Source: a virus. Taken from it: a DNA stretch of 64,000 nucleotides. A program made the translations under genes and the position numbers. The stretch lies in IMG/VR virus record IMGVR_UViG_3300012983_003032; one strand, written 5' to 3'. Within the stretch, counting starts at the first letter, position 1, and each line of letters opens with the position of its first letter. A model generated the notes under the pieces. It made no database searches. It saw only the letters and a list, made by a program, of their open reading frames with translations, and had not been told where the DNA came from. Positions 1 through 64,000 of this stretch are shown piece after piece.

Positions 1-292
1 CTTTTGCAATACAATCTCCAATAAAATATCCATAATGTTTTGCTAAAAGGAACTTTGACCATTCCTCTGGGATATCTTTTTCCTTGATTAAATTGAGCAT
101 ATCTGCCATAAGACCATGTGCTGCAATTTCATCGTCTGTCCAAACAGTGCCATCTTTCTTTTCATCCTCAGGTTTTTCGTATGTATACTCACCTTCAACT
201 TCCTTAAAATAAACACCTACTGCAAGTGTTCCAGCACCAGGACCATATGGTACAATACCATATCCTACTTTTTCAATTTCAAGTTTTGCCAT
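1..292 (-). CDS. hypothetical protein, truncated by window edge (N-terminus at 292, continues past coordinate 1)
   Basis: Minus-strand ATG at 292-290 preceded by GAGAGGA SD-like sequence. Reading frame stays open to the window edge (MAKLEIEKVGYGIVPYGPGAG...). Not in ORF table because it lacks a stop within the window. Confidence 0.4.
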   Translation of the reverse strand, partial: MAKLEIEKVGYGIVPYGPGAGTLAVGVYFKEVEGEYTYEKPEDEKKDGTVWTDDEIAAHGLMADMLNLIKEKDIPEEWSKFLLAKHYGYFIGDCIAK

Positions 293-308
293 TGTTTAAA
301 GTTCCTCT

Positions 309-806
309 CTATTTTAATTTTAATTTTTCTGTATCAATCTGTTCTTTTATATACTCAAGATACATATTATAATTCTTTTCTGTTAATACTTTATCCTCTG
401 GTAAAGAAAGTGGAATTAATTCCTGCATTTCTTCACCTTTAACATTTACAATCATCGCGGTACCCGATAATGTAGATATTGAAGGATTAAGACCAATAGA
501 TTTACAATAGTTCATAATATCATTAAAGAACTTCTCTTGAAGTAATAATGATTTTGAGTCATTTGACTTTGTAAGGTTAAGATTCTTGGAGCTTAAAGAA
601 TCTACTACAATAGGTTCTCTAATGATACTTTGACTAACACCAGCACATCCACTTAATATAAGTAGAAGTACTGAAATTCCTAACATAACAAAATCAATAG
701 TAATATTACTAGACTTATCTATAAGTAATACTACTGATGAGACTCCAATTATAATTGTAACTTGACTTAAAATACTACTAAGAAACAGTAATATCTTTTG
801 CTTCAT
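309..806 (-). CDS. small membrane protein (two N-terminal hydrophobic helices)
   Basis: 165-aa ORF; residues ~5-60 are two long hydrophobic stretches, remainder polar. No recognised motif. Confidence 0.45.
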   Translation of the reverse strand: MKQKILLFLSSILSQVTIIIGVSSVVLLIDKSSNITIDFVMLGISVLLLILSGCAGVSQSIIREPIVVDSLSSKNLNLTKSNDSKSLLLQEKFFNDIMNYCKSIGLNPSISTLSGTAMIVNVKGEEMQELIPLSLPEDKVLTEKNYNMYLEYIKEQIDTEKLKLK

Positions 807-866
807 ATTGAAGACACACCTCCATATTTTTGTATTAAATTAGTTATTATACAGAAATCCTAAAAA

Positions 867-1115
867 TTAACGAATTTCTGCCCAATAGTAATGTCCACCA
901 GAACAGTGGTATTTCGCATAGACTTTATCACCTTTCTTCTTATAAGGTGTATTGGTTCTCCACGCAACCTGAACTTGTACGGTAGAATCTCCAGCTTTTA
1001 CAGCCTCAACACACTTAGCACATTTTACAGAATATCCATAATGGATATACTCACCCGCAAAAACGCTAAACATAATAGCAATTAAAATAATTGTAATAAT
1101 ACTTCTCTTCTTCAT
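867..1115 (-). CDS. small secreted/membrane-anchored Cys-containing protein
   Basis: 82-aa ORF with N-terminal signal-like hydrophobic segment (MKKRSIITIILIAIMFSVFA) and Cys pairs (CAKC ... HCSGGH). Confidence 0.4.
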   Translation of the reverse strand: MKKRSIITIILIAIMFSVFAGEYIHYGYSVKCAKCVEAVKAGDSTVQVQVAWRTNTPYKKKGDKVYAKYHCSGGHYYWAEIR

Positions 1116-1121
1116 ATTTAT

Positions 1122-3230
1122 TTAGTCCCAAATTTCTCCACCATTACTATTAAATATCTTTTTCCACATTTCATTATCAATGTAGTCTTTATTCATTAAA
1201 GTATTTAATATTGCACCTTTTGCTGCAAGGTTATCCAATTGTAAATTATCAATACTATTTTTATAACACATAAAATAATATCTAACCGTATTTTTCTGAC
1301 CATAACGCCAAGTACGGCGTCTACTCTGTTCATAATAATTGTAGTTAAAAGTTCTTTCAATATAGATATTAAAAGTACATTCTGTAATAGTAACAGAAGT
1401 ATTCATAATATTTATACTTGCAATAATAATCTTTTTATTAGGGTCAGCTTGAAACTCCTTAATAACTCTATTCATATCTTGAGGTTTCATTCCAGCCTCT
1501 ACTACAACAGGATTATATTGTTTTAACTCTTTAACAAGAACTTCTTTTGTTGCAGGGTGATTGTACCATACAATACCTCTTTCTTTATTATCATTAACCC
1601 TGTCAATTAAAATATCTTTAGTAATCCTTAATTTATAACTATCTTTAGTATAGTCATATTCTCTTATTTTGTCCTGCAATTCTGTAGGAAACTTGTCAAA
1701 AGAAGGAGTTTTTAAAATACAACTTGGATTATCAACTGCAAGTTGGAAAATACCAAACATATTTAATATTTCGTCTTTAGTATTCTTTGTACCAAGTTGT
1801 TTCTTATTCTGTACCATTCTTAATTGTTCTTTAACAAATCCCTCATATATTTCTCTTTGAATAGGGTCCATATCTATATGAATAGTAGGTACATCATAGT
1901 CTAATGGTAACTCCAAACATTCCCTTGCCAAACGTTTTGTACCATAAGTCCTTAATAAGACTTGGTTTAATTTTGCAATTTTCTCCATATTCCAATTATC
2001 AGGGTTTATTGCATTTTCATTGAAACTAGTACCTAACGCACCAAATGATTTTATCCAGTTTGTATATGGTCTACCTTGAATAAGTTGTTTATCCAATATG
2101 TACAAAGGTGCATATAATTTTTCATATTTATCTGCTAATGTACCAGTAAATAAATATCTAAAGTCAAAAAAGGGTAAATTTATCTTAAAGTATTGAAATC
2201 TAACAGACCTTGGGTCTGCCAAACTATGACATTCATCTAGGAATATACCCATATTTTTTCCATTTGACCATTTTTCCCAATCTATATATGACTTACCAAT
2301 ACCGTCTTTTAATTTTCTGGAAGGGTGCATTCCTTCTTTTAATGAGGATAAGTTCTTTTTCTTTATTATTACTTCTCTATCAATTTTAAGAAAGTCATTT
2401 AATATTTTTGTTTTAGTTTTATAATCTGGTGCAGAAGTATATTTAGGGTCTTTTCTATAAAATTCTCTCTTTCCTGCAAGAAAATCTTTTAAATCTTTTT
2501 CTGCTAATTCAATTTTCTTAGGTAGTCTCTTAGGGGCATTTACTATATCATAATAATAGTCATTGACACTTACAAAAGTGTCATATGGCATAATTATAAT
2601 TCTATATGGATACTTTTCTATATTAAAGATATCTCTATCCTCAGTTTCAGTAATAGAGTTAATTACATATATATCCTCGTGTTTTATAAGTTTTCCGTGT
2701 TTACATAACTCGTCTTTTAGATTATATACACCTGCTCTGGTCGAGAATATGATACATTTATCAATAAAATTATAAAACCATAAGTTTGATATCAATGATG
2801 TAAGTGCATATGACTTCCCAAGACCCATATCCCAATTGAATAAAAATCTATTTAAATTTATAGCTCTTGCAATATCTTGTTTCTGATAATTTTCATTAGG
2901 GTGGATTCCTAATAGTGGTGGATAATTTAGCAAGTCCCATTTAGGGATTACTCTAAATGGGGCAGATTTTAATTCTTTTAAAGACTCAAAATATCCCGCA
3001 ACTTGTCTTCTTGTAAGTTCAGAAATCTCTATAGGAATATTATCAACTGCCAAGTCGTCAATAATAGAGTCAAGGTCTGCGGGTAGAGCATTAAAACATT
3101 TTGTGGTTTTATTAAAAGTACACCCACTTAAAAAAAGACGTTCATTAGCTTCCTGAAATTCTTCAGGAGAGTAAGACCTATTCTTAAGGCAAAGTTTTGA
3201 GTGGGCAGCGTCAAACGTAATTTCAACCAT
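1122..3230 (-). CDS. SNF2/Rad54-family DNA-dependent ATPase/helicase
   Basis: 702 aa. Walker A-like DMGLGKSY, DExH box LDECHSLADP, and helicase motif VI QSRRRTWRYGQ typical of SNF2 ATPases. Confidence 0.85.
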   Translation of the reverse strand: MVEITFDAAHSKLCLKNRSYSPEEFQEANERLFLSGCTFNKTTKCFNALPADLDSIIDDLAVDNIPIEISELTRRQVAGYFESLKELKSAPFRVIPKWDLLNYPPLLGIHPNENYQKQDIARAINLNRFLFNWDMGLGKSYALTSLISNLWFYNFIDKCIIFSTRAGVYNLKDELCKHGKLIKHEDIYVINSITETEDRDIFNIEKYPYRIIIMPYDTFVSVNDYYYDIVNAPKRLPKKIELAEKDLKDFLAGKREFYRKDPKYTSAPDYKTKTKILNDFLKIDREVIIKKKNLSSLKEGMHPSRKLKDGIGKSYIDWEKWSNGKNMGIFLDECHSLADPRSVRFQYFKINLPFFDFRYLFTGTLADKYEKLYAPLYILDKQLIQGRPYTNWIKSFGALGTSFNENAINPDNWNMEKIAKLNQVLLRTYGTKRLARECLELPLDYDVPTIHIDMDPIQREIYEGFVKEQLRMVQNKKQLGTKNTKDEILNMFGIFQLAVDNPSCILKTPSFDKFPTELQDKIREYDYTKDSYKLRITKDILIDRVNDNKERGIVWYNHPATKEVLVKELKQYNPVVVEAGMKPQDMNRVIKEFQADPNKKIIIASINIMNTSVTITECTFNIYIERTFNYNYYEQSRRRTWRYGQKNTVRYYFMCYKNSIDNLQLDNLAAKGAILNTLMNKDYIDNEMWKKIFNSNGGEIWD

Positions 3231-3264
3231 AATATATTATATTAACGTCAAGAAATACTATAAT

Positions 3265-3858
3265 TTAGTGTAGTGACTTTAAGATTTTCTTGAAATCTAA
3301 TATCTTCATTTCATTAGCGTCTAAACAAACGTTAATGTACTTAGAAGTGTCAATATTCTTTGTTGGCCACTTCTCAAGGTCTACAGGTAATTCAGTAATT
3401 CCGTTTTTTCTTGCTGCCTTGAGATTCATTTCATAGTTTTCCATATCAACTTTAAAATACTTTTCGTCCACATTTGTATTATGTGTATGTCCGTGAATAT
3501 TTACAAAGTTTGAGTCTGTAACCATATAAACAGGTTCGTGAGATAAAATAATGTTTTCGTCAAATAATATCGGTTTGTTATAAACATAGTCAAAACCTAA
3601 CTTTTCAAAAAAGTCGCAAATGTTTTTACTATGAGTATGTTTTCTAACCATACGAAAAACGTCTTTATCATGGTTACCAATTACATAACAAAGTGTTCTA
3701 TTTTTACCCTTCATACGAGATACTATGCCTTTGAGAAGACTAAATGCGTTTGGATTAGTAGTGATAAGTCTACTAAATGCAAAATCCCCCAAGTTCCAAA
3801 CTACAGTATCTGGTGTATCTGGCAATTTATCAAACTCTTTTAAGATATCCTCGTTCAT
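3265..3858 (-). CDS. calcineurin-like metallophosphoesterase
   Basis: Motifs NLGDFAF (GD), GNHD, SHEP and HGHTH in canonical order. The first D-x-H motif lies upstream, beyond an in-frame TGA (see next feature). Confidence 0.75.
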   Translation of the reverse strand: MNEDILKEFDKLPDTPDTVVWNLGDFAFSRLITTNPNAFSLLKGIVSRMKGKNRTLCYVIGNHDKDVFRMVRKHTHSKNICDFFEKLGFDYVYNKPILFDENIILSHEPVYMVTDSNFVNIHGHTHNTNVDEKYFKVDMENYEMNLKAARKNGITELPVDLEKWPTKNIDTSKYINVCLDANEMKILDFKKILKSLH

Positions 3859-3987
3859 TTTAAAAATATCTTCTTCACTTTCCCAATTATAATTTCGGTC
3901 GCAATATTTAATTATATTACCGTGGAAAAAATGAAGTCAAAGGTCAGAAGTTATAAACATCTTATTTGCATTAAAAATATCTAACAT
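3859..3987 (-). other. in-frame upstream extension of the metallophosphoesterase, interrupted by a TGA stop (MLDIFNANKMFITSDL*LHFFHGNIIKYCDRNYNWESEEDIFK)
   Basis: Reverse-complement of 3859-3987 reads in the same frame as the downstream CDS. It contains the missing phosphoesterase motif I (SDL.LH..HGN) split by TGA at 3937-3939. Confidence 0.4.
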
Positions 3988-4029
3988 CTGACAATCCTCC
4001 TTACGGTATAGTATTATACCGATTTTAAG

Positions 4030-5181
4030 TTAATTTTTCAATACAACAGGTTCTTCCTTAAAGAAAAAGTTTTTAGGAACTAAATCTGTTATAAATCCAG
4101 TCTGTCTGGTCGACTGGCAGAACCAACCACCACCTTTAAATACATATAATTTCCAACTCTTTTTCATTGCTAAGTCTGCATTAACTTTCATTTTTATTAA
4201 AACTTTTCCTGAACCATATTTATATTTAATACCTTTTAAATCACACCAAGACGCTACTGTTTCTGCAATTTTTGAGTTGGTTAATTGTTTTTTATTACAA
4301 GACCATTTTGCCTTATCTAACTCATATGTGGCTAATGCCGCCCACTCTTGTAGTTTTTCTTTAATAGTACATAATTGACCATTAATATATATTACAGGAT
4401 TATCCATATAGTCTTCATAGTTATCAATAATATATTGTAGCATTATTACTCTAAGTCGTTTAAGGTGGTAGTATAATTGTGTATCTGAAACGGCTTTTTC
4501 AGTAATAAATTTTCTGACTCTTTCCTTACATTCAACATATGAAAAACTGCCCTCAAAAGTAACATCCCATAATGACATCATTTCAATATTTTCCATTGCT
4601 GATTTACAGCAATTGGAAAGAGTTTTTTTCTTTAATTTTAGTAACTGTTTCTGCTTATAAGCCTCCTGTTCGTAGAAAGGCTTATCTTCATATGCTAATG
4701 TAGAATCAAAATCTGGGATAAGGTCTAATGACTTTCCATATAAGAAGTCCTGTCCTTTATCAGACATTATAAATTTTACATACCTTTGATAGAGCATTTG
4801 AAGTTTATTAAGATTTTGTTTTAAGGTTTTTGTTTTATTTGACCAAGCTTTAACCAAAAAATACATTATTGGGGTAATATCCTCAACTGACGCATTGTAT
4901 ATTTTGGCAAAATCCTTATCCCTATTAAGAAATCCGATAACTTCGGAGTCTAGTATAGAAACACTCTGTCCTGTTAGAGGGTAAGAAGATAACCATTGAA
5001 TAAATAAATCTTGATTATTAAGAAAAATTTCCGAAGCACCTGGAACTTTTTCTATCATACTATTATATATGTACCTACTTGCATATTCATCGTTCTGTGA
5101 AATTGTATTAAAAATAAGATACTCTTTCTCTGTAAGAGTAGGTAGTATAGAAACGTAATCATATTTTGTCATATATAACAT
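4030..5181 (-). CDS. hypothetical protein (383 aa)
   Basis: Long intact ORF, coding-like composition, no recognised motif. Confidence 0.55.
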   Translation of the reverse strand: MLYMTKYDYVSILPTLTEKEYLIFNTISQNDEYASRYIYNSMIEKVPGASEIFLNNQDLFIQWLSSYPLTGQSVSILDSEVIGFLNRDKDFAKIYNASVEDITPIMYFLVKAWSNKTKTLKQNLNKLQMLYQRYVKFIMSDKGQDFLYGKSLDLIPDFDSTLAYEDKPFYEQEAYKQKQLLKLKKKTLSNCCKSAMENIEMMSLWDVTFEGSFSYVECKERVRKFITEKAVSDTQLYYHLKRLRVIMLQYIIDNYEDYMDNPVIYINGQLCTIKEKLQEWAALATYELDKAKWSCNKKQLTNSKIAETVASWCDLKGIKYKYGSGKVLIKMKVNADLAMKKSWKLYVFKGGGWFCQSTRQTGFITDLVPKNFFFKEEPVVLKN

Positions 5182-5221
5182 ATTAACAAATTAGCTATGT
5201 TTAATTTTTGTGAAAATATAA

Positions 5222-5440
5222 TTATGATATAGTATAATTTATAGAAACTTTTTTGATTTCACCTCTACATAATTCTTTTTGTTTATTTGTGGCTTGCCAT
5301 TTCATACCTACACAGTGTTGGTCAAAATTATAAGGGAATGGTTTCCAAGCATTTTGAAAAAAATCCCAACAATGTTCCATATTATTGAGTTTTGAAATAA
5401 TACAATAACCCTCAAAATTACCTTTCAAAATTGCCTCCAT
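5222..5440 (-). CDS. hypothetical small protein (72 aa)
   Basis: ORF only. Contains Cys/His/Trp-rich stretch (CWDFFQNAWKPFPYNFDQHC). Confidence 0.3.
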   Translation of the reverse strand: MEAILKGNFEGYCIISKLNNMEHCWDFFQNAWKPFPYNFDQHCVGMKWQATNKQKELCRGEIKKVSINYTIS

Positions 5441-5570
5441 TTTTCTATATATTAATTAATATTAATATATTAATATATCTTTTAGATTACATTAATGTTA
5501 TAATTGAACTTTTGCAAAAATTCGGTTTTTAAGGTGAAATTCTTAAAAATTTAAAGTTAATATATATCTT
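5441..5570. promoter_or_regulatory. divergent intergenic region with AT palindromes and sigma70-like -10 (TATAAT at ~5502)
   Basis: tatattaattaatattaatatattaatatat is internally symmetric (TATATTAAT / ATTAATATA). ttagat..N11..tataat lies ~60 nt upstream of the + strand gene. Confidence 0.3.
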
Positions 5571-5912
5571 ATGAAATCAAAAGAAAGAAAATTATACAAA
5601 GAACAATTAAAACTTTATGAAAGTTTAACTATGGTAGGAGAATGTAAGTGTGGAGGCACATTAACAGTTCTTTTAGACTCAAAGCCTGAAAATAGGTTTA
5701 ATGTATATTGTGGAGGACCAATACATTGTAACTCTATTTCAGATATTAGGTTTCCTAAGGCAGGAGACGAATATTTTGTAGAAAATGGAGAGTCACCAGT
5801 TGCAATGCTATGTAGACTTTATAAGGAAAAGAAGAGTGTTAATATTTCTGATGAAGAAATTGAAAATACACCTATTTCACCTATTGTGAATAAGGAACAC
5901 GGAGACTTGTAA
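5571..5912 (+). CDS. zinc-ribbon-like Cys-rich protein (113 aa)
   Basis: CKCGG ... CGGPIHC ... C pattern. ORF sits immediately upstream of, and is translationally coupled to, the nuclease gene. Confidence 0.5.
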   Translation: MKSKERKLYKEQLKLYESLTMVGECKCGGTLTVLLDSKPENRFNVYCGGPIHCNSISDIRFPKAGDEYFVENGESPVAMLCRLYKEKKSVNISDEEIENTPISPIVNKEHGDL

Positions 5913-5914
5913 CT

Positions 5915-6823
5915 ATGGCAAATGGAAATTGGTCGGCAAGTAGAATTTCTACATTCAATGCTTGTCCTCTTAAATATTATTATACATATGTAAAAAAGTG
6001 GGTTAGTTCTGTACCAGCAGATAATACTGCTGCAAATAAAGGTTTAGCATTTCATGAAACTGTAGAAAATTACACTACTGGTATGGATAGAGACTCTGTT
6101 CACAAAATAATTGAGAGTAAAATACAGGAGTATCACGTTGATACTAATGAGTATGACGAGTTTGGTGCCCTTGAAAGATTTTACCTATTTTGGGACGAAT
6201 ATATTGCACCTAGGGAAAAAGAGGGATTTGTTGTCAAACAAGAGTCTTGGGCTTCAAATAAAGAAGAGTCTACAAAGTTTAGTGCTAATCCTAAACTCTT
6301 AGACGGACCTCTTAATGAACCTTTTGTTGGTGCATTGGACTTATTTTTGGAAAATCCAACTACTGGAGAATATATTATTTTTGACTATAAATCAGGAAAG
6401 TCACCTGTAGCAACAAAATATCGTCCTCAGTTAATTTTGTATGCTTACCTTATTGGTCTTAATAAGGGGTATACTCTTGCACAGATGGCTGAAAAATGTA
6501 AATTATTTGTATTTTTTCCATTAGCAAAGACTGAGGATATTGATAAACTTATTGACCCTAAGGATAAAATGTTTGCTTCTGTAAAGGCATTACGTCTTAC
6601 AGAAAAAGATATTGAAAATACTATTAACGACTATAAGAAAACAATAGAAAATATCCATAATATGGATTGGGAAAATCTAGACGCTAATAAGTTGGCAACT
6701 TCAAATTTTTTATGTCAGTGGTGTGACTATTGTGGTTCCAGACCAAATCGTGGTGGATTTATGGGTTGTCCTGCTTCAAAGGATTTTATGACAAATAACG
6801 CTATTTTTACACTTAAGAGCTAA
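5915..6823 (+). CDS. Cas4-like / RecB-family PD-(D/E)XK nuclease with C-terminal Cys cluster
   Basis: N-terminal SASRISTFNACPLKYYY (Cas4/DUF83 signature with first Cys), IIFDYKSGK (D-x-K active-site motif) and QLILYAY (QxxxY). C-terminal CQWCDYC...C cysteines are consistent with a Fe-S cluster. Confidence 0.75.
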   Translation: MANGNWSASRISTFNACPLKYYYTYVKKWVSSVPADNTAANKGLAFHETVENYTTGMDRDSVHKIIESKIQEYHVDTNEYDEFGALERFYLFWDEYIAPREKEGFVVKQESWASNKEESTKFSANPKLLDGPLNEPFVGALDLFLENPTTGEYIIFDYKSGKSPVATKYRPQLILYAYLIGLNKGYTLAQMAEKCKLFVFFPLAKTEDIDKLIDPKDKMFASVKALRLTEKDIENTINDYKKTIENIHNMDWENLDANKLATSNFLCQWCDYCGSRPNRGGFMGCPASKDFMTNNAIFTLKS

Positions 6824-6829
6824 TTATAT

Positions 6830-7045
6830 ATGGCAGAAATTTCTATTGAAGAATATATGGAAAATACAAAACAATTGTCAGAAAAAGCAGTTGTTTTAGA
6901 CAATTTGTTATCTATATTAGACTCGTCAGATGGTCGTATTAGAGATATTAATTGGGTTGAAAATATTAGGGATATGTTAAACTCCTTAAAAGAAGAAGTA
7001 ACTGAGTTATTAGTGAAAAATGCAAAGGACTTCATAAACCCCTAA
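6830..7045 (+). CDS. hypothetical small acidic protein (71 aa)
   Basis: ORF follows the nuclease stop by 6 nt; helical, acidic. Confidence 0.35.
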   Translation: MAEISIEEYMENTKQLSEKAVVLDNLLSILDSSDGRIRDINWVENIRDMLNSLKEEVTELLVKNAKDFINP

Positions 7046-7059
7046 GTGAAAAATGTTAT

Positions 7060-7312
7060 TTTGAGTAATATGGTGTTCCACTACCAAGTTTGTTGAAGAC
7101 CTAGAGTCCAGTAAATAAAACGTTAAGAAACGAGGAAGATTATTCACAGGAACCGTAAAAGGTACGGGTGAAGTGGGGAACCCGCTTCCCGTTAGTACTG
7201 TGTCAGCATGAAGATAAAAGGACGCTTTTATTCTTACTGTAAGGCTGTAAGAAAGTAGGTGCTACCGACTACTTTAAGTTTTCTAGGAACATCGGGCATT
7301 TGTTTTATTTTG
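7060..7312 (+). ncRNA. GC-enriched structured non-coding region (candidate phage sRNA), function unknown
   Basis: No ORF of 60 aa or more on either strand. Local GC is clearly above the ~30% background. Several perfect hairpins: ccgta-aaagg-tacgg; cgggtgaag...cttcccg; ttcttac-N9-gtaagaa; agtag-N9-ctact. Followed by an intrinsic terminator. Confidence 0.3.
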
Positions 7313-7359
7313 CCTCTCTAAAAAACAGGTAATGCTGAATTAGAGAGGATTTTTCTTTT
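7313..7359 (+). terminator. rho-independent terminator (cctctcta-N20-tagagagg + attttTctttt)
   Basis: 8-bp perfect stem followed by T-run. Confidence 0.6.
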
Positions 7360-7381
7360 AAATACTTAATACTAAATATAT

Positions 7382-7597
7382 ATGACAATAGTACATAAAT
7401 CAGAAGAAATAATAAATGAAATAGTTAATAAGAATAATAATATTATTATTATAAATAATAACATCAACAATTGTAATGCTTGTAATTACTGTAATACTTG
7501 TAATAGTATTAATTCTTGTGATACTTGTAACGCTTGTAATAGTTGTCAAAGTGGATATAATCAGAATGACTTTGTACAAGACATAAAAGTTGTTTAA
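7382..7597 (+). CDS. questionable ORF encoding Asn/Cys repeat peptide (CNACNYCNTCNS...CDTCNACNSC)
   Basis: Coding potential arises from a 9-bp DNA tandem repeat. An equally repetitive ORF exists antisense (7400..7624). SD absent. Confidence 0.25.
   Translation: MTIVHKSEEIINEIVNKNNNIIIINNNINNCNACNYCNTCNSINSCDTCNACNSCQSGYNQNDFVQDIKVV
7472..7552. repeat. 9-bp tandem repeat, 9 units (tgtaatNNt consensus)
   Basis: tgtaatgct tgtaattac tgtaatact tgtaatagt attaattct tgtgatact tgtaacgct tgtaatagt tgtcaaagt. Confidence 0.8.
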
Positions 7598-7608
7598 GAT
7601 AGGAATAT

Positions 7609-8580
7609 ATGAAAAAATTAACAATTATAAGTTTGTTTTGTGATAAGGACTTTCAATTTTTACCTTCTTTATTAGATAATATAGATAAAAAAGTTATTTG
7701 TGATTTTGAACTAATTTTAGTTGATAATAGAGAAGAGTTTAAAAATACAGAAATACCCGCAATATCTATTTTTCAGAAATATCATTCTTGTAAAGTTTTA
7801 TCAAAAGGTTATAATTTATGTCAATTATTCTCAAAAAAGTATGCTTTAAGTTATGCAGTAGGTGAATATGTTTGGTTTATAGACGGAGATGACGAAATAG
7901 AGGACACAGTCTCTAATATAATTTTAAACATATGTGAAAGTGATATAATAGTATATAATTATAGATGTAATTTTAGTAAAGATGAAATATGTTATGAAGA
8001 AATAAGTAATAATTATCAAGTCTTAAAAAACTTGAATAGTTTTAGAAATAATGATTACTTAAAAAAAGTTACTCCAACTTGTTGGAATAAATGGTTTAAA
8101 AAAAGTTTATTAGATAGTGTATTTACTACTATACCAGATAATATAAAAGTTTCTTGTAATGAAGATGTATTTATTTGTAGTGCATCCCTAAATAGAGCAA
8201 ACTCAATCCAAGAAATACCTTTTTACGTTTATTGTAACTTTGCGTATAGAGGCATATCTAATAATAAATATATAGACTCTTTGGAAAAATTTAAAATAAT
8301 TTTTACAGGGTGGGAAGAGTCAATGAAACTTTTTAAAAAAGAGTTTCCGAATGATTGTGCATTGTTTAGTTATATGTCTAAAAGAAATAATGATATCTTA
8401 TATTTTTTACGTAGAGTTAAAGCGTCTTCTAAAGAATTATGGTCAGAAGAATTGGATTTTTTAAATAAAGTATTTAACTCTACTGAACTAATAGAGGCTA
8501 GTCATAAAATTAAAGATATAGTATTGCAAAGTTTTATAAAAAAATATTTTTCTGAAAATCTATATATTGATAAATATTGA
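7609..8580 (+). CDS. GT-A fold glycosyltransferase (family 2-like)
   Basis: N-terminal IISLFCDKD...ELILVDNREEF and DxD-type motif YVWFIDGDDEIE in the position expected for GT2 enzymes. Confidence 0.55.
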   Translation: MKKLTIISLFCDKDFQFLPSLLDNIDKKVICDFELILVDNREEFKNTEIPAISIFQKYHSCKVLSKGYNLCQLFSKKYALSYAVGEYVWFIDGDDEIEDTVSNIILNICESDIIVYNYRCNFSKDEICYEEISNNYQVLKNLNSFRNNDYLKKVTPTCWNKWFKKSLLDSVFTTIPDNIKVSCNEDVFICSASLNRANSIQEIPFYVYCNFAYRGISNNKYIDSLEKFKIIFTGWEESMKLFKKEFPNDCALFSYMSKRNNDILYFLRRVKASSKELWSEELDFLNKVFNSTELIEASHKIKDIVLQSFIKKYFSENLYIDKY

Positions 8581-8700
8581 AGCTATGCTTGGCTAAAGAC
8601 CAAGCATATTCCCTAACATTTTAGCGTGTTAGGAGATTGTTTCGTGCATTACCCTTAACTCGCATCTGCGAGTGCCAGATTAGCCAACAATGAAGTTGAC
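8581..8700 (-). ncRNA. putative omegaRNA (reRNA) scaffold overlapping tnpB 3' end and right-end hairpins
   Basis: By analogy with characterised TnpB systems, the guide RNA derives from the tnpB 3' end plus RE. Two hairpins are present at 8585-8633. Not verified. Confidence 0.3.
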
Positions 8701-10064
8701 AACACGCTACCAGTGTCTTTTGACAGCTTCTTTTCAGAAGCCTTTTCCTGGCTTTCCTCAGCTTCCCTGAGTACTTTTATAGCTTCAGTTTTTATATTAA
8801 CTGCTGCATTTTTGTCTCGTTGATGAATTTGTCCACATTCAGGACAAATCCAATTCTCCAAATGGAATTTCTTAACTTCTGGATTCTTAAAACCACAACA
8901 AGAACAAGTTTGTGAAGAGGCAAAGAATTTGTTTACTTTGATGATATGGCATCCATATCTTTCGCCTTTCCATTTTAATTTAGAAACGAAAGTTGACCAA
9001 GAGATGTCTTGGTAATTCTTTGCGTTTCTTGAGCCTTTCATCATTCCTTGGATAGACAAATCTTCAATTCCGATAAGTTGGTTTTCCTTTGTCAGTCTCA
9101 AAGATTCTTTTTCTATCCAATCTAAACGACAATTTGCAATATGCTCTTCCAAAGAAGCAATTTTGATTCTAATTTTTTCTTTGTTTTTAGAATTTTTAAT
9201 TTTTCTTGCATATTGTCTTTGAAGATGAGAAAGTTGAGAAAGATGTTCTTGTTTTTGCTTTTTGAATCCATAATCAGCTTTAGCTGACTTTTCGTTCGAG
9301 TCTATGTACATATCATCACAGTCAAAGTCTAAACCTATGACTTGGTTTTCGTCTAAGTCTTTAACTTTGACTTTCTGCTTAAAGTCTAAATTGACTTCAA
9401 ACAAAATTGTGATGTAATATTTTCCGTTAGGTGTTCTTGAGCAAGTGTATGAACAAACTTTAGTTCTGTTTTTATACCATTTTGGTAAGTTTCTGTGAGA
9501 AAACTTAATTTTCCCAATTTTGGGAAGTTCTACAGTTTTAGAGTTCCAATCTAAGAAGTTTTGTTTCATCTGTGAGTCTTTGAAGGAATTTTTAGCTTTC
9601 TTGGAATGGAATTTTGGCTTTTCTGATTTTCCGGAAAAGAAATTGCTATAAGCAGTTCTTAAATTCATAACTGCATTTGCTTTTCCTTGACCATTAGCTT
9701 CCTTCAAAAAAGGAAATTGTTGAGTCAATTCTGAAACTTTTGGTTCGTGGTATTTCTTATATTCAGAATTCGTTATTTTTCTAATAGCTTCAAGTTCGGC
9801 CTTTAGATTTTTGATTTCTTGCTTATTTTCTTTTGAATTTTTTTGCAGCTCTTCGAGCTTTTGAACTTTTTCGTAATAGTCAAATTCTTTTCTTAATGGA
9901 ACTATGGCGTTTTCGTAGAATTGATTTTTTGAATTTAAGAGGTAGTTGTAGATGAATCTAACACAACCAAAAGTCTTGTCCAATTTAGACTTTTGTTCTT
10001 GAGATGGGTTTAGTCTGAGCTTAAGTGCTAAATTTACACTTCTGTAACTAATTGTATTAGACAT
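8655..10064 (-). CDS. tnpB: TnpB (IS605 OrfB) RuvC-like RNA-guided endonuclease homolog
   Basis: 469 aa. RuvC-I (IGLDFD), RuvC-II (IGIEDL), zinc finger CSCCGF...CPECG and RuvC-III (HQRDKNAAVNI) in canonical order. Confidence 0.9.
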   Translation of the reverse strand: MSNTISYRSVNLALKLRLNPSQEQKSKLDKTFGCVRFIYNYLLNSKNQFYENAIVPLRKEFDYYEKVQKLEELQKNSKENKQEIKNLKAELEAIRKITNSEYKKYHEPKVSELTQQFPFLKEANGQGKANAVMNLRTAYSNFFSGKSEKPKFHSKKAKNSFKDSQMKQNFLDWNSKTVELPKIGKIKFSHRNLPKWYKNRTKVCSYTCSRTPNGKYYITILFEVNLDFKQKVKVKDLDENQVIGLDFDCDDMYIDSNEKSAKADYGFKKQKQEHLSQLSHLQRQYARKIKNSKNKEKIRIKIASLEEHIANCRLDWIEKESLRLTKENQLIGIEDLSIQGMMKGSRNAKNYQDISWSTFVSKLKWKGERYGCHIIKVNKFFASSQTCSCCGFKNPEVKKFHLENWICPECGQIHQRDKNAAVNIKTEAIKVLREAEESQEKASEKKLSKDTGSVLSTSLLANLALADAS

Positions 10065-10092
10065 TCAATAATCATTCCTTATTGTTTGTTTA

Positions 10093-10133
10093 GAAAGCTA
10101 TGAGAATCCCCATTCTTGTAGCTTTCGTTTTTT
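10093..10133 (+). terminator. plus-strand intrinsic terminator-like hairpin inside the IS, antisense to tnpB 5' region
   Basis: gaaagcta...tagctttc stem followed by gttttttc. Confidence 0.4.
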
Positions 10134-10331
10134 CTATTTAATTAGTAGAAACTTTTTGAAAAGGTTCTTATTTAATTAGTTAACTAGTTAACTACTTGTT
10201 AATATTTAATTTTAGAGCCATTCACGTGCTAAGCTAAAGACTTAGCACTTATCTGGCTCATTTTTTATATAATTTTTTAAATCTGTTAGTAAATATTGTT
10301 GTTTTTAAGAAATCTTCGTTAATATATTTTT

Positions 10332-10775
10332 ATGAGAATATCAGATTTTAATATAGAAATGAATTGGCCTAACGGTGGTGAAATAGTGTGGAGTAAATTA
10401 ACACCCCATGTAGTACCTTATTTGTCAGATGACTTTAAGTATGAGTCATTTTATCATCAGCAAGGTATATCAAAACCCATACCACCAAAATCTTTTAATC
10501 TTACTTTTAATTTAGGTCAAGATGCAGATATTTATAATTACCTAAAAAGCTTTTTTACGTCAAAGTCAAGAAAATATTATGGATTATACAGTCTTAAAGA
10601 TAAGGGATGGATATATATACATAATAGAATGTTGTATGCTAAAAATAAAAATGTACTTCGGAAAAAGTACATAAAAATGATTAATAATTTAATTCCATTA
10701 TATACTTATGAAGAAGATAGTTTGATTAAATATCAGCATGATAAAAATGTTGTTATTAAGCCATTTTGGTTGTAG
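10332..10775 (+). CDS. hypothetical protein (147 aa)
   Basis: ORF with coding-like composition. Confidence 0.45.
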   Translation: MRISDFNIEMNWPNGGEIVWSKLTPHVVPYLSDDFKYESFYHQQGISKPIPPKSFNLTFNLGQDADIYNYLKSFFTSKSRKYYGLYSLKDKGWIYIHNRMLYAKNKNVLRKKYIKMINNLIPLYTYEEDSLIKYQHDKNVVIKPFWL

Positions 10776-11275
10776 AGGTTCAAATGATTGGTGCAATATT
10801 CTGTTTAGGACTTGCTACTCTTATAAGTCACTATTTCATTAAGTCTCAATTAGACTTGGATTTAACAAAAGTTTGTAATGAACGAAATCAAAAAATTGAT
10901 AGAAGCCCAAATTGTAAAATATATATGATTTTGGCACACTATAATACCACACAAATGAAGATTCCTATGTCTTTTACGAGTTTAACTGATTATAAACCTC
11001 CTAGATGGGAGATATCTAAAAATCCATTTTCATTTAATGGTATGGAATTTAAATCCGCAGAAGTTAAACCTAATCCTTGGAGTCATCAAATAATTAATAA
11101 TGCAATTGAAACAATCAAGCAAAATTTTAGAATGACAGTGGGGATAAATACTGACGAAATTCAATATGACCTTTATCTATTAAGGGGTAATGATTTTTTG
11201 GACGGATACACAAGTAAAATTGTAAATGGCACAGAACAGGATATTAGAAATTACAGTTTTTCGGAAGATATGTGA
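10766..11275 (+). CDS. hypothetical protein with N-terminal TM helix (169 aa)
   Basis: N-terminal MIGAIFCLGLATLISHYFI hydrophobic segment. Confidence 0.4.
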   Translation: MVVEVQMIGAIFCLGLATLISHYFIKSQLDLDLTKVCNERNQKIDRSPNCKIYMILAHYNTTQMKIPMSFTSLTDYKPPRWEISKNPFSFNGMEFKSAEVKPNPWSHQIINNAIETIKQNFRMTVGINTDEIQYDLYLLRGNDFLDGYTSKIVNGTEQDIRNYSFSEDM

Positions 11276-11284
11276 GGTTAAAAA

Positions 11285-11761
11285 ATGAAACTGAGGACTA
11301 TTATTCTTACAGACCCCGTTAAAGCTGTAAATAAAATAAATGGTGAAAAAACACTCCAGTTCTTTGAAGAAAGTGTTATCAGCCATATAACAGACGTTAC
11401 CTCATTTTATGGAAATGAGTGTCTGTATTTCTTAGCCTATAAAGATAATAATCTTGTAGGTGTGGCAGTTGTGAGCGAAGAACGTACAGATATTAAAGGA
11501 CCTATGTCTGCCCCTTTTATTAGGGAGTTTGGTACAGTTAACTATACCAAAACTTGTAAGTATGCCAAAAAGGGGATAGGTGAGGAACTTTTAAATCATA
11601 TTATAAAACGAGTTGGGAACAGACTTACATTATCCTGTTTAGACAGTAATTCCGAACAATTTTGGAGATATATCGGTGAAAAGAAAGGATTGAAAGTTGA
11701 AGAAATTGGAAGAACTGTATGGGGTACACCAACTTTGTATTTTCGGGATTTTAAGGGTTAA
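11285..11761 (+). CDS. GNAT-family N-acetyltransferase (probable)
   Basis: SD GAGGT upstream. Acetyl-CoA binding-like KKGIGEELLNHII motif (R/Q-x-x-G-x-G/A) in a beta-alpha context. Confidence 0.5.
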   Translation: MKLRTIILTDPVKAVNKINGEKTLQFFEESVISHITDVTSFYGNECLYFLAYKDNNLVGVAVVSEERTDIKGPMSAPFIREFGTVNYTKTCKYAKKGIGEELLNHIIKRVGNRLTLSCLDSNSEQFWRYIGEKKGLKVEEIGRTVWGTPTLYFRDFKG

Positions 11762-11794
11762 AATTGCTATATTATAAATGTATAGGAGAAAATT

Positions 11795-13498
11795 ATGGCA
11801 AAGTCACAGAAAAAAATTAAAGAATGTAAACATAATGGCACTCGTTTTCCAGACCTTTTTAAGAGTAGAGGATTTACTCTTGCGGGTGTGTCACTTTATA
11901 ACAGTGATGTTGACTCTGCAGAAGAAATGCTTTGGCATTATGCAGCAAAGTTAGACACAGACTATGTTAAGAATGAAGTTTTTAACAAAAACTTTTATTT
12001 GTGTCTTAAAGAACAACTTCCTGAAACTTTAAGAAATATAAAGTTTCCTGATGGATTTATGTCTGTTCTTACAGAAATGAAGAAGTTGCAGGAAAAAGAA
12101 AAAGAAGAAAAAACACAGTATAAAAAAGACCATAAAGAAGAACTTAAAAAAGAGGCAGAAGACCTTAAAGAAGAATATGGATATGCAATTCTTAATGGTG
12201 AAAAACAGCCTCTTATGTCAAATTTGGTAGAAGGCCCTGGGATTTTTATTGCTCGTGGAGATGCACCCCTTCTTGGTATGTGGAAATACCGTACTATGCC
12301 AGAAGATGTAACAATTAACTATATTGGACCAAAAGAAGAAACTCCAAAAGCACCTGAAGGACATCATTGGAAGAAAGTAACTAATAATCAGGTATATTAT
12401 ATTGCTTCTTATGAAGTAGATATCGGACACATTACAACAAAGAATAAAGAAATTCGTTTTGGTAGTGGTTCTTCTGTAAAGGCTGATGCAGACCAAAAGA
12501 AGTTTGATAAGGCAGTAAATCTTTTACAGCATAAAAAAGAAATGGAACAGTATATTCGTGAGAACCTTACAAACCCTGACCCTAAAATTGCTGAGTGTGC
12601 TCTTATTTCTTGGTTATTGCAAGAAACAGGTATTCGTATAGGTAATTCTAAAAATGTCGAAATTGAAGCCGATACTGTTGGGGCGTCTACTTTGAAAAAA
12701 GAAAATATTTGGGCAGATGACGGAAAACTTTATCTTAATTTTATTGGTAAAGATTCGATTGTTTATAAAAATGAAATTGAAGTACCAAAGTATATTGAAA
12801 CTGCAATTAATCGAAAAGTTAAAAAGGCTAAAGATGGTGAACAGATTTTCAGTGTAGACTCAAATGATGTTAACAAATTCTTAGGAGCTTGTGTGGAAGG
12901 ATGTACTCCAAAGTTGTGGCGTACTGCAATTGCAACTGAACTTCTTGTAAATGCCTTTAAGGACCAACACGTTAAAAAGTCTATGACTGTAACTGAAAAA
13001 CTTCGTGCTTTTGACCTTGCAAATCTTGAAGTTGCGAAAAAATTAAATCATAAAAAAGCTGTATCAAAGAATTATGACTCACAGATTGAAAAGTTGGATT
13101 CTACTATTGAATCAGATGAGAATAAGTTTAATGAACTTAAAATTAAATTAACTGCTGAAATTAAAGAGCTTGATAAAAAAATTAAAAAAGCAAAAGAACT
13201 TGGTCTTGATAGAAATGTAAAATCTTTTAAGGAAACTAAAAAGAAAAAACAGGAACGTCTTACAAAGGCAGAAGAAAGTCTTAAAAACAAAAAGTTTAAG
13301 AGAGAATTCAAAGAACAGACAATGGATATTGCCATTGGTACGTCAAGAACAAATTATTGTAGTCCAAAAATTGCTTATAGTATCTGTAAGGACTTGGATA
13401 TTCCAATTGAAAAGATTTATTCTAAGTCTCTTTTGGAAAAGTTTAAGTGGGCAGAAAATGTAAGTAAGGATTATTGGAGAAAGTACCCAGATGTATAG
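11795..13498 (+). CDS. type IB DNA topoisomerase, eukaryotic (nuclear TOP1)-like with linker domain
   Basis: Recalled human TOP1 segments align along the protein: LKEEYGYAILNG...EGPGIFIARGDAPLLGMWKYRTMPEDVTINY with the TOP1 core; ADTVG and FIGKDSI; KLWRTAIATELL with KVFRTYNAS; and the catalytic-Tyr region AIGTSRTNYCSPKIAYSICKDLDIPIEKIYSKSLLEKFKWA with [41 protein letters not shown]. A ~100-aa coiled-coil linker precedes the active-site Tyr. Confidence 0.9.
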   Translation: MAKSQKKIKECKHNGTRFPDLFKSRGFTLAGVSLYNSDVDSAEEMLWHYAAKLDTDYVKNEVFNKNFYLCLKEQLPETLRNIKFPDGFMSVLTEMKKLQEKEKEEKTQYKKDHKEELKKEAEDLKEEYGYAILNGEKQPLMSNLVEGPGIFIARGDAPLLGMWKYRTMPEDVTINYIGPKEETPKAPEGHHWKKVTNNQVYYIASYEVDIGHITTKNKEIRFGSGSSVKADADQKKFDKAVNLLQHKKEMEQYIRENLTNPDPKIAECALISWLLQETGIRIGNSKNVEIEADTVGASTLKKENIWADDGKLYLNFIGKDSIVYKNEIEVPKYIETAINRKVKKAKDGEQIFSVDSNDVNKFLGACVEGCTPKLWRTAIATELLVNAFKDQHVKKSMTVTEKLRAFDLANLEVAKKLNHKKAVSKNYDSQIEKLDSTIESDENKFNELKIKLTAEIKELDKKIKKAKELGLDRNVKSFKETKKKKQERLTKAEESLKNKKFKREFKEQTMDIAIGTSRTNYCSPKIAYSICKDLDIPIEKIYSKSLLEKFKWAENVSKDYWRKYPDV

Positions 13499-13802
13499 AT
13501 TAAAATACACATATATGCAAATTAAAAAATACTTCCAGCAGAAAAAGTGTAAGCATAAGTACATTCTTATAAGGGACGTACATGGCGACGAGATAAACAC
13601 TTACTGCCAAAGTGTACGAAGTATTTGGAAATGTTTATAGCGTGTTGCGTAAAAGTCCCACATCTTTAGTGTGGGACATGTAGCAACACAAAGTCGTACT
13701 TTTGCTTTACGCCCAATGCTACTAAATATATAAAAGTTTATGCAAAATACAAAGAAAACCTAAAATGTATAAACTTTTGAGATAATATAATATTAAATAG
13801 AT

Positions 13803-14231
13803 ATGGCAAGAAAACTTGAAAGTTCAGCACATTCAAAGCATCTCATAATGTACCACTTGATATTTGTGGCAAAGTATAGAAGGAAGATATTTTCTTTCCA
13901 CGACTTTGGTGACGCTTTGAAACAAAAGTTTCTTGACATTTCTTCAAACTATGAGTTTTCAATAGATACAATAGACTTGGACTACTCTAAGCCAGACCAT
14001 ATACACATTCTTGTAAGAAGTATTCCTACATTGTCACCAGACCAAATAGTAAGAGTTCTGAAACAAGAAGCAAATATCTGGGCTTGGGATAACTATGGTC
14101 CTTGGCTCAAGAAGTTTTACCATAGAAGTCATCATCTCTTTACACGTGGATACTATTGTGGTTCAGTAGGAAATGTTTCCGCAGATACAGTAGCAAAATA
14201 CTTAGAAGACCAAGGGAGGAACGGATGCTAA
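13803..14231 (+). CDS. tnpA: IS200-like Y1 (HUH) transposase TnpA
   Basis: 142 aa. HUH motif HIHILV and C-terminal catalytic Tyr region (TVAKYLEDQ), size typical of IS200 TnpA. Confidence 0.85.
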   Translation: MARKLESSAHSKHLIMYHLIFVAKYRRKIFSFHDFGDALKQKFLDISSNYEFSIDTIDLDYSKPDHIHILVRSIPTLSPDQIVRVLKQEANIWAWDNYGPWLKKFYHRSHHLFTRGYYCGSVGNVSADTVAKYLEDQGRNGC

Positions 14232-15421
14232 AAGCGTATAAATATCGTATCTATCCTACTCAAGAACAAGAAACATTTCTATGTAAAGAACTCGGTTTGA
14301 AAAGACTCTATTGGAACATCTCACTTGCAAATAAGAATGCAGACCATTCTTACAAGCTTACTTCATACAAAGAAACATTTTCAAAATATAAGCCAGAAGC
14401 ACTTGAATGGTGTAAAGAAATAGACAGTACTGCTATGGCAGATGTTTGGAATGACTTGACACAAGCGTTCAGAAACTTCTTTGCATCTTGCAATGGTACA
14501 AGAAAAGGAAAGTTCGTAAAGCCACCAAAGTTCAAGTCTAAAAAGAATATGAAAGAGTCTATTGGCTACACTGCTATGGCAAAGCCAAAGTTTGTAAACG
14601 GAAAACTTTTCATAACAAGAAAACTTGGACTTCTAAAAGGTGCATACTATTGTCAGTTCTGTGAAGGAAAGTTAAAGAACGTAACTATAAGCAGAACTGC
14701 TACTGGTAAATGGTTTGTATCTATTTGTGTTGAGAAGAAAGACGAACCAAAGAACAATAACGGCAAAGCGATAGGAATAGACTGGAACTGTAGAGATGAC
14801 GTTTTTCTTACTTTAAGTGATGGCACGAAAGTCAAGTGTCCTCGCTTCCTAAGAGAAAAGGAAAAGCAGCTAGCTCACTATCAGAAACTCATGTCTAAAA
14901 AGTTTGTGAAAGGAAAACAAAAACAGTCTCAAAACTATTACAAAGCAAAATATAAAGTTGCTAAACTTCACGAAAAGGTTTCTTGGCAAAGACAAGACTG
15001 GTTGCATAGGTTGTCTTACGACTTGGCACAAAAGTATCAGTATGTCATTGTCGAAGACATCAACTTGCAGTCTATGGCACAAATGCATCACGGAAGAGCA
15101 GTTGGTGACCAAGGGTTTGGAATGCTAAGGAGTATGATAGCTTACAAAACTACTTTAGTGAAAGTTTCAGCAAAGAATACTTCTAAGACTTGTCATACTT
15201 GTGGGTATGTAAACCCAAAGGTTGTTTTAGGTGTTGAACAATGGAAATGCCCTGTCTGTTCTTCTGAACATGACAGAGATATAAATGCAGCCCTGAACAT
15301 CTTGAATAAAGGTGTTACTAGTCTGGGCGTAGTAGGCAGGGAACGAGCCGAAAGTACAAATGCCTGTGGAGTGCCACGAAGCACTGCGAAGCAGGAAGTC
15401 CACGTTGCCATCGAGCCTTAG
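14225..15421 (+). CDS. tnpB: TnpB (IS605 OrfB) RuvC-like nuclease
   Basis: Starts MLKAYKYRIYPT (classic TnpB N-terminus); the table ORF from 14156 is a TTG extension. Contains EDINLQ (RuvC-II), zinc finger CHTCGY...CPVCS and RuvC-III HDRDINAALNI. Confidence 0.9.
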   Translation: MLKAYKYRIYPTQEQETFLCKELGLKRLYWNISLANKNADHSYKLTSYKETFSKYKPEALEWCKEIDSTAMADVWNDLTQAFRNFFASCNGTRKGKFVKPPKFKSKKNMKESIGYTAMAKPKFVNGKLFITRKLGLLKGAYYCQFCEGKLKNVTISRTATGKWFVSICVEKKDEPKNNNGKAIGIDWNCRDDVFLTLSDGTKVKCPRFLREKEKQLAHYQKLMSKKFVKGKQKQSQNYYKAKYKVAKLHEKVSWQRQDWLHRLSYDLAQKYQYVIVEDINLQSMAQMHHGRAVGDQGFGMLRSMIAYKTTLVKVSAKNTSKTCHTCGYVNPKVVLGVEQWKCPVCSSEHDRDINAALNILNKGVTSLGVVGRERAESTNACGVPRSTAKQEVHVAIEP

Positions 15422-15480
15422 TTTCGGCTCGTAAGCAACTATGGAATGTCCCAGGTCTTTAGCCTGGGGCAGCGTTCAAT
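15300..15480 (+). ncRNA. putative omegaRNA scaffold (tnpB 3' end plus RE hairpin)
   Basis: Inferred from TnpB biology. The RE hairpin sits 30 nt after the tnpB stop. Confidence 0.3.
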
Positions 15481-15504
15481 ACATGAAAATTACGAGGTGT
15501 TGAA

Positions 15505-15669
15505 ATGACAATTATTTTAGAAGACAGTGATATCCGTAAGATTATTGCAGAAAAGTTTAATGTAGACCCAGAAGATATAGATTTTTCAGCTAAAGAAAAA
15601 GAAGAAGACTGTGGAATCGTAGACGTTAAATTCACTGCAGTTTCTGCAGTAATTACCAAGGAGGTGTAA
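15505..15669 (+). CDS. hypothetical small acidic protein (54 aa; not in ORF table)
   Basis: ATG at 15505 preceded by GAGGTG. Ends TAA 2 nt before the next gene's GTG. Confidence 0.35.
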   Translation: MTIILEDSDIRKIIAEKFNVDPEDIDFSAKEKEEDCGIVDVKFTAVSAVITKEV

Positions 15670-15670
15670 T

Positions 15671-15988
15671 GTGAAAAAAAGAAATATTGGCCTTGTAACT
15701 AATAGTGGTTCTAGTGATTGGAGTAATTTTAACGAACTTTCCTATGCAGACCTTATAGCCTCATTAAAGAGTGACTATTTTTTCTTTAGAGTATCTGACC
15801 CAATGAATAATGGACATAGTGCAGAATATAGAGAAATCTTAAAAACTTGGTGGGGTGTAAAAGTAAAAACAGTTGGGTATATAGACTTGGACAAAGTAGT
15901 ATTTGACGGAAAAACATACTATTTTCCTGAGTCATCAAGAACTTACGGATGGAATTTATGCCAAAAGAAGAAAAAGAAAAAAGATTAA
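15671..15988 (+). CDS. hypothetical protein (GTG start, Lys-rich C-terminus)
   Basis: Strong SD AAGGAGG 7 nt upstream of GTG. Confidence 0.45.
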   Translation: MKKRNIGLVTNSGSSDWSNFNELSYADLIASLKSDYFFFRVSDPMNNGHSAEYREILKTWWGVKVKTVGYIDLDKVVFDGKTYYFPESSRTYGWNLCQKKKKKKD

Positions 15989-16272
15989 ATAAAGTATTTT
16001 TTCTTGAAAATGAGTGTACTAATCAAATCTATAAAGTTACAACAGAAACAAGTAAACTTGCCATTCAACTGGCAGAAGATTGTGAGTCTTCTGTATATGA
16101 TGCATGGGCAAATGACAATATTGACATATGGGGTAATTGGATTGGCAATATCAAAGTTGTAGACTTTACTAAAATTGATGAAGACGCGTCTATCTGGGAT
16201 TTGGACGATGACTATTCTTTTAAATGGTGTGAATGGCCAAAAGAAAAGAAAAAGAAAGATTTTAACTTTTAA
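15949..16272 (+). CDS. hypothetical protein, probable tandem paralog of 15671..15988 (similar W-x-C...KKKKD C-terminus)
   Basis: Overlaps the upstream gene by 40 nt in the -1 frame. The 3' ends of both ORFs share a ~25-nt poly-purine repeat (ccaaaagaaRagaaaaagaaaRagat). Confidence 0.4.
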   Translation: MEFMPKEEKEKRLNKVFFLENECTNQIYKVTTETSKLAIQLAEDCESSVYDAWANDNIDIWGNWIGNIKVVDFTKIDEDASIWDLDDDYSFKWCEWPKEKKKKDFNF

Positions 16273-16298
16273 AAAACCACCCAAAAGGGTGGTTTTTG
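16271..16298. terminator. bidirectional intrinsic terminator (aaccaccc-aaaa-gggtggtt, flanked by A- and T-runs)
   Basis: Perfect 8-bp stem between convergent genes. Confidence 0.6.
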
Positions 16299-16301
16299 TA
16301 T

Positions 16302-17075
16302 TTAAAGACTAGAAATAGGATTAAATAATTCTTCTGTATTAGAAACAGCATTAAACATATCTAAAATATCTTTGTTTGTTGGCATTTCTTTGGAAGTGAA
16401 TAGATTGTCTTCACTTTCAAAAACATTAGTATCTATCTTGTTAAAGGCTTCTTTAACCTCTTCTTCTTTCATTTCTTTATATACTCTATCCGCCTCAGTT
16501 TTAATGTCTTCCTTATTAATTTCTATATCGGATTTTGACTCTTCGGGAATATCTTCTGCATAATCAACAAGATAGAAAGACTTTAACATAAAATCATATG
16601 GGTCAATTTCTTTATATTGGTTTAAATGACAAAACATGTAAGGTTTTATAAAAAGCTTATCATTATCCCCCAGTTCATTTTTAGCATATGTACCCCATGA
16701 AGTAGATGTATCTATATTGACAGTAGCATATAAAACATCTCCTCTAAGTTCCATATTTGAAACCATACCTATTTTAGTATTACCTTGGTCTTTTTGTCCG
16801 TATATAGGTAGGTCATAAAGACCTTCATCTATTACTTTTTCCCACAATTCACGAGGGTAGGTAATGTGTGTTTTAAGTGGAACACCACACTGCATTAAAG
16901 GTATAGTGTACTCAAAGTATCTAGGGAATAAAGACCTCATTTTAATAGTTTCTTTATTATCTAAATTTTCTACAGTTTTAAAAAGAAATCTTGGATTTTC
17001 TTTCATTGAATTAAAATCTCCTTTAAGTGTTACTTTTACGGTGTCTGCATTTATAAGTTCTGAATATACTGGCAT
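16302..17075 (-). CDS. hypothetical protein (257 aa)
   Basis: Intact ORF, divergent from the structural operon. Confidence 0.55.
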   Translation of the reverse strand: MPVYSELINADTVKVTLKGDFNSMKENPRFLFKTVENLDNKETIKMRSLFPRYFEYTIPLMQCGVPLKTHITYPRELWEKVIDEGLYDLPIYGQKDQGNTKIGMVSNMELRGDVLYATVNIDTSTSWGTYAKNELGDNDKLFIKPYMFCHLNQYKEIDPYDFMLKSFYLVDYAEDIPEESKSDIEINKEDIKTEADRVYKEMKEEEVKEAFNKIDTNVFESEDNLFTSKEMPTNKDILDMFNAVSNTEELFNPISSL

Positions 17076-17116
17076 ATAATTATATTAACAAAATTGAATC
17101 CTTCTAAGAATTAGAT

Positions 17117-17126
17117 ACTAATTTAG
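17117..17126 (+). promoter_or_regulatory. TACTAATTTA motif instance (candidate phage middle/late promoter element)
   Basis: Same decamer as at 26981. Related ACTAATT cores at 30057, 38958 and 40418, all upstream of structural genes. Confidence 0.3.
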
Positions 17127-17196
17127 GTAAGATAGTTTATCTTTTTTAAAATTACTTCGTGGCAACAAAAAATGTTGTATATATGGGAGAAAAGAG

Positions 17197-19695
17197 ATGG
17201 CATTAGTAAGAATGAGAGAAAGTCTTTGTATGCCTGCAAAGTACTATCAGGATATTACAGATACTGCACCAGCAAGTATTAAAGAATCTTTGAATAGTGC
17301 TAGACAGTCAGGAAGACTTACTGAGTCTACAAATGTAACAGTTAACTCTTTAGTTAAGATTCTTAGAGAGTCTAATATTGACGAAACTACTGTAGGAAAA
17401 GTAGTTACAAAATTAAAGTCTGACGGTGTTAACTTACAGGAACATAAGATTTATCGTGTTCCTATCAGTAGAATTAACCACCCAGAAAGAGGTGAGTTTA
17501 ATGGTAACGGTAGAGGATACAGCTCTGAGTTATGGCATAATGTAATGGACAATCAACAAGATGCTTGGAAAGGTCTTTGTGGGTTGGCAGACCACCCTAC
17601 AGACGACAACGACCCAGGTTCTTTCAAAAATAGTTCTATTGTTTGGTTAGGTATGGAAGTAGATGACCTCAATGATTTGGTATATGGTATCGGTTCTTTT
17701 GTAGGACCTTATGGTCATTTGGCACAGGAAATCATTGATTGTGGTGGTCGTGTAGGATTCAGTTCTTCTGGATTTGGTGAACTTATGCCTGACGGACATA
17801 CAGTAAACCCAGACACATATCAAATTGAACGTCTTGCAGACGTAGTATTAAATCCTTCACAGGACGTATACGGTGCAATTAACGACGAACAACGTAATAT
17901 CGAATACAGTGGTCCTAAAGAGGCAGTTGCTTCAACAGGAAATCAAAGAAATGGTATAAGCACATCTTATGGTGAATCTCGTGTATCATATAAACAATAC
18001 AATACATATAAGGAGTCAAACTCAATGGAAAATAACGGAATTAACTCAGCTTTTTCAAAAGTTAAGGAAAAGGAACTTAGAAAATATATTAAAAATTATT
18101 TAAATGAAAATACTGCAATCACTAATCCTATTAAGCAGTTGAAAGACCTTGAAGAAATTAGAGGTCTTATTCAGGAAGGTCAGTTAGAAGACCTTGAACC
18201 AGAAGTTCTTGCAAGAATGGAAGAAGCTAACAATAAGATTGAGGCAGCCGTAGAAAAGGGTATGAAAATCCAAGAAACAGAGGTAACTGTTTCTACTCCA
18301 GACGGAATCAATATCACTTTGAATGGTGACGGTGGTGCAGCACCTGTTTCAACTGCAATGGACGTTACTACACCTATAGACGGTGAAGTTTCTCTTGATG
18401 ATGAAGAAGAAACTTTCTTGGAATCAAACAAAATTGTAAAGGGTAAAAAACTTACAAAAGCACAGGAAAAATCAGTTCGTGCATATGTTAATAACTTTAT
18501 GAACGAATCTCACGAAGGTATGAACCCTCTTAAAGTTTATACTGACTTGACAGAAGTACTTGAATTGGTACGTGAATCTAAGTTTGACGACTTGGAAGAA
18601 GGTGTAGTTTCTAAACTTGAAGAAACTGCAAAACAGATGGAAAAAGACCTTAATGATGCTGTTACTATGAAAGCTAAACTTGGTTCTAAAGACCTTGCAG
18701 AAATTACTGAAAAAACTCAGGGTATTTTGGAAAAAGGTGAATTACTTGTTGAACAGTGTGCAGACTATAAAACTCTTTGTGAGGCACTTTCAAATAGAAA
18801 CCAAGAATTGGTTAAAGAATATCAAGCTTTGAAATTGAAGTTTGACCTTAATGAGTCTAAAGAAGAAGACTCAGTTCTTGCAAGAAATCAGAAAGTTGCA
18901 GAACTTGAAAATAAACTTGAAGAAGCAACAAAGAAATATGATGAACTTGACTTTGCTGCTGGTAGTAAAATGGCTGAACTTAACGAAGCTTTAGGAAAGG
19001 CAACAAAAGGTAATGTCAAACTTGAAAAAGAACTTGGTATTGCAAATTCTAAATATAAAGAAGCAACTGAAAAACTTAACAGTATGAAGACTTTCTATGA
19101 GTCTGAATTAGCAAAGTTGTCAGAAAAGAATAAAGAACTTGAAGAGTCATTAAAAACTAAAGAGGCAGAGGCTTCTAAGTTTGGTGAATCAATTGATAAT
19201 GTTCTTGCACAATTTAAGGCTTTACAAGAGTCAAATGCACAATTAACTGAAGAAGTTAAGAATTTAAAGGAAAATAAAACTTCTGACACTAATGAAGAAG
19301 TAGCTGAAGACACTTCTTCTGAAGAACCAAAAGACGAAAAGAAACCAGCTACTTTGGAAGAAGCAGTTTCTTTCAAAGACAGTGGAGTAGAAGGTTTCTG
19401 GAATGACTTACATACAAAATATGGTGAAGCCGTAGAACCTTATGAAATGAAGATTCGTGGACAGAAAACAATGCGTGAAGCTCAACTCGCTTGGATGGGA
19501 GTTATGAATAAAGTAGACGCAAATTTAAGAGTTGTTCAGGAAACTACATTTTATAAAAATGGTGTAATCTCACAAGGTCAAAGACTTCATAAATTGCACG
19601 AATGTGGTATGTTAACTTCAAAAGATGTTGAACAAGACGTTAATGAAATAAATGCAAGATTCCTTGCTAAAATGAAGGCTGCAGGTTTAAATTAA
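17197..19695 (+). CDS. virion morphogenesis protein: N-terminal globular domain plus ~450-aa C-terminal coiled coil (scaffold/prohead-protease-like organisation)
   Basis: 832 aa. The C-terminal half is heptad-rich and highly charged. Function inferred only from architecture and position. Confidence 0.55.
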   Translation: MALVRMRESLCMPAKYYQDITDTAPASIKESLNSARQSGRLTESTNVTVNSLVKILRESNIDETTVGKVVTKLKSDGVNLQEHKIYRVPISRINHPERGEFNGNGRGYSSELWHNVMDNQQDAWKGLCGLADHPTDDNDPGSFKNSSIVWLGMEVDDLNDLVYGIGSFVGPYGHLAQEIIDCGGRVGFSSSGFGELMPDGHTVNPDTYQIERLADVVLNPSQDVYGAINDEQRNIEYSGPKEAVASTGNQRNGISTSYGESRVSYKQYNTYKESNSMENNGINSAFSKVKEKELRKYIKNYLNENTAITNPIKQLKDLEEIRGLIQEGQLEDLEPEVLARMEEANNKIEAAVEKGMKIQETEVTVSTPDGINITLNGDGGAAPVSTAMDVTTPIDGEVSLDDEEETFLESNKIVKGKKLTKAQEKSVRAYVNNFMNESHEGMNPLKVYTDLTEVLELVRESKFDDLEEGVVSKLEETAKQMEKDLNDAVTMKAKLGSKDLAEITEKTQGILEKGELLVEQCADYKTLCEALSNRNQELVKEYQALKLKFDLNESKEEDSVLARNQKVAELENKLEEATKKYDELDFAAGSKMAELNEALGKATKGNVKLEKELGIANSKYKEATEKLNSMKTFYESELAKLSEKNKELEESLKTKEAEASKFGESIDNVLAQFKALQESNAQLTEEVKNLKENKTSDTNEEVAEDTSSEEPKDEKKPATLEEAVSFKDSGVEGFWNDLHTKYGEAVEPYEMKIRGQKTMREAQLAWMGVMNKVDANLRVVQETTFYKNGVISQGQRLHKLHECGMLTSKDVEQDVNEINARFLAKMKAAGLN

Positions 19696-19704
19696 TCTTT
19701 AATT

Positions 19705-19740
19705 TACCCTACTTTTTAGTAGGGTAAAAAACTTTTTAAG
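19705..19740 (+). terminator. intrinsic terminator (taccctact-tttt-agtagggta + T-rich)
   Basis: 9-bp perfect stem. Confidence 0.55.
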
Positions 19741-19753
19741 AGAGGAACATAAA

Positions 19754-21691
19754 GTGAGTTATAAAGACGAACAAATAAGTAAATATGTAAATAACGTTTA
19801 TCACTTGAATGAAAAAAATGCTGTTGCAAGAAATATTGACTCCTTAAGAGCACAAGGTAAGACTGATGACGAAATTCGTGCATTAAATCCTGTATATGCT
19901 CAAGAACTTGATAGGCAGGCAAGTAATATCAATGTTAAAGATAATTTTGATAAAGTGCGTCAAGCTAAAGATGCTGCAGTCAGAGCTCAGGACAGGGCTA
20001 ATTTGTATCAAACTGACAAGTTTGATATGGCCGCAGATAAAGCTAGGGCAAATGTTCATAAATCAGAACAAGACTTAGAGGCTGCAAAAGCACAGGCTAA
20101 GATAAATGCAGAACAAAATAGACAAGCTAGAGAAGATGCTCGTCTTGCTGACCTAGACGCATATAATGCTACTAAAAAAGCACAGGCTAAAGATAACCTT
20201 GATAAAAAGGCTTATGATGCTATGCACGAGTTGGAAAAAACAAAACAAGAACTTGAGCAGGCTAAAAAAGAGTTGGAAGAACTTAAAGCTAAGGCTGCAC
20301 AAGGTGACTTAAACGCTGCAAAAGAAGCAGAAAAGGTAGAAGACGTTGTAGACCAAAAAACAGAAGAAGTCCAAGAAGAACAGGCAGAAGTAGAAAATGC
20401 AAAAGATGAGACAACAACTCCTCCAACTGCAGAAGAATTAAATACTGGTGCAGAAACTACTACTACTCAGACTTCTCCAGAAGAAACTACTACTCAGACT
20501 TCTCCAGAAGAAACTGCAAATGCACAGGCTACTGCAGAGGCAGCAGCAACACAGTCTGCAATGGAAATTAAACCTACTGACACACCTGAAATTCAGCAGG
20601 CAAAACAGAACTTCCAGCAGGAATGGGCAGACTTGAAGACACAGATTGGCAGTATTCAGGATACTACTAAAAAGTTGATGGCTTCTCCAATTGCAACTTC
20701 TTATGTAAAACAGAGACCAGACCTTGCAACTAAGTTCCAGAAATTTGGTGGTGCATTGGCAGCAATGGGTTCTATTGTTGGTTTAGCTGGTATGATTACT
20801 ATGTTTATAAATCCTGCATTAGGTGGTATTTTATCTGCCGCAGGTAGAACTATGGTTGGTGCTGGTGGTGCTACAGCCTCTGGTGCAAATGCCGTTAAAC
20901 AGTTTAAGAATGGAAACGTACTTGGTGGTATAGGAAGCCTTGCAGCGGCAGGAATGTCAGGTGCAATGGCAGGTATGGGTGTTAAGAGTTTAGCAGGTAA
21001 TATTGGTACTATGCAAGCCGCAAATGCTGCACCAGCAGTTTCAACTGGTGCTACAGATGCAAATCCTGTAAATGGTAATACTACTCAGTCATTTACACCG
21101 GGTTCAAATCCTGCACAGTTTACTAACAGAGAGCCTACTATTGCAAATACAAATGACGCTGTAGCAAATGCACGTCCAGGTGATGTATTACAGAGGAATG
21201 ACGGAACAAGGATTGAGATTAATCAAGGAGATATAAATTGGGCAAAGGCACATCAAGCTCAACCAGTAGTACCACAGACTACACCTCAAGTTGGGGCACA
21301 GACTGTAAATACAGGTATTCCATTGCTTAACCAAAATGCAGGAACTCCAAACTTTGGTAATATTACATTACCTCAGGGTGTAGTACAGCCAAAGTTCTTG
21401 AATGACTATAATGCTTATAAGAGTCAGACTCAACCAAATCCTTTATTTAATTCAAGTGCTAATCCACTTAGTCCTAACTTGGGAAATATTAAGGTTCCTC
21501 AGGGCATATTGCAGCCAAATTTGAATGACTACAATGCTTATAAGACACAACCTAGTATGAACTTGTCTCAAGGTGTAAATATTGGTGGTAACAATCCACC
21601 AAATTGGATGCCAAGTTCTTGGTCTCAACCTCATCAACTTGCCCCAAATGTAAGTATTCCTTATGTAAATACAGTGGGTAATAATAGGTAA
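19754..21691 (+). CDS. structural protein: coiled-coil N-terminus, Thr-rich tandem repeat, Gly/Ala-rich hydrophobic segment, Q/N/P-rich C-terminal repeats
   Basis: 645 aa. Duplicated TTTQTSPEE; internal repeat PQG(V/I)(V/L)QP(K/N)(F/L)NDYNAYK(S/T)Q. Confidence 0.55.
   Translation: MSYKDEQISKYVNNVYHLNEKNAVARNIDSLRAQGKTDDEIRALNPVYAQELDRQASNINVKDNFDKVRQAKDAAVRAQDRANLYQTDKFDMAADKARANVHKSEQDLEAAKAQAKINAEQNRQAREDARLADLDAYNATKKAQAKDNLDKKAYDAMHELEKTKQELEQAKKELEELKAKAAQGDLNAAKEAEKVEDVVDQKTEEVQEEQAEVENAKDETTTPPTAEELNTGAETTTTQTSPEETTTQTSPEETANAQATAEAAATQSAMEIKPTDTPEIQQAKQNFQQEWADLKTQIGSIQDTTKKLMASPIATSYVKQRPDLATKFQKFGGALAAMGSIVGLAGMITMFINPALGGILSAAGRTMVGAGGATASGANAVKQFKNGNVLGGIGSLAAAGMSGAMAGMGVKSLAGNIGTMQAANAAPAVSTGATDANPVNGNTTQSFTPGSNPAQFTNREPTIANTNDAVANARPGDVLQRNDGTRIEINQGDINWAKAHQAQPVVPQTTPQVGAQTVNTGIPLLNQNAGTPNFGNITLPQGVVQPKFLNDYNAYKSQTQPNPLFNSSANPLSPNLGNIKVPQGILQPNLNDYNAYKTQPSMNLSQGVNIGGNNPPNWMPSSWSQPHQLAPNVSIPYVNTVGNNR
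20453..20506. repeat. 27-bp perfect tandem duplication (gaaactactactcagacttctccagaa x2)
   Basis: Direct reading of the sequence; in-frame within CDS 19754..21691. Confidence 0.8.
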
Positions 21692-21712
21692 TTATAAGAG
21701 GAGCTAATTATT

Positions 21713-22204
21713 ATGGATTATGAGAAATTATATAATGAGTCACAGATATTGGAACAGCAAGAAAAGTTAAAGCTAGAAGAGGCTAAGTACTATGATAGTT
21801 TTACAGATGTTTTGGAATCCATGAGTGAGTCTGACCAGAAAGACAGATTGTCTAAATTGGATGAAAGAGCCTTATTTAATTCTTTGTCTTCACAGGCAAG
21901 GAAAATGAAAAAGGCATTGGAAGATACAATATCTTCTTTGGAAGAATTATTAGGTAAAGATGGTAAAGGTGGTCCAATTGCATTGGACGCTGCAAATCCT
22001 AATAATAAAAATGCCCAGGTATTTTATCAACAGTTGTTAGGTGTTTATAATCAAGCAAAGGCTTCTTTGGCAAAGGTTACTTCACCTGAGTTTGTTAATA
22101 ACTATAAAACTATTGATGCTAATACAAATATCTTTGGTAAAGCTAAAGGAAGTATGGGTATTTCTTCCAAAGATATAAATACTGCCACAGGTGGTCATTT
22201 CTAA
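21713..22204 (+). CDS. MDYEK-family paralog 1 (163 aa)
   Basis: SD AGGAG. N-terminus MDYEKLYNESQ...; C-terminal NTNIFGKAKG similar to paralog 2. Confidence 0.55.
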   Translation: MDYEKLYNESQILEQQEKLKLEEAKYYDSFTDVLESMSESDQKDRLSKLDERALFNSLSSQARKMKKALEDTISSLEELLGKDGKGGPIALDAANPNNKNAQVFYQQLLGVYNQAKASLAKVTSPEFVNNYKTIDANTNIFGKAKGSMGISSKDINTATGGHF

Positions 22205-22256
22205 TGAAACTTATAAGGCAAGCTAATCACTTGCCTTATGAATTATAGGGGATAAT

Positions 22257-22727
22257 ATGGATTACGAAAAAATTGCAGAGCAGACAAAACTTCAAGAAAA
22301 CTTAAGAATTCAAGAATCTAAATATTGTGAGCAAATAATGAATATGCTTGAACTCTTAGGAGAGACTGAGTCTGTTGAATTTTTGAAATCACTACCTTCT
22401 CATTTACAAGAGGCTACCTTAAAAAAGCAAGCAACTCAAATGTATAATAAAATTGAACAGGTATTAGAGTCTACAAGTAAGGTTAAAAAAAGACTTGCTA
22501 AGGCTAATATCGTTGACAAAAAGAGTCCAAGATATATTAATCCAAAAGATAAAAATGTTATTTTGGAAAAAATTAAACATATTGAAGACCTTGCAGAAAA
22601 GACTAAGGAAATTTTGGAAAATTCAGAATTTAAGGCTTGGTGTAATAATGTAGACAGTAATAGTAATATATTTGGTGGTAAAAAGTTTGGGGCAACTGGC
22701 CCTTCTAGAAATGAATTGGGGGTATAA
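22257..22727 (+). CDS. MDYEK-family paralog 2 (156 aa)
   Basis: N-terminus MDYEKIAEQTK; C-terminal NSNIFGGKKFG. Confidence 0.55.
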   Translation: MDYEKIAEQTKLQENLRIQESKYCEQIMNMLELLGETESVEFLKSLPSHLQEATLKKQATQMYNKIEQVLESTSKVKKRLAKANIVDKKSPRYINPKDKNVILEKIKHIEDLAEKTKEILENSEFKAWCNNVDSNSNIFGGKKFGATGPSRNELGV

Positions 22728-22728
22728 T

Positions 22729-23244
22729 ATGGATTATGAAAAGATATTCAAAGAGGCACAAGACCTTGAAAATAATTCTGAAAAAGCCTCTGAAAAAATT
22801 GAAGATTTACCAAAAAATGAAATTGAAAAAACAGAAAAAGACACTCCAAAAGAACCTAAAGACCAATGGGTCACTGCTAAGAATAATGTAGAACAGATGG
22901 AAAGAGAATTTGCAGCTCTTATGAGAAACCCCGCAGTAGAAAGAGTTAGTAAAATAGACAGTTCTATTATGAGTTGTTTAAAAGGACTCGGTACTACTAT
23001 GGTTGGGTTATCTTCTATTCTTGGTGGACTATTAAAGTTGGGAAATACATTTATTCCAGGGTTTGGATTAATAAGTGTCCCAATGTCATATCTTTTGGGT
23101 GGTGGTAGAGTTATTGGTCAGGCAATGTTGGATAAGAGTAAACCACTTCATCCTATAAGCAGAACGGCACCTTCAGGTGAACGTTATGAAAAACCAAAAC
23201 TTGTACCTACTAAGAAAATGGATTTTAGAAAAACTCCACAATAG
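22729..23244 (+). CDS. MDYEK-family paralog 3 with C-terminal glycine-zipper hydrophobic domain (171 aa)
   Basis: Start ATG 22729 (the table ORF from 22672 is an upstream extension). N-terminus MDYEKIFKEAQ; C-terminal GLGTTMVGLSSILGGLLKLG. Confidence 0.55.
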   Translation: MDYEKIFKEAQDLENNSEKASEKIEDLPKNEIEKTEKDTPKEPKDQWVTAKNNVEQMEREFAALMRNPAVERVSKIDSSIMSCLKGLGTTMVGLSSILGGLLKLGNTFIPGFGLISVPMSYLLGGGRVIGQAMLDKSKPLHPISRTAPSGERYEKPKLVPTKKMDFRKTPQ

Positions 23245-23246
23245 AA

Positions 23247-23275
23247 TAAAAGCCCCTAAAAAGGGGCTTTTTTCA
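23247..23275. terminator. bidirectional intrinsic terminator (agcccct-aaaaa-aggggct + T-run)
   Basis: Between convergent genes. Confidence 0.6.
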
Positions 23276-23284
23276 TATTTTCTT

Positions 23285-23644
23285 CTAAAGGATGATATTA
23301 AAGTCTTTACATAATTGTTTAACTACAACACTGCCACATAAAGTATTTCTTAATACGTATAAATGATAAGTTGGTATTCTTTCATTATTTTTCACTTTTT
23401 CTGAGTATAAGTTATATAGTCTAATATATGTATTACACCTTTTTTTATGCCCTGAGAGTATTTTGATACTATAGAATACTCCTATCCCACTGGCTATAAT
23501 CCCAAAAGAGTATATTATTATAGGGGGAAGAGGTATATATTTATAAATATTCCAATATATTGAATTCCCTACTAAAAGGGAAACTACAGCAACCCAAAAA
23601 TACCCTAATAATATAATATTTAATTTAAATGAAATCTTTTCCAA
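23285..23644 (-). CDS. small membrane protein (3 predicted TM helices)
   Basis: 119 aa; three hydrophobic segments in the first 70 aa. Confidence 0.45.
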   Translation of the reverse strand: MEKISFKLNIILLGYFWVAVVSLLVGNSIYWNIYKYIPLPPIIIYSFGIIASGIGVFYSIKILSGHKKRCNTYIRLYNLYSEKVKNNERIPTYHLYVLRNTLCGSVVVKQLCKDFNIIL

Positions 23645-23681
23645 TTTTTGAACCTATGTAGATATTTTTTACTAATTGTAC

Positions 23682-23794
23682 GTACTCTTACCTGAAATAA
23701 CATTCCCTTATTTTTTCGGGAGACTAACTAAGAATAAATTCGTGTATTAATGACTCCTTAATTTCTGTCTTTATGTTATATTTCAGTAAGAGTA
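23682..23794. repeat. long imperfect inverted repeat (18-nt arms gtactcttacctgaaata / tatttcagtaagagtac) with 77-nt spacer
   Basis: Arms at 23682-23699 and 23777-23794, one mismatch/indel. Lies between two minus-strand genes. Confidence 0.5.
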
Positions 23795-23801
23795 CATTTT
23801 T

Positions 23802-24527
23802 TTAAAGTGTTTCGTCTACTTCTGCACTAAAGTTTGAAACACTCTCATTGTTAAATATTTCTGCAAAGATAACAATTTCTAATGAATTATTATTTTCTCT
23901 AGTATACATATGCCTTACACCAATATCGTTAGGTGGTATTGCATTAAATGAGATGTCTTGATTTTTTACTAAAAAGTTTGAAATAAATAATGGCTCATTT
24001 TTATAAAAAATAGTTACTTTTTCAGTACCGTTAAACTTGAGACTCTCATCAAAAATAAATTCAACCCCACCTCTAACATATTCTCCTGAAACACGATATT
24101 CAAGCCGAGTTGTTTCTTTAGAAGTCCTTGGTTGTTCAACAATTACTCTTTTAAGGTCTTTAACTTTTCTACGAATATAATCGTCGTCAATATATGTTAT
24201 AAGATTTTTCAAAGTTTGATATTCAGTTGAACCTATGTCAACAATAAGTGCTCTATGTGTTTTAGTATATTGTGGTGTTAATATAATTTTTTTAGTGTCT
24301 AGTAAAAACTTAAAAGGCTTAAACTCATTATTAGGATATGTTAATCTTACATAAATGTAAAGATTATTATCGTCTTTTATTTCATAGTCAAAATCTAAGT
24401 CTTCGATTTGACTAAAAAATAACTCCCTCATACCTTTATTTGTTGTAATATCATACTCTGTACTGTTAATATCAGCAGTCTTTTTATCCTCTATCCATTT
24501 TGATAGATTTCCCATATTCTCCTCCAA
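23802..24527 (-). CDS. hypothetical protein (241 aa)
   Basis: Intact ORF in a reverse-oriented 3-gene cassette. Confidence 0.5.
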   Translation of the reverse strand: MEENMGNLSKWIEDKKTADINSTEYDITTNKGMRELFFSQIEDLDFDYEIKDDNNLYIYVRLTYPNNEFKPFKFLLDTKKIILTPQYTKTHRALIVDIGSTEYQTLKNLITYIDDDYIRRKVKDLKRVIVEQPRTSKETTRLEYRVSGEYVRGGVEFIFDESLKFNGTEKVTIFYKNEPLFISNFLVKNQDISFNAIPPNDIGVRHMYTRENNNSLEIVIFAEIFNNESVSNFSAEVDETL

Positions 24528-24534
24528 ATAATAG

Positions 24535-24735
24535 CTAAATTTCTGCCTCTACCCAATTATTATTGGCAAGGTCTTCTAGTGTAAATGTGTAGTCTCTCCA
24601 TTCGAATTTGTCATTATCCCAAAAAGAGACTTTAGCTTTACCATGTTCATCTATTTGTATAGATATATAGTTGCTTTTCCAATTTTTGAGTTTTATTGAG
24701 TGTGGTTTTTTATCGAAAAATTCAGAGATATACAT
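24535..24735 (-). CDS. hypothetical small protein (66 aa)
   Basis: ORF first in the reverse cassette. Confidence 0.4.
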   Translation of the reverse strand: MYISEFFDKKPHSIKLKNWKSNYISIQIDEHGKAKVSFWDNDKFEWRDYTFTLEDLANNNWVEAEI

Positions 24736-24832
24736 TCTAATATTTAGTCAAGCAAAATGTTTTTTAAAAAAGTGTTAATATGTTAGTAAGTCCACAGTAT
24801 TGTGGGTATATTTATTTTTAAGAGGTGATATT

Positions 24833-25051
24833 TTGTCACAGGTTGTAAAAGTAATCGTAGAGGACACAGGTCATCCTGAAAAAGACCTTGAACGAGCTCT
24901 ACGTAAATTCCGAAAGGAAGAAGAAGCCGAAGACATTCTTAATGAAATTAAGAAACGTCAGTATTTTACAAAACCTTCTGCTATAAAACATGAACAGAAG
25001 AAACATTCAGCACACAAGGCTGAATTAGAAAAAAAAGAAAAAGGAAGGTGA
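24833..25051 (+). CDS. rpsU: ribosomal protein bS21 homolog (phage-encoded)
   Basis: MSQVVKVIVEDTGHPEKDLERALRKFRKEEEAEDILNEIKKRQYFTKPSAIKHEQKK parallels E. coli bS21 ([47 protein letters not shown]). TTG start at 24833 with AAGAGGTGA SD; the table ORF from 24800 is an upstream TTG extension. Confidence 0.75.
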   Translation: MSQVVKVIVEDTGHPEKDLERALRKFRKEEEAEDILNEIKKRQYFTKPSAIKHEQKKHSAHKAELEKKEKGR

Positions 25052-25071
25052 TAATTTTTTAATTTATTTTA

Positions 25072-25114
25072 GAAAGCCATACATAATATATTATTGTGTA
25101 TGGCTTTCTAATTT
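25072..25114 (+). terminator. intrinsic terminator after bS21 (12-bp perfect stem gaaagccataca / tgtatggctttc)
   Basis: Stem followed by taatttaa. Confidence 0.55.
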
Positions 25115-25238
25115 AAGTATGTATACTTGTGTGAACGGAGTCTCAGTTAAATACTTTAGTATATTTCTTCCCCATATACTAAATATGTACGATTTGTTTG
25201 TAAATTACAAACATTTAAAATTAAAAAGGGGGATAAAA

Positions 25239-26162
25239 TTGGAAACAGTTAAAGTGAAAATGTCAGATGGAAAAGAAATTGTATTAAACAAATTTCTACC
25301 ATCTAAAAAAATTAAAGCTGTAATAGTATTACATCACGGTCAAACAGAGCACTCTTTAAGATATACTCATTTTGCAGATTTCTTAAACAAAAATGGTATA
25401 GCATTGTATGCTCACGACGGAAGATGTCATGGTCAATCCGTAGATAAAATCGAAGATTTGGGTTACTTAGACTACAATAAAGGGTTTGATACAGTAACTT
25501 CGGATTTGCATACTATTATTGAAACTTGCCGTAAAGATTTACCTGACGTTAAAGTTTTTATTGCAGGACACTCATTTGGTTCTTTTATTGTTCAAAATTA
25601 TATTGAAAAATATAAAGCAGATAATGAAAACTTCGGTGGTGCAATATTATTAGGTTCTGCAGGACCAAAACCATTCTTAATGTTTGCAGGTATTTTACTA
25701 GCAAAAGTAGTTACATTTTTCAAAGGTAAAAAAGGGATAAGTAAATTACTCCATAAAGTAATGCACGGTTCTTATAATGACCATTTCCCTGGTGAGGGTG
25801 AAAATGCTTGGTTGACTCGCGATAAAGAAATTCAAAAGGCATTTGAAGATGACCCTAGATGTGGATTTGAACCTACAAACGCATTTAGACATACATTCTT
25901 AAAAGGTTTATTTAACATCCATAGACAAAAGAACCTTGCTAAAATAGATGTGGATTTACCAATTTTAATTATGTCTGGTACAGAAGACCCAGTAGGTGAC
26001 TATGGTAAATCTGTAGATAAATTGGTATCAGCATACAAAGATTATAGAATCAAATCACTTAAAGTAAAAATGTATAAAGACGCAAGACACGAACTCTTAA
26101 ACGAGTTGAATAAAGATGAAGTTATGAAAGACCTTTTAGATTGGGTTAAAGAAAAACTTTAA
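25239..26162 (+). CDS. alpha/beta-hydrolase, lysophospholipase / monoacylglycerol-lipase family
   Basis: VLHHGQTEHSLRYTHFADFL...HDGRCHGQS (HG oxyanion region), nucleophile elbow GHSFGS, and later Asp/His. TTG start at 25239 after GGGGG SD (alternative ATG 25260); the table ORF from 25119 is an extension. Confidence 0.75.
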   Translation: METVKVKMSDGKEIVLNKFLPSKKIKAVIVLHHGQTEHSLRYTHFADFLNKNGIALYAHDGRCHGQSVDKIEDLGYLDYNKGFDTVTSDLHTIIETCRKDLPDVKVFIAGHSFGSFIVQNYIEKYKADNENFGGAILLGSAGPKPFLMFAGILLAKVVTFFKGKKGISKLLHKVMHGSYNDHFPGEGENAWLTRDKEIQKAFEDDPRCGFEPTNAFRHTFLKGLFNIHRQKNLAKIDVDLPILIMSGTEDPVGDYGKSVDKLVSAYKDYRIKSLKVKMYKDARHELLNELNKDEVMKDLLDWVKEKL

Positions 26163-26169
26163 AGTAAAA

Positions 26170-26197
26170 GTCCTAAGGGTTCCTTAGGACTTTTTTA
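26170..26197. terminator. bidirectional intrinsic terminator (gtcctaagg-gtt-ccttaggac + TTTTTT)
   Basis: 9-bp perfect stem between convergent genes. Confidence 0.65.
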
Positions 26198-26201
26198 ATG
26201 A

Positions 26202-26876
26202 TTAAAGATTATTAATCAAAATAAGTGCAACAAAATAAAGACTAAATCGGATTAGTTCTTTAAGTAATTTAATACAAAAAGTTTTGAAAACTCCAGATGC
26301 AGAATTTTTTTCTGCTTTCCTAATTTTAAAGTTCGCAAATTCGTTATAAAGACTATCTACCAATTTTTTAATTTCGTTTTGTTCTTTTTTAAGAACAGCA
26401 ATGTCTTCTTCATTTTCAGTAATTTCTTCATTTTGAGCTTGGTCAATTTTAACAGACTCAATTTTTACTTCATTTAAATCATTTTTTACTTTTTTAATAA
26501 TTGAATCATTTTTTATGTCTTTTTCTTTCAAATCTTTAATTTTATCTTTCAATTCACTATAGTCTTTAACACTAGCTGCTTTGATTGCTTGAATTTCTTT
26601 GTCAATTTTATTTTCCAAGTTTTGTACTTTAGAAAGTTTAACTCCTTCTTTTGCTAATTCATCTGTTTTCTGAATTAACTCATATACTTTTTGGAACAAT
26701 AATTCATCAATCTCATCTTGAGACTTGTTTGTTTTACTAACAGCTGAAGTTTCATCTATCAAAAGATTAACATAATCTGTCAATTCTTTGATAGCAGCAG
26801 TCTGAGCTTCATTAACTTTAGTATTTGTGTTAATCTTTTCAAGCTCTTCTTTTAATTTCGCTAATAACTCATTCAT
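26202..26876 (-). CDS. coiled-coil protein with C-terminal TM anchor (224 aa)
   Basis: Heptad-rich E/K sequence; C-terminal LYFVALILINNL. Confidence 0.5.
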   Translation of the reverse strand: MNELLAKLKEELEKINTNTKVNEAQTAAIKELTDYVNLLIDETSAVSKTNKSQDEIDELLFQKVYELIQKTDELAKEGVKLSKVQNLENKIDKEIQAIKAASVKDYSELKDKIKDLKEKDIKNDSIIKKVKNDLNEVKIESVKIDQAQNEEITENEEDIAVLKKEQNEIKKLVDSLYNEFANFKIRKAEKNSASGVFKTFCIKLLKELIRFSLYFVALILINNL

Positions 26877-26912
26877 TGCATAAATCTCCTTTAGTTTTTA
26901 TATATTAGTTAC

Positions 26913-26934
26913 ACACTAATACCCTAATTAGTGT
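26913..26934. promoter_or_regulatory. hairpin/palindrome acactaat-acccta-attagtgt
   Basis: Perfect 8-bp inverted repeat sharing the CTAATTAGTGT core with 30057-30070. Confidence 0.3.
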
Positions 26935-26980
26935 AAACTAATTGCAACTTTTAAACCTGCTATGTTTTCATAATTCTCCC

Positions 26981-26990
26981 TACTAATTTA
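26981..26990 (+). promoter_or_regulatory. TACTAATTTA motif 33 nt upstream of the 1000-aa structural gene
   Basis: See motif finding. Confidence 0.3.
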
Positions 26991-27023
26991 ATAATTTTAC
27001 TTTTATTTTAAGGAGAATAATAC

Positions 27024-30000
27024 ATGAAATCATTTCGTCTTATATTTGTAGACCAAGATGAAAGCTATACAGTACAAACTGTTACTAGCCCTATTAAAGG
27101 TTTCATTTCAGTACGTGCCCCTAAAGGTACAACTGAAGCAATGTATTTTGAATACGGAAATGAAAAGGCAATAGATGCTATGATAGGTCTTGGTACTGCT
27201 GATTGGCCTGATATTAAAGAGGCAGTGGCATTTAACAGGTCTTATGGACTTTATATTTCTGCACCACCAGGAAATTGTGAAGACTACCCTACATATTATG
27301 GTGGATGTTATTTAACAACAAAAGGTTTATTTAACTTCTGGAGAGTAAATGACCCAGACGAACCTTCTTTTGATATTCAAGTTTACCCAGGATTTGAAAA
27401 TGTAGACTATGATGAAACTTTTGCTAAGTCAGAAATTGATGTTGTAGATATCAATACTGAGGCAGGAAAATCTTCTATTATTAAGATTACAAATATCGAC
27501 GCAAGAGTTTTCCAGAGAATGTCTTACTTTACTCTTAAATGTTGGGCAGACACTTCTACAAGAATTGGTGAAAATGAAGAAATTAAATATCACTTGGTAA
27601 ACGGAAAGATTTTCTCAGTTTATGACGACGAAGATTCTGAAATTCAAGCAGGTTTCTATGAACTTACAAGTGACGGTACTTATAATATCATTTTAGGTGC
27701 AACCGCAATTACTTCTCAAGACGATATCGTTCCAATTGATAAAAACATTACTACAGTTGTTGTTGTAACACCTTCTGCTACTAACGGTGGAGAAACTACT
27801 ACAGTAAGTTCTTTCTCTAGAGCAAGATTTGTAAGTACTTATAAATTAAAAGAAGGAAGATTCTTCTATAAAGATAAGGCTTGCACTGTACAGGCTGGTA
27901 TTTCTTCAACTGACGCAGATGGAAACACTATTACTGAGGATATGCCATCTACAGTATATGTAAAGGCAGCAGATATTGACACATTAAATGTAACAAAATA
28001 TACACCATCAAAGAATACTTTGAGTACACCTCATGTACCATACTTTGATATGACAAAGTTCTTGGGTGAGTATAACGCATTTGATATTTCAACAATTTAT
28101 TCTGATGATATTGAAGGACTTACAGGTCTTGAACTTATTAGATATCTTATCTTGAATGGATGTAGTAGTCTTGTTACTCTTAAAGGTAAGTTCAATAATG
28201 CAAATGTTGAAAAATACATTACTCCTACAGTTGGTCTTGTAGATAGAATCTACTGGAATATCAATGTAAAGAATGACTGTTTTATGTACGTTTCTCAGAA
28301 GTCACCTAACGAAACTCCTACTTCTATCACTATTAGTAACATTGGTTATGATAAGTATAAGTATGATATGCACGTTAGCTACATTTTGAAATCTGACTTC
28401 GACAAATTCAGAGACGGCTCTGTTGCACCTGACGGATTTATCAAAGCTGTTATTGCAAGTAATGCTGACGGTATTATTGACGTAGTAACTTCTACAGCTG
28501 AAAAAGACTTCTTAACACCAAGTACTAACCTCCATGCACTTTATCAGTATAGTACTGTAACAGGTGAATGGGTAGACGTTACACCAAATTATAAGACTAA
28601 GACTTTCTATATTGACGGACCTTTGGATTGTAAAGGTGTTAATGATAATAGTACAGTTAATGCTTTCTGTAAGTATACAATCTGGAAGATTGTAAATGTA
28701 AAAAAACCTGACTCATTTGAACATGAAACATATCAGATGAAGAATGGTGGAAACTATCCTTTGAAGTCTGATATTAACTATAACACTGTAACTATTTCTT
28801 GTAAAGAAAAAGTTTACCCAGGTACTTATACAACTGGTGGTACACATTATGGTTCTTTGAACCCAGAAGGTGTAGATGCAGCAGGAACAAATATTTATTT
28901 CCCTAACGTTCTTCCTAATGAAGAAACTGCTACATTCTTTAATGTTTATCCAGTTCATACTTTAGAGGAATTAGGTTGTGTAAATGATAATGGATTCTAT
29001 ACTGGTGTTAAGATTGTTGACCCAATCGGACCAGAACAAGATACATATACATTTACTATTAAAGGTCAGAGACCTATGACAGCCGCAGTTCAGGCTAACA
29101 TTGATGCAGGTACTGTAGGATGTGCTTGGACAACTAACGAAGTTTATGGTACTAGAGTAGACGCAATCTTCGAGGCTGCAATTAATGACTCTATTATTGA
29201 ATGTCAGGACGATATCTATGACGATGCACTTGTTATTATGGAATGTTCTGGACAGGAAGTATTTAAGTCTGCTTTAATGTCTTTAAGACAATCTCACCGT
29301 GATACAAGTACTATTATCTCTCCAAAGATTATTACTAAGGCAGAGTTTAATAATCCAAATACTATTGTAGTAAATGGTCGTGTAACAGGTACTGCACAGT
29401 ATATCGGTGAATTCAAGATGTATGACTCTAACACAGGTAAGTATTACTGGTGTCAACCAATTGGTGACGTTGGTGCTATGCTTGCTCGTATTATGGAAAA
29501 GAAATATGGTGGAATTGCACCTGCGGGTACAAATGATAGTCAGGGTCTTGGTGGTGTTCTTCCAAGAGCAGTTCTTGCTGCAAAGTGGAACTTCAAAGAT
29601 TCTCAGTTACAGATTCTTGACGGAAAAGGTTTGAACCCTATCACATTTGACTCAAAATATGGTCTTATGATGCAAGGTCAGAAAACAACTCAAGACCCAG
29701 ATAACGTAACTGACTGGTCTTACCTTGGACACTCAATGTCATTTGACTTGTGTAAACGTGAAATCCGTGATAACGTAATGGTTAAACAAGTTCACAAACG
29801 TATTAGTGATAACTACTTCACTATTCGTGAAAAGCAGGTTAAGGCTATCCTTGACAAACGTACAACTGGTAATGACCCTATTTGGGCACTTGCTACTGTT
29901 GACGTTGCTGGTGTTAATACTCCTTCAACTATGGCACAGAGAAAGTTCTGTATCAAGGTTAAAGTTAAAGTGTACGTGTACAGCGATTTTGTGGAACTCA

Positions 30001-30026
30001 CATTCGTTACGCTCGGACAGGAGTAA
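27024..30026 (+). CDS. large virion structural protein (1000 aa), beta-rich
   Basis: Strong SD AAGGAGA. T/S/N/V-rich composition typical of capsid/sheath/fibre proteins. Unusual C-terminus KVKVKVYVYSDFVELTFVTLGQE. Confidence 0.6.
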   Translation: MKSFRLIFVDQDESYTVQTVTSPIKGFISVRAPKGTTEAMYFEYGNEKAIDAMIGLGTADWPDIKEAVAFNRSYGLYISAPPGNCEDYPTYYGGCYLTTKGLFNFWRVNDPDEPSFDIQVYPGFENVDYDETFAKSEIDVVDINTEAGKSSIIKITNIDARVFQRMSYFTLKCWADTSTRIGENEEIKYHLVNGKIFSVYDDEDSEIQAGFYELTSDGTYNIILGATAITSQDDIVPIDKNITTVVVVTPSATNGGETTTVSSFSRARFVSTYKLKEGRFFYKDKACTVQAGISSTDADGNTITEDMPSTVYVKAADIDTLNVTKYTPSKNTLSTPHVPYFDMTKFLGEYNAFDISTIYSDDIEGLTGLELIRYLILNGCSSLVTLKGKFNNANVEKYITPTVGLVDRIYWNINVKNDCFMYVSQKSPNETPTSITISNIGYDKYKYDMHVSYILKSDFDKFRDGSVAPDGFIKAVIASNADGIIDVVTSTAEKDFLTPSTNLHALYQYSTVTGEWVDVTPNYKTKTFYIDGPLDCKGVNDNSTVNAFCKYTIWKIVNVKKPDSFEHETYQMKNGGNYPLKSDINYNTVTISCKEKVYPGTYTTGGTHYGSLNPEGVDAAGTNIYFPNVLPNEETATFFNVYPVHTLEELGCVNDNGFYTGVKIVDPIGPEQDTYTFTIKGQRPMTAAVQANIDAGTVGCAWTTNEVYGTRVDAIFEAAINDSIIECQDDIYDDALVIMECSGQEVFKSALMSLRQSHRDTSTIISPKIITKAEFNNPNTIVVNGRVTGTAQYIGEFKMYDSNTGKYYWCQPIGDVGAMLARIMEKKYGGIAPAGTNDSQGLGGVLPRAVLAAKWNFKDSQLQILDGKGLNPITFDSKYGLMMQGQKTTQDPDNVTDWSYLGHSMSFDLCKREIRDNVMVKQVHKRISDNYFTIREKQVKAILDKRTTGNDPIWALATVDVAGVNTPSTMAQRKFCIKVKVKVYVYSDFVELTFVTLGQE

Positions 30027-30044
30027 ATTGTTAATTTAACAATT
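30026..30044. promoter_or_regulatory. perfect 19-bp palindrome AATTGTTAATTTAACAATT, nested in gtggaa...ttccac
   Basis: Read directly. Lies immediately after the stop of the 1000-aa ORF and upstream of the HNH ORF. Confidence 0.4.
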
Positions 30045-30197
30045 CCACTACAGCCTACTAATTAGTGTTAATATATATACTAAGGAGTAGGCTTCAAGTT
30101 TAAAACTTATAATGATTTAATAACCTTTGCAGTAAGCAGAAATTGGAATAGGAACTCATATGAATATTTAGAGTTACATCATATTTTACCAAAAAAT

Positions 30198-31166
30198 ATG
30201 GGAGGAAACGATAGTCCTGAAAATTTGGTTTTTTTAAAAGTTGGGGAACACGTTGAAGCACATTATTTATTTGCAATGGAGCATCAATGGAATAAAAAAA
30301 TATATTATGCAAACTTAAATGCAGCTTGGATTATTATACATGGAAAAACTTTAGGTAGTAATATTAGAAGTCAATATATATCAGACTGGTTAAAAGATAA
30401 GGACAATCAAGATAAATTATCTGAAATAAAATTATTATTACGTAATCAACCCAGACCAAAAAGAAATATTGAAAAACAACCCCATTATTGGATGGCCCTA
30501 AATACTAGGTATCCAAGTTATGTTACAGAAAAGAGTATTTTTAAGTATTTACAAACAGGGTATATAAAACTAGACGACTGCCCTATATGTCATAATCCTA
30601 ATTCTGAAACTTCTTTTGCTTGTTGCAAAGAACATGAAGAACAATATATACTACAGAAAAAACAAGAGTATAAGACCCTCAAGGCAGAACAAACAAGAGA
30701 GTCTTGGACTAGACAAGAGGATAGAGAACTTCGTATTAAGAACAGCTTGGGTAAGAATACTGAAAAAGGAAGGTTCTTTTGGGCAACCAATGGAGTAGAA
30801 GACATTCAAATATTCAAGGGTGAAGATATTCCTGACGGATATATTAGAGGGCGTTCTAAGAATATTCCTACTCCTAATCATACAGACGAATCAAAAAGAA
30901 AACAGTCTGAACGTAGAAAAAATTGTTGTTATGTATGGAAGGATGATGTCCCTTGTAAAGAAATACAAAAGTCTGAATTAGAGGAATATTTAAGTCAAGG
31001 TTGGCATAGAGGAAGAAAACCTGGGACAGTAAATAGACCTAAAGGATTTAAACAACCTCAAATGGCTTGGGTAAATAAAAATGGTGAAATATTAAAGATA
31101 AGAGCAGATGACTTAGACAAGTACATATCTAATGGATATTCCAGGGGCAGAGGTTCTAAAGTTTAA
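30198..31166 (+). CDS. HNH homing-endonuclease-like protein; conserved HNH motif is encoded upstream of the first ATG
   Basis: In-frame upstream sequence (open from 30084) reads ...YEYLELHHILPKN-M-GGNDSPENLVFLKVGEHVEAH (H-H...N...H HNH signature). There is no ATG/GTG/TTG in frame before 30198. The rest is K/R-rich with CxxC ... C ... H pairs. Confidence 0.65.
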   Translation: MGGNDSPENLVFLKVGEHVEAHYLFAMEHQWNKKIYYANLNAAWIIIHGKTLGSNIRSQYISDWLKDKDNQDKLSEIKLLLRNQPRPKRNIEKQPHYWMALNTRYPSYVTEKSIFKYLQTGYIKLDDCPICHNPNSETSFACCKEHEEQYILQKKQEYKTLKAEQTRESWTRQEDRELRIKNSLGKNTEKGRFFWATNGVEDIQIFKGEDIPDGYIRGRSKNIPTPNHTDESKRKQSERRKNCCYVWKDDVPCKEIQKSELEEYLSQGWHRGRKPGTVNRPKGFKQPQMAWVNKNGEILKIRADDLDKYISNGYSRGRGSKV

Positions 31167-31279
31167 TTGTATTTTTATTTTTAAAAATAATTATTTTTTT
31201 AACTACCCCACACGTAAAATCAAATATTTAAGATTTGTTAATATATTTTTATAAATATAAAATTTTGGAGGTTAAAGCA

Positions 31280-32773
31280 ATGTTATTTATTGCAGGTATT
31301 GTAGCAGTAGTACTTTTGATATTACTGTTTATTACATCTTACATTAAGGCTTCACCTGATGAGGCTTTAATTGTTTCAGGTCTTCGTAAAAAACCAAAGA
31401 TTATTATTGGTAAGTCGGGATTTAGAATTCCTTTCTTGGAAAAGAAAGACCGACTCTCTCTTAAACTTATCCCTATTGATGTAAAAACCAGCTCGTCTGT
31501 ACCGACTGCAGACTATATCAACATTAATGTTGACGCAGTAGTAAACGTAAAAGTTTCAGATGACTTTGAAAAAATTAATCTTGCAGCACAGAACTTCTTG
31601 AATAAAGATACTGAAAAAATTGGTGCAATTGCCCGCGAGGTACTTGAGGGTAATATGCGTGAGATTGTAGGACAGATGACATTGGAACAGATGGTTTCTG
31701 ACCGACAAACTTTTGCCGAAAAAGTAAAGGATAATGCAGCTCCAGACCTTGCAAAGATGGGATTGGATATTGTTTCTTTTAATGTTCAGAACTTTATTGA
31801 TAATAATAATGTTATTGAAGACCTTGGTGTTGATAACATTACTAAAATTCGTAAAAAGGCTGCAATTGCAAAGGCACAGTCTGAAAAGGAAATTGCTGTT
31901 GAACAAGCTAAGGCTCGTAAAGAGGCAAATGACGCAAAGATTGAGTCTGATACACAGATTGCTATTAAAGAAAATGCACTTGCATTGAAGAAGTCTGAAT
32001 TGGACGCAAAAGCGGGTACTGAAAAGGCAAAGGCAGATGCAGCATATAAGATTCAACTTGAGGAACAGAGGAAAACTCTTGAAATTACAACTGCAAACGC
32101 AAATATTGCAAAGCAGGAAAAAGAGGTAGAAATCCGTCGTAAAGAAGTAGAAGTCCAGGAACAAACTCTTGACGCACAAATCAAGAAACAAGCAGAGGCA
32201 GATAAGTATGCAGCATTACAAAAAGCCGACGCAGATTTGTATACTCGTCAGAAAGAGGCTGAGGCAAGAGCATTTGAACTTCAAAAACAAGCTGAGGCAG
32301 AGGCTTATCAGAGACAGAAGAAAGCAGAGGCAGATAAAGCTGCAATGGAAAATGAAGCAACTGGTAAGAAAGCTCTTGCAGAGGCTGTTCAGGCACAAGG
32401 TGAGGCAGAAGCCGAGGCAATTAAAGCTAAACTTGTTGCAGAAGCTGATGGTATGCGTGAAAAGGCAGAGGCACTTAAAGAATATGGTGATGCTGCTAAA
32501 CAACAAATGCAACTTGACGCACTTAAAGTTTACTTTGAACAGTTGCCAAAGATTGCAGAGGCAGCAGGTAAAGCATACCAGAGTGTTGACAAGATTTATA
32601 TGTACGGTGGAGACTCTTCAAAGTTGCAAAGTGATATTATGAAGAATGTTACACAGGTTTCAGAGGGTCTTGGTCAGACAATGGGTATTGACCTTAAAAC
32701 ACTTCTTGGTGCTTTCGTAGGTAGTAAACTTGCTGGCAAAGGCACAGACTTAGAATTGCCTAAGACAGAATAA
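31280..32773 (+). CDS. SPFH (band-7/flotillin-like) membrane protein with long coiled-coil EA-rich tail
   Basis: N-terminal TM MLFIAGIVAVVLLILLFI, then a YqiK/flotillin-like SPFH core (ALIVSGLRKKPKIIIGKSGFRIPFLEKKDRLSLKLIPIDV...INVDAVVNVKV), then a ~250-aa KAEA-repeat coiled coil. ATG at 31280 after GGAGG; the table ORF from 31235 is an extension. Confidence 0.75.
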   Translation: MLFIAGIVAVVLLILLFITSYIKASPDEALIVSGLRKKPKIIIGKSGFRIPFLEKKDRLSLKLIPIDVKTSSSVPTADYININVDAVVNVKVSDDFEKINLAAQNFLNKDTEKIGAIAREVLEGNMREIVGQMTLEQMVSDRQTFAEKVKDNAAPDLAKMGLDIVSFNVQNFIDNNNVIEDLGVDNITKIRKKAAIAKAQSEKEIAVEQAKARKEANDAKIESDTQIAIKENALALKKSELDAKAGTEKAKADAAYKIQLEEQRKTLEITTANANIAKQEKEVEIRRKEVEVQEQTLDAQIKKQAEADKYAALQKADADLYTRQKEAEARAFELQKQAEAEAYQRQKKAEADKAAMENEATGKKALAEAVQAQGEAEAEAIKAKLVAEADGMREKAEALKEYGDAAKQQMQLDALKVYFEQLPKIAEAAGKAYQSVDKIYMYGGDSSKLQSDIMKNVTQVSEGLGQTMGIDLKTLLGAFVGSKLAGKGTDLELPKTE

Positions 32774-32782
32774 TTCATTTCT

Positions 32783-32821
32783 AAAAAGGTATATCCTATT
32801 ATATAGGATATACCTTTTTAT
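32783..32821 (+). terminator. intrinsic terminator (aggtatatcctat-tata-taggatatacct + TTTTT)
   Basis: 13-bp perfect stem. Confidence 0.65.
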
Positions 32822-32942
32822 AGTAAACGAGTGTAGAAAAATATTTAGTCTTTATCCAAACATAAGAATATGCACAATATGTTAATATATTTATATATCT
32901 AAAAAATAATATAGATTAAAAATATTTTAAGACGGAGAAATA

Positions 32943-33725
32943 ATGATAAAAATTTTACCTTGGACTTATAAAGACCCTTTAAACATGATAGGGGCATGTG
33001 CAGGATACTGTTGGGGAAGTAATACTACTAATCCCGAAGAAAATATAAAACGTGCAAAGTTTTGTATTAAAAGTAATCATGGTCGAGTTGAGGAATTTCC
33101 CGATATTTATTGTACAATAGACGGATATTCTGCGCGTTGTATTCGTGAATTATCAAGACATTGTGTGGGAACAACTTTTTTACAAAGTAGTACCAGATAT
33201 GTTGACGCAAAGGATATGAATCCTAGAGAGGACTTTTTTTATCCGTATGGTCTTGATACGACCCAAACAGACGTTCTTTTTAAAGGTTATAAGAAAATAA
33301 TGGAAACTTATAATGAATTAGAAAGTTTAGATGTAAATAAAGAAGATGCTGCAAATATTTTACCATTAGGAATGAATACTGACATAGTATGGAAATTAAA
33401 TGTTAGGGCATTAATCCATTTTATGGAGTTAAGACTTTGCAGTCGTGCATATAAAGAGATTCGTCAATTATGTATTGAACTTAAAAATAAGATGTCTGTA
33501 TATTCCGAAGAATGGAAATGGATTGCAGATAACTATTTTGTTCCGTCCTGCAAAACTCGTGGGTATTGTATTGAGGCTCAGTGTTGTGGTGTAGCACCTA
33601 AAGGTCTTAAAGGCCTTCAAGAAAAAAATATTACTGATTTTGTAAAATACTTATCTGAAAATACTACTGTGGATATAACTACAATAAAGGATATTATTCC
33701 AAGCTTTTTGGAGGAACCTAAATGA
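32943..33725 (+). CDS. thyX: flavin-dependent thymidylate synthase ThyX
   Basis: ThyX signature RHRx7S present as LSRHCVGTTFLQSSTRY; size 260 aa. Confidence 0.85.
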   Translation: MIKILPWTYKDPLNMIGACAGYCWGSNTTNPEENIKRAKFCIKSNHGRVEEFPDIYCTIDGYSARCIRELSRHCVGTTFLQSSTRYVDAKDMNPREDFFYPYGLDTTQTDVLFKGYKKIMETYNELESLDVNKEDAANILPLGMNTDIVWKLNVRALIHFMELRLCSRAYKEIRQLCIELKNKMSVYSEEWKWIADNYFVPSCKTRGYCIEAQCCGVAPKGLKGLQEKNITDFVKYLSENTTVDITTIKDIIPSFLEEPK

Positions 33726-34015
33726 AATTAGAAGAATGGCAGAAAGAACTTGGTGATGTTATAACTGAACAAAATGTAGAGAAAGTAGATTTCTTTGCCA
33801 AATGTGCTATAAGACTTGATGAACTTGAGCTCAAGATTTTTTTGAGATTATTAGAATTGGACGACAATGGTCCTGGAAGACATCATAGTATAGATGATAT
33901 TTTAAAATATGTTGCAGTAAATGAAAATATAACGCAACAGTCTATTGATAAATGTTATATTGCCTCAAAGAAGGCATTTGATGACTTAGTGGAAAAAGCA
34001 AAAACTTATTTATGA
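33722..34015 (+). CDS. hypothetical acidic protein with possible C-terminal HTH
   Basis: ATGA overlap with thyX. The ENITQQSIDKCYIASKKAFDDL segment resembles sigma-70 region 4-type HTH (weak). Confidence 0.4.
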   Translation: MKLEEWQKELGDVITEQNVEKVDFFAKCAIRLDELELKIFLRLLELDDNGPGRHHSIDDILKYVAVNENITQQSIDKCYIASKKAFDDLVEKAKTYL

Positions 34016-34026
34016 GGTGAAAATAA

Positions 34027-34185
34027 ATGGACTTTGAAGACTTTGCAAAAACTGAAATTTTTAAACTTTTATTTAAAAAGTTCACAGTTGCAGGTACAGA
34101 GGGGGAACTCTACAAGGTAATGCAGCAGTATTATAATGAAGTAGAGTATTTTTTGAATTTAAATAAGGAGGACGACGGGAAATGA
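34027..34185 (+). CDS. hypothetical small protein (52 aa; not in ORF table)
   Basis: ATG 34027 after GAGGTGA. Stop TGA overlaps the next ATG (ATGA). Confidence 0.3.
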   Translation: MDFEDFAKTEIFKLLFKKFTVAGTEGELYKVMQQYYNEVEYFLNLNKEDDGK

Positions 34186-34667
34186 CATATGCCAAGTTAG
34201 AAAGAATTGCGTGTAGACTAAGACAGCGTGCAGATGAAGAGTGGAAAAAATTAGATGGTTTTTATCCAGCAAAAAAATTAGATACTCAAGAAGATTGGGT
34301 AGAGTTTGACGGTGACGATTATTTTACACAGATTAAATTCTATTGGGACTGCTCAAATGTTCTTACTAGTATCGAAAATATCTTGCTTGACGCAAGAGAA
34401 GTTTCTAGTATGGTAGTAATTCTTAAATATGAGGATGATTTTCTTAAAAAATTGGATAGTGAAGTTAATAAGACTAGGTCTACTATGAAGTCTCTTAATT
34501 ATGAGACTTCCACAATAAGGATTGATTTTTCAAAATTGTTGGAAACTTATGAAAAACAGAGAAAAATTGTTGCGTCTCTTGAAGAGGATATTCAGGCTAA
34601 AAAACTAGAAACTAATGTAGAGGTTAGTCAGGAGATAATGACTTTCCTTGATAAATATGCTAACTAA
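34182..34667 (+). CDS. hypothetical protein (161 aa)
   Basis: SD AAGGAGG upstream. Confidence 0.45.
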   Translation: MTYAKLERIACRLRQRADEEWKKLDGFYPAKKLDTQEDWVEFDGDDYFTQIKFYWDCSNVLTSIENILLDAREVSSMVVILKYEDDFLKKLDSEVNKTRSTMKSLNYETSTIRIDFSKLLETYEKQRKIVASLEEDIQAKKLETNVEVSQEIMTFLDKYAN

Positions 34668-34673
34668 TTCTTA

Positions 34674-34702
34674 AAGGCACCCAATTTGGGTGCCTTTTTT
34701 AA
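34674..34702 (+). terminator. intrinsic terminator (aggcaccca-attt-gggtgcct + TTTTTT)
   Basis: Perfect stem plus T-run. Confidence 0.65.
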
Positions 34703-34763
34703 TTGATTTTACCTTAAATATAACTAACTATGTATAAATATTATTTTTTAAGAGGAATTAATA

Positions 34764-36935
34764 ATGGAAAAAAGAATAAGATTTAGTGAAGTACAGCTAA
34801 ATAGTGAAGTAGGTGATGTTCTTAAAAAAATTGCTAAATCATCGTCATTAAAGTTATCTGATAAAGCTATTAATGATGCTATTTTAGCTTGTGACGTATA
34901 TGAGCCTTTTACTAGTAAAAAAAGAGAGGATATTGAAAAGCCTGAGGCTGAAAATTATAATACTGTACCTGACGACTACTTTGATAGTAATATAGATTTT
35001 AGCCGTAATGATAAGGGTACTAAGTCACTTAGTAAAGATGTACGCAACGCTCAAATTCATACATATGGAAAAGACCTTCTTCAGAACGCCCCAAATATTA
35101 AAAAAGACACTTGGGATATGAAGGCTGCACTTACAACAGGTCAAAAAATTAAAATTGTTATTTCTGACCCTGACTATGAAAGAATTGGTATTCAAAATGA
35201 GGCAATTCTTTTAAATACTTATATTTATTTAATGGGTAAAGGTCCTCAACCAGCAGTGTTGGCAAGACCTGCTTGGGAGGATAAAGACGGGAATTTGATT
35301 GTTTCTGACGAGCCTATAAATGTAGAACAGATTAGAACCTACCTTTTGGTTCAATTTTCATATAATATTAGACAAGGTATGTTTGACGTATTAAGACCTA
35401 GTGTTAATAGTGATAATCCTACACAAGATAGATTAAGACGTAAGTGGGGATTGGCAAAAACTTTGGCTTGTGCCCCTGAAGATTTGGACTTAGATTGGTT
35501 CTATACATTAGGTATGTTATTCTTAACAGAAGGCTTCTGGGACACTGTTAGGGCAACAAGTAATCTTAGTAGGGTTAGAGACAACCCTAATAAAGACGGT
35601 GAAGGAATAACAGAGGAAGATATTGCGGAATTGTCTAAAACTAATCCAGGAAAGGGAACATTAAATGTAGACAAGGGATTACTTCTTGACACTAAAACTC
35701 AGGAATATCTTTCATCTGCTAAGGCATTTAATATGGACCACTATGATGATAGTGTAACTTGTCTTATGAACTGGATAGGGTATCAGATTAGATTAAGATT
35801 TAACTATTATAGGAAAATAATAGGTGTGCAGCAAATAAGAACTTTAAGTTCTACTCATACTGTTTCTGCAGACGAAATGCAAAGTCAGGTTGATGAAAAG
35901 TCAGGTGCAAGTAGACTTGAAAAAGAGATGTTTAAGTCTGGGGCATATATTGATTCTCCAGAAGACAAAATTGCACTTAATCAGAGTCTTGAAGCTTTCT
36001 TTAAGAAAGAAAAATATTGGTTAACTGATGAAGTAGAAAACTTCAATGATACTTACCCAATTTTAAGATATATGGCTGCAATGATTGAATATCCTTGTTG
36101 TCCTGGAACAATTATCCTTAATGCAGTAGGCAGTGGGCATATTGACCCTAAGGGTAAACATATTAATAACTGGGCTGGTATATTTACTTCAGATAGAAGA
36201 CCTGCAAAAGGTTCGTTAACACAATTATCAATCAAGGTTTCTAAAAAATTAAAGGAGTATGGAATACTTGATTTCTTTATGGGATTAGTTAATCACTTTG
36301 GTGGTGAAGTATATAGAACTAAGATTCTTAATAATTTGAAAAAAATCTTTGATGAGTTTGAGGGTACTCCAGATAAGTCTGCTACTATACCTCTTACATT
36401 TAAGCCTCATACAGAGAGTGAAATAAGAAGTATTCAAACTAAGGGTGTAGGATATTGGTATCTTGTAGATAATAACTATGTTCAGAGAAGTCTTGATAAA
36501 TGGGATAAATATAGTAAGCCTCTTGAAGGTACAGAAAATGAAAACCTAATAGAACTTGGTGAAAATATGATTATGGATGCTTGTGATTATAATATGAACG
36601 CCATTGTTTCTACATATGCGTATAGTCCTATTACTTCTCTCTTAAAGAAAACACCAGAAATAAGAGAACTTTTGGATAATACTGCAAAAAAAGCTGAAGA
36701 TGAAGAGAATGAAAGACATAAGGCAAGTATGGAAAGAATAAATAAGGCATTGGCAAAAGACGCTGGTGTTAGAAGTGAAGAAGACCTTTCAAATTGGGAT
36801 AATGTTGATGAAGATGATATTGATAATACAAAAATCTTAAACGTGAATGAGTCTATCTTTAAGTCTATCTATAAGAAATATATGAAGAAAAAGTTGTTTG
36901 AGACTATTTATAAAAATGCTCAAAAAAGAGGCTAA
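34764..36935 (+). CDS. major virion structural protein candidate (723 aa; monocistronic, flanked by strong terminators)
   Basis: SD AAGAGGA upstream. Flanking terminators suggest high expression. Major capsid or sheath role is inferred from context only. Confidence 0.6.
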   Translation: MEKRIRFSEVQLNSEVGDVLKKIAKSSSLKLSDKAINDAILACDVYEPFTSKKREDIEKPEAENYNTVPDDYFDSNIDFSRNDKGTKSLSKDVRNAQIHTYGKDLLQNAPNIKKDTWDMKAALTTGQKIKIVISDPDYERIGIQNEAILLNTYIYLMGKGPQPAVLARPAWEDKDGNLIVSDEPINVEQIRTYLLVQFSYNIRQGMFDVLRPSVNSDNPTQDRLRRKWGLAKTLACAPEDLDLDWFYTLGMLFLTEGFWDTVRATSNLSRVRDNPNKDGEGITEEDIAELSKTNPGKGTLNVDKGLLLDTKTQEYLSSAKAFNMDHYDDSVTCLMNWIGYQIRLRFNYYRKIIGVQQIRTLSSTHTVSADEMQSQVDEKSGASRLEKEMFKSGAYIDSPEDKIALNQSLEAFFKKEKYWLTDEVENFNDTYPILRYMAAMIEYPCCPGTIILNAVGSGHIDPKGKHINNWAGIFTSDRRPAKGSLTQLSIKVSKKLKEYGILDFFMGLVNHFGGEVYRTKILNNLKKIFDEFEGTPDKSATIPLTFKPHTESEIRSIQTKGVGYWYLVDNNYVQRSLDKWDKYSKPLEGTENENLIELGENMIMDACDYNMNAIVSTYAYSPITSLLKKTPEIRELLDNTAKKAEDEENERHKASMERINKALAKDAGVRSEEDLSNWDNVDEDDIDNTKILNVNESIFKSIYKKYMKKKLFETIYKNAQKRG

Positions 36936-36954
36936 CTCTTAAAAAATAATAATT

Positions 36955-36984
36955 AAGGCTGGGTGAAGTCCCAGCCTTTTTTAT
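36955..36984 (+). terminator. intrinsic terminator (ggctggg-tgaagt-cccagcc + TTTTTT)
   Basis: Perfect 7-bp GC stem plus T-run. Confidence 0.65.
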
Positions 36985-37029
36985 TTATAATGGCAAGAAA
37001 AATGCCACTTCTTTAGTTCGTCAGAGGGT

Positions 37030-37449
37030 TCAATTCACGTACAATTCTCTTATGTACTCAGCAGGGTGATAATTATACGGCACATTGTTGTTATACCAAT
37101 TAAAACCATCAGCTGCCAATGAGACAGTAGGATTATCACCGATTCTGACTTTTACAGGTGTAACTAATACCGTATAAGTTCCTATTTCACTTGGGGCAAA
37201 AGTAATCTCAACCCCATTATTAAATGTGACAGTAACCGTATAACTTGATGTATTCTGTACAGAATAATATTCTGCATTTACCGCAGCCATCCATAACACA
37301 ACTTTTGTATAGTCATAGTAAGCATTCTTTATTGGTGATTTCTGAAATTTTAAAACATCGTTTTCAAACACTTTTTCTAACTCAGTCCATTCAGTGTCAT
37401 TTTTTTTCTTTATATAAACATTTGTAACTTGTGTAGCCATATAAACCAC
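37030..37449 (-). CDS. hypothetical protein (139 aa)
   Basis: ORF; beta-rich composition. Confidence 0.45.
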   Translation of the reverse strand: MVYMATQVTNVYIKKKNDTEWTELEKVFENDVLKFQKSPIKNAYYDYTKVVLWMAAVNAEYYSVQNTSSYTVTVTFNNGVEITFAPSEIGTYTVLVTPVKVRIGDNPTVSLAADGFNWYNNNVPYNYHPAEYIRELYVN

Positions 37450-37716
37450 CTATAAGATAGTGAGATACAAAGATGTACCTACAAGTTCACTCTTTAGATA
37501 ACCATCTTCAATTTTTACACTTGAAATAACATCTAAGTTTTTAAGAACATTTGCAGGACCTTTAATTTGGATTTTTTCGTAATCTTGGTCGTCACTTAAA
37601 GAAATTCCGTCATCTCGTATGTCCGCAATGATATAGTCTGTAAAAGATTGACCACCATCTAAACTGACTTTTATAGTTTCTACTGTTGTTGGTAATTTTG
37701 TAAATTTAATTCTCAT
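37450..37716 (-). CDS. hypothetical protein (88 aa)
   Basis: Abuts the downstream gene. Confidence 0.45.
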   Translation of the reverse strand: MRIKFTKLPTTVETIKVSLDGGQSFTDYIIADIRDDGISLSDDQDYEKIQIKGPANVLKNLDVISSVKIEDGYLKSELVGTSLYLTIL

Positions 37717-37777
37717 ATAATTTAATTAGTAAAATGATATGACTATCTTATTACTGGACCATTATAACTAAATAATT

Positions 37778-38224
37778 ATGGACAACTTGAATAAGATTGT
37801 ATATTATGCACAGGCTTTTGCAAATGACCTCAAATATATTTATCTTCACTGTATGGGTAAAGATTTCGACACAATTCGTACATTATCAAATGAATTATGG
37901 ATAGAGTTAAATGCCGAAATAGATGAAATGTCAGAAATATTTATTCTTAACGGTATTGAAATAGATAATCCAAGTGAAATAAAGTCACAGTTAGACTTTG
38001 ACACAGAATGGCCAGCCACAAATAATCAAATTATTCAATTCCAGGACTTTGTACAAGAGTTAAAAATTAAAGGGTCAAAGTATTTATTGGAATTAGAAAA
38101 TGCTGCACTTCCAAAAGATATAAAGTATATATATATTAACTTTTGGAGAAATAAAGTACTTTTTAGAAGCCAAAGGTATGCAGTACCCGAAAATAATTTT
38201 GATAGGTTGGGTGAAGATGATTAA
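37778..38224 (+). CDS. hypothetical protein (148 aa)
   Basis: ORF. Confidence 0.4.
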   Translation: MDNLNKIVYYAQAFANDLKYIYLHCMGKDFDTIRTLSNELWIELNAEIDEMSEIFILNGIEIDNPSEIKSQLDFDTEWPATNNQIIQFQDFVQELKIKGSKYLLELENAALPKDIKYIYINFWRNKVLFRSQRYAVPENNFDRLGEDD

Positions 38225-38657
38225 TTTTAATCCTATACGAGCAGAAGTACTTTTTAATCAAATTGATAAGTTCTCAAGATATTTCCCTTTTTCTGTGGAC
38301 TATATAGGGTGCCCTGAATTTAGGACAGAAAAATATGAATGGTTTTTTATTACTGACGATTCATTCAGTACTGCTGAGGAAAAAGAAACTTGGTTAGGAT
38401 TAGTTTGCGTTACTGAAAACAAATATTTAGGTGGGCAGAATATACATTTAAGTGTATTAGAAGTTGCAGAACCATTAAGAAACTTAAATATAGGTACTTC
38501 AATAGTAGATAGATTTATTGATATCTCTAGGAGAAGTGGATATGAGACCTTATCTCTACAAATTAGAAACAGAGACCTTTTAAGGTTCTATAGACGATTT
38601 GGATTTAGGGACGTAATTTTAAAAGGAGGTATGGAACTAGAAGTTCTAGATTTATGA
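38178..38657 (+). CDS. GNAT-family acetyltransferase (probable); true start possibly ATG 38217
   Basis: RNLNIGTSIVDRFI (acetyl-CoA motif) and C-terminal FYRRFGF. Confidence 0.5.
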   Translation: MQYPKIILIGWVKMINFNPIRAEVLFNQIDKFSRYFPFSVDYIGCPEFRTEKYEWFFITDDSFSTAEEKETWLGLVCVTENKYLGGQNIHLSVLEVAEPLRNLNIGTSIVDRFIDISRRSGYETLSLQIRNRDLLRFYRRFGFRDVILKGGMELEVLDL

Positions 38658-38935
38658 TATTAGAGTCAAGAAAAAAAGTTGAACAATTACAAGTTAAGGG
38701 AGTAGACTTGGTTAAAAATTATATTAAGACTCCCATAGAACAACAGAATGTTGAGGATAGTATTAATATATTTTTATATATTAAAAATCTTTTTTGTCAA
38801 GCACTTATTGGTAGTAAAATATTTGATAGATATGTAACATTATCAAACTTCATAACAAGTGACAAGTCTAAATTAGAGTTTTTTACTAGTTCTCATACAA
38901 AAAAAGAGATACAATTATTTCTTGAAAATTGCTAA
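38654..38935 (+). CDS. hypothetical protein (93 aa)
   Basis: ATGA overlap with upstream gene. Confidence 0.35.
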   Translation: MILESRKKVEQLQVKGVDLVKNYIKTPIEQQNVEDSINIFLYIKNLFCQALIGSKIFDRYVTLSNFITSDKSKLEFFTSSHTKKEIQLFLENC

Positions 38936-38957
38936 ATTTTTCATTTTTTGAAACTCG

Positions 38958-38967
38958 ACTAATTCAT
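38958..38967 (+). promoter_or_regulatory. GACTAATTCA motif 30 nt upstream of gene 38998
   Basis: See motif finding. Confidence 0.25.
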
Positions 38968-38997
38968 AGAGTATTTTAATTTGGAGGAAAATTTTTA

Positions 38998-40107
38998 ATG
39001 GCAGAAATTAGAGATTCTGACGAAAATTATGGTTTCAAACCTAGTAAACCATCAGTAGAAGAGCTTCTTAAAGAAACACAAGAAAAAGTAAAAGAAATTG
39101 AAGAAATCCCAGCAGGTTATATTACTGTAGAACTCTCTGAAGAGGGGGAGTATTATGCACCTAAAGTTTTTCATATGAGAGACTTTAATACTGAGGATAT
39201 TTTGAACCTTGCAATTGCAGACGATAGTGAAGTAATTGTTAGGACGGCAAATATGCTAGATGACCTTATTTGGGAAAAAGATGTTTCTGTTAAAAACTTT
39301 ACTGACAAGGAAGTAACTGAAACTGTATTTACTCTTTACAAGACATTCTATAATCCGATTATGAAAGGGCAAGAATATACACCTACTAAAGAGGATATGG
39401 ATTTTCTTGCAAAACAAAATGGTGGAAGAGAGTCTGCAGAGTTTAAGCAGATTGAAAGAGACCTTAAAACAGGTCAGTGGAAGCCAACATTTGATATTGA
39501 CTTAAATAAAGTTGTCCCTTATAAAAAGCCTGCAAAAGCAACAAAAACCGCAACAGTAACAAAACCTAATGGATTTTCTTGTAAGTATGCTATGCCTAGG
39601 TATGGTGATACAATTGTTCTCAAGAATTATGTAGAAGAATTTTGGGCAGATGAGGATAGAAAATTTGAACCTATTACTCAAATGCTTAAAGACGCTGAGG
39701 ATATGAGGAGAAGATTTAGGGAAGGAGAAAATATTAATTTACTTTCTATCCCTAAACCAACAAAAGAAGATATGAAAAGGTATAATGACTATGTTATGAA
39801 AAGAAATGCTTTTTCTATGACAGCTCTTAGGGCACTTCATTTGATTGAATTCCGTGGTCAGGACGTTTCAAACTTAACCCTTAGTGAAAAATATAAAATG
39901 GCACAAGACCCTGAATTGGATTTGCCTACATTTAAAAAAATTAATGAGGCATTTAACAGTGTTAAAATAGGTTTACCAGATAAAATTAAAATTATCAGCC
40001 CAATTACAAACCGGGAGGTGGAATACGAATATAGCTTTCGTCTTCCTGTTATTCTTCAGGCCATGGGAAATAACGAATCTGATGGAACTGTTATTGACTT
40101 TGACTAA
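38998..40107 (+). CDS. tail-module protein (369 aa) immediately upstream of the tape-measure gene
   Basis: SD GGAGG. Position suggests tail tube/chaperone-region protein; no motif. Confidence 0.5.
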   Translation: MAEIRDSDENYGFKPSKPSVEELLKETQEKVKEIEEIPAGYITVELSEEGEYYAPKVFHMRDFNTEDILNLAIADDSEVIVRTANMLDDLIWEKDVSVKNFTDKEVTETVFTLYKTFYNPIMKGQEYTPTKEDMDFLAKQNGGRESAEFKQIERDLKTGQWKPTFDIDLNKVVPYKKPAKATKTATVTKPNGFSCKYAMPRYGDTIVLKNYVEEFWADEDRKFEPITQMLKDAEDMRRRFREGENINLLSIPKPTKEDMKRYNDYVMKRNAFSMTALRALHLIEFRGQDVSNLTLSEKYKMAQDPELDLPTFKKINEAFNSVKIGLPDKIKIISPITNREVEYEYSFRLPVILQAMGNNESDGTVIDFD

Positions 40108-40357
40108 AGAGACATCAACTTCTTTCAGTGAGTTATTGAAACTCCCATTTTATATTACCTATGGTATGTATAATACTTTGGTTAATTTAAATAAAAAGGA
40201 ACAAGAGGCACAAAAGAAAGAGGAAGAGGCTGCAAAGGCAGAATATAATATCCCAAATATTAATTCTTTGCAAAGTCAGGCATTATCAAGTATTAACAGT
40301 GCAACACCAAAAGTGCAGATTCCTAATATTCCTTCTTCTGGAAGTTTCCACTTGTAA
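40082..40357 (+). CDS. small protein overlapping previous ORF in the +1 frame (91 aa)
   Basis: 26-nt overlap; helical, Q/A/E/K-rich. Confidence 0.35.
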   Translation: MELLLTLTKETSTSFSELLKLPFYITYGMYNTLVNLNKKEQEAQKKEEEAAKAEYNIPNINSLQSQALSSINSATPKVQIPNIPSSGSFHL

Positions 40358-40361
40358 TTAT

Positions 40362-40393
40362 AGAAAAACCCTACAATTATGTAGGGTTTTTTA
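40362..40393. terminator. intrinsic terminator (aaccctac-aattat-gtagggtt + TTTTTT)
   Basis: 8-bp perfect stem, A-run before, T-run after. Confidence 0.55.
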
Positions 40394-40417
40394 ATTTTTC
40401 AATACTATTCACCCGTT

Positions 40418-40427
40418 CACTAATTAA
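40418..40427 (+). promoter_or_regulatory. CACTAATTAA motif immediately upstream of the tape-measure gene
   Basis: See motif finding. Confidence 0.25.
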
Positions 40428-40429
40428 AT

Positions 40430-43400
40430 ATGGCAGTTAATCAAGAAACCCTAGAAACTTTAGGGGGTATAAAAGAATCAATAGACTCAATCAAAGCAGG
40501 AAATACTTCTGCAAAAGACGGTGTTACCGATAAAGAAGAGTCACTTGAAAAGTTGGTTGAAAGATTAGAAAAAAGTCTAACCGACGAAATGAAAGAAATT
40601 ATTGACGCAATAAATGGTAAAAATAAGAAAGGTAAAGAAACAAAAGACGCCGCTGCCAGTATATTCTCTGATGATGATATTGAACAACTTAGTGGTGTAG
40701 TAAATGGTGGAACAGAAGAGAAAATTACCCCACCAAAATCAGGTCAAGTAACACCTAATGATTTGTCAAAAATTGACCAAACTGCTGCATTAGGAAGTTT
40801 ACTTATCTATTATAAATTAGATGAAATTAAACAAGCTCTAGACCCGTTAATTTTAAAATTAACAAAAGGTGGAGTTTCAAAGGATAAATCCCAAGCTGGT
40901 TCAGAGGGTATAAATATAGCCGATAGTGGAAATATGGCAACAATGATTTCAAGTTTAAAAGAATTTGCAAAAGCCGCAATGTTATTGGCACTTATACCAA
41001 AAGGACCTGCAACTGCTGGAGTGGAATTATTTGAAAATTTTGTAAAATCTATGAATCAGATGTCAGAAAAAACCGATGCTAAAAAACAAGAAGATTTTGC
41101 AAAATCTCTTTCAAGTATGTCAGAGTCCATTAAAAAACTTGCAGGTGCTTGTTTATTATTATCAGTATCTATTGTATTTATAGCAGTTTCTGTCCCTGCA
41201 ATGTTGTTATTAAGAGAAGTTGTTAGACTAGCAGGTGAGGCAGGAGAGCTGGTTGGTGAGAATGCCCAAAACCTTGCAATATTGGCTGTAGGTGCAGTAT
41301 TACTTGCTGTTTCATTTATATTATTTGGTGCAGCTTTTGTAGTTATGGCAAATGTACTTCCTAAAATACCTGCTGCATTATTGAGTATTTTAGCAGTAAT
41401 AGGTGTTTTGGCTGTAACATTAGTATTAGGTGCTCTTATGGCATATGCTGTACCTATTTTGGCAATATTCCCATTAGTAGCAATTTTAGTTGCAATTGGA
41501 TATATGGCAATGGCAGCCGCAATTTTAGTTTTAAGTAATATAAAGGTTGACCAAGAACAATTGAAAAAAGGTATTGACGGTATAAAAATGGTATTAGAGG
41601 AAACTGTTCAGTTAGGGATAGCTTGTTTACCATTAGTTATACTTATGGTGCCATTTATCCTTACAGCAGGACTTATGTTTGTAGGTTTTACTGTTTTATA
41701 CTTTGCATTATTCTCTTTAGCACTTATAAGTTTCTTTATAGGAACAGGTGAATGGATGGATGTTGCTGTAGCAAAGATAATTAAATTTTTTGCGGCTTTT
41801 GGTACACAAGAATTTTTGAAAACCGCAGGTCTCGCATTGGTAGGTTCTCTTGCAATTGCAGTTGCCTCAGTAGCATTGGTTATTGCATTTGTTTCCATGA
41901 CCATAAATATACTTTTATTAAAGGCTATTGACGCTCTTATTACAGACGATAATATGATTCCAAGAATTATGGGTAAAGAGGGTGCAATTAGCAAGATAAT
42001 GGATAGTACAGTGGCTTTAAGTTTAAAAGCTCTTGTTGCAACTATCGCGGCAGTCCCATTGGTTGCATTTGGTGTTGTATTCCTTGTAGCTATGGCTTCT
42101 ATTGCTCTTGCATTTGGAGCAATTGTATTAGTTGATAAAGCCGTAAATGCTATTAAAGACCCTAAGTCTTTAGGTGATAAGTCTAGAGACCTTTGTGTAA
42201 ATTTATTATTGTCTATAATGGGTCTTGACGCAGATGGCTCTATAAGTGCAGGCGACCTTATTAAAGGTGGATTAAATATGGTAGGAATGACGGCAGCAGC
42301 CGTATTGATAGTTCCTTTTGCAGTTGCAGCTGCCCTTGCAATGGTAAGTTTATTGGCTACAGTTGAGTCAATCAAAGCATTAAGTAAGGTAATTGACTCT
42401 TTTGGGCCTGAAGACGTACAGAATGTAATGAGTGTTATGGGTATAATACTTGGTACGTTAGCTGAGTCGGCAGAAGCCTTTAAGGGTACTTCTGCAAAGA
42501 CCATAACTGCATTAGGTTCTTTAGTAAAAGACGTTGCAGAGTCTATATCTACTTTAACTGACGTAGTTCTTAAATTAAAGAACGGTATCCCTGACGAACA
42601 GATAGATGCAGCTGTTTTTGCAATAAAGAGAATTTGTGAGAAATTGTTCGGTAATCCTGACGTAGATGAAAAGGGTGCATATAATTTAACAGTACTATTC
42701 AAACAGTTGGCAAGTAGTAAATTAAAGAATTTAAAGGCAGAGGCTGTTTCTGCATTAATCCCAATAATAGATTCTATTGATACTCTTGCAGACTTGGTAG
42801 TTAAAGTAAGTGATGAAGACCAATTTTCTCAGCAAAGGATTGATTTAGGGACTGCAAATATAGAAAGATTCTTGGGGTTAATAGTAAATGTTGCCTCCGC
42901 AATGAAGTCTCTTGTAAAAGTAGACGGTGGTTGGCTCGGTGCAAAATTATTAGGAAATAAATCTCCTCTTGAGGCAGTAGAAGAAGTAGTTAATTCAGGA
43001 TTTTTTGACAAATTTACTACTATGATTAATCAAATGTCTTCTACTGCAAATATTGTAGGTACTGCAAGAGTTGAAGAATATCAGGGATTTATAAATTTCT
43101 GGAAACAAGACTTCTCAAAAATGAGTGAAAGTTCTTCTGAGTTTAAGGCTGCATTTAAAAATGTTAATGACGCCTTTAAGGGTATTAATGATAAAACATT
43201 AGACGCATATGAAAGATTTATTAAGATAAGTACAATGGATTCTTCGGGTGCAACTCAGACTCTAAGTTCCTTAACAACACTTGCAAATCTTTCTCCAAAG
43301 TTTGTAGCCATTGCCGACGCTTTTAGTAAAATGGCTTCGTCTATGGACACTATGGCAAAGAAGACAAGTAAACTTAATGAAATGTTCGATAAGATGAAGA

Positions 43401-43630
43401 AAGCAGAAAAAACTGCAACTGCAATGGCAAATGTTAAGGAAGGTAATATCTCAATAGGTAGTGGTGCTGTTCAAGGAGATAATAGTATCGGTCTTTTATA
43501 TGCTATTGTTGATAGTTGGAATAGAGACGGTGTTCCTATTAGAGCAAGTATTAATTCTGCTGAGGGTAAAATTGAACCTGATAATGTAAATAATAAGACA
43601 GGCATGAGTGCTAGGAGAAATTGGCAATGA
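40430..43630 (+). CDS. tail tape-measure protein candidate (1066 aa; helical N-terminus, ~15 hydrophobic segments)
   Basis: Size, Ala/Leu/Val-rich repeats, multiple membrane-spanning-like segments and position upstream of baseplate-like genes. Confidence 0.6.
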   Translation: MAVNQETLETLGGIKESIDSIKAGNTSAKDGVTDKEESLEKLVERLEKSLTDEMKEIIDAINGKNKKGKETKDAAASIFSDDDIEQLSGVVNGGTEEKITPPKSGQVTPNDLSKIDQTAALGSLLIYYKLDEIKQALDPLILKLTKGGVSKDKSQAGSEGINIADSGNMATMISSLKEFAKAAMLLALIPKGPATAGVELFENFVKSMNQMSEKTDAKKQEDFAKSLSSMSESIKKLAGACLLLSVSIVFIAVSVPAMLLLREVVRLAGEAGELVGENAQNLAILAVGAVLLAVSFILFGAAFVVMANVLPKIPAALLSILAVIGVLAVTLVLGALMAYAVPILAIFPLVAILVAIGYMAMAAAILVLSNIKVDQEQLKKGIDGIKMVLEETVQLGIACLPLVILMVPFILTAGLMFVGFTVLYFALFSLALISFFIGTGEWMDVAVAKIIKFFAAFGTQEFLKTAGLALVGSLAIAVASVALVIAFVSMTINILLLKAIDALITDDNMIPRIMGKEGAISKIMDSTVALSLKALVATIAAVPLVAFGVVFLVAMASIALAFGAIVLVDKAVNAIKDPKSLGDKSRDLCVNLLLSIMGLDADGSISAGDLIKGGLNMVGMTAAAVLIVPFAVAAALAMVSLLATVESIKALSKVIDSFGPEDVQNVMSVMGIILGTLAESAEAFKGTSAKTITALGSLVKDVAESISTLTDVVLKLKNGIPDEQIDAAVFAIKRICEKLFGNPDVDEKGAYNLTVLFKQLASSKLKNLKAEAVSALIPIIDSIDTLADLVVKVSDEDQFSQQRIDLGTANIERFLGLIVNVASAMKSLVKVDGGWLGAKLLGNKSPLEAVEEVVNSGFFDKFTTMINQMSSTANIVGTARVEEYQGFINFWKQDFSKMSESSSEFKAAFKNVNDAFKGINDKTLDAYERFIKISTMDSSGATQTLSSLTTLANLSPKFVAIADAFSKMASSMDTMAKKTSKLNEMFDKMKKAEKTATAMANVKEGNISIGSGAVQGDNSIGLLYAIVDSWNRDGVPIRASINSAEGKIEPDNVNNKTGMSARRNWQ

Positions 43631-44940
43631 TAGTTTCACATAATTTAGAAGACCCTAAAAAAGTAGGAAGTTTAATAACTTCTACTATCGTAGATACGGA
43701 TGGTAAAAAATTAGATAATTACAATGCGGCTAGTCTAAAGTCAACAATTACTTGGCCTGACCCTGCTTCATACAATGAACCTGAGACTGCGGATGTTCAG
43801 AAACTTGCAGACGCAAGATATGACGTAGTAAATAGAGCAAAATTATTTGAAATAGCAATTGGTTCACCAAGTTCTGCATTATCAGAATATGTGTCGTCTC
43901 AAGGTGAAACTAACCTCTTAATTGCCTCTCCTTTTGGTAATTGGCGTGATTATGGAGTTAATGGATTTTGTCAGATTTCAGACAGAATATTATTAGAGTG
44001 TCCTGAACAAATTAGCAAAGTTGGTGGTGGGGTTACATATAGTGTTTCTACTCTTAGAGAAGAAATAGAAGGGCATAGTGTAGTTAAAACAATATCGAAT
44101 GTTACAAATGCCGTTAATGCTGGGGCAGAGGCTTTATCTGCCGTAACTGGAAAAGACTTGACGGGTGGTGCAAACACAAAAGGTGACTTTATCTCAAGAT
44201 GGCAAAATATGCCCGTTTATGACCCAGTAAAAACAACAGGGCAGGATATAGAAAGTTTATCTTTTACTTTTAGATTTGGTCAAGGTCAACTTTTTTCTGG
44301 TGAAGAAGAAGTAGTAAAACCTATCTTGGCATTAGCAAATATATTTTTACCTCGTACAAATGGTGAAAACCATAAACTTACAGGCCCTTTTATATCTGGT
44401 GTTAGAGCAAAAGGAAAATTCTTAACTGCCTTTCTTAATGAGGGTCTTAAAGAAATTTTTAGTAACTTAAAAAATACAGATGGTGCTACAGTCGCATCAG
44501 CAGGTGTTGATGGTATAGCTGGGGCAGTAAATGATATCAATAAAATTACTGAGGCTGTTTATAATGTACAAGACGTAGTTGCAAAAGAAGCACTTTCTGA
44601 AACAAGTACAATAGTTGGAACAATTGGTGGCTATGTATTTGGTCCACTTGTTACAACAAATGTAAAATGGGACTTTGACTTCTCTCAAGTTGATGAGTAC
44701 GGATACCCTTGTGCGGGAACAATTACATTTGGTGGTCTTAAACCTATTATGCTTCTTACTTCTGGTGACGTATTTAGAAGATGGGGTTATAATACAACTA
44801 AGATTACCCCTGAAGGTAATCCTTCTCAACCCGCATTAAAGCAACTTAAAAACTCTGGTGCAAGTACTTGGGTTTCTTCTAAAATGACTGACCTTGCTAA
44901 AGATGTTGGTCAATTTATAGAAAATCGAAGAAACAACTAA
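43627..44940 (+). CDS. tail/baseplate protein (437 aa)
   Basis: ATGA overlap with tape-measure stop (table start 43621 is a TTG extension). Confidence 0.5.
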   Translation: MIVSHNLEDPKKVGSLITSTIVDTDGKKLDNYNAASLKSTITWPDPASYNEPETADVQKLADARYDVVNRAKLFEIAIGSPSSALSEYVSSQGETNLLIASPFGNWRDYGVNGFCQISDRILLECPEQISKVGGGVTYSVSTLREEIEGHSVVKTISNVTNAVNAGAEALSAVTGKDLTGGANTKGDFISRWQNMPVYDPVKTTGQDIESLSFTFRFGQGQLFSGEEEVVKPILALANIFLPRTNGENHKLTGPFISGVRAKGKFLTAFLNEGLKEIFSNLKNTDGATVASAGVDGIAGAVNDINKITEAVYNVQDVVAKEALSETSTIVGTIGGYVFGPLVTTNVKWDFDFSQVDEYGYPCAGTITFGGLKPIMLLTSGDVFRRWGYNTTKITPEGNPSQPALKQLKNSGASTWVSSKMTDLAKDVGQFIENRRNN

Positions 44941-44942
44941 AT

Positions 44943-45281
44943 GTGAAAAGAGGTATATATATGAAATCTAGATATGACTTTATGGAAGATAGTAAAGTTT
45001 GTGATATAGACGGTCTTAATTATCCAGACCCTTTAAGTTTAAATTATTCTGATTATGCAATTACTGAAATCCCTACATTGTTTCAAACAACGGCAGCAGA
45101 TATTTCTAAGTTTTGGACCAGAATGTATCACGACTATAAAATAACAGAATTAGACGACGTATTGTTAGATATGAATGGAATTGGATATGTTGGTATGTTA
45201 GAACCAGGCTCAATATTATATAGATTTGATATAAAGGATATACAAGGTGTAAATAGTAATAAGAGGAAGGAGGTTATATAA
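44943..45281 (+). CDS. hypothetical tail-module protein (112 aa)
   Basis: Tightly packed ORF. Confidence 0.45.
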   Translation: MKRGIYMKSRYDFMEDSKVCDIDGLNYPDPLSLNYSDYAITEIPTLFQTTAADISKFWTRMYHDYKITELDDVLLDMNGIGYVGMLEPGSILYRFDIKDIQGVNSNKRKEVI

Positions 45282-46609
45282 TGTTTTTTGACCCATTAGT
45301 TCTTATTCAAATAGACGGCGGGCCTATATTAGACTATAATAAAGTAAGAGATATTTCTATTTATTCCTCTATTGATAGTACTTTACCTGAATTAACTTTT
45401 AAGATTAATGACTCTGACGGTAGATTCATATCTACAATGCAATTATATCTTGGTCAAATTGTTAACGTTATGGTTAGAGATATTTCTTCTGATGGAGATA
45501 AAATTGCTGCAAGGGACCCCCATTTTAATCCTTTAATTAACTTGTGTACATTTACAATTAAACGTATTTATGATGGTCTTGAGGTGGGTAATGGGTATTC
45601 AGGATTTATTCAGATATGGTGTACTCAAAGTTGGAGAACATTTGGAAATTATAAACCAAAAATTTACTCTCCTCAACTTAATAGTAATGTAATCAGAGAT
45701 GTTTGTAAAAACGCGAATAAACTTGCAAATATTGGTATAAATGCAGATTATTGGAACGAAAGTAGTGACCAAGGTATTATACCAAGGTATAAATGTGGTG
45801 AATCAGATATAGAATTTTTGGAAACAAAAGTACTACCTTATACCAATATAGACGACAGTAATGTTTTTTTCTTTTTAGACCAATTTGGTTATGCACATTT
45901 AACTTCTTTTGATAAAATTAAAAATACTGAAGAAAAGGCAATTATTCGTGCACCAGATAGTCAAGTTAATGACGTATGGGAAAAAGTAAATAAATTAAAA
46001 GACGAGAAAAAAATTGAAGCTTACCCTTATGAAGATATTAAGATAGATATAGGAGATATAGATATTTTAAAAAAGTTAGGACTTATTAAACAAAAAGTTC
46101 TTCTCATCAATAACAATACTGGCAAAGTATATGACGGTATTCAAAAACTATCTGCAAGAATGGGTGGAAATTCAGGTAAAACATTCCAAAATGTAGTGCC
46201 TATATCTTTAATAAATATGGCGTCTATGGAGGCTACTAGTAGTAAAATTATTGAGAATCGTATTTTTGATGATGCTATGGCTATTGCGGGTAACTCTGAA
46301 ATTCAATTAGAAGATATGTTCCAGATAATTGTTTCTGTTGGTAATATCCTTAATGAAGTATTACCAGGGGATACAATAAACTTAATTCCACCTTTACAAA
46401 TTATGGATACTAGTGAGACTATAAATACTCCAGGTTTAGAAAATAAAATAGTAAGTTGGCTTGACGGTAAATGGATTGTAAAGTCGGTTCAATATAATCA
46501 GAAAGAAAAGTCTAAAGCAAGTACGTCATTAATTTTAATAAGACCTACTTTTATCTATTCTTCAGACTATACAACAATTGATAACCCAGATAGGTTCTAT
46601 CAAATATAG
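45281..46609 (+). CDS. baseplate/hub-like protein (442 aa)
   Basis: ATGT overlap; position. Confidence 0.5.
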   Translation: MFFDPLVLIQIDGGPILDYNKVRDISIYSSIDSTLPELTFKINDSDGRFISTMQLYLGQIVNVMVRDISSDGDKIAARDPHFNPLINLCTFTIKRIYDGLEVGNGYSGFIQIWCTQSWRTFGNYKPKIYSPQLNSNVIRDVCKNANKLANIGINADYWNESSDQGIIPRYKCGESDIEFLETKVLPYTNIDDSNVFFFLDQFGYAHLTSFDKIKNTEEKAIIRAPDSQVNDVWEKVNKLKDEKKIEAYPYEDIKIDIGDIDILKKLGLIKQKVLLINNNTGKVYDGIQKLSARMGGNSGKTFQNVVPISLINMASMEATSSKIIENRIFDDAMAIAGNSEIQLEDMFQIIVSVGNILNEVLPGDTINLIPPLQIMDTSETINTPGLENKIVSWLDGKWIVKSVQYNQKEKSKASTSLILIRPTFIYSSDYTTIDNPDRFYQI

Positions 46610-46622
46610 GAGGTAATTTTTA

Positions 46623-47372
46623 ATGAGAGAATACGAAAAGCCTAGTATGGAATTAAAACTATATAGGGCAAGAATATATGATAATGGTAAAGATGGCGAC
46701 GATAGAATTCAAGTTAGAATTATTCCATATATGATAGAATATGAGGACTCAGAGTGTGGGGATTTACCTAGGTACCCTGCCTTATTTAAAGGTCAAGTCT
46801 TTAATGGGTATACGGAAAGAAATCCTAATCCATTAACAAAAAAAGCGGACGAAGTATTTGTATTATCTACTAACGATTGGACTTATGGATATGTTGTAGG
46901 GTATGCAAATATGTTTTATAACTGTTCCTCTACACCATATCAGGATTCGTATGGATTTATGAATATTCAAAGTTACCTTAGTACTAGAGGTTTGGACGCA
47001 ATTGATTATGACTCAATAGTAGTTGATAATTGGTTGAATACTGATGAAGGTGGATATATTGAATTCCACAATTTTAAGACAGGTGACAAATATATTATAA
47101 ATGCAAGTGGTAACTGTTTTGCGATATTGTCAGATAGAATATATATAAGGGCAGGTTCACCAAATGGTACAAAAAATGGTGGTAATGGTAACCCATTTTC
47201 TACTATTGTTATGACAAATACAGACGTAACTATTAAAACAAAAAACTTTTCAATAGACGCAGAAAAAGTATCATTAGGTAAACATGGTCATTATCTTTTA
47301 GGAACAGTTTCGTCTTTATCAACTGCATACAACGGTGTTAACTTGCAGCCTATTAAGGATATTACAGTTTAA
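46623..47372 (+). CDS. baseplate/spike-like protein (249 aa)
   Basis: SD GGAGG; beta-rich. Confidence 0.5.
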   Translation: MREYEKPSMELKLYRARIYDNGKDGDDRIQVRIIPYMIEYEDSECGDLPRYPALFKGQVFNGYTERNPNPLTKKADEVFVLSTNDWTYGYVVGYANMFYNCSSTPYQDSYGFMNIQSYLSTRGLDAIDYDSIVVDNWLNTDEGGYIEFHNFKTGDKYIINASGNCFAILSDRIYIRAGSPNGTKNGGNGNPFSTIVMTNTDVTIKTKNFSIDAEKVSLGKHGHYLLGTVSSLSTAYNGVNLQPIKDITV

Positions 47373-47375
47373 TTT

Positions 47376-48857
47376 TTGGGAGAAATTATGGCAAAGAAAA
47401 AGTCTTTTGTAGATAAAGTTTATGATGCATATATAAAATCAGACTATTCATACGGTGACAATAACTTAAACCCAAAAAGAGAAATTCGTAAGGATAATAA
47501 AGTTAATACGGAAGATGAATTAAATAAGATTTTATCAGAAATAGAAAGTAAAGTTGAGAATATTAAGTCAAAATATAAGACTTCTTTATTTAGAGAAAAT
47601 GAAATTGCCTTTAATGTTAATGGTGACGGAAAAAATCAAGTTGGTACACCAAGGTCTTTGAAAAACGCCATTCGCCGTGCAGGTGGTAATGGTGATAATT
47701 TAATTTTAGTACCTGGATTTGAAGAAAAATATCCAAATAATTTACCATTGGATATTGAAATGACAATTACAAAGATAATTGGTTCCTTAGGCCCAGACCT
47801 TACAGATAGAGGAGGCCCAAAGTTTGACCCAATTAACCTTAATATCAATGGTCCAAGCCTATTTACTATAAGATGTGACGGTACTATAGATTTTCTTACT
47901 CAAAAAGATACCTCTCCAAAAACAGAAGTTGGGGAGTCTGGAGACCTTATAGGTAATGGTGAAAATGTTGACGGTAGTACTGGAAACGGTGGTAATAATG
48001 GTGCTGGTGGTGGCGGTGGTGCTGGTGGTTCAAACTCCACAAGAAATAGTTCTACATCAGATATGCAGGATAAAGCCGTAAGAGACGCACGAAGCCGTAT
48101 GATAGCAAACTTACAAAACGATAGAGCTACAGTAATCGATTGTGCATTATATGACTTAAGTATACTTCAAGTAATACTATCTATATTAAAGGTAATAAAG
48201 ACTATTAGGGGTATTCTTGACCCTGCATTATCAATTACAGTAGAGTCTGTAAAATTGGTTGTTTTGGCTGCACAATGTTGGAATAACCCTACCTCTATAG
48301 GTGAAGTAATTTCACGTATTATGGAAAAAGTTGTTGCTATTTTGGTTATGATAGTTGCAATGTTACTTCAAATGTTGTGGAATATGTTAGGTTTGGACTG
48401 TTTAACTTCTAGGTCTATATCTACGATTCAAGAGATTAAATCTCTCTTGGCAGGGATAAACTCAATATTTATTGAAGTAGATAAAACTGCATTATCTTTA
48501 TCTGGTGGTGTTCAACAAGTTAAGGATGCATGGGATGAGGCAAGTGATGCTATACAAGACGCAATGAATTATAGTCTTTCTGATAGGCTTAAAGATACAA
48601 TAGATATGGAAACTTTATCAAAGAATTTCTACGACTCTGCATTAGTTTCTAATCCTAGAGGTGCAGCGGAGTCTTTCGCTATGGATGCTGTTTCTCAAAC
48701 AGACGCATATAATCAGATTATAGATGCAATTAACAATGTTAAAAGTTTGGGAAGTACTGCACAAAGTATGGTTAACGCATTTAGTAAGATGACCAAAAAT
48801 GTTGATAAGGGTATTCAGCAGTTCTCTAATAAATTTGAGGGAATTCACGTAAAATAA
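47376..48857 (+). CDS. tail protein with poly-Gly linker and C-terminal hydrophobic helices (493 aa)
   Basis: GNGGNNGAGGGGGAGGS linker followed by amphipathic/hydrophobic segments; possible membrane-interacting tip protein. Confidence 0.5.
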   Translation: MGEIMAKKKSFVDKVYDAYIKSDYSYGDNNLNPKREIRKDNKVNTEDELNKILSEIESKVENIKSKYKTSLFRENEIAFNVNGDGKNQVGTPRSLKNAIRRAGGNGDNLILVPGFEEKYPNNLPLDIEMTITKIIGSLGPDLTDRGGPKFDPINLNINGPSLFTIRCDGTIDFLTQKDTSPKTEVGESGDLIGNGENVDGSTGNGGNNGAGGGGGAGGSNSTRNSSTSDMQDKAVRDARSRMIANLQNDRATVIDCALYDLSILQVILSILKVIKTIRGILDPALSITVESVKLVVLAAQCWNNPTSIGEVISRIMEKVVAILVMIVAMLLQMLWNMLGLDCLTSRSISTIQEIKSLLAGINSIFIEVDKTALSLSGGVQQVKDAWDEASDAIQDAMNYSLSDRLKDTIDMETLSKNFYDSALVSNPRGAAESFAMDAVSQTDAYNQIIDAINNVKSLGSTAQSMVNAFSKMTKNVDKGIQQFSNKFEGIHVK

Positions 48858-48923
48858 TACCTAAAATCTTGCTTTCCTTATATTGAACTAAATATTTATA
48901 AATATATAAGGAATTTTTAAAAA

Positions 48924-51900
48924 TTGGAAAATTATGTAAACTTTTTAAGTGATACTGAGACATCTTCTTCTTCATACAGAAATCGTGTTGATAGATTAGA
49001 GAATTACAATAAGTATCTTAAAGATAATTTTTTTACAGGTAGCAAGTTTAAGTCAATAACAGACCTTGCAAAGTTTTTAAGACTCAAAGTAGTAGACGCT
49101 AACAGCATAGACGTTATAAATTCTATTAAGCCACCAGCAATGGGTAATGACTTGAATGACCCAGAAACAGAAATGGTAACAGGAATGTTACAACATTTAC
49201 AGGCTTCTGAATTTGTACAAATGTTCTTGGACTCTTATATGGCCCCACTTAACAGTGATATTAAGTGGCGACTAGGTGAAGTAACAGGTACAAAAATTTT
49301 CAATTATATTGACGGTAAAGCCTTATATGAACCTGATAAAATCAGTCAACTTGTACAATACGACGAGTTTGGTAGAATTGACACTACTGCAAACTTTAGG
49401 TATAAAGTAAAGATAGATGGTTTAGGTAGTTCTATACGTTCTGCAGAAGAATATTTAGTAAATTATTTTTTCCCACCTTATACCAAAGACGCATTTGCGG
49501 GATTAGACACAAAATATATTGCTGATGAAGCCATAAAAAAGAGAGTTTGGGTAGATACTATTTATAACGACTATAATGAGATTGTACCTTGTAAGGTTTG
49601 TGGTAAAAAAGGGGGTCACTGGCATTATCCTGATATGAATAATGATATGGTGAACATTACTTTTGATACCAAAAATCTTATGTCTATGAGGGAAAACCCA
49701 ACTTATCGTAAAGTTGCATTTAAACCTATTAATGACAATATTTCATTACTTCAACGTGGATTTGAATATGTAACAGGTATAGTTTCTACATATCTTACAG
49801 AGTGGGATATTTCTTTGTATATACAAGAAGGACTTCTTTCAGATACAGCAGGAGTTACACCTTCAACATTAACTATTTGTAATAGAATTACTAAAGATAA
49901 TCCTTGTAAATTAACAGGCTCTAATGCCTTAAACTTTGGTGTATTAAACGGTGCTATTTCAAAATTAGATATAAGTTCGGGCCTTATACCTTGTAAGGCA
50001 GAATGGGACCCTTCTGCTTATCCATTATCAACATATTGGTGGCCTTTGGAAACTAAGCCTAGAGGAAAAACAAACTCTGTTTCTGACCAATTACCAACTT
50101 TCTATGATGAGGCTAAGAAGACTTGGTCAAATGTTAATATCGGAAGTAAAAGTACTAGAGATAAGATAAGATTCTTTGATGGTAGAGGTGCAGCCTATAG
50201 TGGTTGGAGAAGTTGGGATAGGATGAAATATGCCTCTTCTATATACACAACTCCTGACGATGGATTATCTGACGTAGACGTAATCCATATGTGTGAAGAA
50301 ACTGCGGACTTTACATTCTGTGATACTCTTGATAAAAATGGTCAAATTGTAGACGGTGAAATTCAACAGATTATTAACCTCTTTCTAGAGGAAGAGGGTA
50401 TGGGAGGCATTGCCGAAGGTTCTGATGAAGATGATTATTATGACGGACAAAAGGCTACAACCGTTCCAGAAATAAATATTGATGACAGTGGTGATGACGA
50501 CGGTAGGTGGAAAAGTACTTGTAAGTCATTTGTAAGAAAATATTTTAGTAGGAACAGTACTAAAGATAATGCCCTTAAAGTAGGAAAGAAAGCAGGAAAT
50601 GGATTTATGAATGCCATGATGGGTGTTTCTAATGACGCTACGTCTGCTGGCACAAATACTGTTAATGGTAATGCAGGCAGTGCAAACGGTAGTACAGATA
50701 CATCAAATGCAGTTCCTTCTTTATTAAATACTGACGCGTCTGTTAATGGTCAATACAGTAGACAAGACGGTGTTTCTCAGTGGTCACCTGCATTATATGG
50801 TGGACCTCACGGTAGGTTTTATTCACCAAAAACTTTACAAGCATGGGGACAAGTAGGAAATCCGTTCTTAAGGGATATTCCAAGAATAGATAATCCTGTA
50901 AATAATTCTACTTTCCATTCTAAGACTTGGAACTTCTCAGGAGTTGAAAATTTCTATACTTTAACTGAGAACTTAGGAACAGAAGACCCTAGTAGAAGCC
51001 CTACTAAAGGCTTATCAATTTTGAAAAAAGGTTCCCTTACCTATACTCAACAAGCTGTTTGGGTATTAAATACACATTGGGTTTATAACGAATATCAACG
51101 TCGTTCCCGTAAAAAATGGGGTTGGCTTTGGTGGGGTTGGGAATACTACTTACCTGGCACATATAATGGGTATACTCTTACTTACACAGGACGAACAGGT
51201 GTAAAATTAAAGTGGGAAAGTACTGGGTATATTTCTTCTTGGTCAAATGTATGTACTAATTGGCCTTGGTGTCCTCACTATTATAGTGACGGTTGGTATG
51301 AGTGGAATACATATTATAGTTATACCAACTCACATCAGTCTTATTGGACAAAAACTTTCTATGGATATGGAACCGTAAGACAATATAATGGTTCAAGTAT
51401 AGTTTCTACTGGTAGTTCAAGTAGTAATAGTTATGGTTCAAGTTCAAGTTCAGGATATGGTGGTAGAGCAACTAGTGGTACAAGGCAATTATATCTCTTA
51501 AAGTCAGCTTCATTTGTTACAACATATGAGGCATACTATAAAAAGTGGGAAATAGAATATAAGAAAAGACCTCTTTTACACGCGTCACCGGCTGCAAAAT
51601 GGAGAATAACACCTGCGGTTAGTTATAGTGCGCAAATTAGAATTGAGCCTGTTTATCGTAGTTTCTGGGATAGAGTATATAATTGGATTTTTAGGCACTC
51701 TACATTAACTGTAAAATATGTATACTCTTTAGGTAATATGAGGACTACACATAGGTTAACTTTCCCTAACTCTGGATATAAAATAGTTCGTAATGCAATG
51801 ACAACATCAGGAAGTAATACGGGGTACCCATATTTATCTTCTTATGAGGAACAAAGTTTCATAGAACATGTATTAGGTAAAAATGAAGGTGCTATGAAGA

Positions 51901-54269
51901 ATGTTTGGGTTCCAATGTGGTTTATACAAGGAGAATCTTCTGCCATAAAAGATGGTAGACCTAATATGATTTTTAGGGCATACTGTAGAGTATTAAATGA
52001 TACTTATTTTGCGGGGTATTGGGAGGCAATTACACACAGAAGTTGGTGTAGCTCTTGGATAGAATACGTATTTAGGGCACAACCTCAAACTGCACAGTAT
52101 ATTGAAATTGATATGAATAGAATTGCCCAGGAACCGTTAGTTCTTTCTGGTTTTGATGTAGAACCATATAGTAATATGGATATTGCAAGTAAGTCAAATG
52201 ATTTAATTGAACTTAAAGGTGATATTCCTACTAAAGGTAAAACAAAATTATACAGTTCTCCTTTTGAGTTCCAAAAAGATATGTATTATCCAATTACATA
52301 CCCTGGACGAGCATGTGAATCTACTCCTTATAAGGTAATTGAAGGATATGGGTATACTTCTGTTATTCCTTGGATTTTACCAAGAACAGACTTAGAATCT
52401 ACTCAATTTGAAGACCCTAATGACTGGTGTTGTTTGAACAATATGGGTAATAATCCTGTGCAAACAAAATCTATAAGTCAAATGATGTCCCTCTTCAAGT
52501 TTCCTACAAGAAATACAGGATATAATACTATATGGAAAGGTTGGAAACCGTCATTACGTACAGGTATAAATGCTACTTGGTGGATAGAAAGGGGTAGTTA
52601 TACTCGTGGTTTCCAGAAAGTTTTGGTTAAGATTTTAACAACTTCTACTTTCTTTAAAAACCAAGCGGTAGAAACTTATAGAGACCCTTATATTGTTGAA
52701 AACTCTAATCCTCTTAGAACTATGACGAAGATTGCTTTACATCAAAAGGCTTGGTTGCAGCAGTGTAAGACTTTATATTTGGAAAACTTGGACTTCCAAG
52801 CAGTATTATCTATTATAAATACCTGTATTGACACAAGTATCCTAAGTCGTAGTATTAAAGGTAGAAAATTGTATGGTCAATTTGATAGTATTTATTATCA
52901 CTATTGGATTGATAAAGCTTATGACTTATTTTCAGACTCTAATACTAAACAACGTTTACGTGAGGCATTTGACAGGGTTATTGGTCAACTAGATAACTTT
53001 ATAAAAGGCAATCGTTATCCAAATTTCAAAAGAATTGGAATAAATCGTATAGACTTAACAATGGATAAATGGAATTATAATGGTATGATAGAGACTTATA
53101 AAAAAATGAGTAATCTTGCATCTTATATAAACGACAGTAACTCTTCAACTGGTGATATGACATTTATCGGTGACTTTATGTATGCTTACTTAAATGTATT
53201 ATATGAATACAGAAAGTTCTTTATAAATAAAAGATGTAATAAAATTGACGGTACTTTATGGACTATGAGAGAACTAGAGGGTGCCATACCTATGGTCACA
53301 AAGAATATTAAAAAACCTAGTGACCCAAGTGGTGGTGGACAAACTGGTGCAAATGGTAATGCAACAGGTACCCCACAATGGTCGTATAAAGTAGATTATT
53401 ATTCTGTTAATAATAATAACTTTGATAAAATCCAGGCTGGTGCCGAAATAACTCAACCTTTGAATATGGATAGAACAAAGTACGTTTATATTGAAGTAAA
53501 ATATGTAGACAAACTTGTAGTTGAGGATTATCTCGAAAAAGTTAAGAATAATAGATGGGACGAATCTAAGGCAGGTCGTTATATATTTATTCCTGAGAGT
53601 CAAAAGTGGGCAGAATTACCATTTGATGGTAAGTATAGATATGAGTCTACTGAATTTTTGGAAAACTTGGCAAAAGAGGTTTATAACGAAAAGGCTAAAA
53701 AAGTTGGAAGACTAGATTTATTGAAAAACATAAATGAAAATATTCAGGAGTGTAAATTTGATATAAAGTGGTCTGACGGTAGTGGTGGTCTTAATGAAGT
53801 TATAACAGGTGGGAAGACAAGAAAAGAGACATTAGATATGACTAATCATTTCCCATACGTTTATAAAAAGCCAAAAACTGAAGATTATCCAAGTATCATA
53901 TTTAATGTAATGAGTGGTATTGACCTTACTAAAGTAAGTGATATCGCAACAAAGATAGAAGACCCTTCTGGTGCATTAAGTACAGTATGTTATCTTAAAC
54001 TGGATAAAGACTACTGGCAGATACGTATTCCAGAAGATAAGATGCCTTTAACTGTAGGATATTTAACTAACCTTAGTATTAAAACATTATTGTCATCTTT
54101 AGATTACTACGACGTACCTGATATATCATTCCCAGGTGCAGCAACAGGCGCATTTGGTTATATGTTATATCCAATTGTTGAGGAACAGGCTAACTCTATT
54201 CCTGGTATTGGTGTAGACTTGAATGGTATAAGTGAGAAAATTAAAGAGTATTATAAAATAGGGGGCTAA
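48924..54269 (+). CDS. giant tail fibre / host-recognition protein (1781 aa) with Trp/Tyr-rich region
   Basis: TTG start after AAGGA. Contains WGWLWWGWEYYLPGTYNGY...WPWCPHYYSDGWYEW and S/G-rich spacers. Confidence 0.55.
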   Translation: MENYVNFLSDTETSSSSYRNRVDRLENYNKYLKDNFFTGSKFKSITDLAKFLRLKVVDANSIDVINSIKPPAMGNDLNDPETEMVTGMLQHLQASEFVQMFLDSYMAPLNSDIKWRLGEVTGTKIFNYIDGKALYEPDKISQLVQYDEFGRIDTTANFRYKVKIDGLGSSIRSAEEYLVNYFFPPYTKDAFAGLDTKYIADEAIKKRVWVDTIYNDYNEIVPCKVCGKKGGHWHYPDMNNDMVNITFDTKNLMSMRENPTYRKVAFKPINDNISLLQRGFEYVTGIVSTYLTEWDISLYIQEGLLSDTAGVTPSTLTICNRITKDNPCKLTGSNALNFGVLNGAISKLDISSGLIPCKAEWDPSAYPLSTYWWPLETKPRGKTNSVSDQLPTFYDEAKKTWSNVNIGSKSTRDKIRFFDGRGAAYSGWRSWDRMKYASSIYTTPDDGLSDVDVIHMCEETADFTFCDTLDKNGQIVDGEIQQIINLFLEEEGMGGIAEGSDEDDYYDGQKATTVPEINIDDSGDDDGRWKSTCKSFVRKYFSRNSTKDNALKVGKKAGNGFMNAMMGVSNDATSAGTNTVNGNAGSANGSTDTSNAVPSLLNTDASVNGQYSRQDGVSQWSPALYGGPHGRFYSPKTLQAWGQVGNPFLRDIPRIDNPVNNSTFHSKTWNFSGVENFYTLTENLGTEDPSRSPTKGLSILKKGSLTYTQQAVWVLNTHWVYNEYQRRSRKKWGWLWWGWEYYLPGTYNGYTLTYTGRTGVKLKWESTGYISSWSNVCTNWPWCPHYYSDGWYEWNTYYSYTNSHQSYWTKTFYGYGTVRQYNGSSIVSTGSSSSNSYGSSSSSGYGGRATSGTRQLYLLKSASFVTTYEAYYKKWEIEYKKRPLLHASPAAKWRITPAVSYSAQIRIEPVYRSFWDRVYNWIFRHSTLTVKYVYSLGNMRTTHRLTFPNSGYKIVRNAMTTSGSNTGYPYLSSYEEQSFIEHVLGKNEGAMKNVWVPMWFIQGESSAIKDGRPNMIFRAYCRVLNDTYFAGYWEAITHRSWCSSWIEYVFRAQPQTAQYIEIDMNRIAQEPLVLSGFDVEPYSNMDIASKSNDLIELKGDIPTKGKTKLYSSPFEFQKDMYYPITYPGRACESTPYKVIEGYGYTSVIPWILPRTDLESTQFEDPNDWCCLNNMGNNPVQTKSISQMMSLFKFPTRNTGYNTIWKGWKPSLRTGINATWWIERGSYTRGFQKVLVKILTTSTFFKNQAVETYRDPYIVENSNPLRTMTKIALHQKAWLQQCKTLYLENLDFQAVLSIINTCIDTSILSRSIKGRKLYGQFDSIYYHYWIDKAYDLFSDSNTKQRLREAFDRVIGQLDNFIKGNRYPNFKRIGINRIDLTMDKWNYNGMIETYKKMSNLASYINDSNSSTGDMTFIGDFMYAYLNVLYEYRKFFINKRCNKIDGTLWTMRELEGAIPMVTKNIKKPSDPSGGGQTGANGNATGTPQWSYKVDYYSVNNNNFDKIQAGAEITQPLNMDRTKYVYIEVKYVDKLVVEDYLEKVKNNRWDESKAGRYIFIPESQKWAELPFDGKYRYESTEFLENLAKEVYNEKAKKVGRLDLLKNINENIQECKFDIKWSDGSGGLNEVITGGKTRKETLDMTNHFPYVYKKPKTEDYPSIIFNVMSGIDLTKVSDIATKIEDPSGALSTVCYLKLDKDYWQIRIPEDKMPLTVGYLTNLSIKTLLSSLDYYDVPDISFPGAATGAFGYMLYPIVEEQANSIPGIGVDLNGISEKIKEYYKIGG

Positions 54270-54271
54270 AA

Positions 54272-55111
54272 ATGATTTTATGTATAACGAATTATAGGGA
54301 GTCTGATATATTATGTTTAAATTGTGAAATACAAAAGTTTTTAAAATCTTTTGAAAATTGTCAAGTTTATATATATCATGACGAAGATTATTCAATTTGC
54401 AGAGATAGATATTTAGAGTCCCCAAATATTCATATTTTGACAGAAAATATGAATAAAGGTACTTTATACGGTAGGATAAAAATTATAAATTCAATCCCCT
54501 CAGAATTTGATAATGAGTTTTTATTGTGGTTGGATTCAGATGATATTTTGACAAATATATCTTTTTTAAAAAAAGTAGATACAGACTTTAAGAACTTTGA
54601 CGTTATAGCTCAAGATGATTTAAGTATTAAGGCAATATGGACAAAAATTGTAAAATTGAAAATTTTCAAACAAATTATTCCTACAATAAAACAATATCAA
54701 GGATTAAAAGTTAGAACATCTGAATGTAATATTTTAACAGCGGGAATATTAGATTTATGTTATAATAAAAATATACCTTATCTAATTTGTGAAACAAACT
54801 GGATTAAATATAAAGGTATTCATCAACCTTTCAATATACTAAAATCTAATTTTGATTGTGGGGATTTTGAAAAAACGAAATATTTGTTACAAGATTTGAT
54901 ACAATGGGTAATTTGGGAAGAAAAAGAACCACCTAGTTTTAATATAAACATGGGTAATTGTAATCATGTATATGAAGAAAATAAAGAATCCTTCAATAAA
55001 CTTAGACAAATTAAAGAATATATAAACTTGATAAATAATTATGTTGAAGAAATAAGTATTGATATGCCTACAGATTACAAAGAAATAATAAATAAAAATT
55101 TTAAGATTTAA
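54272..55111 (+). CDS. GT-A-like glycosyltransferase candidate (279 aa)
   Basis: YIYHDED and LLWLDSDDIL (DxD) arrangement reminiscent of the 7609 GT; weak. Confidence 0.4.
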   Translation: MILCITNYRESDILCLNCEIQKFLKSFENCQVYIYHDEDYSICRDRYLESPNIHILTENMNKGTLYGRIKIINSIPSEFDNEFLLWLDSDDILTNISFLKKVDTDFKNFDVIAQDDLSIKAIWTKIVKLKIFKQIIPTIKQYQGLKVRTSECNILTAGILDLCYNKNIPYLICETNWIKYKGIHQPFNILKSNFDCGDFEKTKYLLQDLIQWVIWEEKEPPSFNINMGNCNHVYEENKESFNKLRQIKEYINLINNYVEEISIDMPTDYKEIINKNFKI

Positions 55112-55195
55112 TTTCATTTTTGAAAATAAAAACTAATTTTTAAAAGTTTAAACATACTATACGGTTTTAAAATAGTATATTATTTCAAAAATACA

Positions 55196-55687
55196 TTGGA
55201 GGAGAAAATGATTTTAACAGAATATGTTAATTCAGCAAACGTAAATGATTCAATCAAAAAATATTTAAAAGACGAGAAAAATTTTTCTGATGAAAGAAAA
55301 ACTTCCGAAATTAAAGATATGATTACTAGTGCTTACAATTATGGTGTTTTTAGCTTATTAAATGATAGAAAAGCCTCTAAAGACAGAACCAAATTGGATA
55401 AAACTAAAGAAATTACTGCCTATTTACCTGATATGTTTACCAATTCTAATATGGGTGAACAACTTACAACGTCGATAATGCAGGCAATTAAAACAAACAG
55501 TAGTAATTATATTTTGAATATAGGGTATGAAACTATTATCCCCGACGATATTAAAAAAGCTTTACAAATTGCATATGCAATAGGTATAACAGCAGGATTT
55601 GATATTTCAAGTGACCCCGAATTGAAATCAATATATCAGGCAAATATCGAAAGGTTTATCAAACACGGGGCTGGGAATAATGTATAA
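55196..55687 (+). CDS. hypothetical protein (163 aa)
   Basis: SD GGAGG. Confidence 0.45.
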   Translation: MEEKMILTEYVNSANVNDSIKKYLKDEKNFSDERKTSEIKDMITSAYNYGVFSLLNDRKASKDRTKLDKTKEITAYLPDMFTNSNMGEQLTTSIMQAIKTNSSNYILNIGYETIIPDDIKKALQIAYAIGITAGFDISSDPELKSIYQANIERFIKHGAGNNV

Positions 55688-55943
55688 GTTTAGTAGAAAC
55701 TTTTCAAATAATCTACTAAAAAATACGGGGATTGTTCTAACCGAAGACAATGCAGCATATATTAAATCTATTTGTAAAAATACTGAACCTTATCGTAAGA
55801 TAGATAATAAAGGTAGGAACTCAGAGTATTTTACTTTTAGATTAGAAGACAATTTGGTCACCTTAGTATGTGATGCAGATAAAAAGTTAATAGTAACGTG
55901 TATCATTGAAACACATGATAGACCACAATTTAGGAAAAAATAA
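55680..55943 (+). CDS. hypothetical protein (87 aa)
   Basis: Overlapping start. Confidence 0.4.
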   Translation: MYKFSRNFSNNLLKNTGIVLTEDNAAYIKSICKNTEPYRKIDNKGRNSEYFTFRLEDNLVTLVCDADKKLIVTCIIETHDRPQFRKK

Positions 55944-55945
55944 AT

Positions 55946-56218
55946 ATGACTGTAAAAACAATAAACTTTGTAAGTGATAATCCTAGGGAGAAGTTAGCCT
56001 GCGTTTTTGTCTTAGATGATAATAATACAGAACTTAAAAAGATGTCGTTTTATAATGACGATAAAGACGTGGCAATGGAGCCAGAATTAGCACAAACTAT
56101 TGATAGTCTTCCAGAGTTCTTAGAATATGTTTATAATATGGGAAAGGACGGTGTTAAGGTAGACTTTATAACTTCAGATATCGAAGTTCCGTCAGATGAC
56201 GAAGAAGAAACTAATTAA
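55946..56218 (+). CDS. hypothetical acidic protein (90 aa)
   Basis: ORF. Confidence 0.4.
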   Translation: MTVKTINFVSDNPREKLACVFVLDDNNTELKKMSFYNDDKDVAMEPELAQTIDSLPEFLEYVYNMGKDGVKVDFITSDIEVPSDDEEETN

Positions 56219-56240
56219 ATAAATTGGAGGTTATATATAA

Positions 56241-57914
56241 ATGGGAAAAATCCTAAAATTTGGAAATGACGCAAGAAGTTTAGTTCTTGACGGTATTAAT
56301 GAACTTGAAGAGGCAGTAACTTGTACACTTGGCCCAAAAGGACGTACTGTTATTTTAGACAGTGGTAATGGTCATCCTATTGTTACTAAAGACGGTGTTT
56401 CTGTTGCAAAGTTCATTGACTTTTCTGATAAATATAAAAATATTGGTGCAAGTTTCATACAAGAAGCAGCAAGAAAAACCAATGCTGTTGCAGGTGATGG
56501 TACTACAACTGCAACTCTTATCACATCGGAATTATGTAAAGCAGGACATGAATTGGTTTCTCAAAAATTTGACGCAGTTGACGTTAAAAAAGGATTTGAG
56601 AAAGCTAAAGATGCAGTAATTGAAGTATTAAATACTCAAAAAAGAGTTATTTCTGAGGAAGACGATATTTTACACATTGCAACTATTTCTGCAAATAATG
56701 ACGAAGAAATTGGTCAATTTATCTGTGACGCTTTTACACATATTGGAGAAGGTGGTATTGTTGGTGCAATGGACGCACATAACAGAACAGGAAAGACATC
56801 TATTACATACTCTAATGGTATGGAGTTTTTGAAGGGATTTTTCTCTTCTTCGGTAGTTAATACCGATATGGAAACTTGTTGTTTTGAAAATCCTAGATAC
56901 CTTATTTATGGTAATAAGGTTGATGATTTTAAGAGTATTGCACAAATTATACAGATGGCTAACAAAAATAACGAAAGTCTTGTTATTATCGCCCCTTATT
57001 TTGAAGACACATTCCAAGAAAACTTTATTACAAATGTTGAAAAAGGATATATTAGTGCAGTAGCAGTTGTTGCCCCTGGAAATAGTAGAGACGATATAAA
57101 TGAAAACCTTGGTGATATTGCTGCTTTGGTAGGTGCAACTATTATTGAGGGAAAGGGTAAAGACTCAATCTCTATAGATAAGTTTGAATACAAACATTTA
57201 GGTTCTTCTGAGTCAATTACAGTTGCTCGTGGTAAAACAACTATCACAGGTGGTAAGGGCACTAAGGAGGATATAGACAAAAGGGTTGCAGATATTAAAA
57301 AACTTATTGAAGGTAGTGAGGCAGACGAAACATTTAAGACAGATTATGAATTAGATATGTTAAAAGAACGTATTGCAAAACTTTCAGGTGGTATAGCAAC
57401 AATTCATATTGGTGCATTCTCAGATATCGAAGCAAAGGAAAAGAAAGATAGATATGAAGATGCTATCAATGCCGTAAATGCTGCAATTCGTGACGGTATT
57501 ATCGCAGGTGGTGGTGCTGGTCTTTTACATGCTGTAAAGACTGTTGCAAATAGTCATAAACCATTAGAAAACCCTACACAGGAAGTGGGATTCCAAAAAT
57601 TTCTTAAAATTATGGAAATGCCAGCAAGAAGAATTATCGAGTCTACTGGTAAAGACCCAGGTTATTATGCAGAAAAGATTAAGGAAAGTGATAATCTCTC
57701 TTATGGATTTAATGCAAAACTTGAAGAATTTTCAGACGACCTTTATAGGGACGGAGTAGTAGACCCAGTAAAAGTAACTGAGGCAGCATTGTCATACGGT
57801 ACTTCTGTAGCTGGAACTTTTATTACTTCTTCATGTGTTATTACTTCTGACGTTTATAATTGTAGGGTTTCTGCAAATGACCCTATTATGAGTGAGGAGG
57901 TAATATATGAGTAA
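56241..57914 (+). CDS. groEL: GroEL/Hsp60-family chaperonin
   Basis: KFGNDAR...LGPKGRTVIL...PIVTKDGVSVAKFIDF...AGDGTTTATL...ATISANNDEEIG tracks E. coli GroEL over the equatorial domain. 557 aa. No GroES-like gene adjacent. Confidence 0.9.
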   Translation: MGKILKFGNDARSLVLDGINELEEAVTCTLGPKGRTVILDSGNGHPIVTKDGVSVAKFIDFSDKYKNIGASFIQEAARKTNAVAGDGTTTATLITSELCKAGHELVSQKFDAVDVKKGFEKAKDAVIEVLNTQKRVISEEDDILHIATISANNDEEIGQFICDAFTHIGEGGIVGAMDAHNRTGKTSITYSNGMEFLKGFFSSSVVNTDMETCCFENPRYLIYGNKVDDFKSIAQIIQMANKNNESLVIIAPYFEDTFQENFITNVEKGYISAVAVVAPGNSRDDINENLGDIAALVGATIIEGKGKDSISIDKFEYKHLGSSESITVARGKTTITGGKGTKEDIDKRVADIKKLIEGSEADETFKTDYELDMLKERIAKLSGGIATIHIGAFSDIEAKEKKDRYEDAINAVNAAIRDGIIAGGGAGLLHAVKTVANSHKPLENPTQEVGFQKFLKIMEMPARRIIESTGKDPGYYAEKIKESDNLSYGFNAKLEEFSDDLYRDGVVDPVKVTEAALSYGTSVAGTFITSSCVITSDVYNCRVSANDPIMSEEVIYE

Positions 57915-58212
57915 AACAGATAAATTATTAAAATCAGACGGTCAATTATATCAACCTATGGTTATATATAATCAAACTATAAGGGTTGGATTTCATAAGG
58001 AAAGGATGGGGTATACATTTTATTCACCAAACGTATTCCTCGACCCTGATAGTGCAGTAAAATATATGTCAACTTTTATAAAAGAATTAATTTCTGAAGG
58101 AACTTTACCTCAAGAAGTTATAAAAGATGGTCAGATTGACTATAGTATGATTGAAACAACTGTAGCACCTTGTATTTTATCTGCAATTGAAGCCGTGGAT
58201 GAGGATGAATAA
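57907..58212 (+). CDS. hypothetical protein (101 aa), not GroES-like
   Basis: Overlaps groEL stop; no GroES mobile-loop/beta-barrel pattern. Confidence 0.4.
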   Translation: MSKTDKLLKSDGQLYQPMVIYNQTIRVGFHKERMGYTFYSPNVFLDPDSAVKYMSTFIKELISEGTLPQEVIKDGQIDYSMIETTVAPCILSAIEAVDEDE

Positions 58213-58551
58213 ATGAAATTTAAAATGGATAGAGTTATGTCTGGTACAATAATAGGCGTAGCACTTGCATTTTTAATACAAACAGTTTTGTTTGGGGTAT
58301 TTGGTCTACTATGGATTGGACTATTGATAGACCTTCTACCAATAGGATTTGCAGTAGTCACTATTTGTAGTCTTTATAGGTATATGAAAAAGGTTGAAGC
58401 AGGAAATGAAAAAATGAAAGCCTATACCAAATATAATGACATACGATATATGACTAAACAGCAATATGACACATATCGAGAAAAAGGATATATCGTTACT
58501 GATGACGGTATTGCAATTATTAAAGAAAATATAGAGGAAGTGATATTATGA
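58213..58551 (+). CDS. holin-like small membrane protein (2 TM + charged C-terminus)
   Basis: ~45-aa hydrophobic hairpin followed by K/E-rich tail; no adjacent lysin identified. Confidence 0.35.
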   Translation: MKFKMDRVMSGTIIGVALAFLIQTVLFGVFGLLWIGLLIDLLPIGFAVVTICSLYRYMKKVEAGNEKMKAYTKYNDIRYMTKQQYDTYREKGYIVTDDGIAIIKENIEEVIL

Positions 58552-58997
58552 TAGAAGAAAAGAAAACAGAAAAGAAAACAGAAAAGAAAACAGAGAAGGA
58601 AGTTGCTGCTAAACCAAAAACTTTTATGGGTAAAGAAGTAAAAAATATGGAAATTGTATGTAGTCGTCACGGTAATATTATAGGTGGTGCATACTATACA
58701 ACCTATAATATTTATAAAAAAGACCCTAACGTAGAAGGTGGTGTAAAAGTAGTGGAAAAAAATAACGTATTCTGTATTGCTTGTTTAAATGAAATATACA
58801 GAATGTTACAACATACTCCAAGACTTGATGATGAGGGAAAACCTATTTACTTAAAAGACGCTGAGGGTAAGGATATTTTGGATAAAGATGGAAATCCTAT
58901 TCCAGATACTCTAGTAGGTAATATTGACGTTTCAATCGAACTTGCTGACCCACAAAAAGAGGGTGCTTCGGAAGAAAAAAATAGTCCTGCTGAATAA
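58548..58997 (+). CDS. hypothetical protein with N-terminal KKTE repeats and CxxH...CxxC zinc-ribbon-like pairs
   Basis: MIEEKKTEKKTEKKTEKE from a 12-bp DNA repeat; CSRHG ... CIAC. Confidence 0.45.
   Translation: MIEEKKTEKKTEKKTEKEVAAKPKTFMGKEVKNMEIVCSRHGNIIGGAYYTTYNIYKKDPNVEGGVKVVEKNNVFCIACLNEIYRMLQHTPRLDDEGKPIYLKDAEGKDILDKDGNPIPDTLVGNIDVSIELADPQKEGASEEKNSPAE
58557..58596. repeat. 12-bp tandem repeat (aaaagaaaacag, about 3.3 units)
   Basis: Direct reading of the sequence. Confidence 0.7.
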
Positions 58998-58999
58998 AA

Positions 59000-59030
59000 T
59001 AAAAAGCCACCTTGTTAGGTGGCTTTAATT
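59000..59030. terminator. bidirectional intrinsic terminator (agccacct-tgtt-aggtggct)
   Basis: A-run before, T-rich after; between convergent genes. Confidence 0.6.
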
Positions 59031-59047
59031 TGTATAGAAGGGGTTGT

Positions 59048-59188
59048 TTAACCGTTCATTCTTGTTAAAGTTTTATAGTGCCCAGGGTTATTTTTATCTT
59101 CAACAATTCTTACAGAATGATTCTTTTTTGCTTCTTCTAACTGTTCTAGTGTAACCTCTACACCATCAAGATATATTTTTTTATCCAT
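59048..59188 (-). CDS. hypothetical small protein (46 aa; not in ORF table)
   Basis: Minus-strand ATG at 59188-59186: MDKKIYLDGVEVTLEQLEEAKKNHSVRIVEDKNNPGHYKTLTRMNG. Confidence 0.3.
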   Translation of the reverse strand: MDKKIYLDGVEVTLEQLEEAKKNHSVRIVEDKNNPGHYKTLTRMNG

Positions 59189-59267
59189 AAAAAATTATCC
59201 TCCTAAATATAGATATTCAATTAGTAATGCAACTAATTATTGAAACCAATAATAATGGAGAATTATA

Positions 59268-59783
59268 ATGTTTTTAACAGATGAACCAAATAGCATAGAA
59301 GATTTTCTTAAAGCAGTAAAGTTTATTGCCCCAAAGGGAATGAACCTAAAATATTTTATCGTCCCTACAGAAAGGGACACTCCAACCCTTGCTACAACTG
59401 CAAAGGATAATGGATTTTTGAATCAAGATAACTTTAAGTCTAATGTAGATAATGTACCAGGTGTTACTGACACAATTATTTATCGTAAGGCAGATACCTC
59501 AGAAAAACAATCAGTTAGTCACCCTTCAATAGACGTTACTACTATCCCAAATGACTTTCCTATAACAAAAGCTACTCTTGACGATACTGTTACTACTGAC
59601 TTTTCTGATAAACAGCCAATTAAAACTGATATCATTATTTCAGGTGGAGAAGTTATGCCTCCAAATGCTGGTGTTAAAGTACTTGAGTCTACCGAAAGAT
59701 TTCATGACGTAATGCTTAATGAAGATATGGGTATATTTCCAAAATTTACAGTATTCCATTTTGTTAAGGAGAGAGTAGAATAA
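59268..59783 (+). CDS. hypothetical protein (171 aa)
   Basis: ORF. Confidence 0.45.
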   Translation: MFLTDEPNSIEDFLKAVKFIAPKGMNLKYFIVPTERDTPTLATTAKDNGFLNQDNFKSNVDNVPGVTDTIIYRKADTSEKQSVSHPSIDVTTIPNDFPITKATLDDTVTTDFSDKQPIKTDIIISGGEVMPPNAGVKVLESTERFHDVMLNEDMGIFPKFTVFHFVKERVE

Positions 59784-60244
59784 TGAATATAAACAATTTA
59801 GATACTTTAAGTAAGTCTGACGTAGGAATTATTAACTCCGCAGAACAAAGTATTATTAAAACTGTAAATAGTCTTATTGCTGACTGTCAATACCTTGCAA
59901 ATGTATTAGTACAGTATAGAGATGCTATGGTTCAAAATGTTACTGCGTCTGTTCAAGAGTCAGATATTCTTAGAAAATATAGTTCGGGACCTAGTGGTAA
60001 TTCTTATAATTTACCAGGCGTATTTGCAACAACTTTAGGTACATATGACCTTGAAAAAATGAATCAAGATAATGCAAGACTTGAAAGTGCTATGCAGACT
60101 AAAAAAGAAAGTGAAAAACAGAGAAATACTACTTTTGCATTAGTTACCCAAACATATGGGGATATACGTCAAAAGTTAAATTCTCTTGCTAATGAAAATC
60201 AGCAGATTATTCAATATATTGAAGCATTAAAAGATAAAGACTAA
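59783..60244 (+). CDS. hypothetical coiled-coil protein (153 aa)
   Basis: ATGA overlap. Confidence 0.45.
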   Translation: MNINNLDTLSKSDVGIINSAEQSIIKTVNSLIADCQYLANVLVQYRDAMVQNVTASVQESDILRKYSSGPSGNSYNLPGVFATTLGTYDLEKMNQDNARLESAMQTKKESEKQRNTTFALVTQTYGDIRQKLNSLANENQQIIQYIEALKDKD

Positions 60245-60277
60245 AAAAGAAAAGACCCCTTTTGGGGTCTTTTTTAT
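60245..60277. terminator. bidirectional intrinsic terminator (agacccc-tttt-ggggtct + TTTTTT)
   Basis: Between convergent operons. Confidence 0.65.
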
Positions 60278-60510
60278 TGAACTTTTTTAATTTCAAACTT
60301 ATTATAGGGGTAATCTTTCATTGCTGCACTTAGCAAGTTTTGTGCCTCTAAATATGACCAACATCTTCCACCACAAACTGCTCTAGTTGTATTATCTTTC
60401 ACTATCCATATAGACGATTTTTCTTCATGTAATTCTTCAAGTTCTTCAAGACCACTACTTACACCAAACAATTTGTCTAACTCGTTTTGTGAAATTCCAC
60501 CATTACCCAT
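60274..60510 (-). CDS. hypothetical small protein (78 aa)
   Basis: Last gene of the minus-strand NAD cluster operon. Confidence 0.4.
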   Translation of the reverse strand: MGNGGISQNELDKLFGVSSGLEELEELHEEKSSIWIVKDNTTRAVCGGRCWSYLEAQNLLSAAMKDYPYNKFEIKKVQ

Positions 60511-60635
60511 CTTTTATTTTTCCTTAAATCTATTAGGATTTTTCAAGTCAACAGAAACAAGTTCACGACCTTTATTTGCATTTTCCATAATACCCAATAA
60601 CATAAAACTCAAAAAAACAATAGCAATTACCATAC

Positions 60636-61304
60636 TTAATCCTCTCTTGGATGACAGTCTTTAGTAGAAAGTAAACTTTCATTAACCAAAAAATATTCCT
60701 GCTTTTCAAGTTCAATATCTACCAATTTGTCATAAAGTTCTTTATATTTATCAGTATAACTCTTTAACCAATCGTAGTTTAGCAATTTCTCCAAGTCTCG
60801 CACACCATAAATATTATTTATGATATGAATTTGGTCTTCATGAAGTCGTGGATACTGACTAAATCCTGCTAAGTGATTATCTCTCAATGATATAATATCT
60901 TCTAGAGTTACTTTTTTAATAGCCCTTTTAAATAAAGTTTCATACGAAAAATATGTATTTTTGTACTTATAGTATCCATTACCGTCACCATAACGTCTAA
61001 GAAAAGTTATTAAACAATTTGACCAACGTTTTCCAAGCCAAGGGTTGTCATCTAATTCATTTAGATATATACAGTCAACTTGACTATCTACAAAAGAATC
61101 AAAAAATTGTTTAATTTTGGCAACGGATTCTTCAGACAAAAGATTTGACTGTTCTTGTATTCCGTCAAGATAACTATTGCCATACATCCTAATATCATCT
61201 TTAAAGTCTTTCTTACTCATATTTTGCCCTTTAACGAAGTATTGCCTGCTGTACTTCCATAACTTTAATTGCTGCCTTGTGACTTTCGTCATTAAGACAA
61301 GCAC
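60636..61304 (-). CDS. hypothetical protein (real start probably Met at 61223, giving ~195 aa)
   Basis: Table ORF overlaps pncA by 74 nt; the internal Met (MSKKDFKDD) removes the overlap. Confidence 0.45.
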   Translation of the reverse strand: MLVLMTKVTRQQLKLWKYSRQYFVKGQNMSKKDFKDDIRMYGNSYLDGIQEQSNLLSEESVAKIKQFFDSFVDSQVDCIYLNELDDNPWLGKRWSNCLITFLRRYGDGNGYYKYKNTYFSYETLFKRAIKKVTLEDIISLRDNHLAGFSQYPRLHEDQIHIINNIYGVRDLEKLLNYDWLKSYTDKYKELYDKLVDIELEKQEYFLVNESLLSTKDCHPRED

Positions 61305-61755
61305 AAAGATTCTGGTGTACTACAATAGGTGTTTCTGGGAAGAGTGCCTTCAAAATAGTGAAATTACTTGCTACACAAATCCCTGTGCAGACCCCGCTCA
61401 TTTCAATAACTTCTGGATTTACGTCATTGAGCTCATTTGCAAAGAAAACATCCCAATTATTGTATCCAAAACTTGGTTTATTAACATAGTAGTCAACAAA
61501 TGGTTTAAGTTCGTCTACAACTTCCCAACCCTCAGTGTCTTTAATACAATGTGGAACTGGGAGATTTTTTCCTTCCTGAGTTTCCATATAATTGTCATCG
61601 TGAGTATCACGAGTAGCAATAATTGTGTAACCTTTTTTTTCAAGTTCTTTTGCTTTATCAGCAATCCCTTTGATAATTCCTACTGCAGCGTCATTTTTAA
61701 GACTACCTGTGCAGAAGTCATTTTGCATGTCAACAATAATAAAATATTTTCCCAT
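61231..61755 (-). CDS. pncA: nicotinamidase/pyrazinamidase (isochorismatase-family cysteine hydrolase)
   Basis: FIIVDMQNDF (catalytic Asp), TRDTHDDNY...H (metal site), K in VNKPSFG, and nucleophile Cys in GVCTGICV. Confidence 0.75.
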   Translation of the reverse strand: MGKYFIIVDMQNDFCTGSLKNDAAVGIIKGIADKAKELEKKGYTIIATRDTHDDNYMETQEGKNLPVPHCIKDTEGWEVVDELKPFVDYYVNKPSFGYNNWDVFFANELNDVNPEVIEMSGVCTGICVASNFTILKALFPETPIVVHQNLCACLNDESHKAAIKVMEVQQAILR

Positions 61756-61767
61756 ATTACCTCCAAA

Positions 61768-62355
61768 TTAAAATTTATAAATTTCGGTTTTACCAGTGTT
61801 TGGTTCGATTTTCATCATATCCAAGTTTCTAAACTGAATATTTTTACTATTTATTAATTCATATGGTGTATCAGTTGTATGGTTATAGAATGAATATGCC
61901 GTTCTACCAAAAAGACCGTGTGTTACCCAAATAATATTTCTATCATCAGTTTTCTTAGACTTTAGAAACTCTCTAATATCTGTACCCATAGTCTCTACGA
62001 TAGCATCGGATATTCGGATATTCATATTATTTTTATTCAGCCCAGAACACTTATCAAATTCTTGTTCTGATATTTCCCAGAACTTTTTACCCGCAAGACC
62101 GGAACAGTCAAATTCTGAAAGTTTCGGAGTAACAATAACTTTCTTGTCAGGGAAGATAAATTTGGCAGTATTTATACACCTTTTTGCTGGTGAACAGAAT
62201 ATTTTATATTCACCATTTTTTGGTAAAAATTGTCCTACTTTTGACCACCATTTTTCAGTATCAAATGGTATAATATCAAAAGAGTCATAGTTTTTTACCA
62301 AGTCTCCACTGAGATTTGCCTCAGTTGGAGCGTGTCGTATAATAAATAAGTTCAT
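61768..62355 (-). CDS. histidine-phosphatase superfamily protein (PGAM-like)
   Basis: N-terminal LFIIRHAPTEAN (RH catalytic motif) and later VTHG. Confidence 0.6.
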   Translation of the reverse strand: MNLFIIRHAPTEANLSGDLVKNYDSFDIIPFDTEKWWSKVGQFLPKNGEYKIFCSPAKRCINTAKFIFPDKKVIVTPKLSEFDCSGLAGKKFWEISEQEFDKCSGLNKNNMNIRISDAIVETMGTDIREFLKSKKTDDRNIIWVTHGLFGRTAYSFYNHTTDTPYELINSKNIQFRNLDMMKIEPNTGKTEIYKF

Positions 62356-62419
62356 TAAAATCCTCTGTTATATATTAACATAAATCGAACTTCGTAAGAT
62401 TCCAGCTTTTAAGCTGGGG

Positions 62420-62629
62420 TTAGTTCATAGGGTTTTCTTCAAACTTATAGTTATACCCACAAAAATTAAAAGGTGTATTTTCTTCAAGGTAAGGAGACAT
62501 CTTATGCCAACCACCCATAATAGGGTCGTCAGCATGAAGTTTATCCTGCCAATATATCTGCTTACCTTCCTTTGCTGCCAAAATTACTTTTACCATGTCA
62601 TCATATGACATTTGATATAACTTTGTCAT
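62420..62629 (-). CDS. hypothetical small protein (69 aa)
   Basis: ATGA overlap with nadE stop region. Confidence 0.4.
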   Translation of the reverse strand: MTKLYQMSYDDMVKVILAAKEGKQIYWQDKLHADDPIMGGWHKMSPYLEENTPFNFCGYNYKFEENPMN

Positions 62630-63435
62630 ACTAAACCCTCTAATTCCTTAAAGTCTTCAAAGACAGGTAAATTAATATCAATTGTTGCCATAGGTACTAA
62701 CTTCAATACTGTATTTGGATTAAAGTGCATTTCTTTAATTTTTCTATACACTTTAAGTGATTTTGGTGGTAAATTATAACGAATAAGTTTATCAAGAGAC
62801 TCATATGTAAATCCTAAATTATCTTCGTCTGTCTTTCCACACATACCGTCAGATGGTGTCTTATGTACCAATTCTTTTGGAAGACCCATATAATCACCAA
62901 TCTGTAAAACTTCTGTTACAGTAAGTTTATTAAGAAGTGAAAAGTCCCCCATACAGTCACCCCCTTTGGAACTATATCCGAGGTAGTCTTCCGAAAAATT
63001 ACAGGTATTAGCCACAAATCCGTGATTAAGAGCAGCAACACCGTAAAGTGTGACCATACGAATACGAGCAGGTGTATTTGTTGAATACAAAGAGTTAGGG
63101 AACTCTTCACCGTCTTTTGCAGCAACACGAATGTTTTTTGTAAGTGCTTCATATGTGTCACCGATATTTACTGTAACTTTCTGAATACCTGTAACTTCAA
63201 AAACTTTATCAGAATCACTGATATCTTTCTGAACACCATTTGGCATTTGTACACCAATTACTCTATCTGGTCCGAGTGCTTCTGCAAGAAGGGCTGCACA
63301 AATAGTAGAGTCCTTACCACCAGAAATTCCTAAAACTGCAGGTGCATTTCCTTTATCGGAGAACCAATTTTTAGTCCAATCAATAATTTTATCGTGGACT
63401 TCTTTTACATTAAAATTATATTCCATATATTTCAT
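62626..63435 (-). CDS. nadE: NH3-dependent NAD+ synthetase
   Basis: PP-loop VLGISGGKDST and overall NadE-like length and organisation. SD AAGGA upstream. Confidence 0.8.
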   Translation of the reverse strand: MKYMEYNFNVKEVHDKIIDWTKNWFSDKGNAPAVLGISGGKDSTICAALLAEALGPDRVIGVQMPNGVQKDISDSDKVFEVTGIQKVTVNIGDTYEALTKNIRVAAKDGEEFPNSLYSTNTPARIRMVTLYGVAALNHGFVANTCNFSEDYLGYSSKGGDCMGDFSLLNKLTVTEVLQIGDYMGLPKELVHKTPSDGMCGKTDEDNLGFTYESLDKLIRYNLPPKSLKVYRKIKEMHFNPNTVLKLVPMATIDINLPVFEDFKELEGLV

Positions 63436-63444
63436 ACAATTTCC

Positions 63445-64000
63445 TTATTCTTCATTTTCAAATAAAAAATGTGCATCAGAAAATACTTTTTCTTCATTTA
63501 CCAAATGTGTTGGTGCAAATTGTCTTTCTTCATCTCTATCCGAATTTTGAAGTGCAAGTAGATGTTGGTCAACCTGATTACAGAATTTTTCGTACAATTC
63601 TTTTTTATTTGACTTAGCCAAATATTTACCAAAGGAGTATATATCAAATACCCAGTTGTCATAGTCTTCTTCGTCTTTTATATCACCATTATATGATATT
63701 TTAATATGACTATCCTTAAATAAATGATTTTCAAGAACCCAATAATACTTGATGTCTGTAATATTATTAAAGTCTATCCAACAATATGTACCGCCTTCAT
63801 TTACTCGAATAAATCCTTTAGGGGGATTAGATTGTGTATATTCGTCTGAAACAAGATATCCTTCATATTCGGAATCATAGTAATATAAATGTTGTTCATA
63901 GTCAGGGTCACCAACATATTGATGGACACCCTTTTTCCCTTTCCAAACAATTCCAAAAAAGTCTGTAAAAGTTACTTCACTTAATCCAAACTGATTTGCA
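63445..64000 (-). CDS. hypothetical protein, N-terminally truncated by window edge (C-terminal ~185 aa visible)
   Basis: Frame open from window end to TAA at 63447-63445; immediately upstream of nadE in the same operon. Confidence 0.4.
   Translation of the reverse strand, partial: ANQFGLSEVTFTDFFGIVWKGKKGVHQYVGDPDYEQHLYYYDSEYEGYLVSDEYTQSNPPKGFIRVNEGGTYCWIDFNNITDIKYYWVLENHLFKDSHIKISYNGDIKDEEDYDNWVFDIYSFGKYLAKSNKKELYEKFCNQVDQHLLALQNSDRDEERQFAPTHLVNEEKVFSDAHFLFENEE

What the first reader, a model, noticed from the sequence alone, without database searches (positions are those of the whole stretch)
17101..40429. Recurring (T/C/G)ACTAATT(T/A)A motif upstream of structural genes
Near-identical decamers occur upstream of five structural or adjacent genes at varying distances to the start codon: 17117-26 (TACTAATTTA), 26981-90 (TACTAATTTA), 30057-66 (TACTAATTAG), 38958-67 (GACTAATTCA) and 40418-27 (CACTAATTAA). 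Related CTAATTAGTGT hairpins lie at 26913-34. This looks like a phage-specific middle/late promoter or regulator-binding element.
Basis: seen in the sequence. Interest (0 to 1): 0.5.

Follow-up and report, generated by a model that had tools for sequence, protein, structure and literature searches.

The report
Conserved ACTAATT promoter word of huge phages
A seven-base word, ACTAATT, marks the start of many tail, baseplate and mobile-element genes in a family of uncultivated 90-560 kb gut phages and is almost certainly their phage-specific, probably late, promoter, a new example of a well-known kind of signal.

Summary
The word is not over-represented in the whole window (21 copies, 31 expected). 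However, 16 of the 21 lie in the 8% of the window that is intergenic (2.9 expected). In eight related genomes it is the top sense-strand upstream 7-mer (30 vs 1.7, z 21.5). It is invariant in front of one orthologous gene while that protein drops to 26% identity. Inside genes it is depleted 3-4 fold on both strands. It is absent from 18 convergent spacers, and it points at the downstream gene (29 sense vs 4 antisense copies). There is no -35 element. Spacing is bimodal: 3-7 nt to an ATG without a Shine-Dalgarno sequence, or 14 nt or more with one. That fits a -10-type core promoter starting transcription about 5 nt downstream. The downstream genes include a T4-like baseplate-hub protein and the tail module. 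A second word, TGTTAATAT (an extended -10), precedes metabolic genes. The closest known signals are gp55-type late promoters (T4 TATAAATA, Aeh1 CTAAATA). The polymerase or sigma factor that reads the word was not found, and no transcript 5' ends were mapped. Verdict: new member of a known kind, of moderate interest.

The parts
40419..40425 (+). ACTAATT copy 4 nt before the ATG of the 1066-aa gene (40430-43630), with no Shine-Dalgarno sequence, about 27 nt after terminator 40363-40392. This is the best-supported site.
   Evidence: The word is present at the syntenic position in 9 of 9 first-tier genomes and in L012, L014 and L017. In six of these genomes the downstream protein is a detectable homologue, at 69% down to 26% identity. 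The flanking DNA and the terminator sequence are not conserved.
38958..38964 (+). ACTAATT copy 33 nt before the ATG of the 369-aa baseplate-hub-like gene (38998-40107), 18 nt before its GGAGG.
   Evidence: Exact copy in the window, L008 and L011. Variants ACTAACT or ACTAAAT at the same place in L004, L005, L006 and L009. Fold match to T4-type baseplate hub proteins.
26982..26988 (+). Proximal ACTAATT copy 35 nt before the ATG of the 1000-aa gene (27024-30026), upstream of AAGGAG.
26937..26943 (+). Distal ACTAATT copy 80 nt before the same gene (27024).
26926..26932 (-). Minus-strand copy 49 nt before the ATG of divergent gene 26202-26876 (-). It forms the right arm of the 26913-34 inverted repeat.
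   Evidence: Comparable opposed pairs occur in the divergent spacers of L008, L009, L010 and L011.
17117..17123 (+). ACTAATT copy 73 nt before the ATG of the 832-aa gene (17197-19695), in a divergent spacer that also holds a TGTTAATAT word serving 16302-17075 (-).
   Evidence: No diverged orthologue was available to test conservation.
37724..37730 (-). Minus-strand copy 7 nt before the ATG of the 88-aa gene 37450-37716 (-), no Shine-Dalgarno sequence.
   Evidence: The gene is also called by the external annotation of L001.
56210..56216 (+). Copy overlapping the stop codon of 55946-56218, 24 nt before the ATG of the Cpn60-type chaperonin gene (56241-57914) and 9 nt before its GGAGG.
59232..59238 (+). 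Copy 29 nt before the ATG of the 171-aa gene 59268-59783.
59219..59225 (-). Opposed copy 30 nt before the ATG of a 46-aa minus-strand ORF (59048-59188), with GGAGG in between.
   Evidence: The 46-aa gene is called independently in L019 at 14248-14388.
55132..55138 (+). Copy 57-69 nt before the 159/163-aa gene (start at 55196 or 55208).
838..844 (-). Minus-strand copy 31 nt before the ATG of the 165-aa gene 309-806 (-), upstream of GGAGG.
10140..10180 (-). Two direct copies (10140-46 and 10174-80, inside a 12-nt direct repeat 34 nt apart), 75 and 109 nt upstream of TnpB gene 8655-10064 (-).
   Evidence: A second TnpB gene in the left flank (L018 12565) also has two copies upstream.
30057..30066 (.). 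Palindrome ACTAATTAGT, a copy on each strand. Status ambiguous: it lies in one arm of the inverted repeat 30052-66 / 30079-93, which encloses a TGTTAATAT word, 134 nt before gene 30198.
34663..34669 (+). Copy overlapping the stop codon of 34182-34667 and followed at once by terminator 34673-34697. Probably not a working promoter.
23671..23677 (+). Intergenic copy in the wrong orientation, between two minus-strand genes. Unexplained.

Best explanation
ACTAATT is the core promoter word of a phage-specific transcription class in a clade of uncultivated huge phages. It acts like a -10 element and has no -35 partner. The contigs are 90-560 kb, about 30-37% G+C, and one is binned with a gut Clostridia MAG.

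An RNA polymerase, either the host core enzyme carrying a phage-encoded or phage-modified specificity factor or a phage polymerase, would recognise the 7-mer in double-stranded DNA and begin transcription roughly 4-8 nt past the ACTAAT.

Where an ATG lies 3-7 nt after the word, the mRNA would be leaderless or nearly so. Elsewhere the transcript would begin just ahead of a Shine-Dalgarno sequence.

The class serves baseplate/tail genes, a chaperonin, unknown large proteins and selfish elements (TnpB, a LAGLIDADG endonuclease), so it is most likely the late class. A second stereotyped word, TGTTAATAT (an extended -10 of the host sigma-A/sigma-70 type), serves nucleotide, NAD and replication genes.

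Shown here: enrichment, conservation, orientation, avoidance inside genes, spacing geometry, and the partition by gene type.

Inferred: that the word is a promoter, where transcription starts, the late timing, and what reads it. A gp55-like late sigma factor is the leading guess because the word is one base away from the Aeh1 late promoter CTAAATA.
For: 1. Localisation. In the window, 16 of 21 copies are intergenic against 2.98 +/- 1.73 expected. Pooled over about 335 kb from 14 distinct genomes, 70 of 89 copies are intergenic or at a gene edge, where 6.6% of the DNA lies.

2. Independent replication. In 8 relatives that were not used to define the motif, ACTAATT is the top sense-strand 7-mer in upstream regions. 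There are 30 copies against 1.74 expected (z 21.5), above the Shine-Dalgarno words, and 29 of 90 upstream regions carry it.

3. Phylogenetic footprint. The word is invariant upstream of the 1066-aa gene while that protein falls to 26% identity and the flanking DNA cannot be aligned. More distant loci show the same geometry.

4. Specificity. The exact word is 36 times denser in intergenic than in coding DNA. Single-mismatch variants are 0-4 times denser, except ACTAAAT at 5.3 times.

5. Avoidance inside genes on both strands. Sense: 7 copies against 22.9 +/- 4.3 expected. Antisense: 9 against 38.1 +/- 5.6. None of 300 codon shuffles was as low. This points to a DNA-level, self-sufficient signal.

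6. Orientation. In co-directional spacers there are 29 sense and 4 antisense copies, p = 1e-5. Convergent spacers carry it in 0 of 18 cases. Divergent spacers carry opposed pairs. One 36-nt spacer in L010 consists of little more than the two copies plus a Shine-Dalgarno sequence.

7. Geometry. There is no information outside the 7-mer, so no -35 element. Spacing to the start codon is 3-7 nt without a Shine-Dalgarno sequence in 26 cases (mode 4), and 14 nt or more with one in 36 cases. Only one copy falls between 8 and 13 nt, the TnpB copy in L018 at 11 nt.

8. Many copies follow a terminator hairpin and T-run closely, leaving no room for another promoter.

9. Gene classes. The 369-aa product has a T4-type baseplate-hub fold (pLDDT 83, BFVD E = 7e-11). 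There is a weak tape-measure match at 47376. In the metabolic flanks TGTTAATAT dominates, and ACTAATT there precedes a TnpB gene, a homing endonuclease and small unknown genes.

10. Resemblance to known late promoters: T4 TATAAATA at -13 to -6 read by gp55, Aeh1 CTAAATA from -12 (PMC1524935), and jumbo phage CBB ATAAATA with a gp55-like sigma factor (PMC5259590).
Against: No transcript 5' ends were mapped, so promoter function and the start site are inferred.

No sigma factor, gp33/gp55-like gene or RNA polymerase subunit was found in the window or in 20 kb of flanks. About 340 kb of the contig was not seen.

If the word is aligned to the Aeh1/T4 consensus, the start should lie 6 nt after the 7-mer. 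The commonest spacing to the ATG in the no-SD class is 4 nt, two bases too short for the T4 rule.

Several window copies do not fit a simple promoter. The copy at 23671 has the wrong orientation. The copy at 34663 runs straight into a terminator. The copy at 30057 sits inside a hairpin arm.

Most genes downstream of the word have no assigned function, so 'late' rests on a few of them.

My gene calls for the relatives are crude (longest ORFs), which adds noise to the intergenic counts.
Confidence: 0.78

Rival explanations
1. The word is the binding site of a phage transcription factor (an activator or repressor operator) rather than the core promoter itself. A separate, weakly conserved promoter would do the initiating.
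For: Opposed or palindromic arrangements exist (26926-/26937+, ACTAATTAGT at 30057, 59219-/59232+, AATTAGTACTAATT in L010), and these look like dimer sites. At 30057 the word abuts a TGTTAATAT promoter-like word, as an operator might.
Against: The spacing between opposed copies varies freely (overlapping, 0, 4, 6, 23 and about 25-30 nt), unlike a dimer operator. Most sites are single and strictly oriented toward the gene. In the no-SD class only 3-7 nt separate the word from the ATG, so no separate -10 element fits downstream, and nothing is conserved upstream. Sigma-70-type promoter matches are not enriched in the region (94 found, 85 expected).
Confidence: 0.1
2. The word acts in RNA, either as an endonuclease processing site that creates new 5' ends, or as a non-Shine-Dalgarno translation-initiation signal placed 3-7 nt before the AUG.
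For: In 26 cases the word lies at a Shine-Dalgarno-like distance (3-7 nt) from an ATG that has no Shine-Dalgarno sequence. Sense-strand bias is expected for an RNA signal.
Against: Thirty-six copies lie 14-115 nt upstream of genes that have their own well-placed Shine-Dalgarno sequence. That is pointless for a ribosome-binding signal. The word is depleted on the antisense strand of genes at least as strongly as on the sense strand, which an RNA-level signal would not cause. It occurs in short divergent spacers that no upstream transcript can enter, for example the 36-nt L010 spacer. It also occurs immediately after terminators. No Rfam family overlaps it.
Confidence: 0.07
3. The word is a promoter, but it is read by a host alternative sigma factor, with no phage-encoded specificity factor involved.
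For: No phage sigma factor or polymerase was detected in the 84 kb examined. The companion word TGTTAATAT looks like an ordinary host extended -10.
Against: The word is stereotyped and invariant across phages whose proteins are only 26-40% identical. It lacks any -35 element. From my own knowledge, not tested here, it matches no Firmicute sigma consensus that I know of. It resembles gp55-type late promoters instead. No host genome was available to test whether host genes use it.
Confidence: 0.12
4. It is a chance recurrence of an AT-rich word in AT-rich spacers.
For: The whole-window count is below expectation (21 vs 31), and the spacers are only 14-38% G+C.
Against: Dinucleotide shuffles of the spacers give 2.98 +/- 1.73 against 16 observed. 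Among 140 composition-matched permutations, the median intergenic count is 6 against 47 for ACTAATT. The word replicates in independent genomes.
Confidence: 0.01

Closest known systems
Late promoter of Aeromonas phage Aeh1 (a T4-like phage): CTAAATA beginning at -12, presumed to be read by a diverged gp55 (PMC1524935)
   Same: A single 7-bp AT-rich word with a diagnostic C near its 5' end. No -35 element. Found upstream of late and structural genes. (A)CTAATT(A) differs from CTAAATA at one position. The only enriched variant here, ACTAAAT, contains CTAAAT.
   Different: The fifth base is T rather than A. An A before the C is required here. The spacing to the inferred start is about 2 nt shorter in the commonest no-SD arrangement. 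No gp55 homologue has been found yet. The phages are far larger and probably infect Clostridia.
T4 late promoter TATAAATA (-13 to -6), read by host RNA polymerase with gp55, gp33 and the gp45 sliding clamp (PMC1524935, PMC3184105)
   Same: Promoter logic based on a -10 element only. Short, highly conserved word. Associated with virion genes. In T4 the homing endonuclease I-TevI is also expressed late (my own knowledge, not checked here), as the LAGLIDADG and TnpB genes appear to be in this family.
   Different: Only 5 of 8 positions match. Dependence on a clamp or on replication is unknown. Many transcripts here would be leaderless, which is not a T4 feature.
ATAAATA motif upstream of structural genes of jumbo phages CBB and GAP32, which encode a gp55-like sigma factor (PMC5259590)
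   Same: A jumbo myovirus with a bioinformatically derived short late motif and separate motifs for DNA-metabolism genes.
   Different: Different sequence. The CBB motif was found in one genome by MEME, whereas here the word is supported by cross-genome footprinting.
Promoters of the multisubunit RNA polymerases of phiKZ- and AR9-type jumbo phages (PMC7598289)
   Same: Stereotyped, roughly 10-nt AT-rich words centred near -10, without a -35 element, that can be found bioinformatically.
   Different: In those phages such words mark early operons read by the virion polymerase. Their late promoters are minimal (TATG, or AACA-N6-TA). No split beta/beta' genes were seen in the 84 kb examined here.

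Membership tests
gp55-type (T4-like) late promoter | A single conserved 7-8 bp word of the form (T/C)ATAAATA / CTAAATA centred near -10 | tested here: inconclusive
   ACTAATT(A) matches CTAAATA at 6 of 7 positions and TATAAATA at 5 of 8. The variant ACTAAAT is also enriched, 15 intergenic vs 36 coding copies. It is similar but not the same word.
gp55-type (T4-like) late promoter | No -35 element | tested here: met
   In 50 aligned intergenic copies, information content is 0.2 bit or less at every position from -30 to -1.
gp55-type (T4-like) late promoter | Lies upstream of late (virion and assembly) genes | tested here: met
   Baseplate-hub-fold gene, a conserved tail/baseplate block, a weak tape-measure match and a chaperonin. 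Metabolic genes carry TGTTAATAT instead. Expression timing itself was not measured.
gp55-type (T4-like) late promoter | The genome encodes gp55 (a small sigma factor), gp33 and a sliding clamp | tested here: inconclusive
   None was detected by Pfam or PHROGs in the 64 kb window or by precomputed Pfam hits in 20 kb of flanks. About 340 kb of the 425 kb contig could not be read.
gp55-type (T4-like) late promoter | Transcription starts 6 nt after the last base of the word (word at -13 to -6) | not testable with these tools
   No 5'-end data. The no-SD spacing (mode 4 nt from the 7-mer to the ATG) implies a start at least 2 nt closer than the T4 rule.
Bacterial sigma-70 / sigma-A promoter | -35 TTGACA plus -10 TATAAT, with A at the second and T at the sixth position of the hexamer | tested here: not met
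   There is no -35 element. Read as ACTAAT, the hexamer has C where the essential A should be. Sigma-70-type matches are not enriched in 25-45 kb (94 found, 84.9 +/- 9.6 expected).
Jumbo-phage multisubunit RNA polymerase promoters (phiKZ/AR9 type) | The phage encodes split beta/beta'-like subunits | tested here: inconclusive
   None of the scanned large proteins shows an RNA polymerase domain, and four large motif-associated proteins tested against PDB sequences gave no convincing match. Most of the genome was not seen, and such subunits are often too diverged for Pfam.
Jumbo-phage multisubunit RNA polymerase promoters (phiKZ/AR9 type) | A conserved AT-rich word near -10 upstream of EARLY operons | tested here: not met
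   The word has the right shape, but it precedes baseplate/tail and mobile-element genes, not the replication and nucleotide-metabolism genes.

The most novel reading that the evidence does not exclude
The word is read not by a gp55 relative but by an undescribed specificity factor or phage polymerase. Together with the TGTTAATAT class, it would drive a largely leaderless gene-expression programme in huge phages that also carry their own ribosomal protein bS21. Promoter choice would then directly set the mode of translation: leaderless or Shine-Dalgarno-led. One possible example is the SD-sequestering repeat between the two copies upstream of gene 27024.
Probability: 0.12. Interest if true: 0.7.

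Novelty: new member of a known kind. Interest (0 to 1): 0.45.

Why it matters
These phages are known only from metagenomes. They have no relatives among GenBank phage records at the sensitivity tried, and most of their proteins match no family.

A validated promoter word has several uses:
- It gives a way to split their genomes into transcription units and temporal classes from sequence alone.
- It helps fix start codons, including genes with no Shine-Dalgarno sequence.
- It helps recognise distant clade members.
- It allows expression constructs to be designed if a host is found.

The strong avoidance of the word inside genes, and its invariance over deep divergence, suggest a simple and potent recognition system. 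Its reader, a gp55-like sigma factor or something else, is worth finding.

The conserved no-SD arrangement of a large baseplate-module gene is an unusual feature for a phage of a presumably Gram-positive host.

Tried and rejected
- Megablast of 14 kb of the window, and tblastn of the 369-aa and 1066-aa proteins, against 50,697 GenBank phage records: no match.
- IMG/VR scan with the single 369-aa protein: nothing. It succeeded only with the alignment.
- PHROGs and Pfam on the large motif-associated proteins: essentially nothing.
- Sequence searches of four large proteins and of the 369-aa profile against PDB: nothing convincing.
- Foldseek of the 369-aa model against PDB: nothing. Only the viral predicted-structure library was informative. 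My initial guess that this gene was the major capsid protein was therefore dropped.
- Literature searches for the word itself and for 'huge phage / promoter / leaderless' returned nothing relevant.
- No tRNA and no Rfam family in the window.
- The sigma-70 consensus scan was uninformative.
- The search for a sigma factor or RNA polymerase in the window and both flanks failed.
- An early idea that the window was archaeal or from a giant eukaryotic virus, prompted by the eukaryote-type topoisomerase IB and the Cpn60/TCP1 gene, was rejected. Strong GGAGG Shine-Dalgarno sequences, rho-independent terminators, operon-like gene packing, a T4-type baseplate fold and a Clostridia-binned relative all point to a bacteriophage.
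- The idea that the 26913-34 hairpin is a conserved structure was rejected. Relatives have opposed copies at varying spacing and no conserved stem.

Full report
**Observation**

All five cited copies exist. Three of the quoted ranges are shifted by one base. The window holds 21 copies of the core ACTAATT. That is fewer than whole-window shuffles predict (31.2 +/- 5.5), so the word is not globally enriched.

Its placement, however, is far from random. I curated a gene map with 7.9% intergenic DNA. On that map 16 of the 21 copies are fully intergenic, and one more overlaps a stop codon. Dinucleotide shuffles of the spacers give 2.98 +/- 1.73 copies, with a maximum of 11 in 1000 shuffles. In an unbiased ranking of all intergenic 7-mers, ACTAATT is second by z-score and first among words with more than four copies (z 7.5).

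The unit is therefore the 7-mer.

**What the window is**

The window lies at about 315.8-379.8 kb of a 425,174-bp metagenomic contig. Identified genes:
- a helicase, a PD-(D/E)XK nuclease and a glycosyltransferase
- a full-length eukaryote-type topoisomerase IB
- IS200/605 TnpA and TnpB genes
- ribosomal protein bS21, an esterase, a flotillin and ThyX
- GNAT acetyltransferases, a Cpn60-type chaperonin and NAD-salvage enzymes

Most of the large proteins match nothing. GenBank phage records contain no relative.

The 369-aa protein at 38998 has 17 homologues at 91-40% identity, on contigs of up to 560 kb. One relative is a 306 kb contig binned with a 'Candidatus Fimenecus' (Clostridia) MAG, and five are in IMG/VR.

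Its AlphaFold model (pLDDT 83) matches T4-type baseplate hub subunit and assembly proteins in the viral structure library (E down to 7e-11). It matches nothing in the PDB.

The gene order 369 aa, ~90 aa, ~1066 aa, ~430, ~106, ~438, ~250, ~490, ~1800 aa is conserved. There is a weak tape-measure match at 47376. This is the tail/baseplate module of a huge myovirus-like phage.

**Comparative test**

Upstream of the ~1066-aa gene, ACTAATT is present in all nine first-tier genomes. In eight of them it lies 4-6 nt before the ATG with no Shine-Dalgarno sequence. In L010 it precedes a Shine-Dalgarno sequence instead. In every case it follows a terminator hairpin whose own sequence is not conserved.

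The protein itself falls to 26% identity. The syntenic gene in more distant loci has the word 3 nt before its ATG.

Upstream of the 369-aa gene, three genomes have the exact word and four have ACTAACT or ACTAAAT at the same place.

In the eight first-tier relatives, which were not used to define the motif, ACTAATT is the top sense-strand 7-mer in upstream regions. There are 30 copies against 1.74 expected (z 21.5), which ranks above the Shine-Dalgarno words. It occurs in 29 of 90 upstream regions.

Pooled over about 335 kb, 70 of 89 copies are intergenic or at a gene edge, in 6.6% of the DNA.

**Properties that discriminate between mechanisms**

(a) Specificity. The exact word is 36 times denser in spacers than in genes. 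Single-mismatch variants are 0-4 times denser, except ACTAAAT at 5.3 times. Among 140 composition-matched permutations, the median intergenic count is 6 against 47 for ACTAATT.

(b) Avoidance. Inside genes the word is depleted on both strands. Sense: 7 copies against 22.9 +/- 4.3. Antisense: 9 against 38.1 +/- 5.6. No codon shuffle was as low. Two-strand avoidance is what selection against spurious initiation on DNA would produce. An RNA-level signal would not produce it.

(c) Orientation. In co-directional spacers there are 29 sense and 4 antisense copies, p = 1e-5. Two of the four antisense cases are palindromic or near-palindromic opposed pairs that count on both strands. One actually faces a 46-aa minus-strand ORF that an external gene caller also predicts.

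(d) Context. None of 18 convergent spacers has the word. True divergent spacers carry opposed copies. The extreme case is a 36-nt spacer in L010 reading gcatAATTAGTACTAATTaatcgaggactaaaaaat between two start codons. That leaves no room for any other promoter.

(e) No -35 element or other flanking signal.

(f) Spacing to the start codon is bimodal. It is 3-7 nt (mode 4) with no Shine-Dalgarno sequence in 26 cases, and 14 nt or more with a well-placed Shine-Dalgarno sequence in 36 cases. A single case falls in between.

A gap of this kind is expected if the RNA starts a few bases after the word. The start codon is then either at the 5' end, or there must be room for a ribosome-binding site.

**Second promoter word**

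Genes for the helicase operon, the SMC-like ATPase, ThyX, the flotillin, NAPRTase, an NMN-adenylyltransferase-like protein and others are preceded by TGTTAATAT. This is an extended -10 (TGn + TAATAT). It often lies exactly 6 nt before an ATG that has no Shine-Dalgarno sequence, which is the canonical sigma-70 geometry for a leaderless transcript. It recurs in the relatives.

The two words divide the genes by type. TGTTAATAT precedes metabolism and replication genes. ACTAATT precedes the baseplate/tail genes, the chaperonin, large unknown proteins, two TnpB genes and a LAGLIDADG endonuclease that sits inside nrdD. This is the pattern of early versus late classes.

**Mechanism**

The best-supported reading is a -10-type, -35-less core promoter of a phage-specific, probably late, transcription class, with initiation about 4-8 nt past ACTAAT.

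The closest known signals are the gp55-type late promoters:
- T4 TATAAATA at -13 to -6
- Aeh1 CTAAATA from -12, with a diagnostic C (PMC1524935)
- CBB/GAP32 ATAAATA, in jumbo phages with a gp55-like sigma factor (PMC5259590)

(A)CTAATT(A) is one base away from the Aeh1 word, and the enriched variant ACTAAAT contains it.

Two things speak against strict membership. The commonest no-SD spacing is 2 nt shorter than the T4 rule allows. No gp55, gp33, sigma or polymerase gene was found in the 84 kb I could read.

Promoters of the phiKZ/AR9 multisubunit polymerases have a similar shape, but they mark early operons (PMC7598289).

**Rivals**

I rate the rival readings low, for the reasons above:
- an operator for a transcription factor
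- an RNA processing site or ribosome-binding signal
- a host alternative sigma factor
- chance

**Caveats**

- No 5'-end data exist, so promoter function is inferred.
- Gene calls in the relatives are crude.
- Most downstream genes have no assigned function.
- Several window copies are doubtful:
  - 23671 has the wrong orientation.
  - 34663 runs into terminator 34673-97.
  - 30057 lies in an arm of the inverted repeat 30052-66 / 30079-93.
- The inverted repeat at 26913-34 is real, but it is most simply two opposed copies serving divergent genes. Relatives show no conserved stem.

**Verdict**

It is a new consensus in an unstudied phage clade. It belongs to a familiar kind of signal, so its interest is moderate.

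Noticed in passing
window 3239(-), 5180(-), 5557(+), 10319(+), 17082(-), 24775(+), 30068(+), 32882(+), 62372(-); L004 2053, 4320, 4640; L005 4270; L016 18220; L018 14600; L019 2336, 3001, 6010, 7360: A second stereotyped upstream word, TGTTAATAT (extended -10: TGn + TAATAT). It often lies exactly 6 nt before an ATG that has no Shine-Dalgarno sequence, which is the canonical geometry for a leaderless transcript. It precedes metabolic and replication genes and is conserved in relatives. It probably marks the early, host-sigma-dependent promoter class.
   Followed up: partly
window 11795-13498 (+): A full-length eukaryote-type DNA topoisomerase IB, with Pfam Topoisom_I_N, Topoisom_I and Topo_C_assoc all strongly matched. 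This is an unusual gene for a bacteriophage.
   Followed up: no
window 8655-10064 (-), 13803-15421 (+); L018 12565-13767; L019 1-252: At least four IS200/605-type TnpB genes, one with a Y1 TnpA, within about 84 kb of one phage genome. Two of them each have a pair of ACTAATT copies 32-34 nt apart upstream, as if the elements are expressed from the phage's own promoter class.
   Followed up: partly
L018 17236-20498 (left flank of the window): The anaerobic ribonucleotide reductase gene nrdD appears to be split by an insert that encodes a LAGLIDADG-type endonuclease (only faint Pfam hits). The endonuclease gene has an ACTAATT copy 31 nt before its ATG, recalling the late-promoter-driven homing endonucleases of T4.
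   Followed up: no
window 24800-25051 (+), 31235-32773 (+), 56241-57914 (+), 60636-63435 (-) and L019 4662-9991: Phage-encoded ribosomal protein bS21, a flotillin/SPFH protein, a Cpn60/TCP1-family chaperonin, and a large NAD-salvage cluster (NAPRTase, a cytidylyltransferase-like adenylyltransferase, NUDIX, NAD synthase, isochorismatase, histidine phosphatase).
   Followed up: no
window 26970-26982 / 27009-27021: A 13-nt inverted repeat (85% complementary) pairs the Shine-Dalgarno region of gene 27024 with a TTCTCCC stretch just upstream of the proximal ACTAATT copy. A transcript from the distal copy (26937) could sequester the Shine-Dalgarno sequence, while one from the proximal copy (26982) could not.
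   Followed up: no
window 59048-59188 (-): A 46-aa minus-strand ORF with its own GGAGG and its own ACTAATT copy sits inside what looks like a 270-nt spacer in a plus-strand gene array. It is missed by a 60-aa ORF cut-off but is called in the external annotation of L019.
   Followed up: partly
window 5441-5570: A very AT-rich (14% G+C) divergent spacer packed with overlapping TTAATAT / ATATTAA repeats on both strands, between genes 5222-5440 (-) and 5571-5912 (+). It may be a cluster of early promoters or an origin-like region.
   Followed up: no

Follow-up and report, generated by a model that had tools for sequence, protein, structure and literature searches.

Among the ribosomal proteins that viruses encode, bS21 is the commonest. 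It is a late-binding protein of the 30S subunit, and its core anchors it on the 30S platform beside the anti-Shine-Dalgarno (anti-SD) tail of the 16S rRNA. The protein adjoins and supports the anti-SD (PMC10491246), and phage-encoded versions have been proposed to replace host bS21 and to favour phage mRNAs (PMC6375957, PMC7162821, PMC9723584). The bS21 of HTVC008M enters E. coli ribosomes and is, in the terms in which PMC6375957 is cited in PMC9976891, the only phage bS21 so reported. About 900 bS21 phages have been published, and in these the gene typically lies a few genes from that of the prohead protease, the MCP or the sheath (PMC9723584).

In the freshwater huge phages predicted on Bacteroidetes (Chen et al. 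2022, PMC9723584), as in the phage described here, a single small bS21 gene lies near prohead protease and virion genes, is conserved amid a varying neighbourhood, and encodes an aromatic-ring residue at the Tyr54 position (His61 in the present protein). Unlike in those phages, our bS21 gene shares its strand with the structural genes and has its own promoter-like box and terminator-like hairpin, and it resides in an SD-rich genome of about 430 kb, as against up to 331 kb. The bS21 proteins of HTVC008M and Mosig belong to the same family and were the top tblastn hits among GenBank phages, but they are only 30-45% identical to ours over 58-82% of the protein, their host clade and environment differ, and their genomes measure 141-147 kb. 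Two host-encoded systems, both experimentally supported, also offer comparison. Among the Francisella bS21 paralogues, which give rise to specialised ribosomes, a bS21 swap alters the choice of mRNAs for initiation (PMC9578407). In Flavobacterium, where bS21 controls the anti-SD and its gene likewise has an extended SD (PMC9976891, PMC7797042), loss of bS21 changes SD recognition, and ribosomes lacking the protein regain that recognition (PMC9976891). The extended SD of the phage gene is not distinctive, because the genome as a whole is SD-rich.

The present locus lies in a window of 64,000 nt, the whole stretch of DNA that was analysed, from the 425,174-bp contig ena:ERZ27246346:k141_1467315. 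Our analyses support the assignment of the ORF at 24833-25051 as a bS21 (rpsU-family) homologue carried by a phage. It fits the known pattern and is a divergent addition from a lineage of phages of about 430 kb that has few representatives. We consider it likely that this is a functional bS21 of a gut phage of about 425-440 kb, entering host ribosomes and favouring SD-led phage mRNAs. The phage protein would enter host 30S subunits, instead of or alongside host bS21, and would there alter mRNA selection by the anti-SD and the mRNA exit region, and the altered selection would favour the phage's own SD-led messages. Both ribosome incorporation and the direction of the bias are what we infer by analogy with the systems above. 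By itself this bS21 leaves existing knowledge unchanged; it adds a well-delimited, strongly conserved cassette from SD-reliant phages of about 430 kb, unlike the best-studied bS21 phages. The features are collected in Table 1.

Table 1. Features of the bS21 locus, and SD use in the window and in the sequences compared with it
Feature	Coordinates	Strand	Evidence or value
Head-maturation protease domain (aa 51-260) plus coiled-coil scaffold-like region, 832 aa, 5 kb upstream of S21	17197..19695	+	phrog_207
Promoter-like box TGTTAATAT, extended -10 type	24773..24781	+	invariant in 5/5 S21 lineages; 51 nt upstream of start codon
5' UTR stem-loop	24789..24809	+	hairpin scan 24790-24807; five-lineage covariation
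Shine-Dalgarno AAGAGGTGAT	24820..24829	+	3 nt ahead of TTG; identical in five lineages
bS21 (rpsU-like) CDS, 72 aa; TTG start at 24833, TGA stop at 25049-25051	24833..25051	+	Pfam, NCBIfam and PHROG matches above threshold; dN/dS; conserved TTG
Terminator-like hairpin, 20-bp stem	25069..25111	+	-30 kcal/mol, z -8.6
Alpha/beta hydrolase, directly downstream of S21	25239..26162	+	Pfam Hydrolase_4, E 5e-44
Contractile tail sheath, 1000 aa, 2 kb downstream of S21	27024..30026	+	AF2 model and Foldseek
SD use, this window			51-55% of ORFs; control 4-10%
SD use, L007 and L011			47-50% of ORFs; control 4-13%
SD use, 20 IMG/VR relatives			47-53% of ORFs; control 4-7%
SD use, Rikenellaceae loci			4-9% of ORFs; control 6-12%
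SD use, Bacteroides phage crAss001			23-27% of ORFs; control 14-21%

The initial annotation had read this ORF as a bS21 homolog, and the HMM search bears this out, with profile scores above the curated cut-offs of both Pfam (PF01165 Ribosomal_S21, 38.5 bits, E 9.6e-10, gathering threshold 27) and NCBIfam (the S21p equivalog TIGR00030, 38.5 bits, cut-off 28.95). The ORF also matches phrog_21469 'ribosomal protein S21' (E 9.5e-8), and a phmmer search of all PDB chains returned almost exclusively bS21 from bacterial, plastid and mitochondrial ribosomes, with 8fmw_U at the top (E 8.8e-6). The alignment to the Ribosomal_S21 family profile is confined to residues 17-61 of the 72-aa protein. The core LERALRKFRK ... 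KRQYFTKPS aligns with E. coli-type, B. subtilis-type and metagenomic bS21; across the alignment K47 is invariant, and A22, F26, E38, R42, P48 and S49 are nearly so. An alternative 83-aa reading from TTG 24800, the one called in JGI record P0001, was rejected. We prefer the start at 24833 because TTG 24800 lacks an SD and the longer frame would run through the conserved 5' hairpin; TTG 24833 is the called start in all other lineages.

The protein, or variants 79-99% identical to it, recurs on many contigs from different samples. Nei-Gojobori comparison of the S21 genes of the window and of two related lineages (L007 and L011) gave a dS of 0.9-2.4 and a dN of 0.11-0.12, with dN/dS of 0.04-0.13. 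The gene is therefore under strong purifying selection over its full length.

What sets the protein apart is mainly its charge and its N-terminal part. Its net charge of +4 and pI of 9.4 lie at the low edge of, yet inside, the bS21 range; the median net charge is +13 for 70 other best hits (<=95 aa) and +7 for Rikenellaceae bS21. The E. coli and B. subtilis proteins, in what we take to be their sequences, carry +14. A first helix that reads KEEEAEDILNE, against KYERTGVLKE in Rikenellaceae, is acidic, and ahead of it lies an insertion of about six residues, TGHPEK, of a type common to the metagenomic S21s P0006-P0008, P0010, P0012, P0017, P0018 and P0028. The tail, too, is weakly basic, and the weak basicity of the protein could weaken rRNA binding. 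His61 aligns with Tyr54 of Rikenellaceae bS21, a residue that in Flavobacterium stacks against nucleotide A1534 of the anti-SD (PMC7797042, as relayed in PMC9723584). Since His at the Tyr54 position is also reported in a few phage bS21s, some of them from Bacteroidetes phages (PMC9723584), His61 is not diagnostic.

The unusually low net charge and the acidic first helix would also suit an S21-fold RNA-binding protein that is no longer ribosomal and acts instead as an mRNA or small-RNA chaperone, as a partner in another RNP or as a packaged virion protein. bS21 does have extra-ribosomal partners, the OLE RNP being one example (PMC12054373), and packaging of bS21 into virions has been proposed as a possibility (PMC9723584). 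We nevertheless regard such a departure from the ribosome as quite unlikely, given that ALRKFRK and RQYFTKPS, the rRNA-anchoring core, form the best-conserved part of the phage protein, that the equivalog-level cut-off is passed and that purifying selection extends over the full length.

The initial annotation had also placed the gene among structural and auxiliary genes, and this setting was confirmed, with the head-maturation protease upstream, the sheath downstream and accessory genes between. Synteny of the S21 gene holds in three lineages at least; five lineages have the upstream cassette in common. On the upstream side the order is kept, with minus-strand ORFs of 66 aa and 237-240 aa and then the block holding the 832-aa ORF, and the sheath lies downstream. 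The interval between S21 and the sheath varies, being occupied by the alpha/beta hydrolase and a 224-aa ORF here and by ORFs of 151 and 147 aa in others; the hydrolase is lineage-specific, as L007 and L011 have other small ORFs at that position. The setting is neither ribosomal nor of the rpsU-dnaG-rpoD type.

The replicon is a huge phage, about 425-440 kb in size, with a contractile tail. We base this on the fold of the sheath, the head-maturation protease, the replicon-sized contigs and the relatives in IMG/VR. The sheath ORF belongs to a deep family of homologues without a Pfam domain. Its AlphaFold2 model, built from a 40-sequence alignment (pLDDT 85.5), matched T4 gp18 in a Foldseek search of the PDB (E 4e-16), as well as the KP1, P1, phiKZ and AFP/PVC sheaths. 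In IMG/VR, 20 viral contigs encode relatives of the sheath; they measure 9-386 kb, and nine fall within 199-386 kb. The family recurs on contigs of reproducible size, for example 273-281 kb for one cluster. The match of the protease to phrog_207 'head maturation protease' (E 2.1e-10) appeared only when the N-terminal domain, aa 51-260, was searched alone; phmmer of this domain against the PDB returned noise only. A weak tape-measure match lies at 47376-48857 (phrog_305, E 1.2e-5). Relatives of the source contig assemble at 429,464, 437,441 and 442,135 bp.

One could suppose instead that the window is not phage DNA at all but comes from a giant plasmid or a small cellular genome equipped with a contractile injection system, in which case the gene would be an ordinary rpsU. 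Capsid (MCP), portal and terminase (TerL) genes were not identified within the 64 kb. Neither the 24 kb around the bS21 gene (megablast) nor six concatenated putative baseplate/tail proteins nor, separately, the sheath (both by tblastn) matched GenBank phages, and one sheath homologue sits on a 940-kb scaffold. Even so, we hold this reading to be highly improbable. The window itself includes the head-maturation protease domain, several assemblies made independently agree on a size of 425-442 kb, viral contigs in IMG/VR carry the sheath family, and the gene context is unlike that of a cellular rpsU. Moreover, about two-thirds of the ORFs tested have no Pfam match, most of the large ORFs matched neither Pfam nor PHROG even at permissive E-values, and scans of the window for tRNAs, Rfam families (rRNA included) and other ribosomal genes found none. 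The lack of a match for the structural block means that the lineage is absent from the GenBank phage collection.

Two further large ORFs on the plus strand lie in the putative baseplate/tail block, one of 1066 aa with many hydrophobic segments (40430-43630) and one of 1781 aa (48924-54269). Neither has a Pfam, PHROG or GenBank-phage match. The 940-kb scaffold mentioned above (L125; ena:ERZ28612970 scaffold_1, 940,564 bp) encodes a sheath homologue with 51% identity over 59% of the query, together with a eukaryote-type Topo IB, among mostly unannotated ORFs. Should L125 be one phage genome, as opposed to a concatemer or host chromosome, its size would exceed the 735-841 kb cited for the largest phages.

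The bS21 gene looks like a monocistronic cassette consisting of a box, a 5' hairpin, an SD, a TTG start and a terminator, to judge from its conserved signals and from the hairpin and terminators downstream. The window contains 12 copies of the box TGTTAATAT, which we infer to be a promoter of the extended -10 type; 2.5 copies would be expected, and 0 of 100 shuffles reached 12. Eight of the 12 copies are intergenic and directly upstream of genes, namely those for S21, ThyX, flotillin, a 322-aa ORF, the His-phosphatase and three unannotated ORFs (5181-, 10332+ and 17075-). In L007 and L011 the box likewise precedes S21, flotillin and ThyX.

The stem-loop that follows is predicted to open a transcript that begins about 7 nt past the box, where it would have a stabilising role. 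In the five-lineage alignment 90% of its cells are paired and three of the eight pairs show compensatory C-G to U-A changes, a covariation whose score was reached by 2 of 500 shuffles and which, with five sequences only, is supportive and not conclusive. The 5' region as a whole folded no better than shuffled sequence. We considered and rejected a role of the hairpin as an attenuator or terminator, as a U-rich tail stands behind it only in the window and in L124. The 16-nt AAGAGGTGATAYTTTG is identical across five lineages whose flanks have diverged, and the AGGTGAT of the SD is complementary to the 3' tail of the 16S rRNA.

That the gene has its own SD, as proposed at the outset, is well borne out by the invariant AAGAGGTGAT just before the TTG. 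The companion claim of its own terminator stands in part. The 20-bp hairpin is strong, and at the orthologous position L007 and L011 have canonical terminators with a GC stem plus a T-run, but the hairpin in the window has no clean U-tract behind it, and the terminator scan did not pick it up. Its compactness (72 aa, with a defined promoter, UTR and terminator) makes the cassette a convenient construct for probing the effect of a phage bS21 on SD-dependent mRNA selection.

The nearest relatives of the protein are few. Among 1.84 billion representative proteins searched exhaustively with HMMER, only 84 reached E <= 1e-3; the best hit beyond the protein's own cluster was 49% identical, and nothing outside the clade exceeded 50%. 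Of the nearest outsiders, P0006 belongs to a phage-like replication module that also encodes dUTPase, dCMP deaminase, PolA and DnaB, P0008 is surrounded by unannotated ORFs, and the context of P0013 is cellular. In IMG/VR, S21 itself was found at only three distant loci (36% identity), and no S21 gene lies less than 10 kb from the sheath gene in the IMG/VR relatives of the sheath family. Of the 84 HMMER hits, 30 have 70% or more identity to Rikenellaceae bS21. When one genome per species was scanned with the pattern [KR][KR]RQYF[TVK]KP, 343 confirmed bS21 genes were obtained, for which a narrower alignment was used, a broad S21 alignment being too diverse for a genome scan. The best 80 of these 343 were all from Alistipes, Tidjanibacter or other Rikenellaceae gut genomes, with 38-48% identity over residues 18-69; the scan is biased to genomes with the RRQYFTKP motif, and the exhaustive HMMER search serves as the unbiased check.

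The Rikenellaceae type is thus the most similar recognisable cellular bS21, though a distant one. The two proteins are of similar length and have in common the core LExALKKFKRK plus RRQYFTKPS. They differ in the TGHPEK insertion, the acidic helix, the His at Tyr54 and the C-terminal tail of the phage protein, as well as in their low identity.

The way in which the phage marks its genes points elsewhere. With crude ORFs of at least 150 aa and internal positions as control, a GGAG, GAGG or AGGA motif at -18 to -4 was found in 55% of the window ORFs against 10% of controls, and SD 5-mers in 51% against 4%. The values in Table 1 show comparable use in L007, L011 and the IMG/VR relatives, unlike in the Rikenellaceae loci and crAss001. 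The contigs of P0006 and P0008 are likewise SD-rich and low in GC. The Bacteroides-type TAnnTTTG is not enriched upstream of window genes (6 observed against 5.5 expected), and the GC content of the window is about 32.5%, the Rikenellaceae loci having a median of 54%. SD use, promoter motif and GC together point to an SD-using host, in conflict with the S21 similarity. Hence the initial view of the gene as a useful host marker did not hold up: the nearest bS21s are those of Rikenellaceae, yet the SD use resembles neither Rikenellaceae nor crAss001. More generally, bS21 similarity alone can mislead host assignment.

Other genes did not name the host. A search of 185,579 species genomes with the TnpB of the recently inserted IS200/IS605 element found no close relative, and plasmid TnpBs matched it at only about 35% identity. 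The tblastn searches of GroEL, ThyX, NadE, Topo IB, flotillin and the hydrolase against phages gave no host discrimination; GroEL, for instance, hit phages of many phyla at about 37% identity. The best phage hits of flotillin were human-faecal phage contigs (48% identity), and the record behind one clade member bears the label gut metagenome. On these two grounds the environment is probably the animal gut.

The conflict between similarity and SD use could be reconciled if the host were a member of the Bacteroidia, for example of the Rikenellaceae, in whose ribosomes the anti-SD is hidden under bS21, bS18 and bS6. The weakly basic phage bS21 would then displace host bS21 and free the anti-SD, so that SD-led phage mRNAs would be translated selectively while the SD-less host mRNAs would lose out. 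Such a takeover would account for a phage that is SD-rich while the Rikenellaceae loci are not, and for the Rikenellaceae bS21s being nearest both in the genome scan (best 80 of 343) and among the HMMER hits (30 of 84). It is in keeping with the recovery of SD recognition by Flavobacterium ribosomes without bS21 (PMC9976891), with the existence of low-GC huge gut phages predicted on Bacteroidales (PMC12880540) and with the clade member in a gut-metagenome record. If true, it would amount to a one-protein switch to SD-dependent initiation that only phage mRNAs could exploit.

We judge this scenario unlikely on several counts. Identity to Rikenellaceae bS21 is low, and the best PDB match is another chain, 8fmw_U. 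Phages usually mirror their hosts, as indicated by the cultured Bacteroides phage, which shows no SD enrichment, and the closest S21s outside the clade, P0006 and P0008, are on SD-rich, low-GC, phage-like contigs. The promoter box resembles an extended -10, the Bacteroides-type TAnnTTTG motif is not enriched, the GC contents lie far apart (32% against 54%), and the residue that stacks on the anti-SD is not clearly lost, His61 standing at the Tyr54 position as His does in some Bacteroidetes-phage bS21s (PMC9723584). A functional bS21 of a gut phage, which would act in host ribosomes, is the preferred reading.

The upstream motifs suggest that there are two promoter classes and that S21 belongs to that of ThyX and flotillin, the sheath to the other. 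Ahead of the sheath gene stands a ACTAATTTA-type motif, which is kept in the window, in L007, in L011 and in the distant L125, and which also stands upstream of GroEL and of a 723-aa ORF. In the form AACTAATT / ACTAA[AT]TA, this second recurrent motif occurs on the plus strand at 26936, 34662, 55131, 56209 and 59231, ahead of the sheath, the 723-aa ORF, GroEL and others, and is possibly a distinct promoter class, perhaps a late one. The bS21 of lake phages is reported to be expressed late (PMC9723584); S21 expression here is possibly earlier than that, a timing judged from motif sharing alone.

In addition, a GTTAATAT promoter-like box starts 14-16 nt before an SD-less ATG at four ORFs, 1122-3230 (-), 5571-5912 (+), 10332-10775 (+) and 16302-17075 (-), and the same spacing is seen at ThyX of L007 (17295) and L011 (16983). 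This spacing predicts leaderless or near-leaderless mRNAs beside the SD-led majority. In E. coli, bS21 influences the relative translation of leaderless and SD-led mRNAs (PMC10491246), and near-leaderless messages may therefore bear on the role of the phage bS21.

The window also encodes a full-length eukaryote-type DNA topoisomerase IB at 11795-13498 (+), with matches to Topoisom_I_N (E 3e-44), Topoisom_I (E 7e-38) and Topo_C_assoc (E 2e-19). This three-domain architecture is unusual outside eukaryotes. The gene is kept near the structural block in relatives (L003 1-389, L007 1-225 and the distant L125 7189-9132). Just after it lies a 1.86-kb insertion, an IS200/IS605 element at 13635-15490 with a TnpA Y1 transposase (13803-14231) and TnpB (14225-15421). 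The insertion is recent, since it is missing from the otherwise near-identical strain L003. A second TnpB is at 8655-10064 (-).

Cellular-type auxiliary genes include those for GroEL (56241-57914), an SPFH/flotillin protein (31280-32773), ThyX (32943-33725) and a GT2 (7609-8580), and on the minus strand a His-phosphatase (61768-62355) and an NAD synthase (62626-63435). The last of these is in line with the theme of the 'NAD-jumbo phage', which has been described in jumbo phages of the gut (PMC11662467).

What the first reader, a model, noticed from the sequence alone, without database searches (positions are those of the whole stretch)
30027..31166. HNH endonuclease whose catalytic HNH motif precedes the first start codon; flanking 19-bp palindrome
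The frame is open from 30084 and encodes YEYLELHHILPKN before the first Met. No ATG/GTG/TTG exists in that frame upstream, although an SD (TAAGGAG, 30081-87) is present. Either the gene uses a rare ATA/ATT start or it is a decaying homing endonuclease.

It sits directly after a 1000-aa structural gene with an odd C-terminus and a perfect palindrome (AATTGTTAATTTAACAATT). This is the sort of context where free-standing homing endonucleases or intron/intein remnants insert.
Basis: partly seen in the sequence, partly recalled or inferred. Interest (0 to 1): 0.5.

Follow-up and report, generated by a model that had tools for sequence, protein, structure and literature searches.

The report
Homing endonuclease gene missing its start codon
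A selfish "homing endonuclease" gene parked behind the tail-sheath gene of an uncultivated giant phage has, in this one strain, had its ATG start codon mutated to AAG, so it is most likely a freshly silenced copy; this is an ordinary stage in the life of such genes.

Summary
The frame is open from 30084, the His-His of the HNH motif (30177-30182) lies before the first ATG (30198), and no ATG/GTG/TTG lies upstream in frame. The sequence is not an artefact: contigs from at least five other metagenome assemblies match it, four at 100%.

Relatives explain it. All other sampled alleles start MFKTYNDL with ATG (once TTG) 8 nt after the AAGGAG ribosome-binding site. In this strain a 6-bp patch (30092-30097) carries a 2-nt deletion plus T>C and T>A. 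TTTTTATG became TTCAAG, so the start codon is now AAG (30096-30098).

The rest of the 356-codon ORF is intact and was under strong purifying selection until very recently (dN/dS 0.03 against the nearest ATG allele). The gene is a Mob-like free-standing HNH homing endonuclease. It sits behind the contractile tail-sheath gene across a clade of jumbo phages, is absent in more distant relatives, and is mosaic between alleles.

The sheath C-terminus is conserved, not odd. There is no intron or intein. A conserved, covarying hairpin (30052-30093) buries the ribosome-binding site and, in ATG alleles, resembles the sheath terminator. The 19-bp palindrome (30026-30044) is a weak hairpin after the stop codon.

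Most likely this is a very young null allele. It is a known kind of element and of low interest.

The parts
27024..30026 (+). Contractile tail-sheath gene (1000 aa). Its C-terminus is native and conserved.
   Evidence: An AlphaFold2 model of the C-terminal 510 aa (pLDDT 82) matches sheath-containing tail structures of T4 and phage KP1, AFP and R-pyocin. Foldseek E-values run from 1e-13 to 1e-9 with probability 1.00. Orthologues are 58-96% identical and end the same way.
30026..30044 (.). Perfect 19-bp palindrome AATTGTTAA-T-TTAACAATT, directly after (and overlapping) the sheath stop codon.
   Evidence: As RNA it is weak (-5.3 kcal/mol, z -0.75). Relatives carry different small inverted repeats at the same position. 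In L013 and L015 the repeat is followed by a run of five T.
30052..30093 (+). Conserved two-tier RNA hairpin. The arms are 30052-30066 and 30079-30093. The outer stem is AGCCUACU/AGUAGGCU and the apical region is AT-rich (TATATATA). It encloses the ribosome-binding site.
   Evidence: Folding energy is -20.6 kcal/mol, z -4.6; relatives give -20 to -27 kcal/mol. RNAalifold predicts 16 pairs, 8 of them with compensatory double changes. 95.5% of cells are paired and 0 of 500 shuffles reach the observed values; slid controls give 27-50%. The inverted repeat was also found.
30082..30087 (+). Shine-Dalgarno sequence AAGGAG, 8 nt upstream of the former start codon and partly base-paired inside the hairpin.
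30092..30098 (+). Mutation patch. A 2-nt deletion after 30092, T>C at 30095 and T>A at 30097 turn ancestral GGCTTTTTATG into GGCTTCAAG. The patch destroys the ATG (AAG is now at 30096-30098), shortens the U-tract from 5 to 2, and throws the GTG at 30065 out of frame.
   Evidence: Alignments to L001 (95.8% nt) and L106 (97.8% nt). All other alleles have ATG or TTG at this position.
30096..31166 (+). Mob-like free-standing HNH homing-endonuclease ORF of 356 codons plus stop. It has no canonical start.
   Evidence: dN/dS is 0.17 against L001 and 0.034 against L106.
30177..30263 (+). HNH catalytic motif. His28-His29 are at 30177-30182, Asn43 at 30222-30224, His52 at 30249-30251 and His56 at 30261-30263. 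The His-His pair lies upstream of the first ATG.
   Evidence: These columns are invariant in the family alignment. A profile of the family aligns to the HNH motifs of McrA and Cas8f-HNH in PDB.
30198..30200 (+). First in-frame ATG (Met35 of the full protein). This is where gene callers start the 322-aa product. No Shine-Dalgarno sequence precedes it.
   Evidence: The Met is nearly invariant in the family, so it is not a newly created start.
30579..30635 (+). Cys/His cluster CPICH-x9-FACCKEH, which looks like a zinc finger. It marks the recombination boundary between the N-terminal nuclease module and the C-terminal DNA-binding module.
   Evidence: C, P, I, C, F, A, C and H are invariant. The mosaic break point falls here. 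NUMOD3 hits occur in 3 of 21 members.
31280..32773 (+). Downstream SPFH/flotillin gene, the right-hand neighbour of the endonuclease gene.
   Evidence: Pfam Band_7 E 3e-26 and Flot E 1.5e-7.

Best explanation
Window 30096-31166 is a free-standing, Mob-like HNH homing-endonuclease gene. It sits directly behind the contractile tail-sheath gene of an uncultivated jumbo phage of about 425 kb.

In relatives the gene starts with ATG 8 nt after AAGGAG. A conserved hairpin precedes it and base-pairs the ribosome-binding site. A U5 tract follows the hairpin, so it looks like the sheath gene's intrinsic terminator.

Inferred normal regulation: most sheath transcripts stop there, and in read-through transcripts the ribosome-binding site is masked. 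The endonuclease is therefore made only sparingly, as for T4 I-TevI and Aeh1 mobE.

In this strain a single 6-bp patch (a 2-nt deletion, T>C and T>A) has three effects:
- It converts the ATG to AAG.
- It removes the only other in-frame canonical start, the GTG at 30065.
- It shortens the U-tract.

The most likely consequence is that the full-length nuclease is no longer translated. On this reading the copy is a very young null allele, the first step of the usual degeneration of a homing endonuclease gene once it is fixed. The rest of the ORF has not yet had time to decay.

Shown:
- the identity of the gene
- its conserved position
- the ancestral ATG
- the reality of the mutation
- the covarying hairpin
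- past purifying selection

Inferred: loss of translation, the terminator and translational-repressor roles of the hairpin, and homing activity.
For: Identity of the gene:
- PHROG 655 'homing endonuclease', E 3e-14.
- Pfam HNH is hit by 21 of 21 family members.
- A family profile hits HNH domains in PDB.
- tblastn finds Mob-like homing endonuclease genes, including Aeh1 mobE.

The ancestral start was ATG:
- 20 homologues start MFKTY/MYRTY....
- DNA alignments show ATG exactly where the window has AAG.
- 13 of 13 other listed members of the 90% cluster are 356 aa long with Met1.
- 81 of 82 more distant N-domain relatives have a canonical start.

The allele is real: contigs from five other assemblies carry the same start region, four of them 100% identical to the window.

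The lesion is young:
- There are no stops or frameshifts.
- dN/dS is 0.034 against L106 (19 synonymous, 3 non-synonymous). The chance of so few non-synonymous changes under neutrality is 1e-11.
- dN/dS is 0.17 against L001.

Behaviour typical of a homing endonuclease gene:
- It lies directly 3' of the sheath gene in L001, L002/3, L011-L015, L017, L021, L022, L025 and L106.
- It is absent at that site in L016, L104 and L105.
- It is mosaic. Against L011 the sheath is 96% identical but the nuclease module only 38.5%.
- Other alleles are truncated.

Hairpin and terminators:
- The hairpin is supported.
- Relatives without the endonuclease gene carry a classic terminator after the sheath stop.
- The genome uses canonical intrinsic terminators: 16 found against 7.7 expected.

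Literature:
- RBS-sequestering hairpins regulate T4 I-TevI/II/III, T4 segB and Aeh1 mobE (PMC2988022).
- In E. coli, codons other than AUG, GUG, UUG and four near-cognates initiate at about 0.01-1% of AUG (bioRxiv 10.1101/063800).
Against: - Apart from the start patch the ORF shows no decay at all.
- By my hand comparison of the difference lists, changes specific to the window lineage are about 10 synonymous to 2 non-synonymous. Selection on the ORF therefore persisted until very recently, or still persists.
- The ribosome-binding site is retained at ideal spacing (8 nt) from AAG, so low-level initiation cannot be excluded.
- Three changes within 6 bp, against about 2% background divergence, is a non-random cluster. 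It could reflect selection rather than accident.
- Neither loss of translation nor homing activity was measured.
- All carriers of the AAG allele are essentially one clone, so its long-term fate is unknown.
Confidence: 0.6

Rival explanations
1. Attenuated but functional allele. The full-length nuclease is still made at a very low level by initiation at AAG (30096), helped by the well-placed AAGGAG. This would be a natural way to throttle a toxic endonuclease, and selection would keep the ORF intact.
For: - The ribosome-binding site is retained 8 nt upstream.
- The ORF is intact, with dN/dS 0.03-0.17.
- Nearly all codons give detectable initiation in E. coli.
- Another allele, L017, has the weaker TTG at the same position.
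- Homing endonuclease genes are known to be kept at low expression.
Against: - AAG belongs to the codon class that initiates at only about 0.01-1% of AUG, and the ribosome-binding site is also sequestered in the hairpin.
- The AAG is not conserved. All other cluster members have ATG, as do 81 of 82 distant relatives.
- The allele is clonal, so an intact ORF is equally expected from a very recent lesion.
Confidence: 0.22
2. New function as a nuclease-dead DNA-binding protein. Translation starts at the internal ATG (30198) and gives a 322-aa product. It lacks His28-His29 but keeps the Cys/His cluster and the C-terminal DNA-binding repeats, so it could act as a repressor or as an immunity factor that protects the target site.
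For: - Gene callers predict exactly this 322-aa product.
- The C-terminal module is intact and conserved.
- I-TevI is documented to double as a transcriptional autorepressor.
Against: - No Shine-Dalgarno sequence precedes 30198 (the upstream sequence is CCAAAAAAT).
- A small inverted repeat (30180-30187 / 30193-30200) overlaps this ATG.
- Met35 is ancestral and nearly invariant, so it was not created for this purpose.
- The 34 codons upstream show no decay, but the time elapsed is too short for that to be informative.
Confidence: 0.1
3. Sequencing or assembly artefact at a T-rich run. The real phage would have the ATG.
For: The change sits next to a T5 homopolymer in relatives.
Against: - The same sequence was assembled in at least five samples by different pipelines (MEGAHIT-style ENA contigs and Logan; the product is also listed from JGI).
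- The change is two substitutions plus a 2-nt deletion, not a simple homopolymer miscount.
Confidence: 0.03
4. Remnant of a group I intron or an intein inserted in the sheath gene, with the palindrome as a junction scar.
For: The sheath ORF and the HNH ORF happen to be in the same reading frame. The endonuclease gene abuts a structural gene.
Against: - Four in-frame stops separate the two ORFs.
- The sheath protein is colinear with orthologues up to a conserved C-terminus, including orthologues without the endonuclease gene.
- No Rfam intron is found at gathering threshold or at E<=1.
- The gene downstream of the HNH ORF is an independent flotillin gene.
- The palindrome is not conserved in sequence among relatives.
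Confidence: 0.01

Closest known systems
Mob family of free-standing HNH homing endonucleases of T4-like phages (T4 MobA-E, Aeromonas phage Aeh1 MobE)
   Same: - The N-terminal HNH nuclease domain is similar. tblastn gives 28% identity over 177 aa to Aeh1 mobE (E 2e-4) and 34% over 128 aa to 'Mob-like HNH homing endonuclease' genes (E 2e-8). PHROG 655 also matches.
- The gene is free-standing, in an intergenic slot next to a conserved essential gene.
- Its distribution among relatives is sporadic.
- An RNA hairpin masks the ribosome-binding site, as described for Aeh1 mobE (PMC2988022).
   Different: - Sequence identity is low.
- The C-terminal module differs: a CPICH...FACCKEH Cys/His cluster followed by three W-x-TNG...GW-x-RGR-like repeats.
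- It sits behind the tail-sheath gene of a jumbo phage, not within the nrd genes.
- The hairpin also looks like the upstream gene's terminator.
- This allele has lost its start codon.
- Cleavage and homing are untested.
Translational control hairpins of T4 I-TevI, I-TevII, I-TevIII and segB
   Same: A stable stem-loop includes the Shine-Dalgarno sequence about 8 nt upstream of the start, so read-through transcripts are poorly translated. An AT-rich box resembling TATAAATA lies in the hairpin. It is exactly TATAAATA in L002 and TATATATA in the window.
   Different: No promoter has been mapped here. A T4-type late start site placed from that box would fall inside the Shine-Dalgarno sequence, so the 'late promoter frees the RBS' step is not established. 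The transcription system of this phage is unknown.
Defunct or degenerating homing endonuclease genes (for example T4 I-TevIII) and the invasion-fixation-degeneration-loss cycle of Goddard and Burt
   Same: The element shows signs of being at the start of degeneration. Related alleles are C-terminally truncated (about 275 and 321-327 aa) and one is truncated at the N-terminus. The precedent of a defunct phage endonuclease gene comes from the title and abstract of PMC2790892. The cycle model is from my own knowledge.
   Different: Here the only lesion is loss of the start codon. The coding sequence is still pristine.
Genes with conserved non-AUG starts (for example infC AUU)
   Same: There is a good ribosome-binding site followed by a non-canonical codon.
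   Different: In those genes the unusual codon is conserved among orthologues and has a regulatory role. Here it is confined to one clone and every orthologue has ATG or TTG. AAG is also not among the better near-cognate start codons.

Membership tests
HNH (beta-beta-alpha-metal) nuclease superfamily | His-His ... Asn ... His ... His motif in the right spacing, detectable by HNH profiles | tested here: met
   ELHHILPKNMGGNDSPENLVFLKVGEHVEAH, with H28, H29, N43, H52 and H56 in invariant columns. Pfam HNH scores 17.6 bits for the window protein, below the 21.4 cutoff, but 21 of 21 family members hit, best E 3e-7. A family profile aligns to the HNH motifs of McrA and Cas8f-HNH, E about 1e-4.
Mob-like free-standing HNH homing endonuclease genes of phages | Sequence relationship to annotated Mob/HNH homing endonucleases | tested here: met
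   PHROG 655, E 3e-14. tblastn hits 693 phage records, including Aeh1 mobE and Mob-like genes, but covering only 36-77% of the protein at 26-34% identity.
Mob-like free-standing HNH homing endonuclease genes of phages | Free-standing ORF in an intergenic slot between conserved genes, not inside an intron or intein | tested here: met
   It lies between the sheath gene and the flotillin gene. It has its own ribosome-binding site. No intron RNA was found.
Mob-like free-standing HNH homing endonuclease genes of phages | Patchy presence among related genomes, with signs of lateral exchange | tested here: met
   Present after the sheath gene in 12 distinct related loci and absent in L016, L104 and L105. 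Phylogeny is incongruent: against L011 the sheath is 96% identical but the nuclease module only 38.5%.
Mob-like free-standing HNH homing endonuclease genes of phages | Site-specific cleavage of the allele that lacks the endonuclease gene, followed by gene conversion (homing) | not testable with these tools
   This needs a purified enzyme or phage crosses.
Mob-like free-standing HNH homing endonuclease genes of phages | A translatable ORF with a start codon | tested here: not met
   No ATG, GTG or TTG lies between the stop at 30081 and the catalytic His-His. AAG stands where the ATG should be. The window copy is therefore filed as a start-less, probably null, allele of this family.
RBS-sequestering regulatory hairpin (type of T4 I-TevI and Aeh1 mobE) | A stable, evolutionarily conserved stem-loop that base-pairs the Shine-Dalgarno sequence | tested here: met
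   Folding energy is -20.6 kcal/mol, z -4.6. 8 of 16 pairs show compensatory changes, 95.5% of cells are paired, and 0 of 500 shuffles reach the observed values. G-U pairs favour RNA of the + strand over a DNA-level palindrome. Distant relatives L022 and L025 have unrelated stems that bury the ribosome-binding site or the AUG.
RBS-sequestering regulatory hairpin (type of T4 I-TevI and Aeh1 mobE) | An internal (late) promoter whose transcripts lack the 5' arm and so free the ribosome-binding site | tested here: inconclusive
   A TATAAATA-like box lies in the apical region. The sigma-70 scan finds nothing on the + strand there. The promoter type of this phage is unknown.
Intrinsic (Rho-independent) terminator of the sheath gene | A stable stem-loop followed immediately by a U-tract | tested here: inconclusive
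   ATG alleles have the hairpin followed by U4-U6. The window has only UU before C. The simple scanner calls neither, because the stem is interrupted. Relatives without the endonuclease gene have textbook terminators at this position, and the genome uses such terminators.
Group I intron-encoded or intein-encoded endonuclease | A ribozyme core around the ORF, or an in-frame insertion with splicing motifs in the host protein | tested here: not met
   Rfam finds nothing at gathering threshold or at E<=1. Four stops separate the ORFs. The sheath is colinear with orthologues that lack the endonuclease gene.
Genes with a dedicated non-canonical start codon | The non-AUG start is conserved among orthologues | tested here: not met
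   Every other cluster member listed has Met1. One allele has TTG. 81 of 82 distant relatives have a canonical start.

The most novel reading that the evidence does not exclude
The 6-bp patch is adaptive rather than accidental. By shortening the U-tract it would turn the sheath terminator into a read-through site, raising expression of the downstream flotillin and ThyX genes. At the same time it would throttle the endonuclease to trace-level, AAG-initiated translation. The endonuclease gene would then persist as a selected, ultra-low-expression gene without any canonical start codon.
Probability: 0.1. Interest if true: 0.5.

Novelty: new member of a known kind. Interest (0 to 1): 0.22.

Why it matters
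The practical lesson concerns annotation. Gene callers start this gene at the internal ATG and so predict a 322-aa protein that lacks the catalytic histidines. In the related allele L017 they likewise miss a TTG start.

Biologically, this is a clean snapshot of the first step of homing-endonuclease degeneration: the start codon is lost while the coding sequence is still pristine. It occurs in an uncultivated phage of about 425 kb.

The locus also shows that the T4-style 'hairpin over the ribosome-binding site' arrangement extends to homing endonuclease genes of distant jumbo phages. Here the hairpin appears to be merged with the terminator of the upstream tail-sheath gene.

None of this changes current understanding.

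Tried and rejected
- **Phage database searches.** Megablast of 27024-31300 and tblastn of the sheath protein against 50,697 phage records found nothing. The phage has no deposited relative.
- **RNA families and tRNAs.** Rfam at gathering threshold over the whole window, Rfam at E<=1 over 29400-31500, and a tRNA scan gave nothing relevant.
- **Sequence-only identification of the sheath.** PDB sequence searches gave only a marginal Afp3 hit (E 0.22) and, with a profile, nothing. Pfam and PHROGs were also silent. Identification needed a structure prediction.
- **First structure job.** I re-ran it with database homologues.
- **Terminator scanner.** It does not call the hairpin in the window, L001 or L002. 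Its model requires an uninterrupted stem.
- **Metagenome scan with the family alignment.** It returned mostly distant proteins that share only the N-terminal nuclease domain. These were useful only as a background for start-codon usage.
- **Donor sequence for the mutated patch.** No convincing second copy of GGCTTCAAGTTTAA exists in the window.
- **Quasi-palindrome template switching.** T>A at 30097 does perfect the palindrome AAGTTT-A-AAACTT (30096-30108). This does not explain the deletion or the T>C change, so I left it as a remark.
- **Read-through or frameshift from the sheath ORF or an upstream mini-ORF.** Rejected. There are four in-frame stops. The GTG at 30065 opens only a 12-codon ORF in another frame.
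- **Alternative genetic code.** Rejected. Sheath genes of relatives end in TAA or TAG at the same position.
Full report
**1. The observation**

The HNH frame is closed by TAA at 30081-30083 and open from 30084 to the stop at 31164-31166. It reads GVGFKFKTYNDLITFAVSRNWNRNSYEYLELHHILPKN before the first ATG at 30198. No ATG, GTG or TTG lies in between. AAGGAG is at 30082-30087.

The palindrome AATTGTTAATTTAACAATT is perfect and lies at 30026-30044. It overlaps the last base of the stop codon of the 1000-aa ORF (27024-30026) and occurs once in the window.

The window holds 11 perfect palindromes of this size, against 2.9 expected from first-order Markov simulations. Several of them follow stop codons. 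The class is therefore real, but one instance is not remarkable.

**2. The sequence is not an artefact**

The 322-aa product that gene callers predict from 30198 and the 1000-aa protein are both found on contigs from ERZ27246388, ERZ27246298, ERZ27246292, ERZ27246346 (a 425,174-bp contig) and Logan SRR6060192. Four of these contigs are 100% identical to the window over 4.8-9 kb. The fifth differs at two positions, both in the sheath gene. All read ...AGTAGGCTTCAAGTTTAAA.

**3. What happened to the start**

A protein search found 53 relatives, most of them 353-364 aa long and covering 97-99% of the extended ORF. All aligned ones begin MFKTYNDL, MYRTYNEL or similar. Their Met1 aligns with the Lys encoded by AAG at 30096-30098.

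- The DNA of L001 (95.8% nt identity) and L106 (97.8%) reads GGCTTTTTATGTTTAAA where the window reads GGCTTCAAGTTTAAA.
- The differences are a 2-nt deletion, T>C at 30095 and T>A at 30097.
- More distant alleles (L002, L011-L015) also have TTTTT-ATG at this point. L017 has TTG there, and its gene caller also chose the internal ATG.
- Of the 15 listed members of the 51-member 90% cluster that contains the window protein, the other 14 are 356 aa long with Met1. The window's 322-aa call is a single sequence.
- Among 82 distinct, more distant N-domain relatives, 81 have a canonical start 25-35 codons upstream of the His-His. The exception, L076, looks like a frameshift in an A-run.

The non-AUG start is therefore a private, derived feature of one clone. 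In the ancestral arrangement an in-frame GTG (window 30065) also preceded the ATG. The 2-nt deletion puts it out of frame, so the patch removes every canonical start.

**4. State of the ORF**

There is no stop or frameshift in 356 codons.

| Comparison | Synonymous | Non-synonymous | dN/dS |
|---|---|---|---|
| HNH, window vs L001 | 28 | 23 | 0.17 |
| HNH, window vs L106 | 19 | 3 | 0.034 |
| Sheath 3' part, window vs L106 | 18 | 0 | 0 |

- For the L106 comparison, the chance of so few non-synonymous changes under neutrality is 1e-11.
- dS is 0.10 for both the HNH gene and the adjacent sheath segment.
- I polarised the L106 differences by hand with L001 as outgroup, using the lists. About 10 synonymous and 2 non-synonymous changes (S286P, D296E) fall on the window lineage.

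The gene was therefore under purifying selection until very recently. Either the start was lost a short time ago, or selection continues.

Three changes within 6 bp, against about 2% background divergence, point to one complex mutational event or to selection. The T>A change perfects a small palindrome, AAGTTT-A-AAACTT. I found no donor sequence for the patch.

**5. What the gene is**

- PHROG 655 'homing endonuclease' matches at E 3e-14.
- Pfam HNH is hit by all 21 family members, and NUMOD3 weakly by three.
- A family profile aligns to the HNH motifs of McrA and Cas8f-HNH.
- tblastn against phage records finds 693 records. Annotated hits among the 25 listed include Aeh1 mobE and 'Mob-like HNH homing endonuclease' genes, at 26-34% identity.

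By analogy with colicin E9 (my own knowledge), His28, His29, Asn43, His52 and His56 form the catalytic and metal-binding set. A product started at Met35 (30198) would lack His28-His29 and should be catalytically dead.

The C-terminal two-thirds carry an invariant CPICH...FACC.EH Cys/His cluster and three W-x-TNG...GW-x-RGR-like repeats.

**6. Context**

- **Upstream gene.** It is the contractile tail sheath. An AlphaFold2 model of its last 510 residues (pLDDT 82) matches sheath-containing tail structures of T4, KP1, AFP, PVC and R-pyocin, with Foldseek E 1e-13 to 1e-9.
- **Sheath C-terminus.** It is conserved in orthologues, including ones without the endonuclease gene. It is not odd.
- **Where the endonuclease gene is present.** A homologue sits immediately 3' of the sheath gene in L001, L002/3, L011, L012, L013, L014, L015, L017, L021, L022, L025 and L106. 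This holds even where the next gene downstream differs.
- **Where it is absent.** L016, L104 and L105 lack it. In L016 and L104 the sheath gene is followed by a textbook intrinsic terminator.
- **Mosaic alleles.**

| Window compared with | Sheath identity | Nuclease module identity | C-terminal module identity |
|---|---|---|---|
| L011 | 96% | 38.5% | 93% |
| L002 | 60% | 78% | 61.5% |

The break point lies at the Cys/His cluster.
- **Truncated alleles.** Several exist.

Patchy presence, cassette exchange and decayed copies are the usual behaviour of a free-standing homing endonuclease gene. No intron RNA was detected, and four in-frame stops separate the two ORFs.

**7. The intergenic RNA elements**

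*(a) The palindrome at 30026-30044.* It folds only weakly as RNA (-5.3 kcal/mol, z -0.75). Relatives have different small inverted repeats at the same place. In L013 and L015 the repeat is followed by T5. I read it as a minor hairpin after the stop codon, or possibly a protein-binding palindrome. It is not an insertion scar.

*(b) The hairpin at 30052-30093.*
- It is a two-tier hairpin with outer stem AGCCUACU/AGUAGGCU. It folds at -20.6 kcal/mol (z -4.6), and at -20 to -27 kcal/mol in relatives.
- RNAalifold finds 16 pairs, 8 of them with compensatory double changes.
- 95.5% of cells are paired, 0 of 500 shuffles reach the observed values, and slid registers give 27-50%.
- G-U pairs favour an RNA structure on the + strand.
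- The Shine-Dalgarno sequence is largely paired inside it.
- Distant relatives L022 and L025 have unrelated stems that bury the ribosome-binding site or the AUG.
- In all ATG and TTG alleles the hairpin is followed by U4-U6 and then the start codon. It therefore resembles the sheath gene's intrinsic terminator. The genome does use canonical terminators: 16 found against 7.7 expected in 20 kb.
- The simple scanner does not call this hairpin, because the stem is interrupted.

The arrangement parallels the RBS-sequestering hairpins described for T4 I-TevI/II/III, T4 segB and Aeh1 mobE (PMC2988022). A TATAAATA-like box lies in the apical part, but an internal promoter is not established.

In the window the U-tract is reduced to UU-C. 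The same patch that kills the start codon probably also weakens termination.

**8. Interpretation**

- **Most likely (about 0.6).** A very young null allele of a Mob-like homing endonuclease gene. This is the first lesion of the well-known degeneration phase.
- **Attenuated allele (about 0.2).** Trace initiation at AAG. In E. coli, codons outside the canonical and near-cognate set initiate at about 0.01-1% of AUG (10.1101/063800).
- **Nuclease-dead protein (about 0.1).** A 322-aa DNA-binding protein made from 30198.
- **Artefact or intron/intein remnant.** Effectively excluded.

**9. Verdict**

This is a new member of a known kind. It is useful as an annotation caution and as a tidy example, but not surprising. 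Interest is about 0.2.

Noticed in passing
window 11795-13498 (+): A full-length eukaryotic-type topoisomerase IB is encoded in this phage window. Pfam hits are Topoisom_I_N (E 7e-38), Topoisom_I catalytic core (E 3e-44) and Topo_C_assoc (E 2e-19). This is an unusual gene for a phage.
   Followed up: no
window 8655-10064 (-): A TnpB/IS605 OrfB-type protein sits inside the phage genome. It has HTH_OrfB_IS605, OrfB_IS605 and Cas12f1-like TNB domains.
   Followed up: no
window 24833-25051 (+), 25239-26162 (+), 31280-32773 (+), 32943-33725 (+), 56241-57914 (+): The window carries several cell-like genes. They are a ribosomal protein S21 homologue (precomputed Pfam hit in L007 and L011), an alpha/beta hydrolase, an SPFH/flotillin protein, ThyX and a GroEL-type chaperonin. 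The source is an uncultivated jumbo phage of about 425-460 kb with no relative in the phage record collection.
   Followed up: partly
L017 1-300 (Logan DRR025072): A related endonuclease allele has TTG at the canonical start position, preceded by the compensated hairpin GCCTGC/GCAGGC and a run of six T. The gene caller nevertheless began the protein at the internal Met, so its product lacks the His-His pair, as in the window. This allele is also truncated at the C-terminus.
   Followed up: partly
L076 1-80 (Ga0233379_1006842): This was the only other relative among 82 without a canonical start. It appears to have one extra A in an A-run just after an ATG (ATGAAAAAATTATTATGAT). That is either a frameshifted copy or a homopolymer sequencing error.
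   Followed up: partly
window 30579 region; L011 6001-7086; L002 8001-9062; P0013: The nuclease module and the DNA-binding module of this endonuclease family are shuffled between phages, with the break at the CPICH Cys/His cluster. P0013 combines an L011-type middle region with a C-terminal half that looks identical to the window's on visual comparison.
   Followed up: partly
L014 6850-7350 (-); L015 6707-7108 (-); L002/L012/L013 DUF7487 genes: Relatives carry a second, short (166-aa) paralogue of the same HNH N-terminal domain about 2 kb downstream on the opposite strand. They also carry several DUF7487 genes and a GIY-YIG gene nearby. The sheath/capsid region of these phages therefore seems to collect mobile endonuclease genes.
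   Followed up: no
window 26170-26190, 34673-34697, 36955-36978, 23248-23271: These are strong palindromic intrinsic terminators, with an A-tract, a GC-rich stem and a T-tract, some of them bidirectional. They lie between genes. The scan found 16 against 7.7 expected in 20 kb.
   Followed up: partly
window 30096-30108: The T>A change that destroys the ATG also perfects a small palindrome, AAGTTT-A-AAACTT. This hints at quasi-palindrome template switching as part of the mutational event. It does not explain the adjacent deletion or the T>C change.
   Followed up: partly
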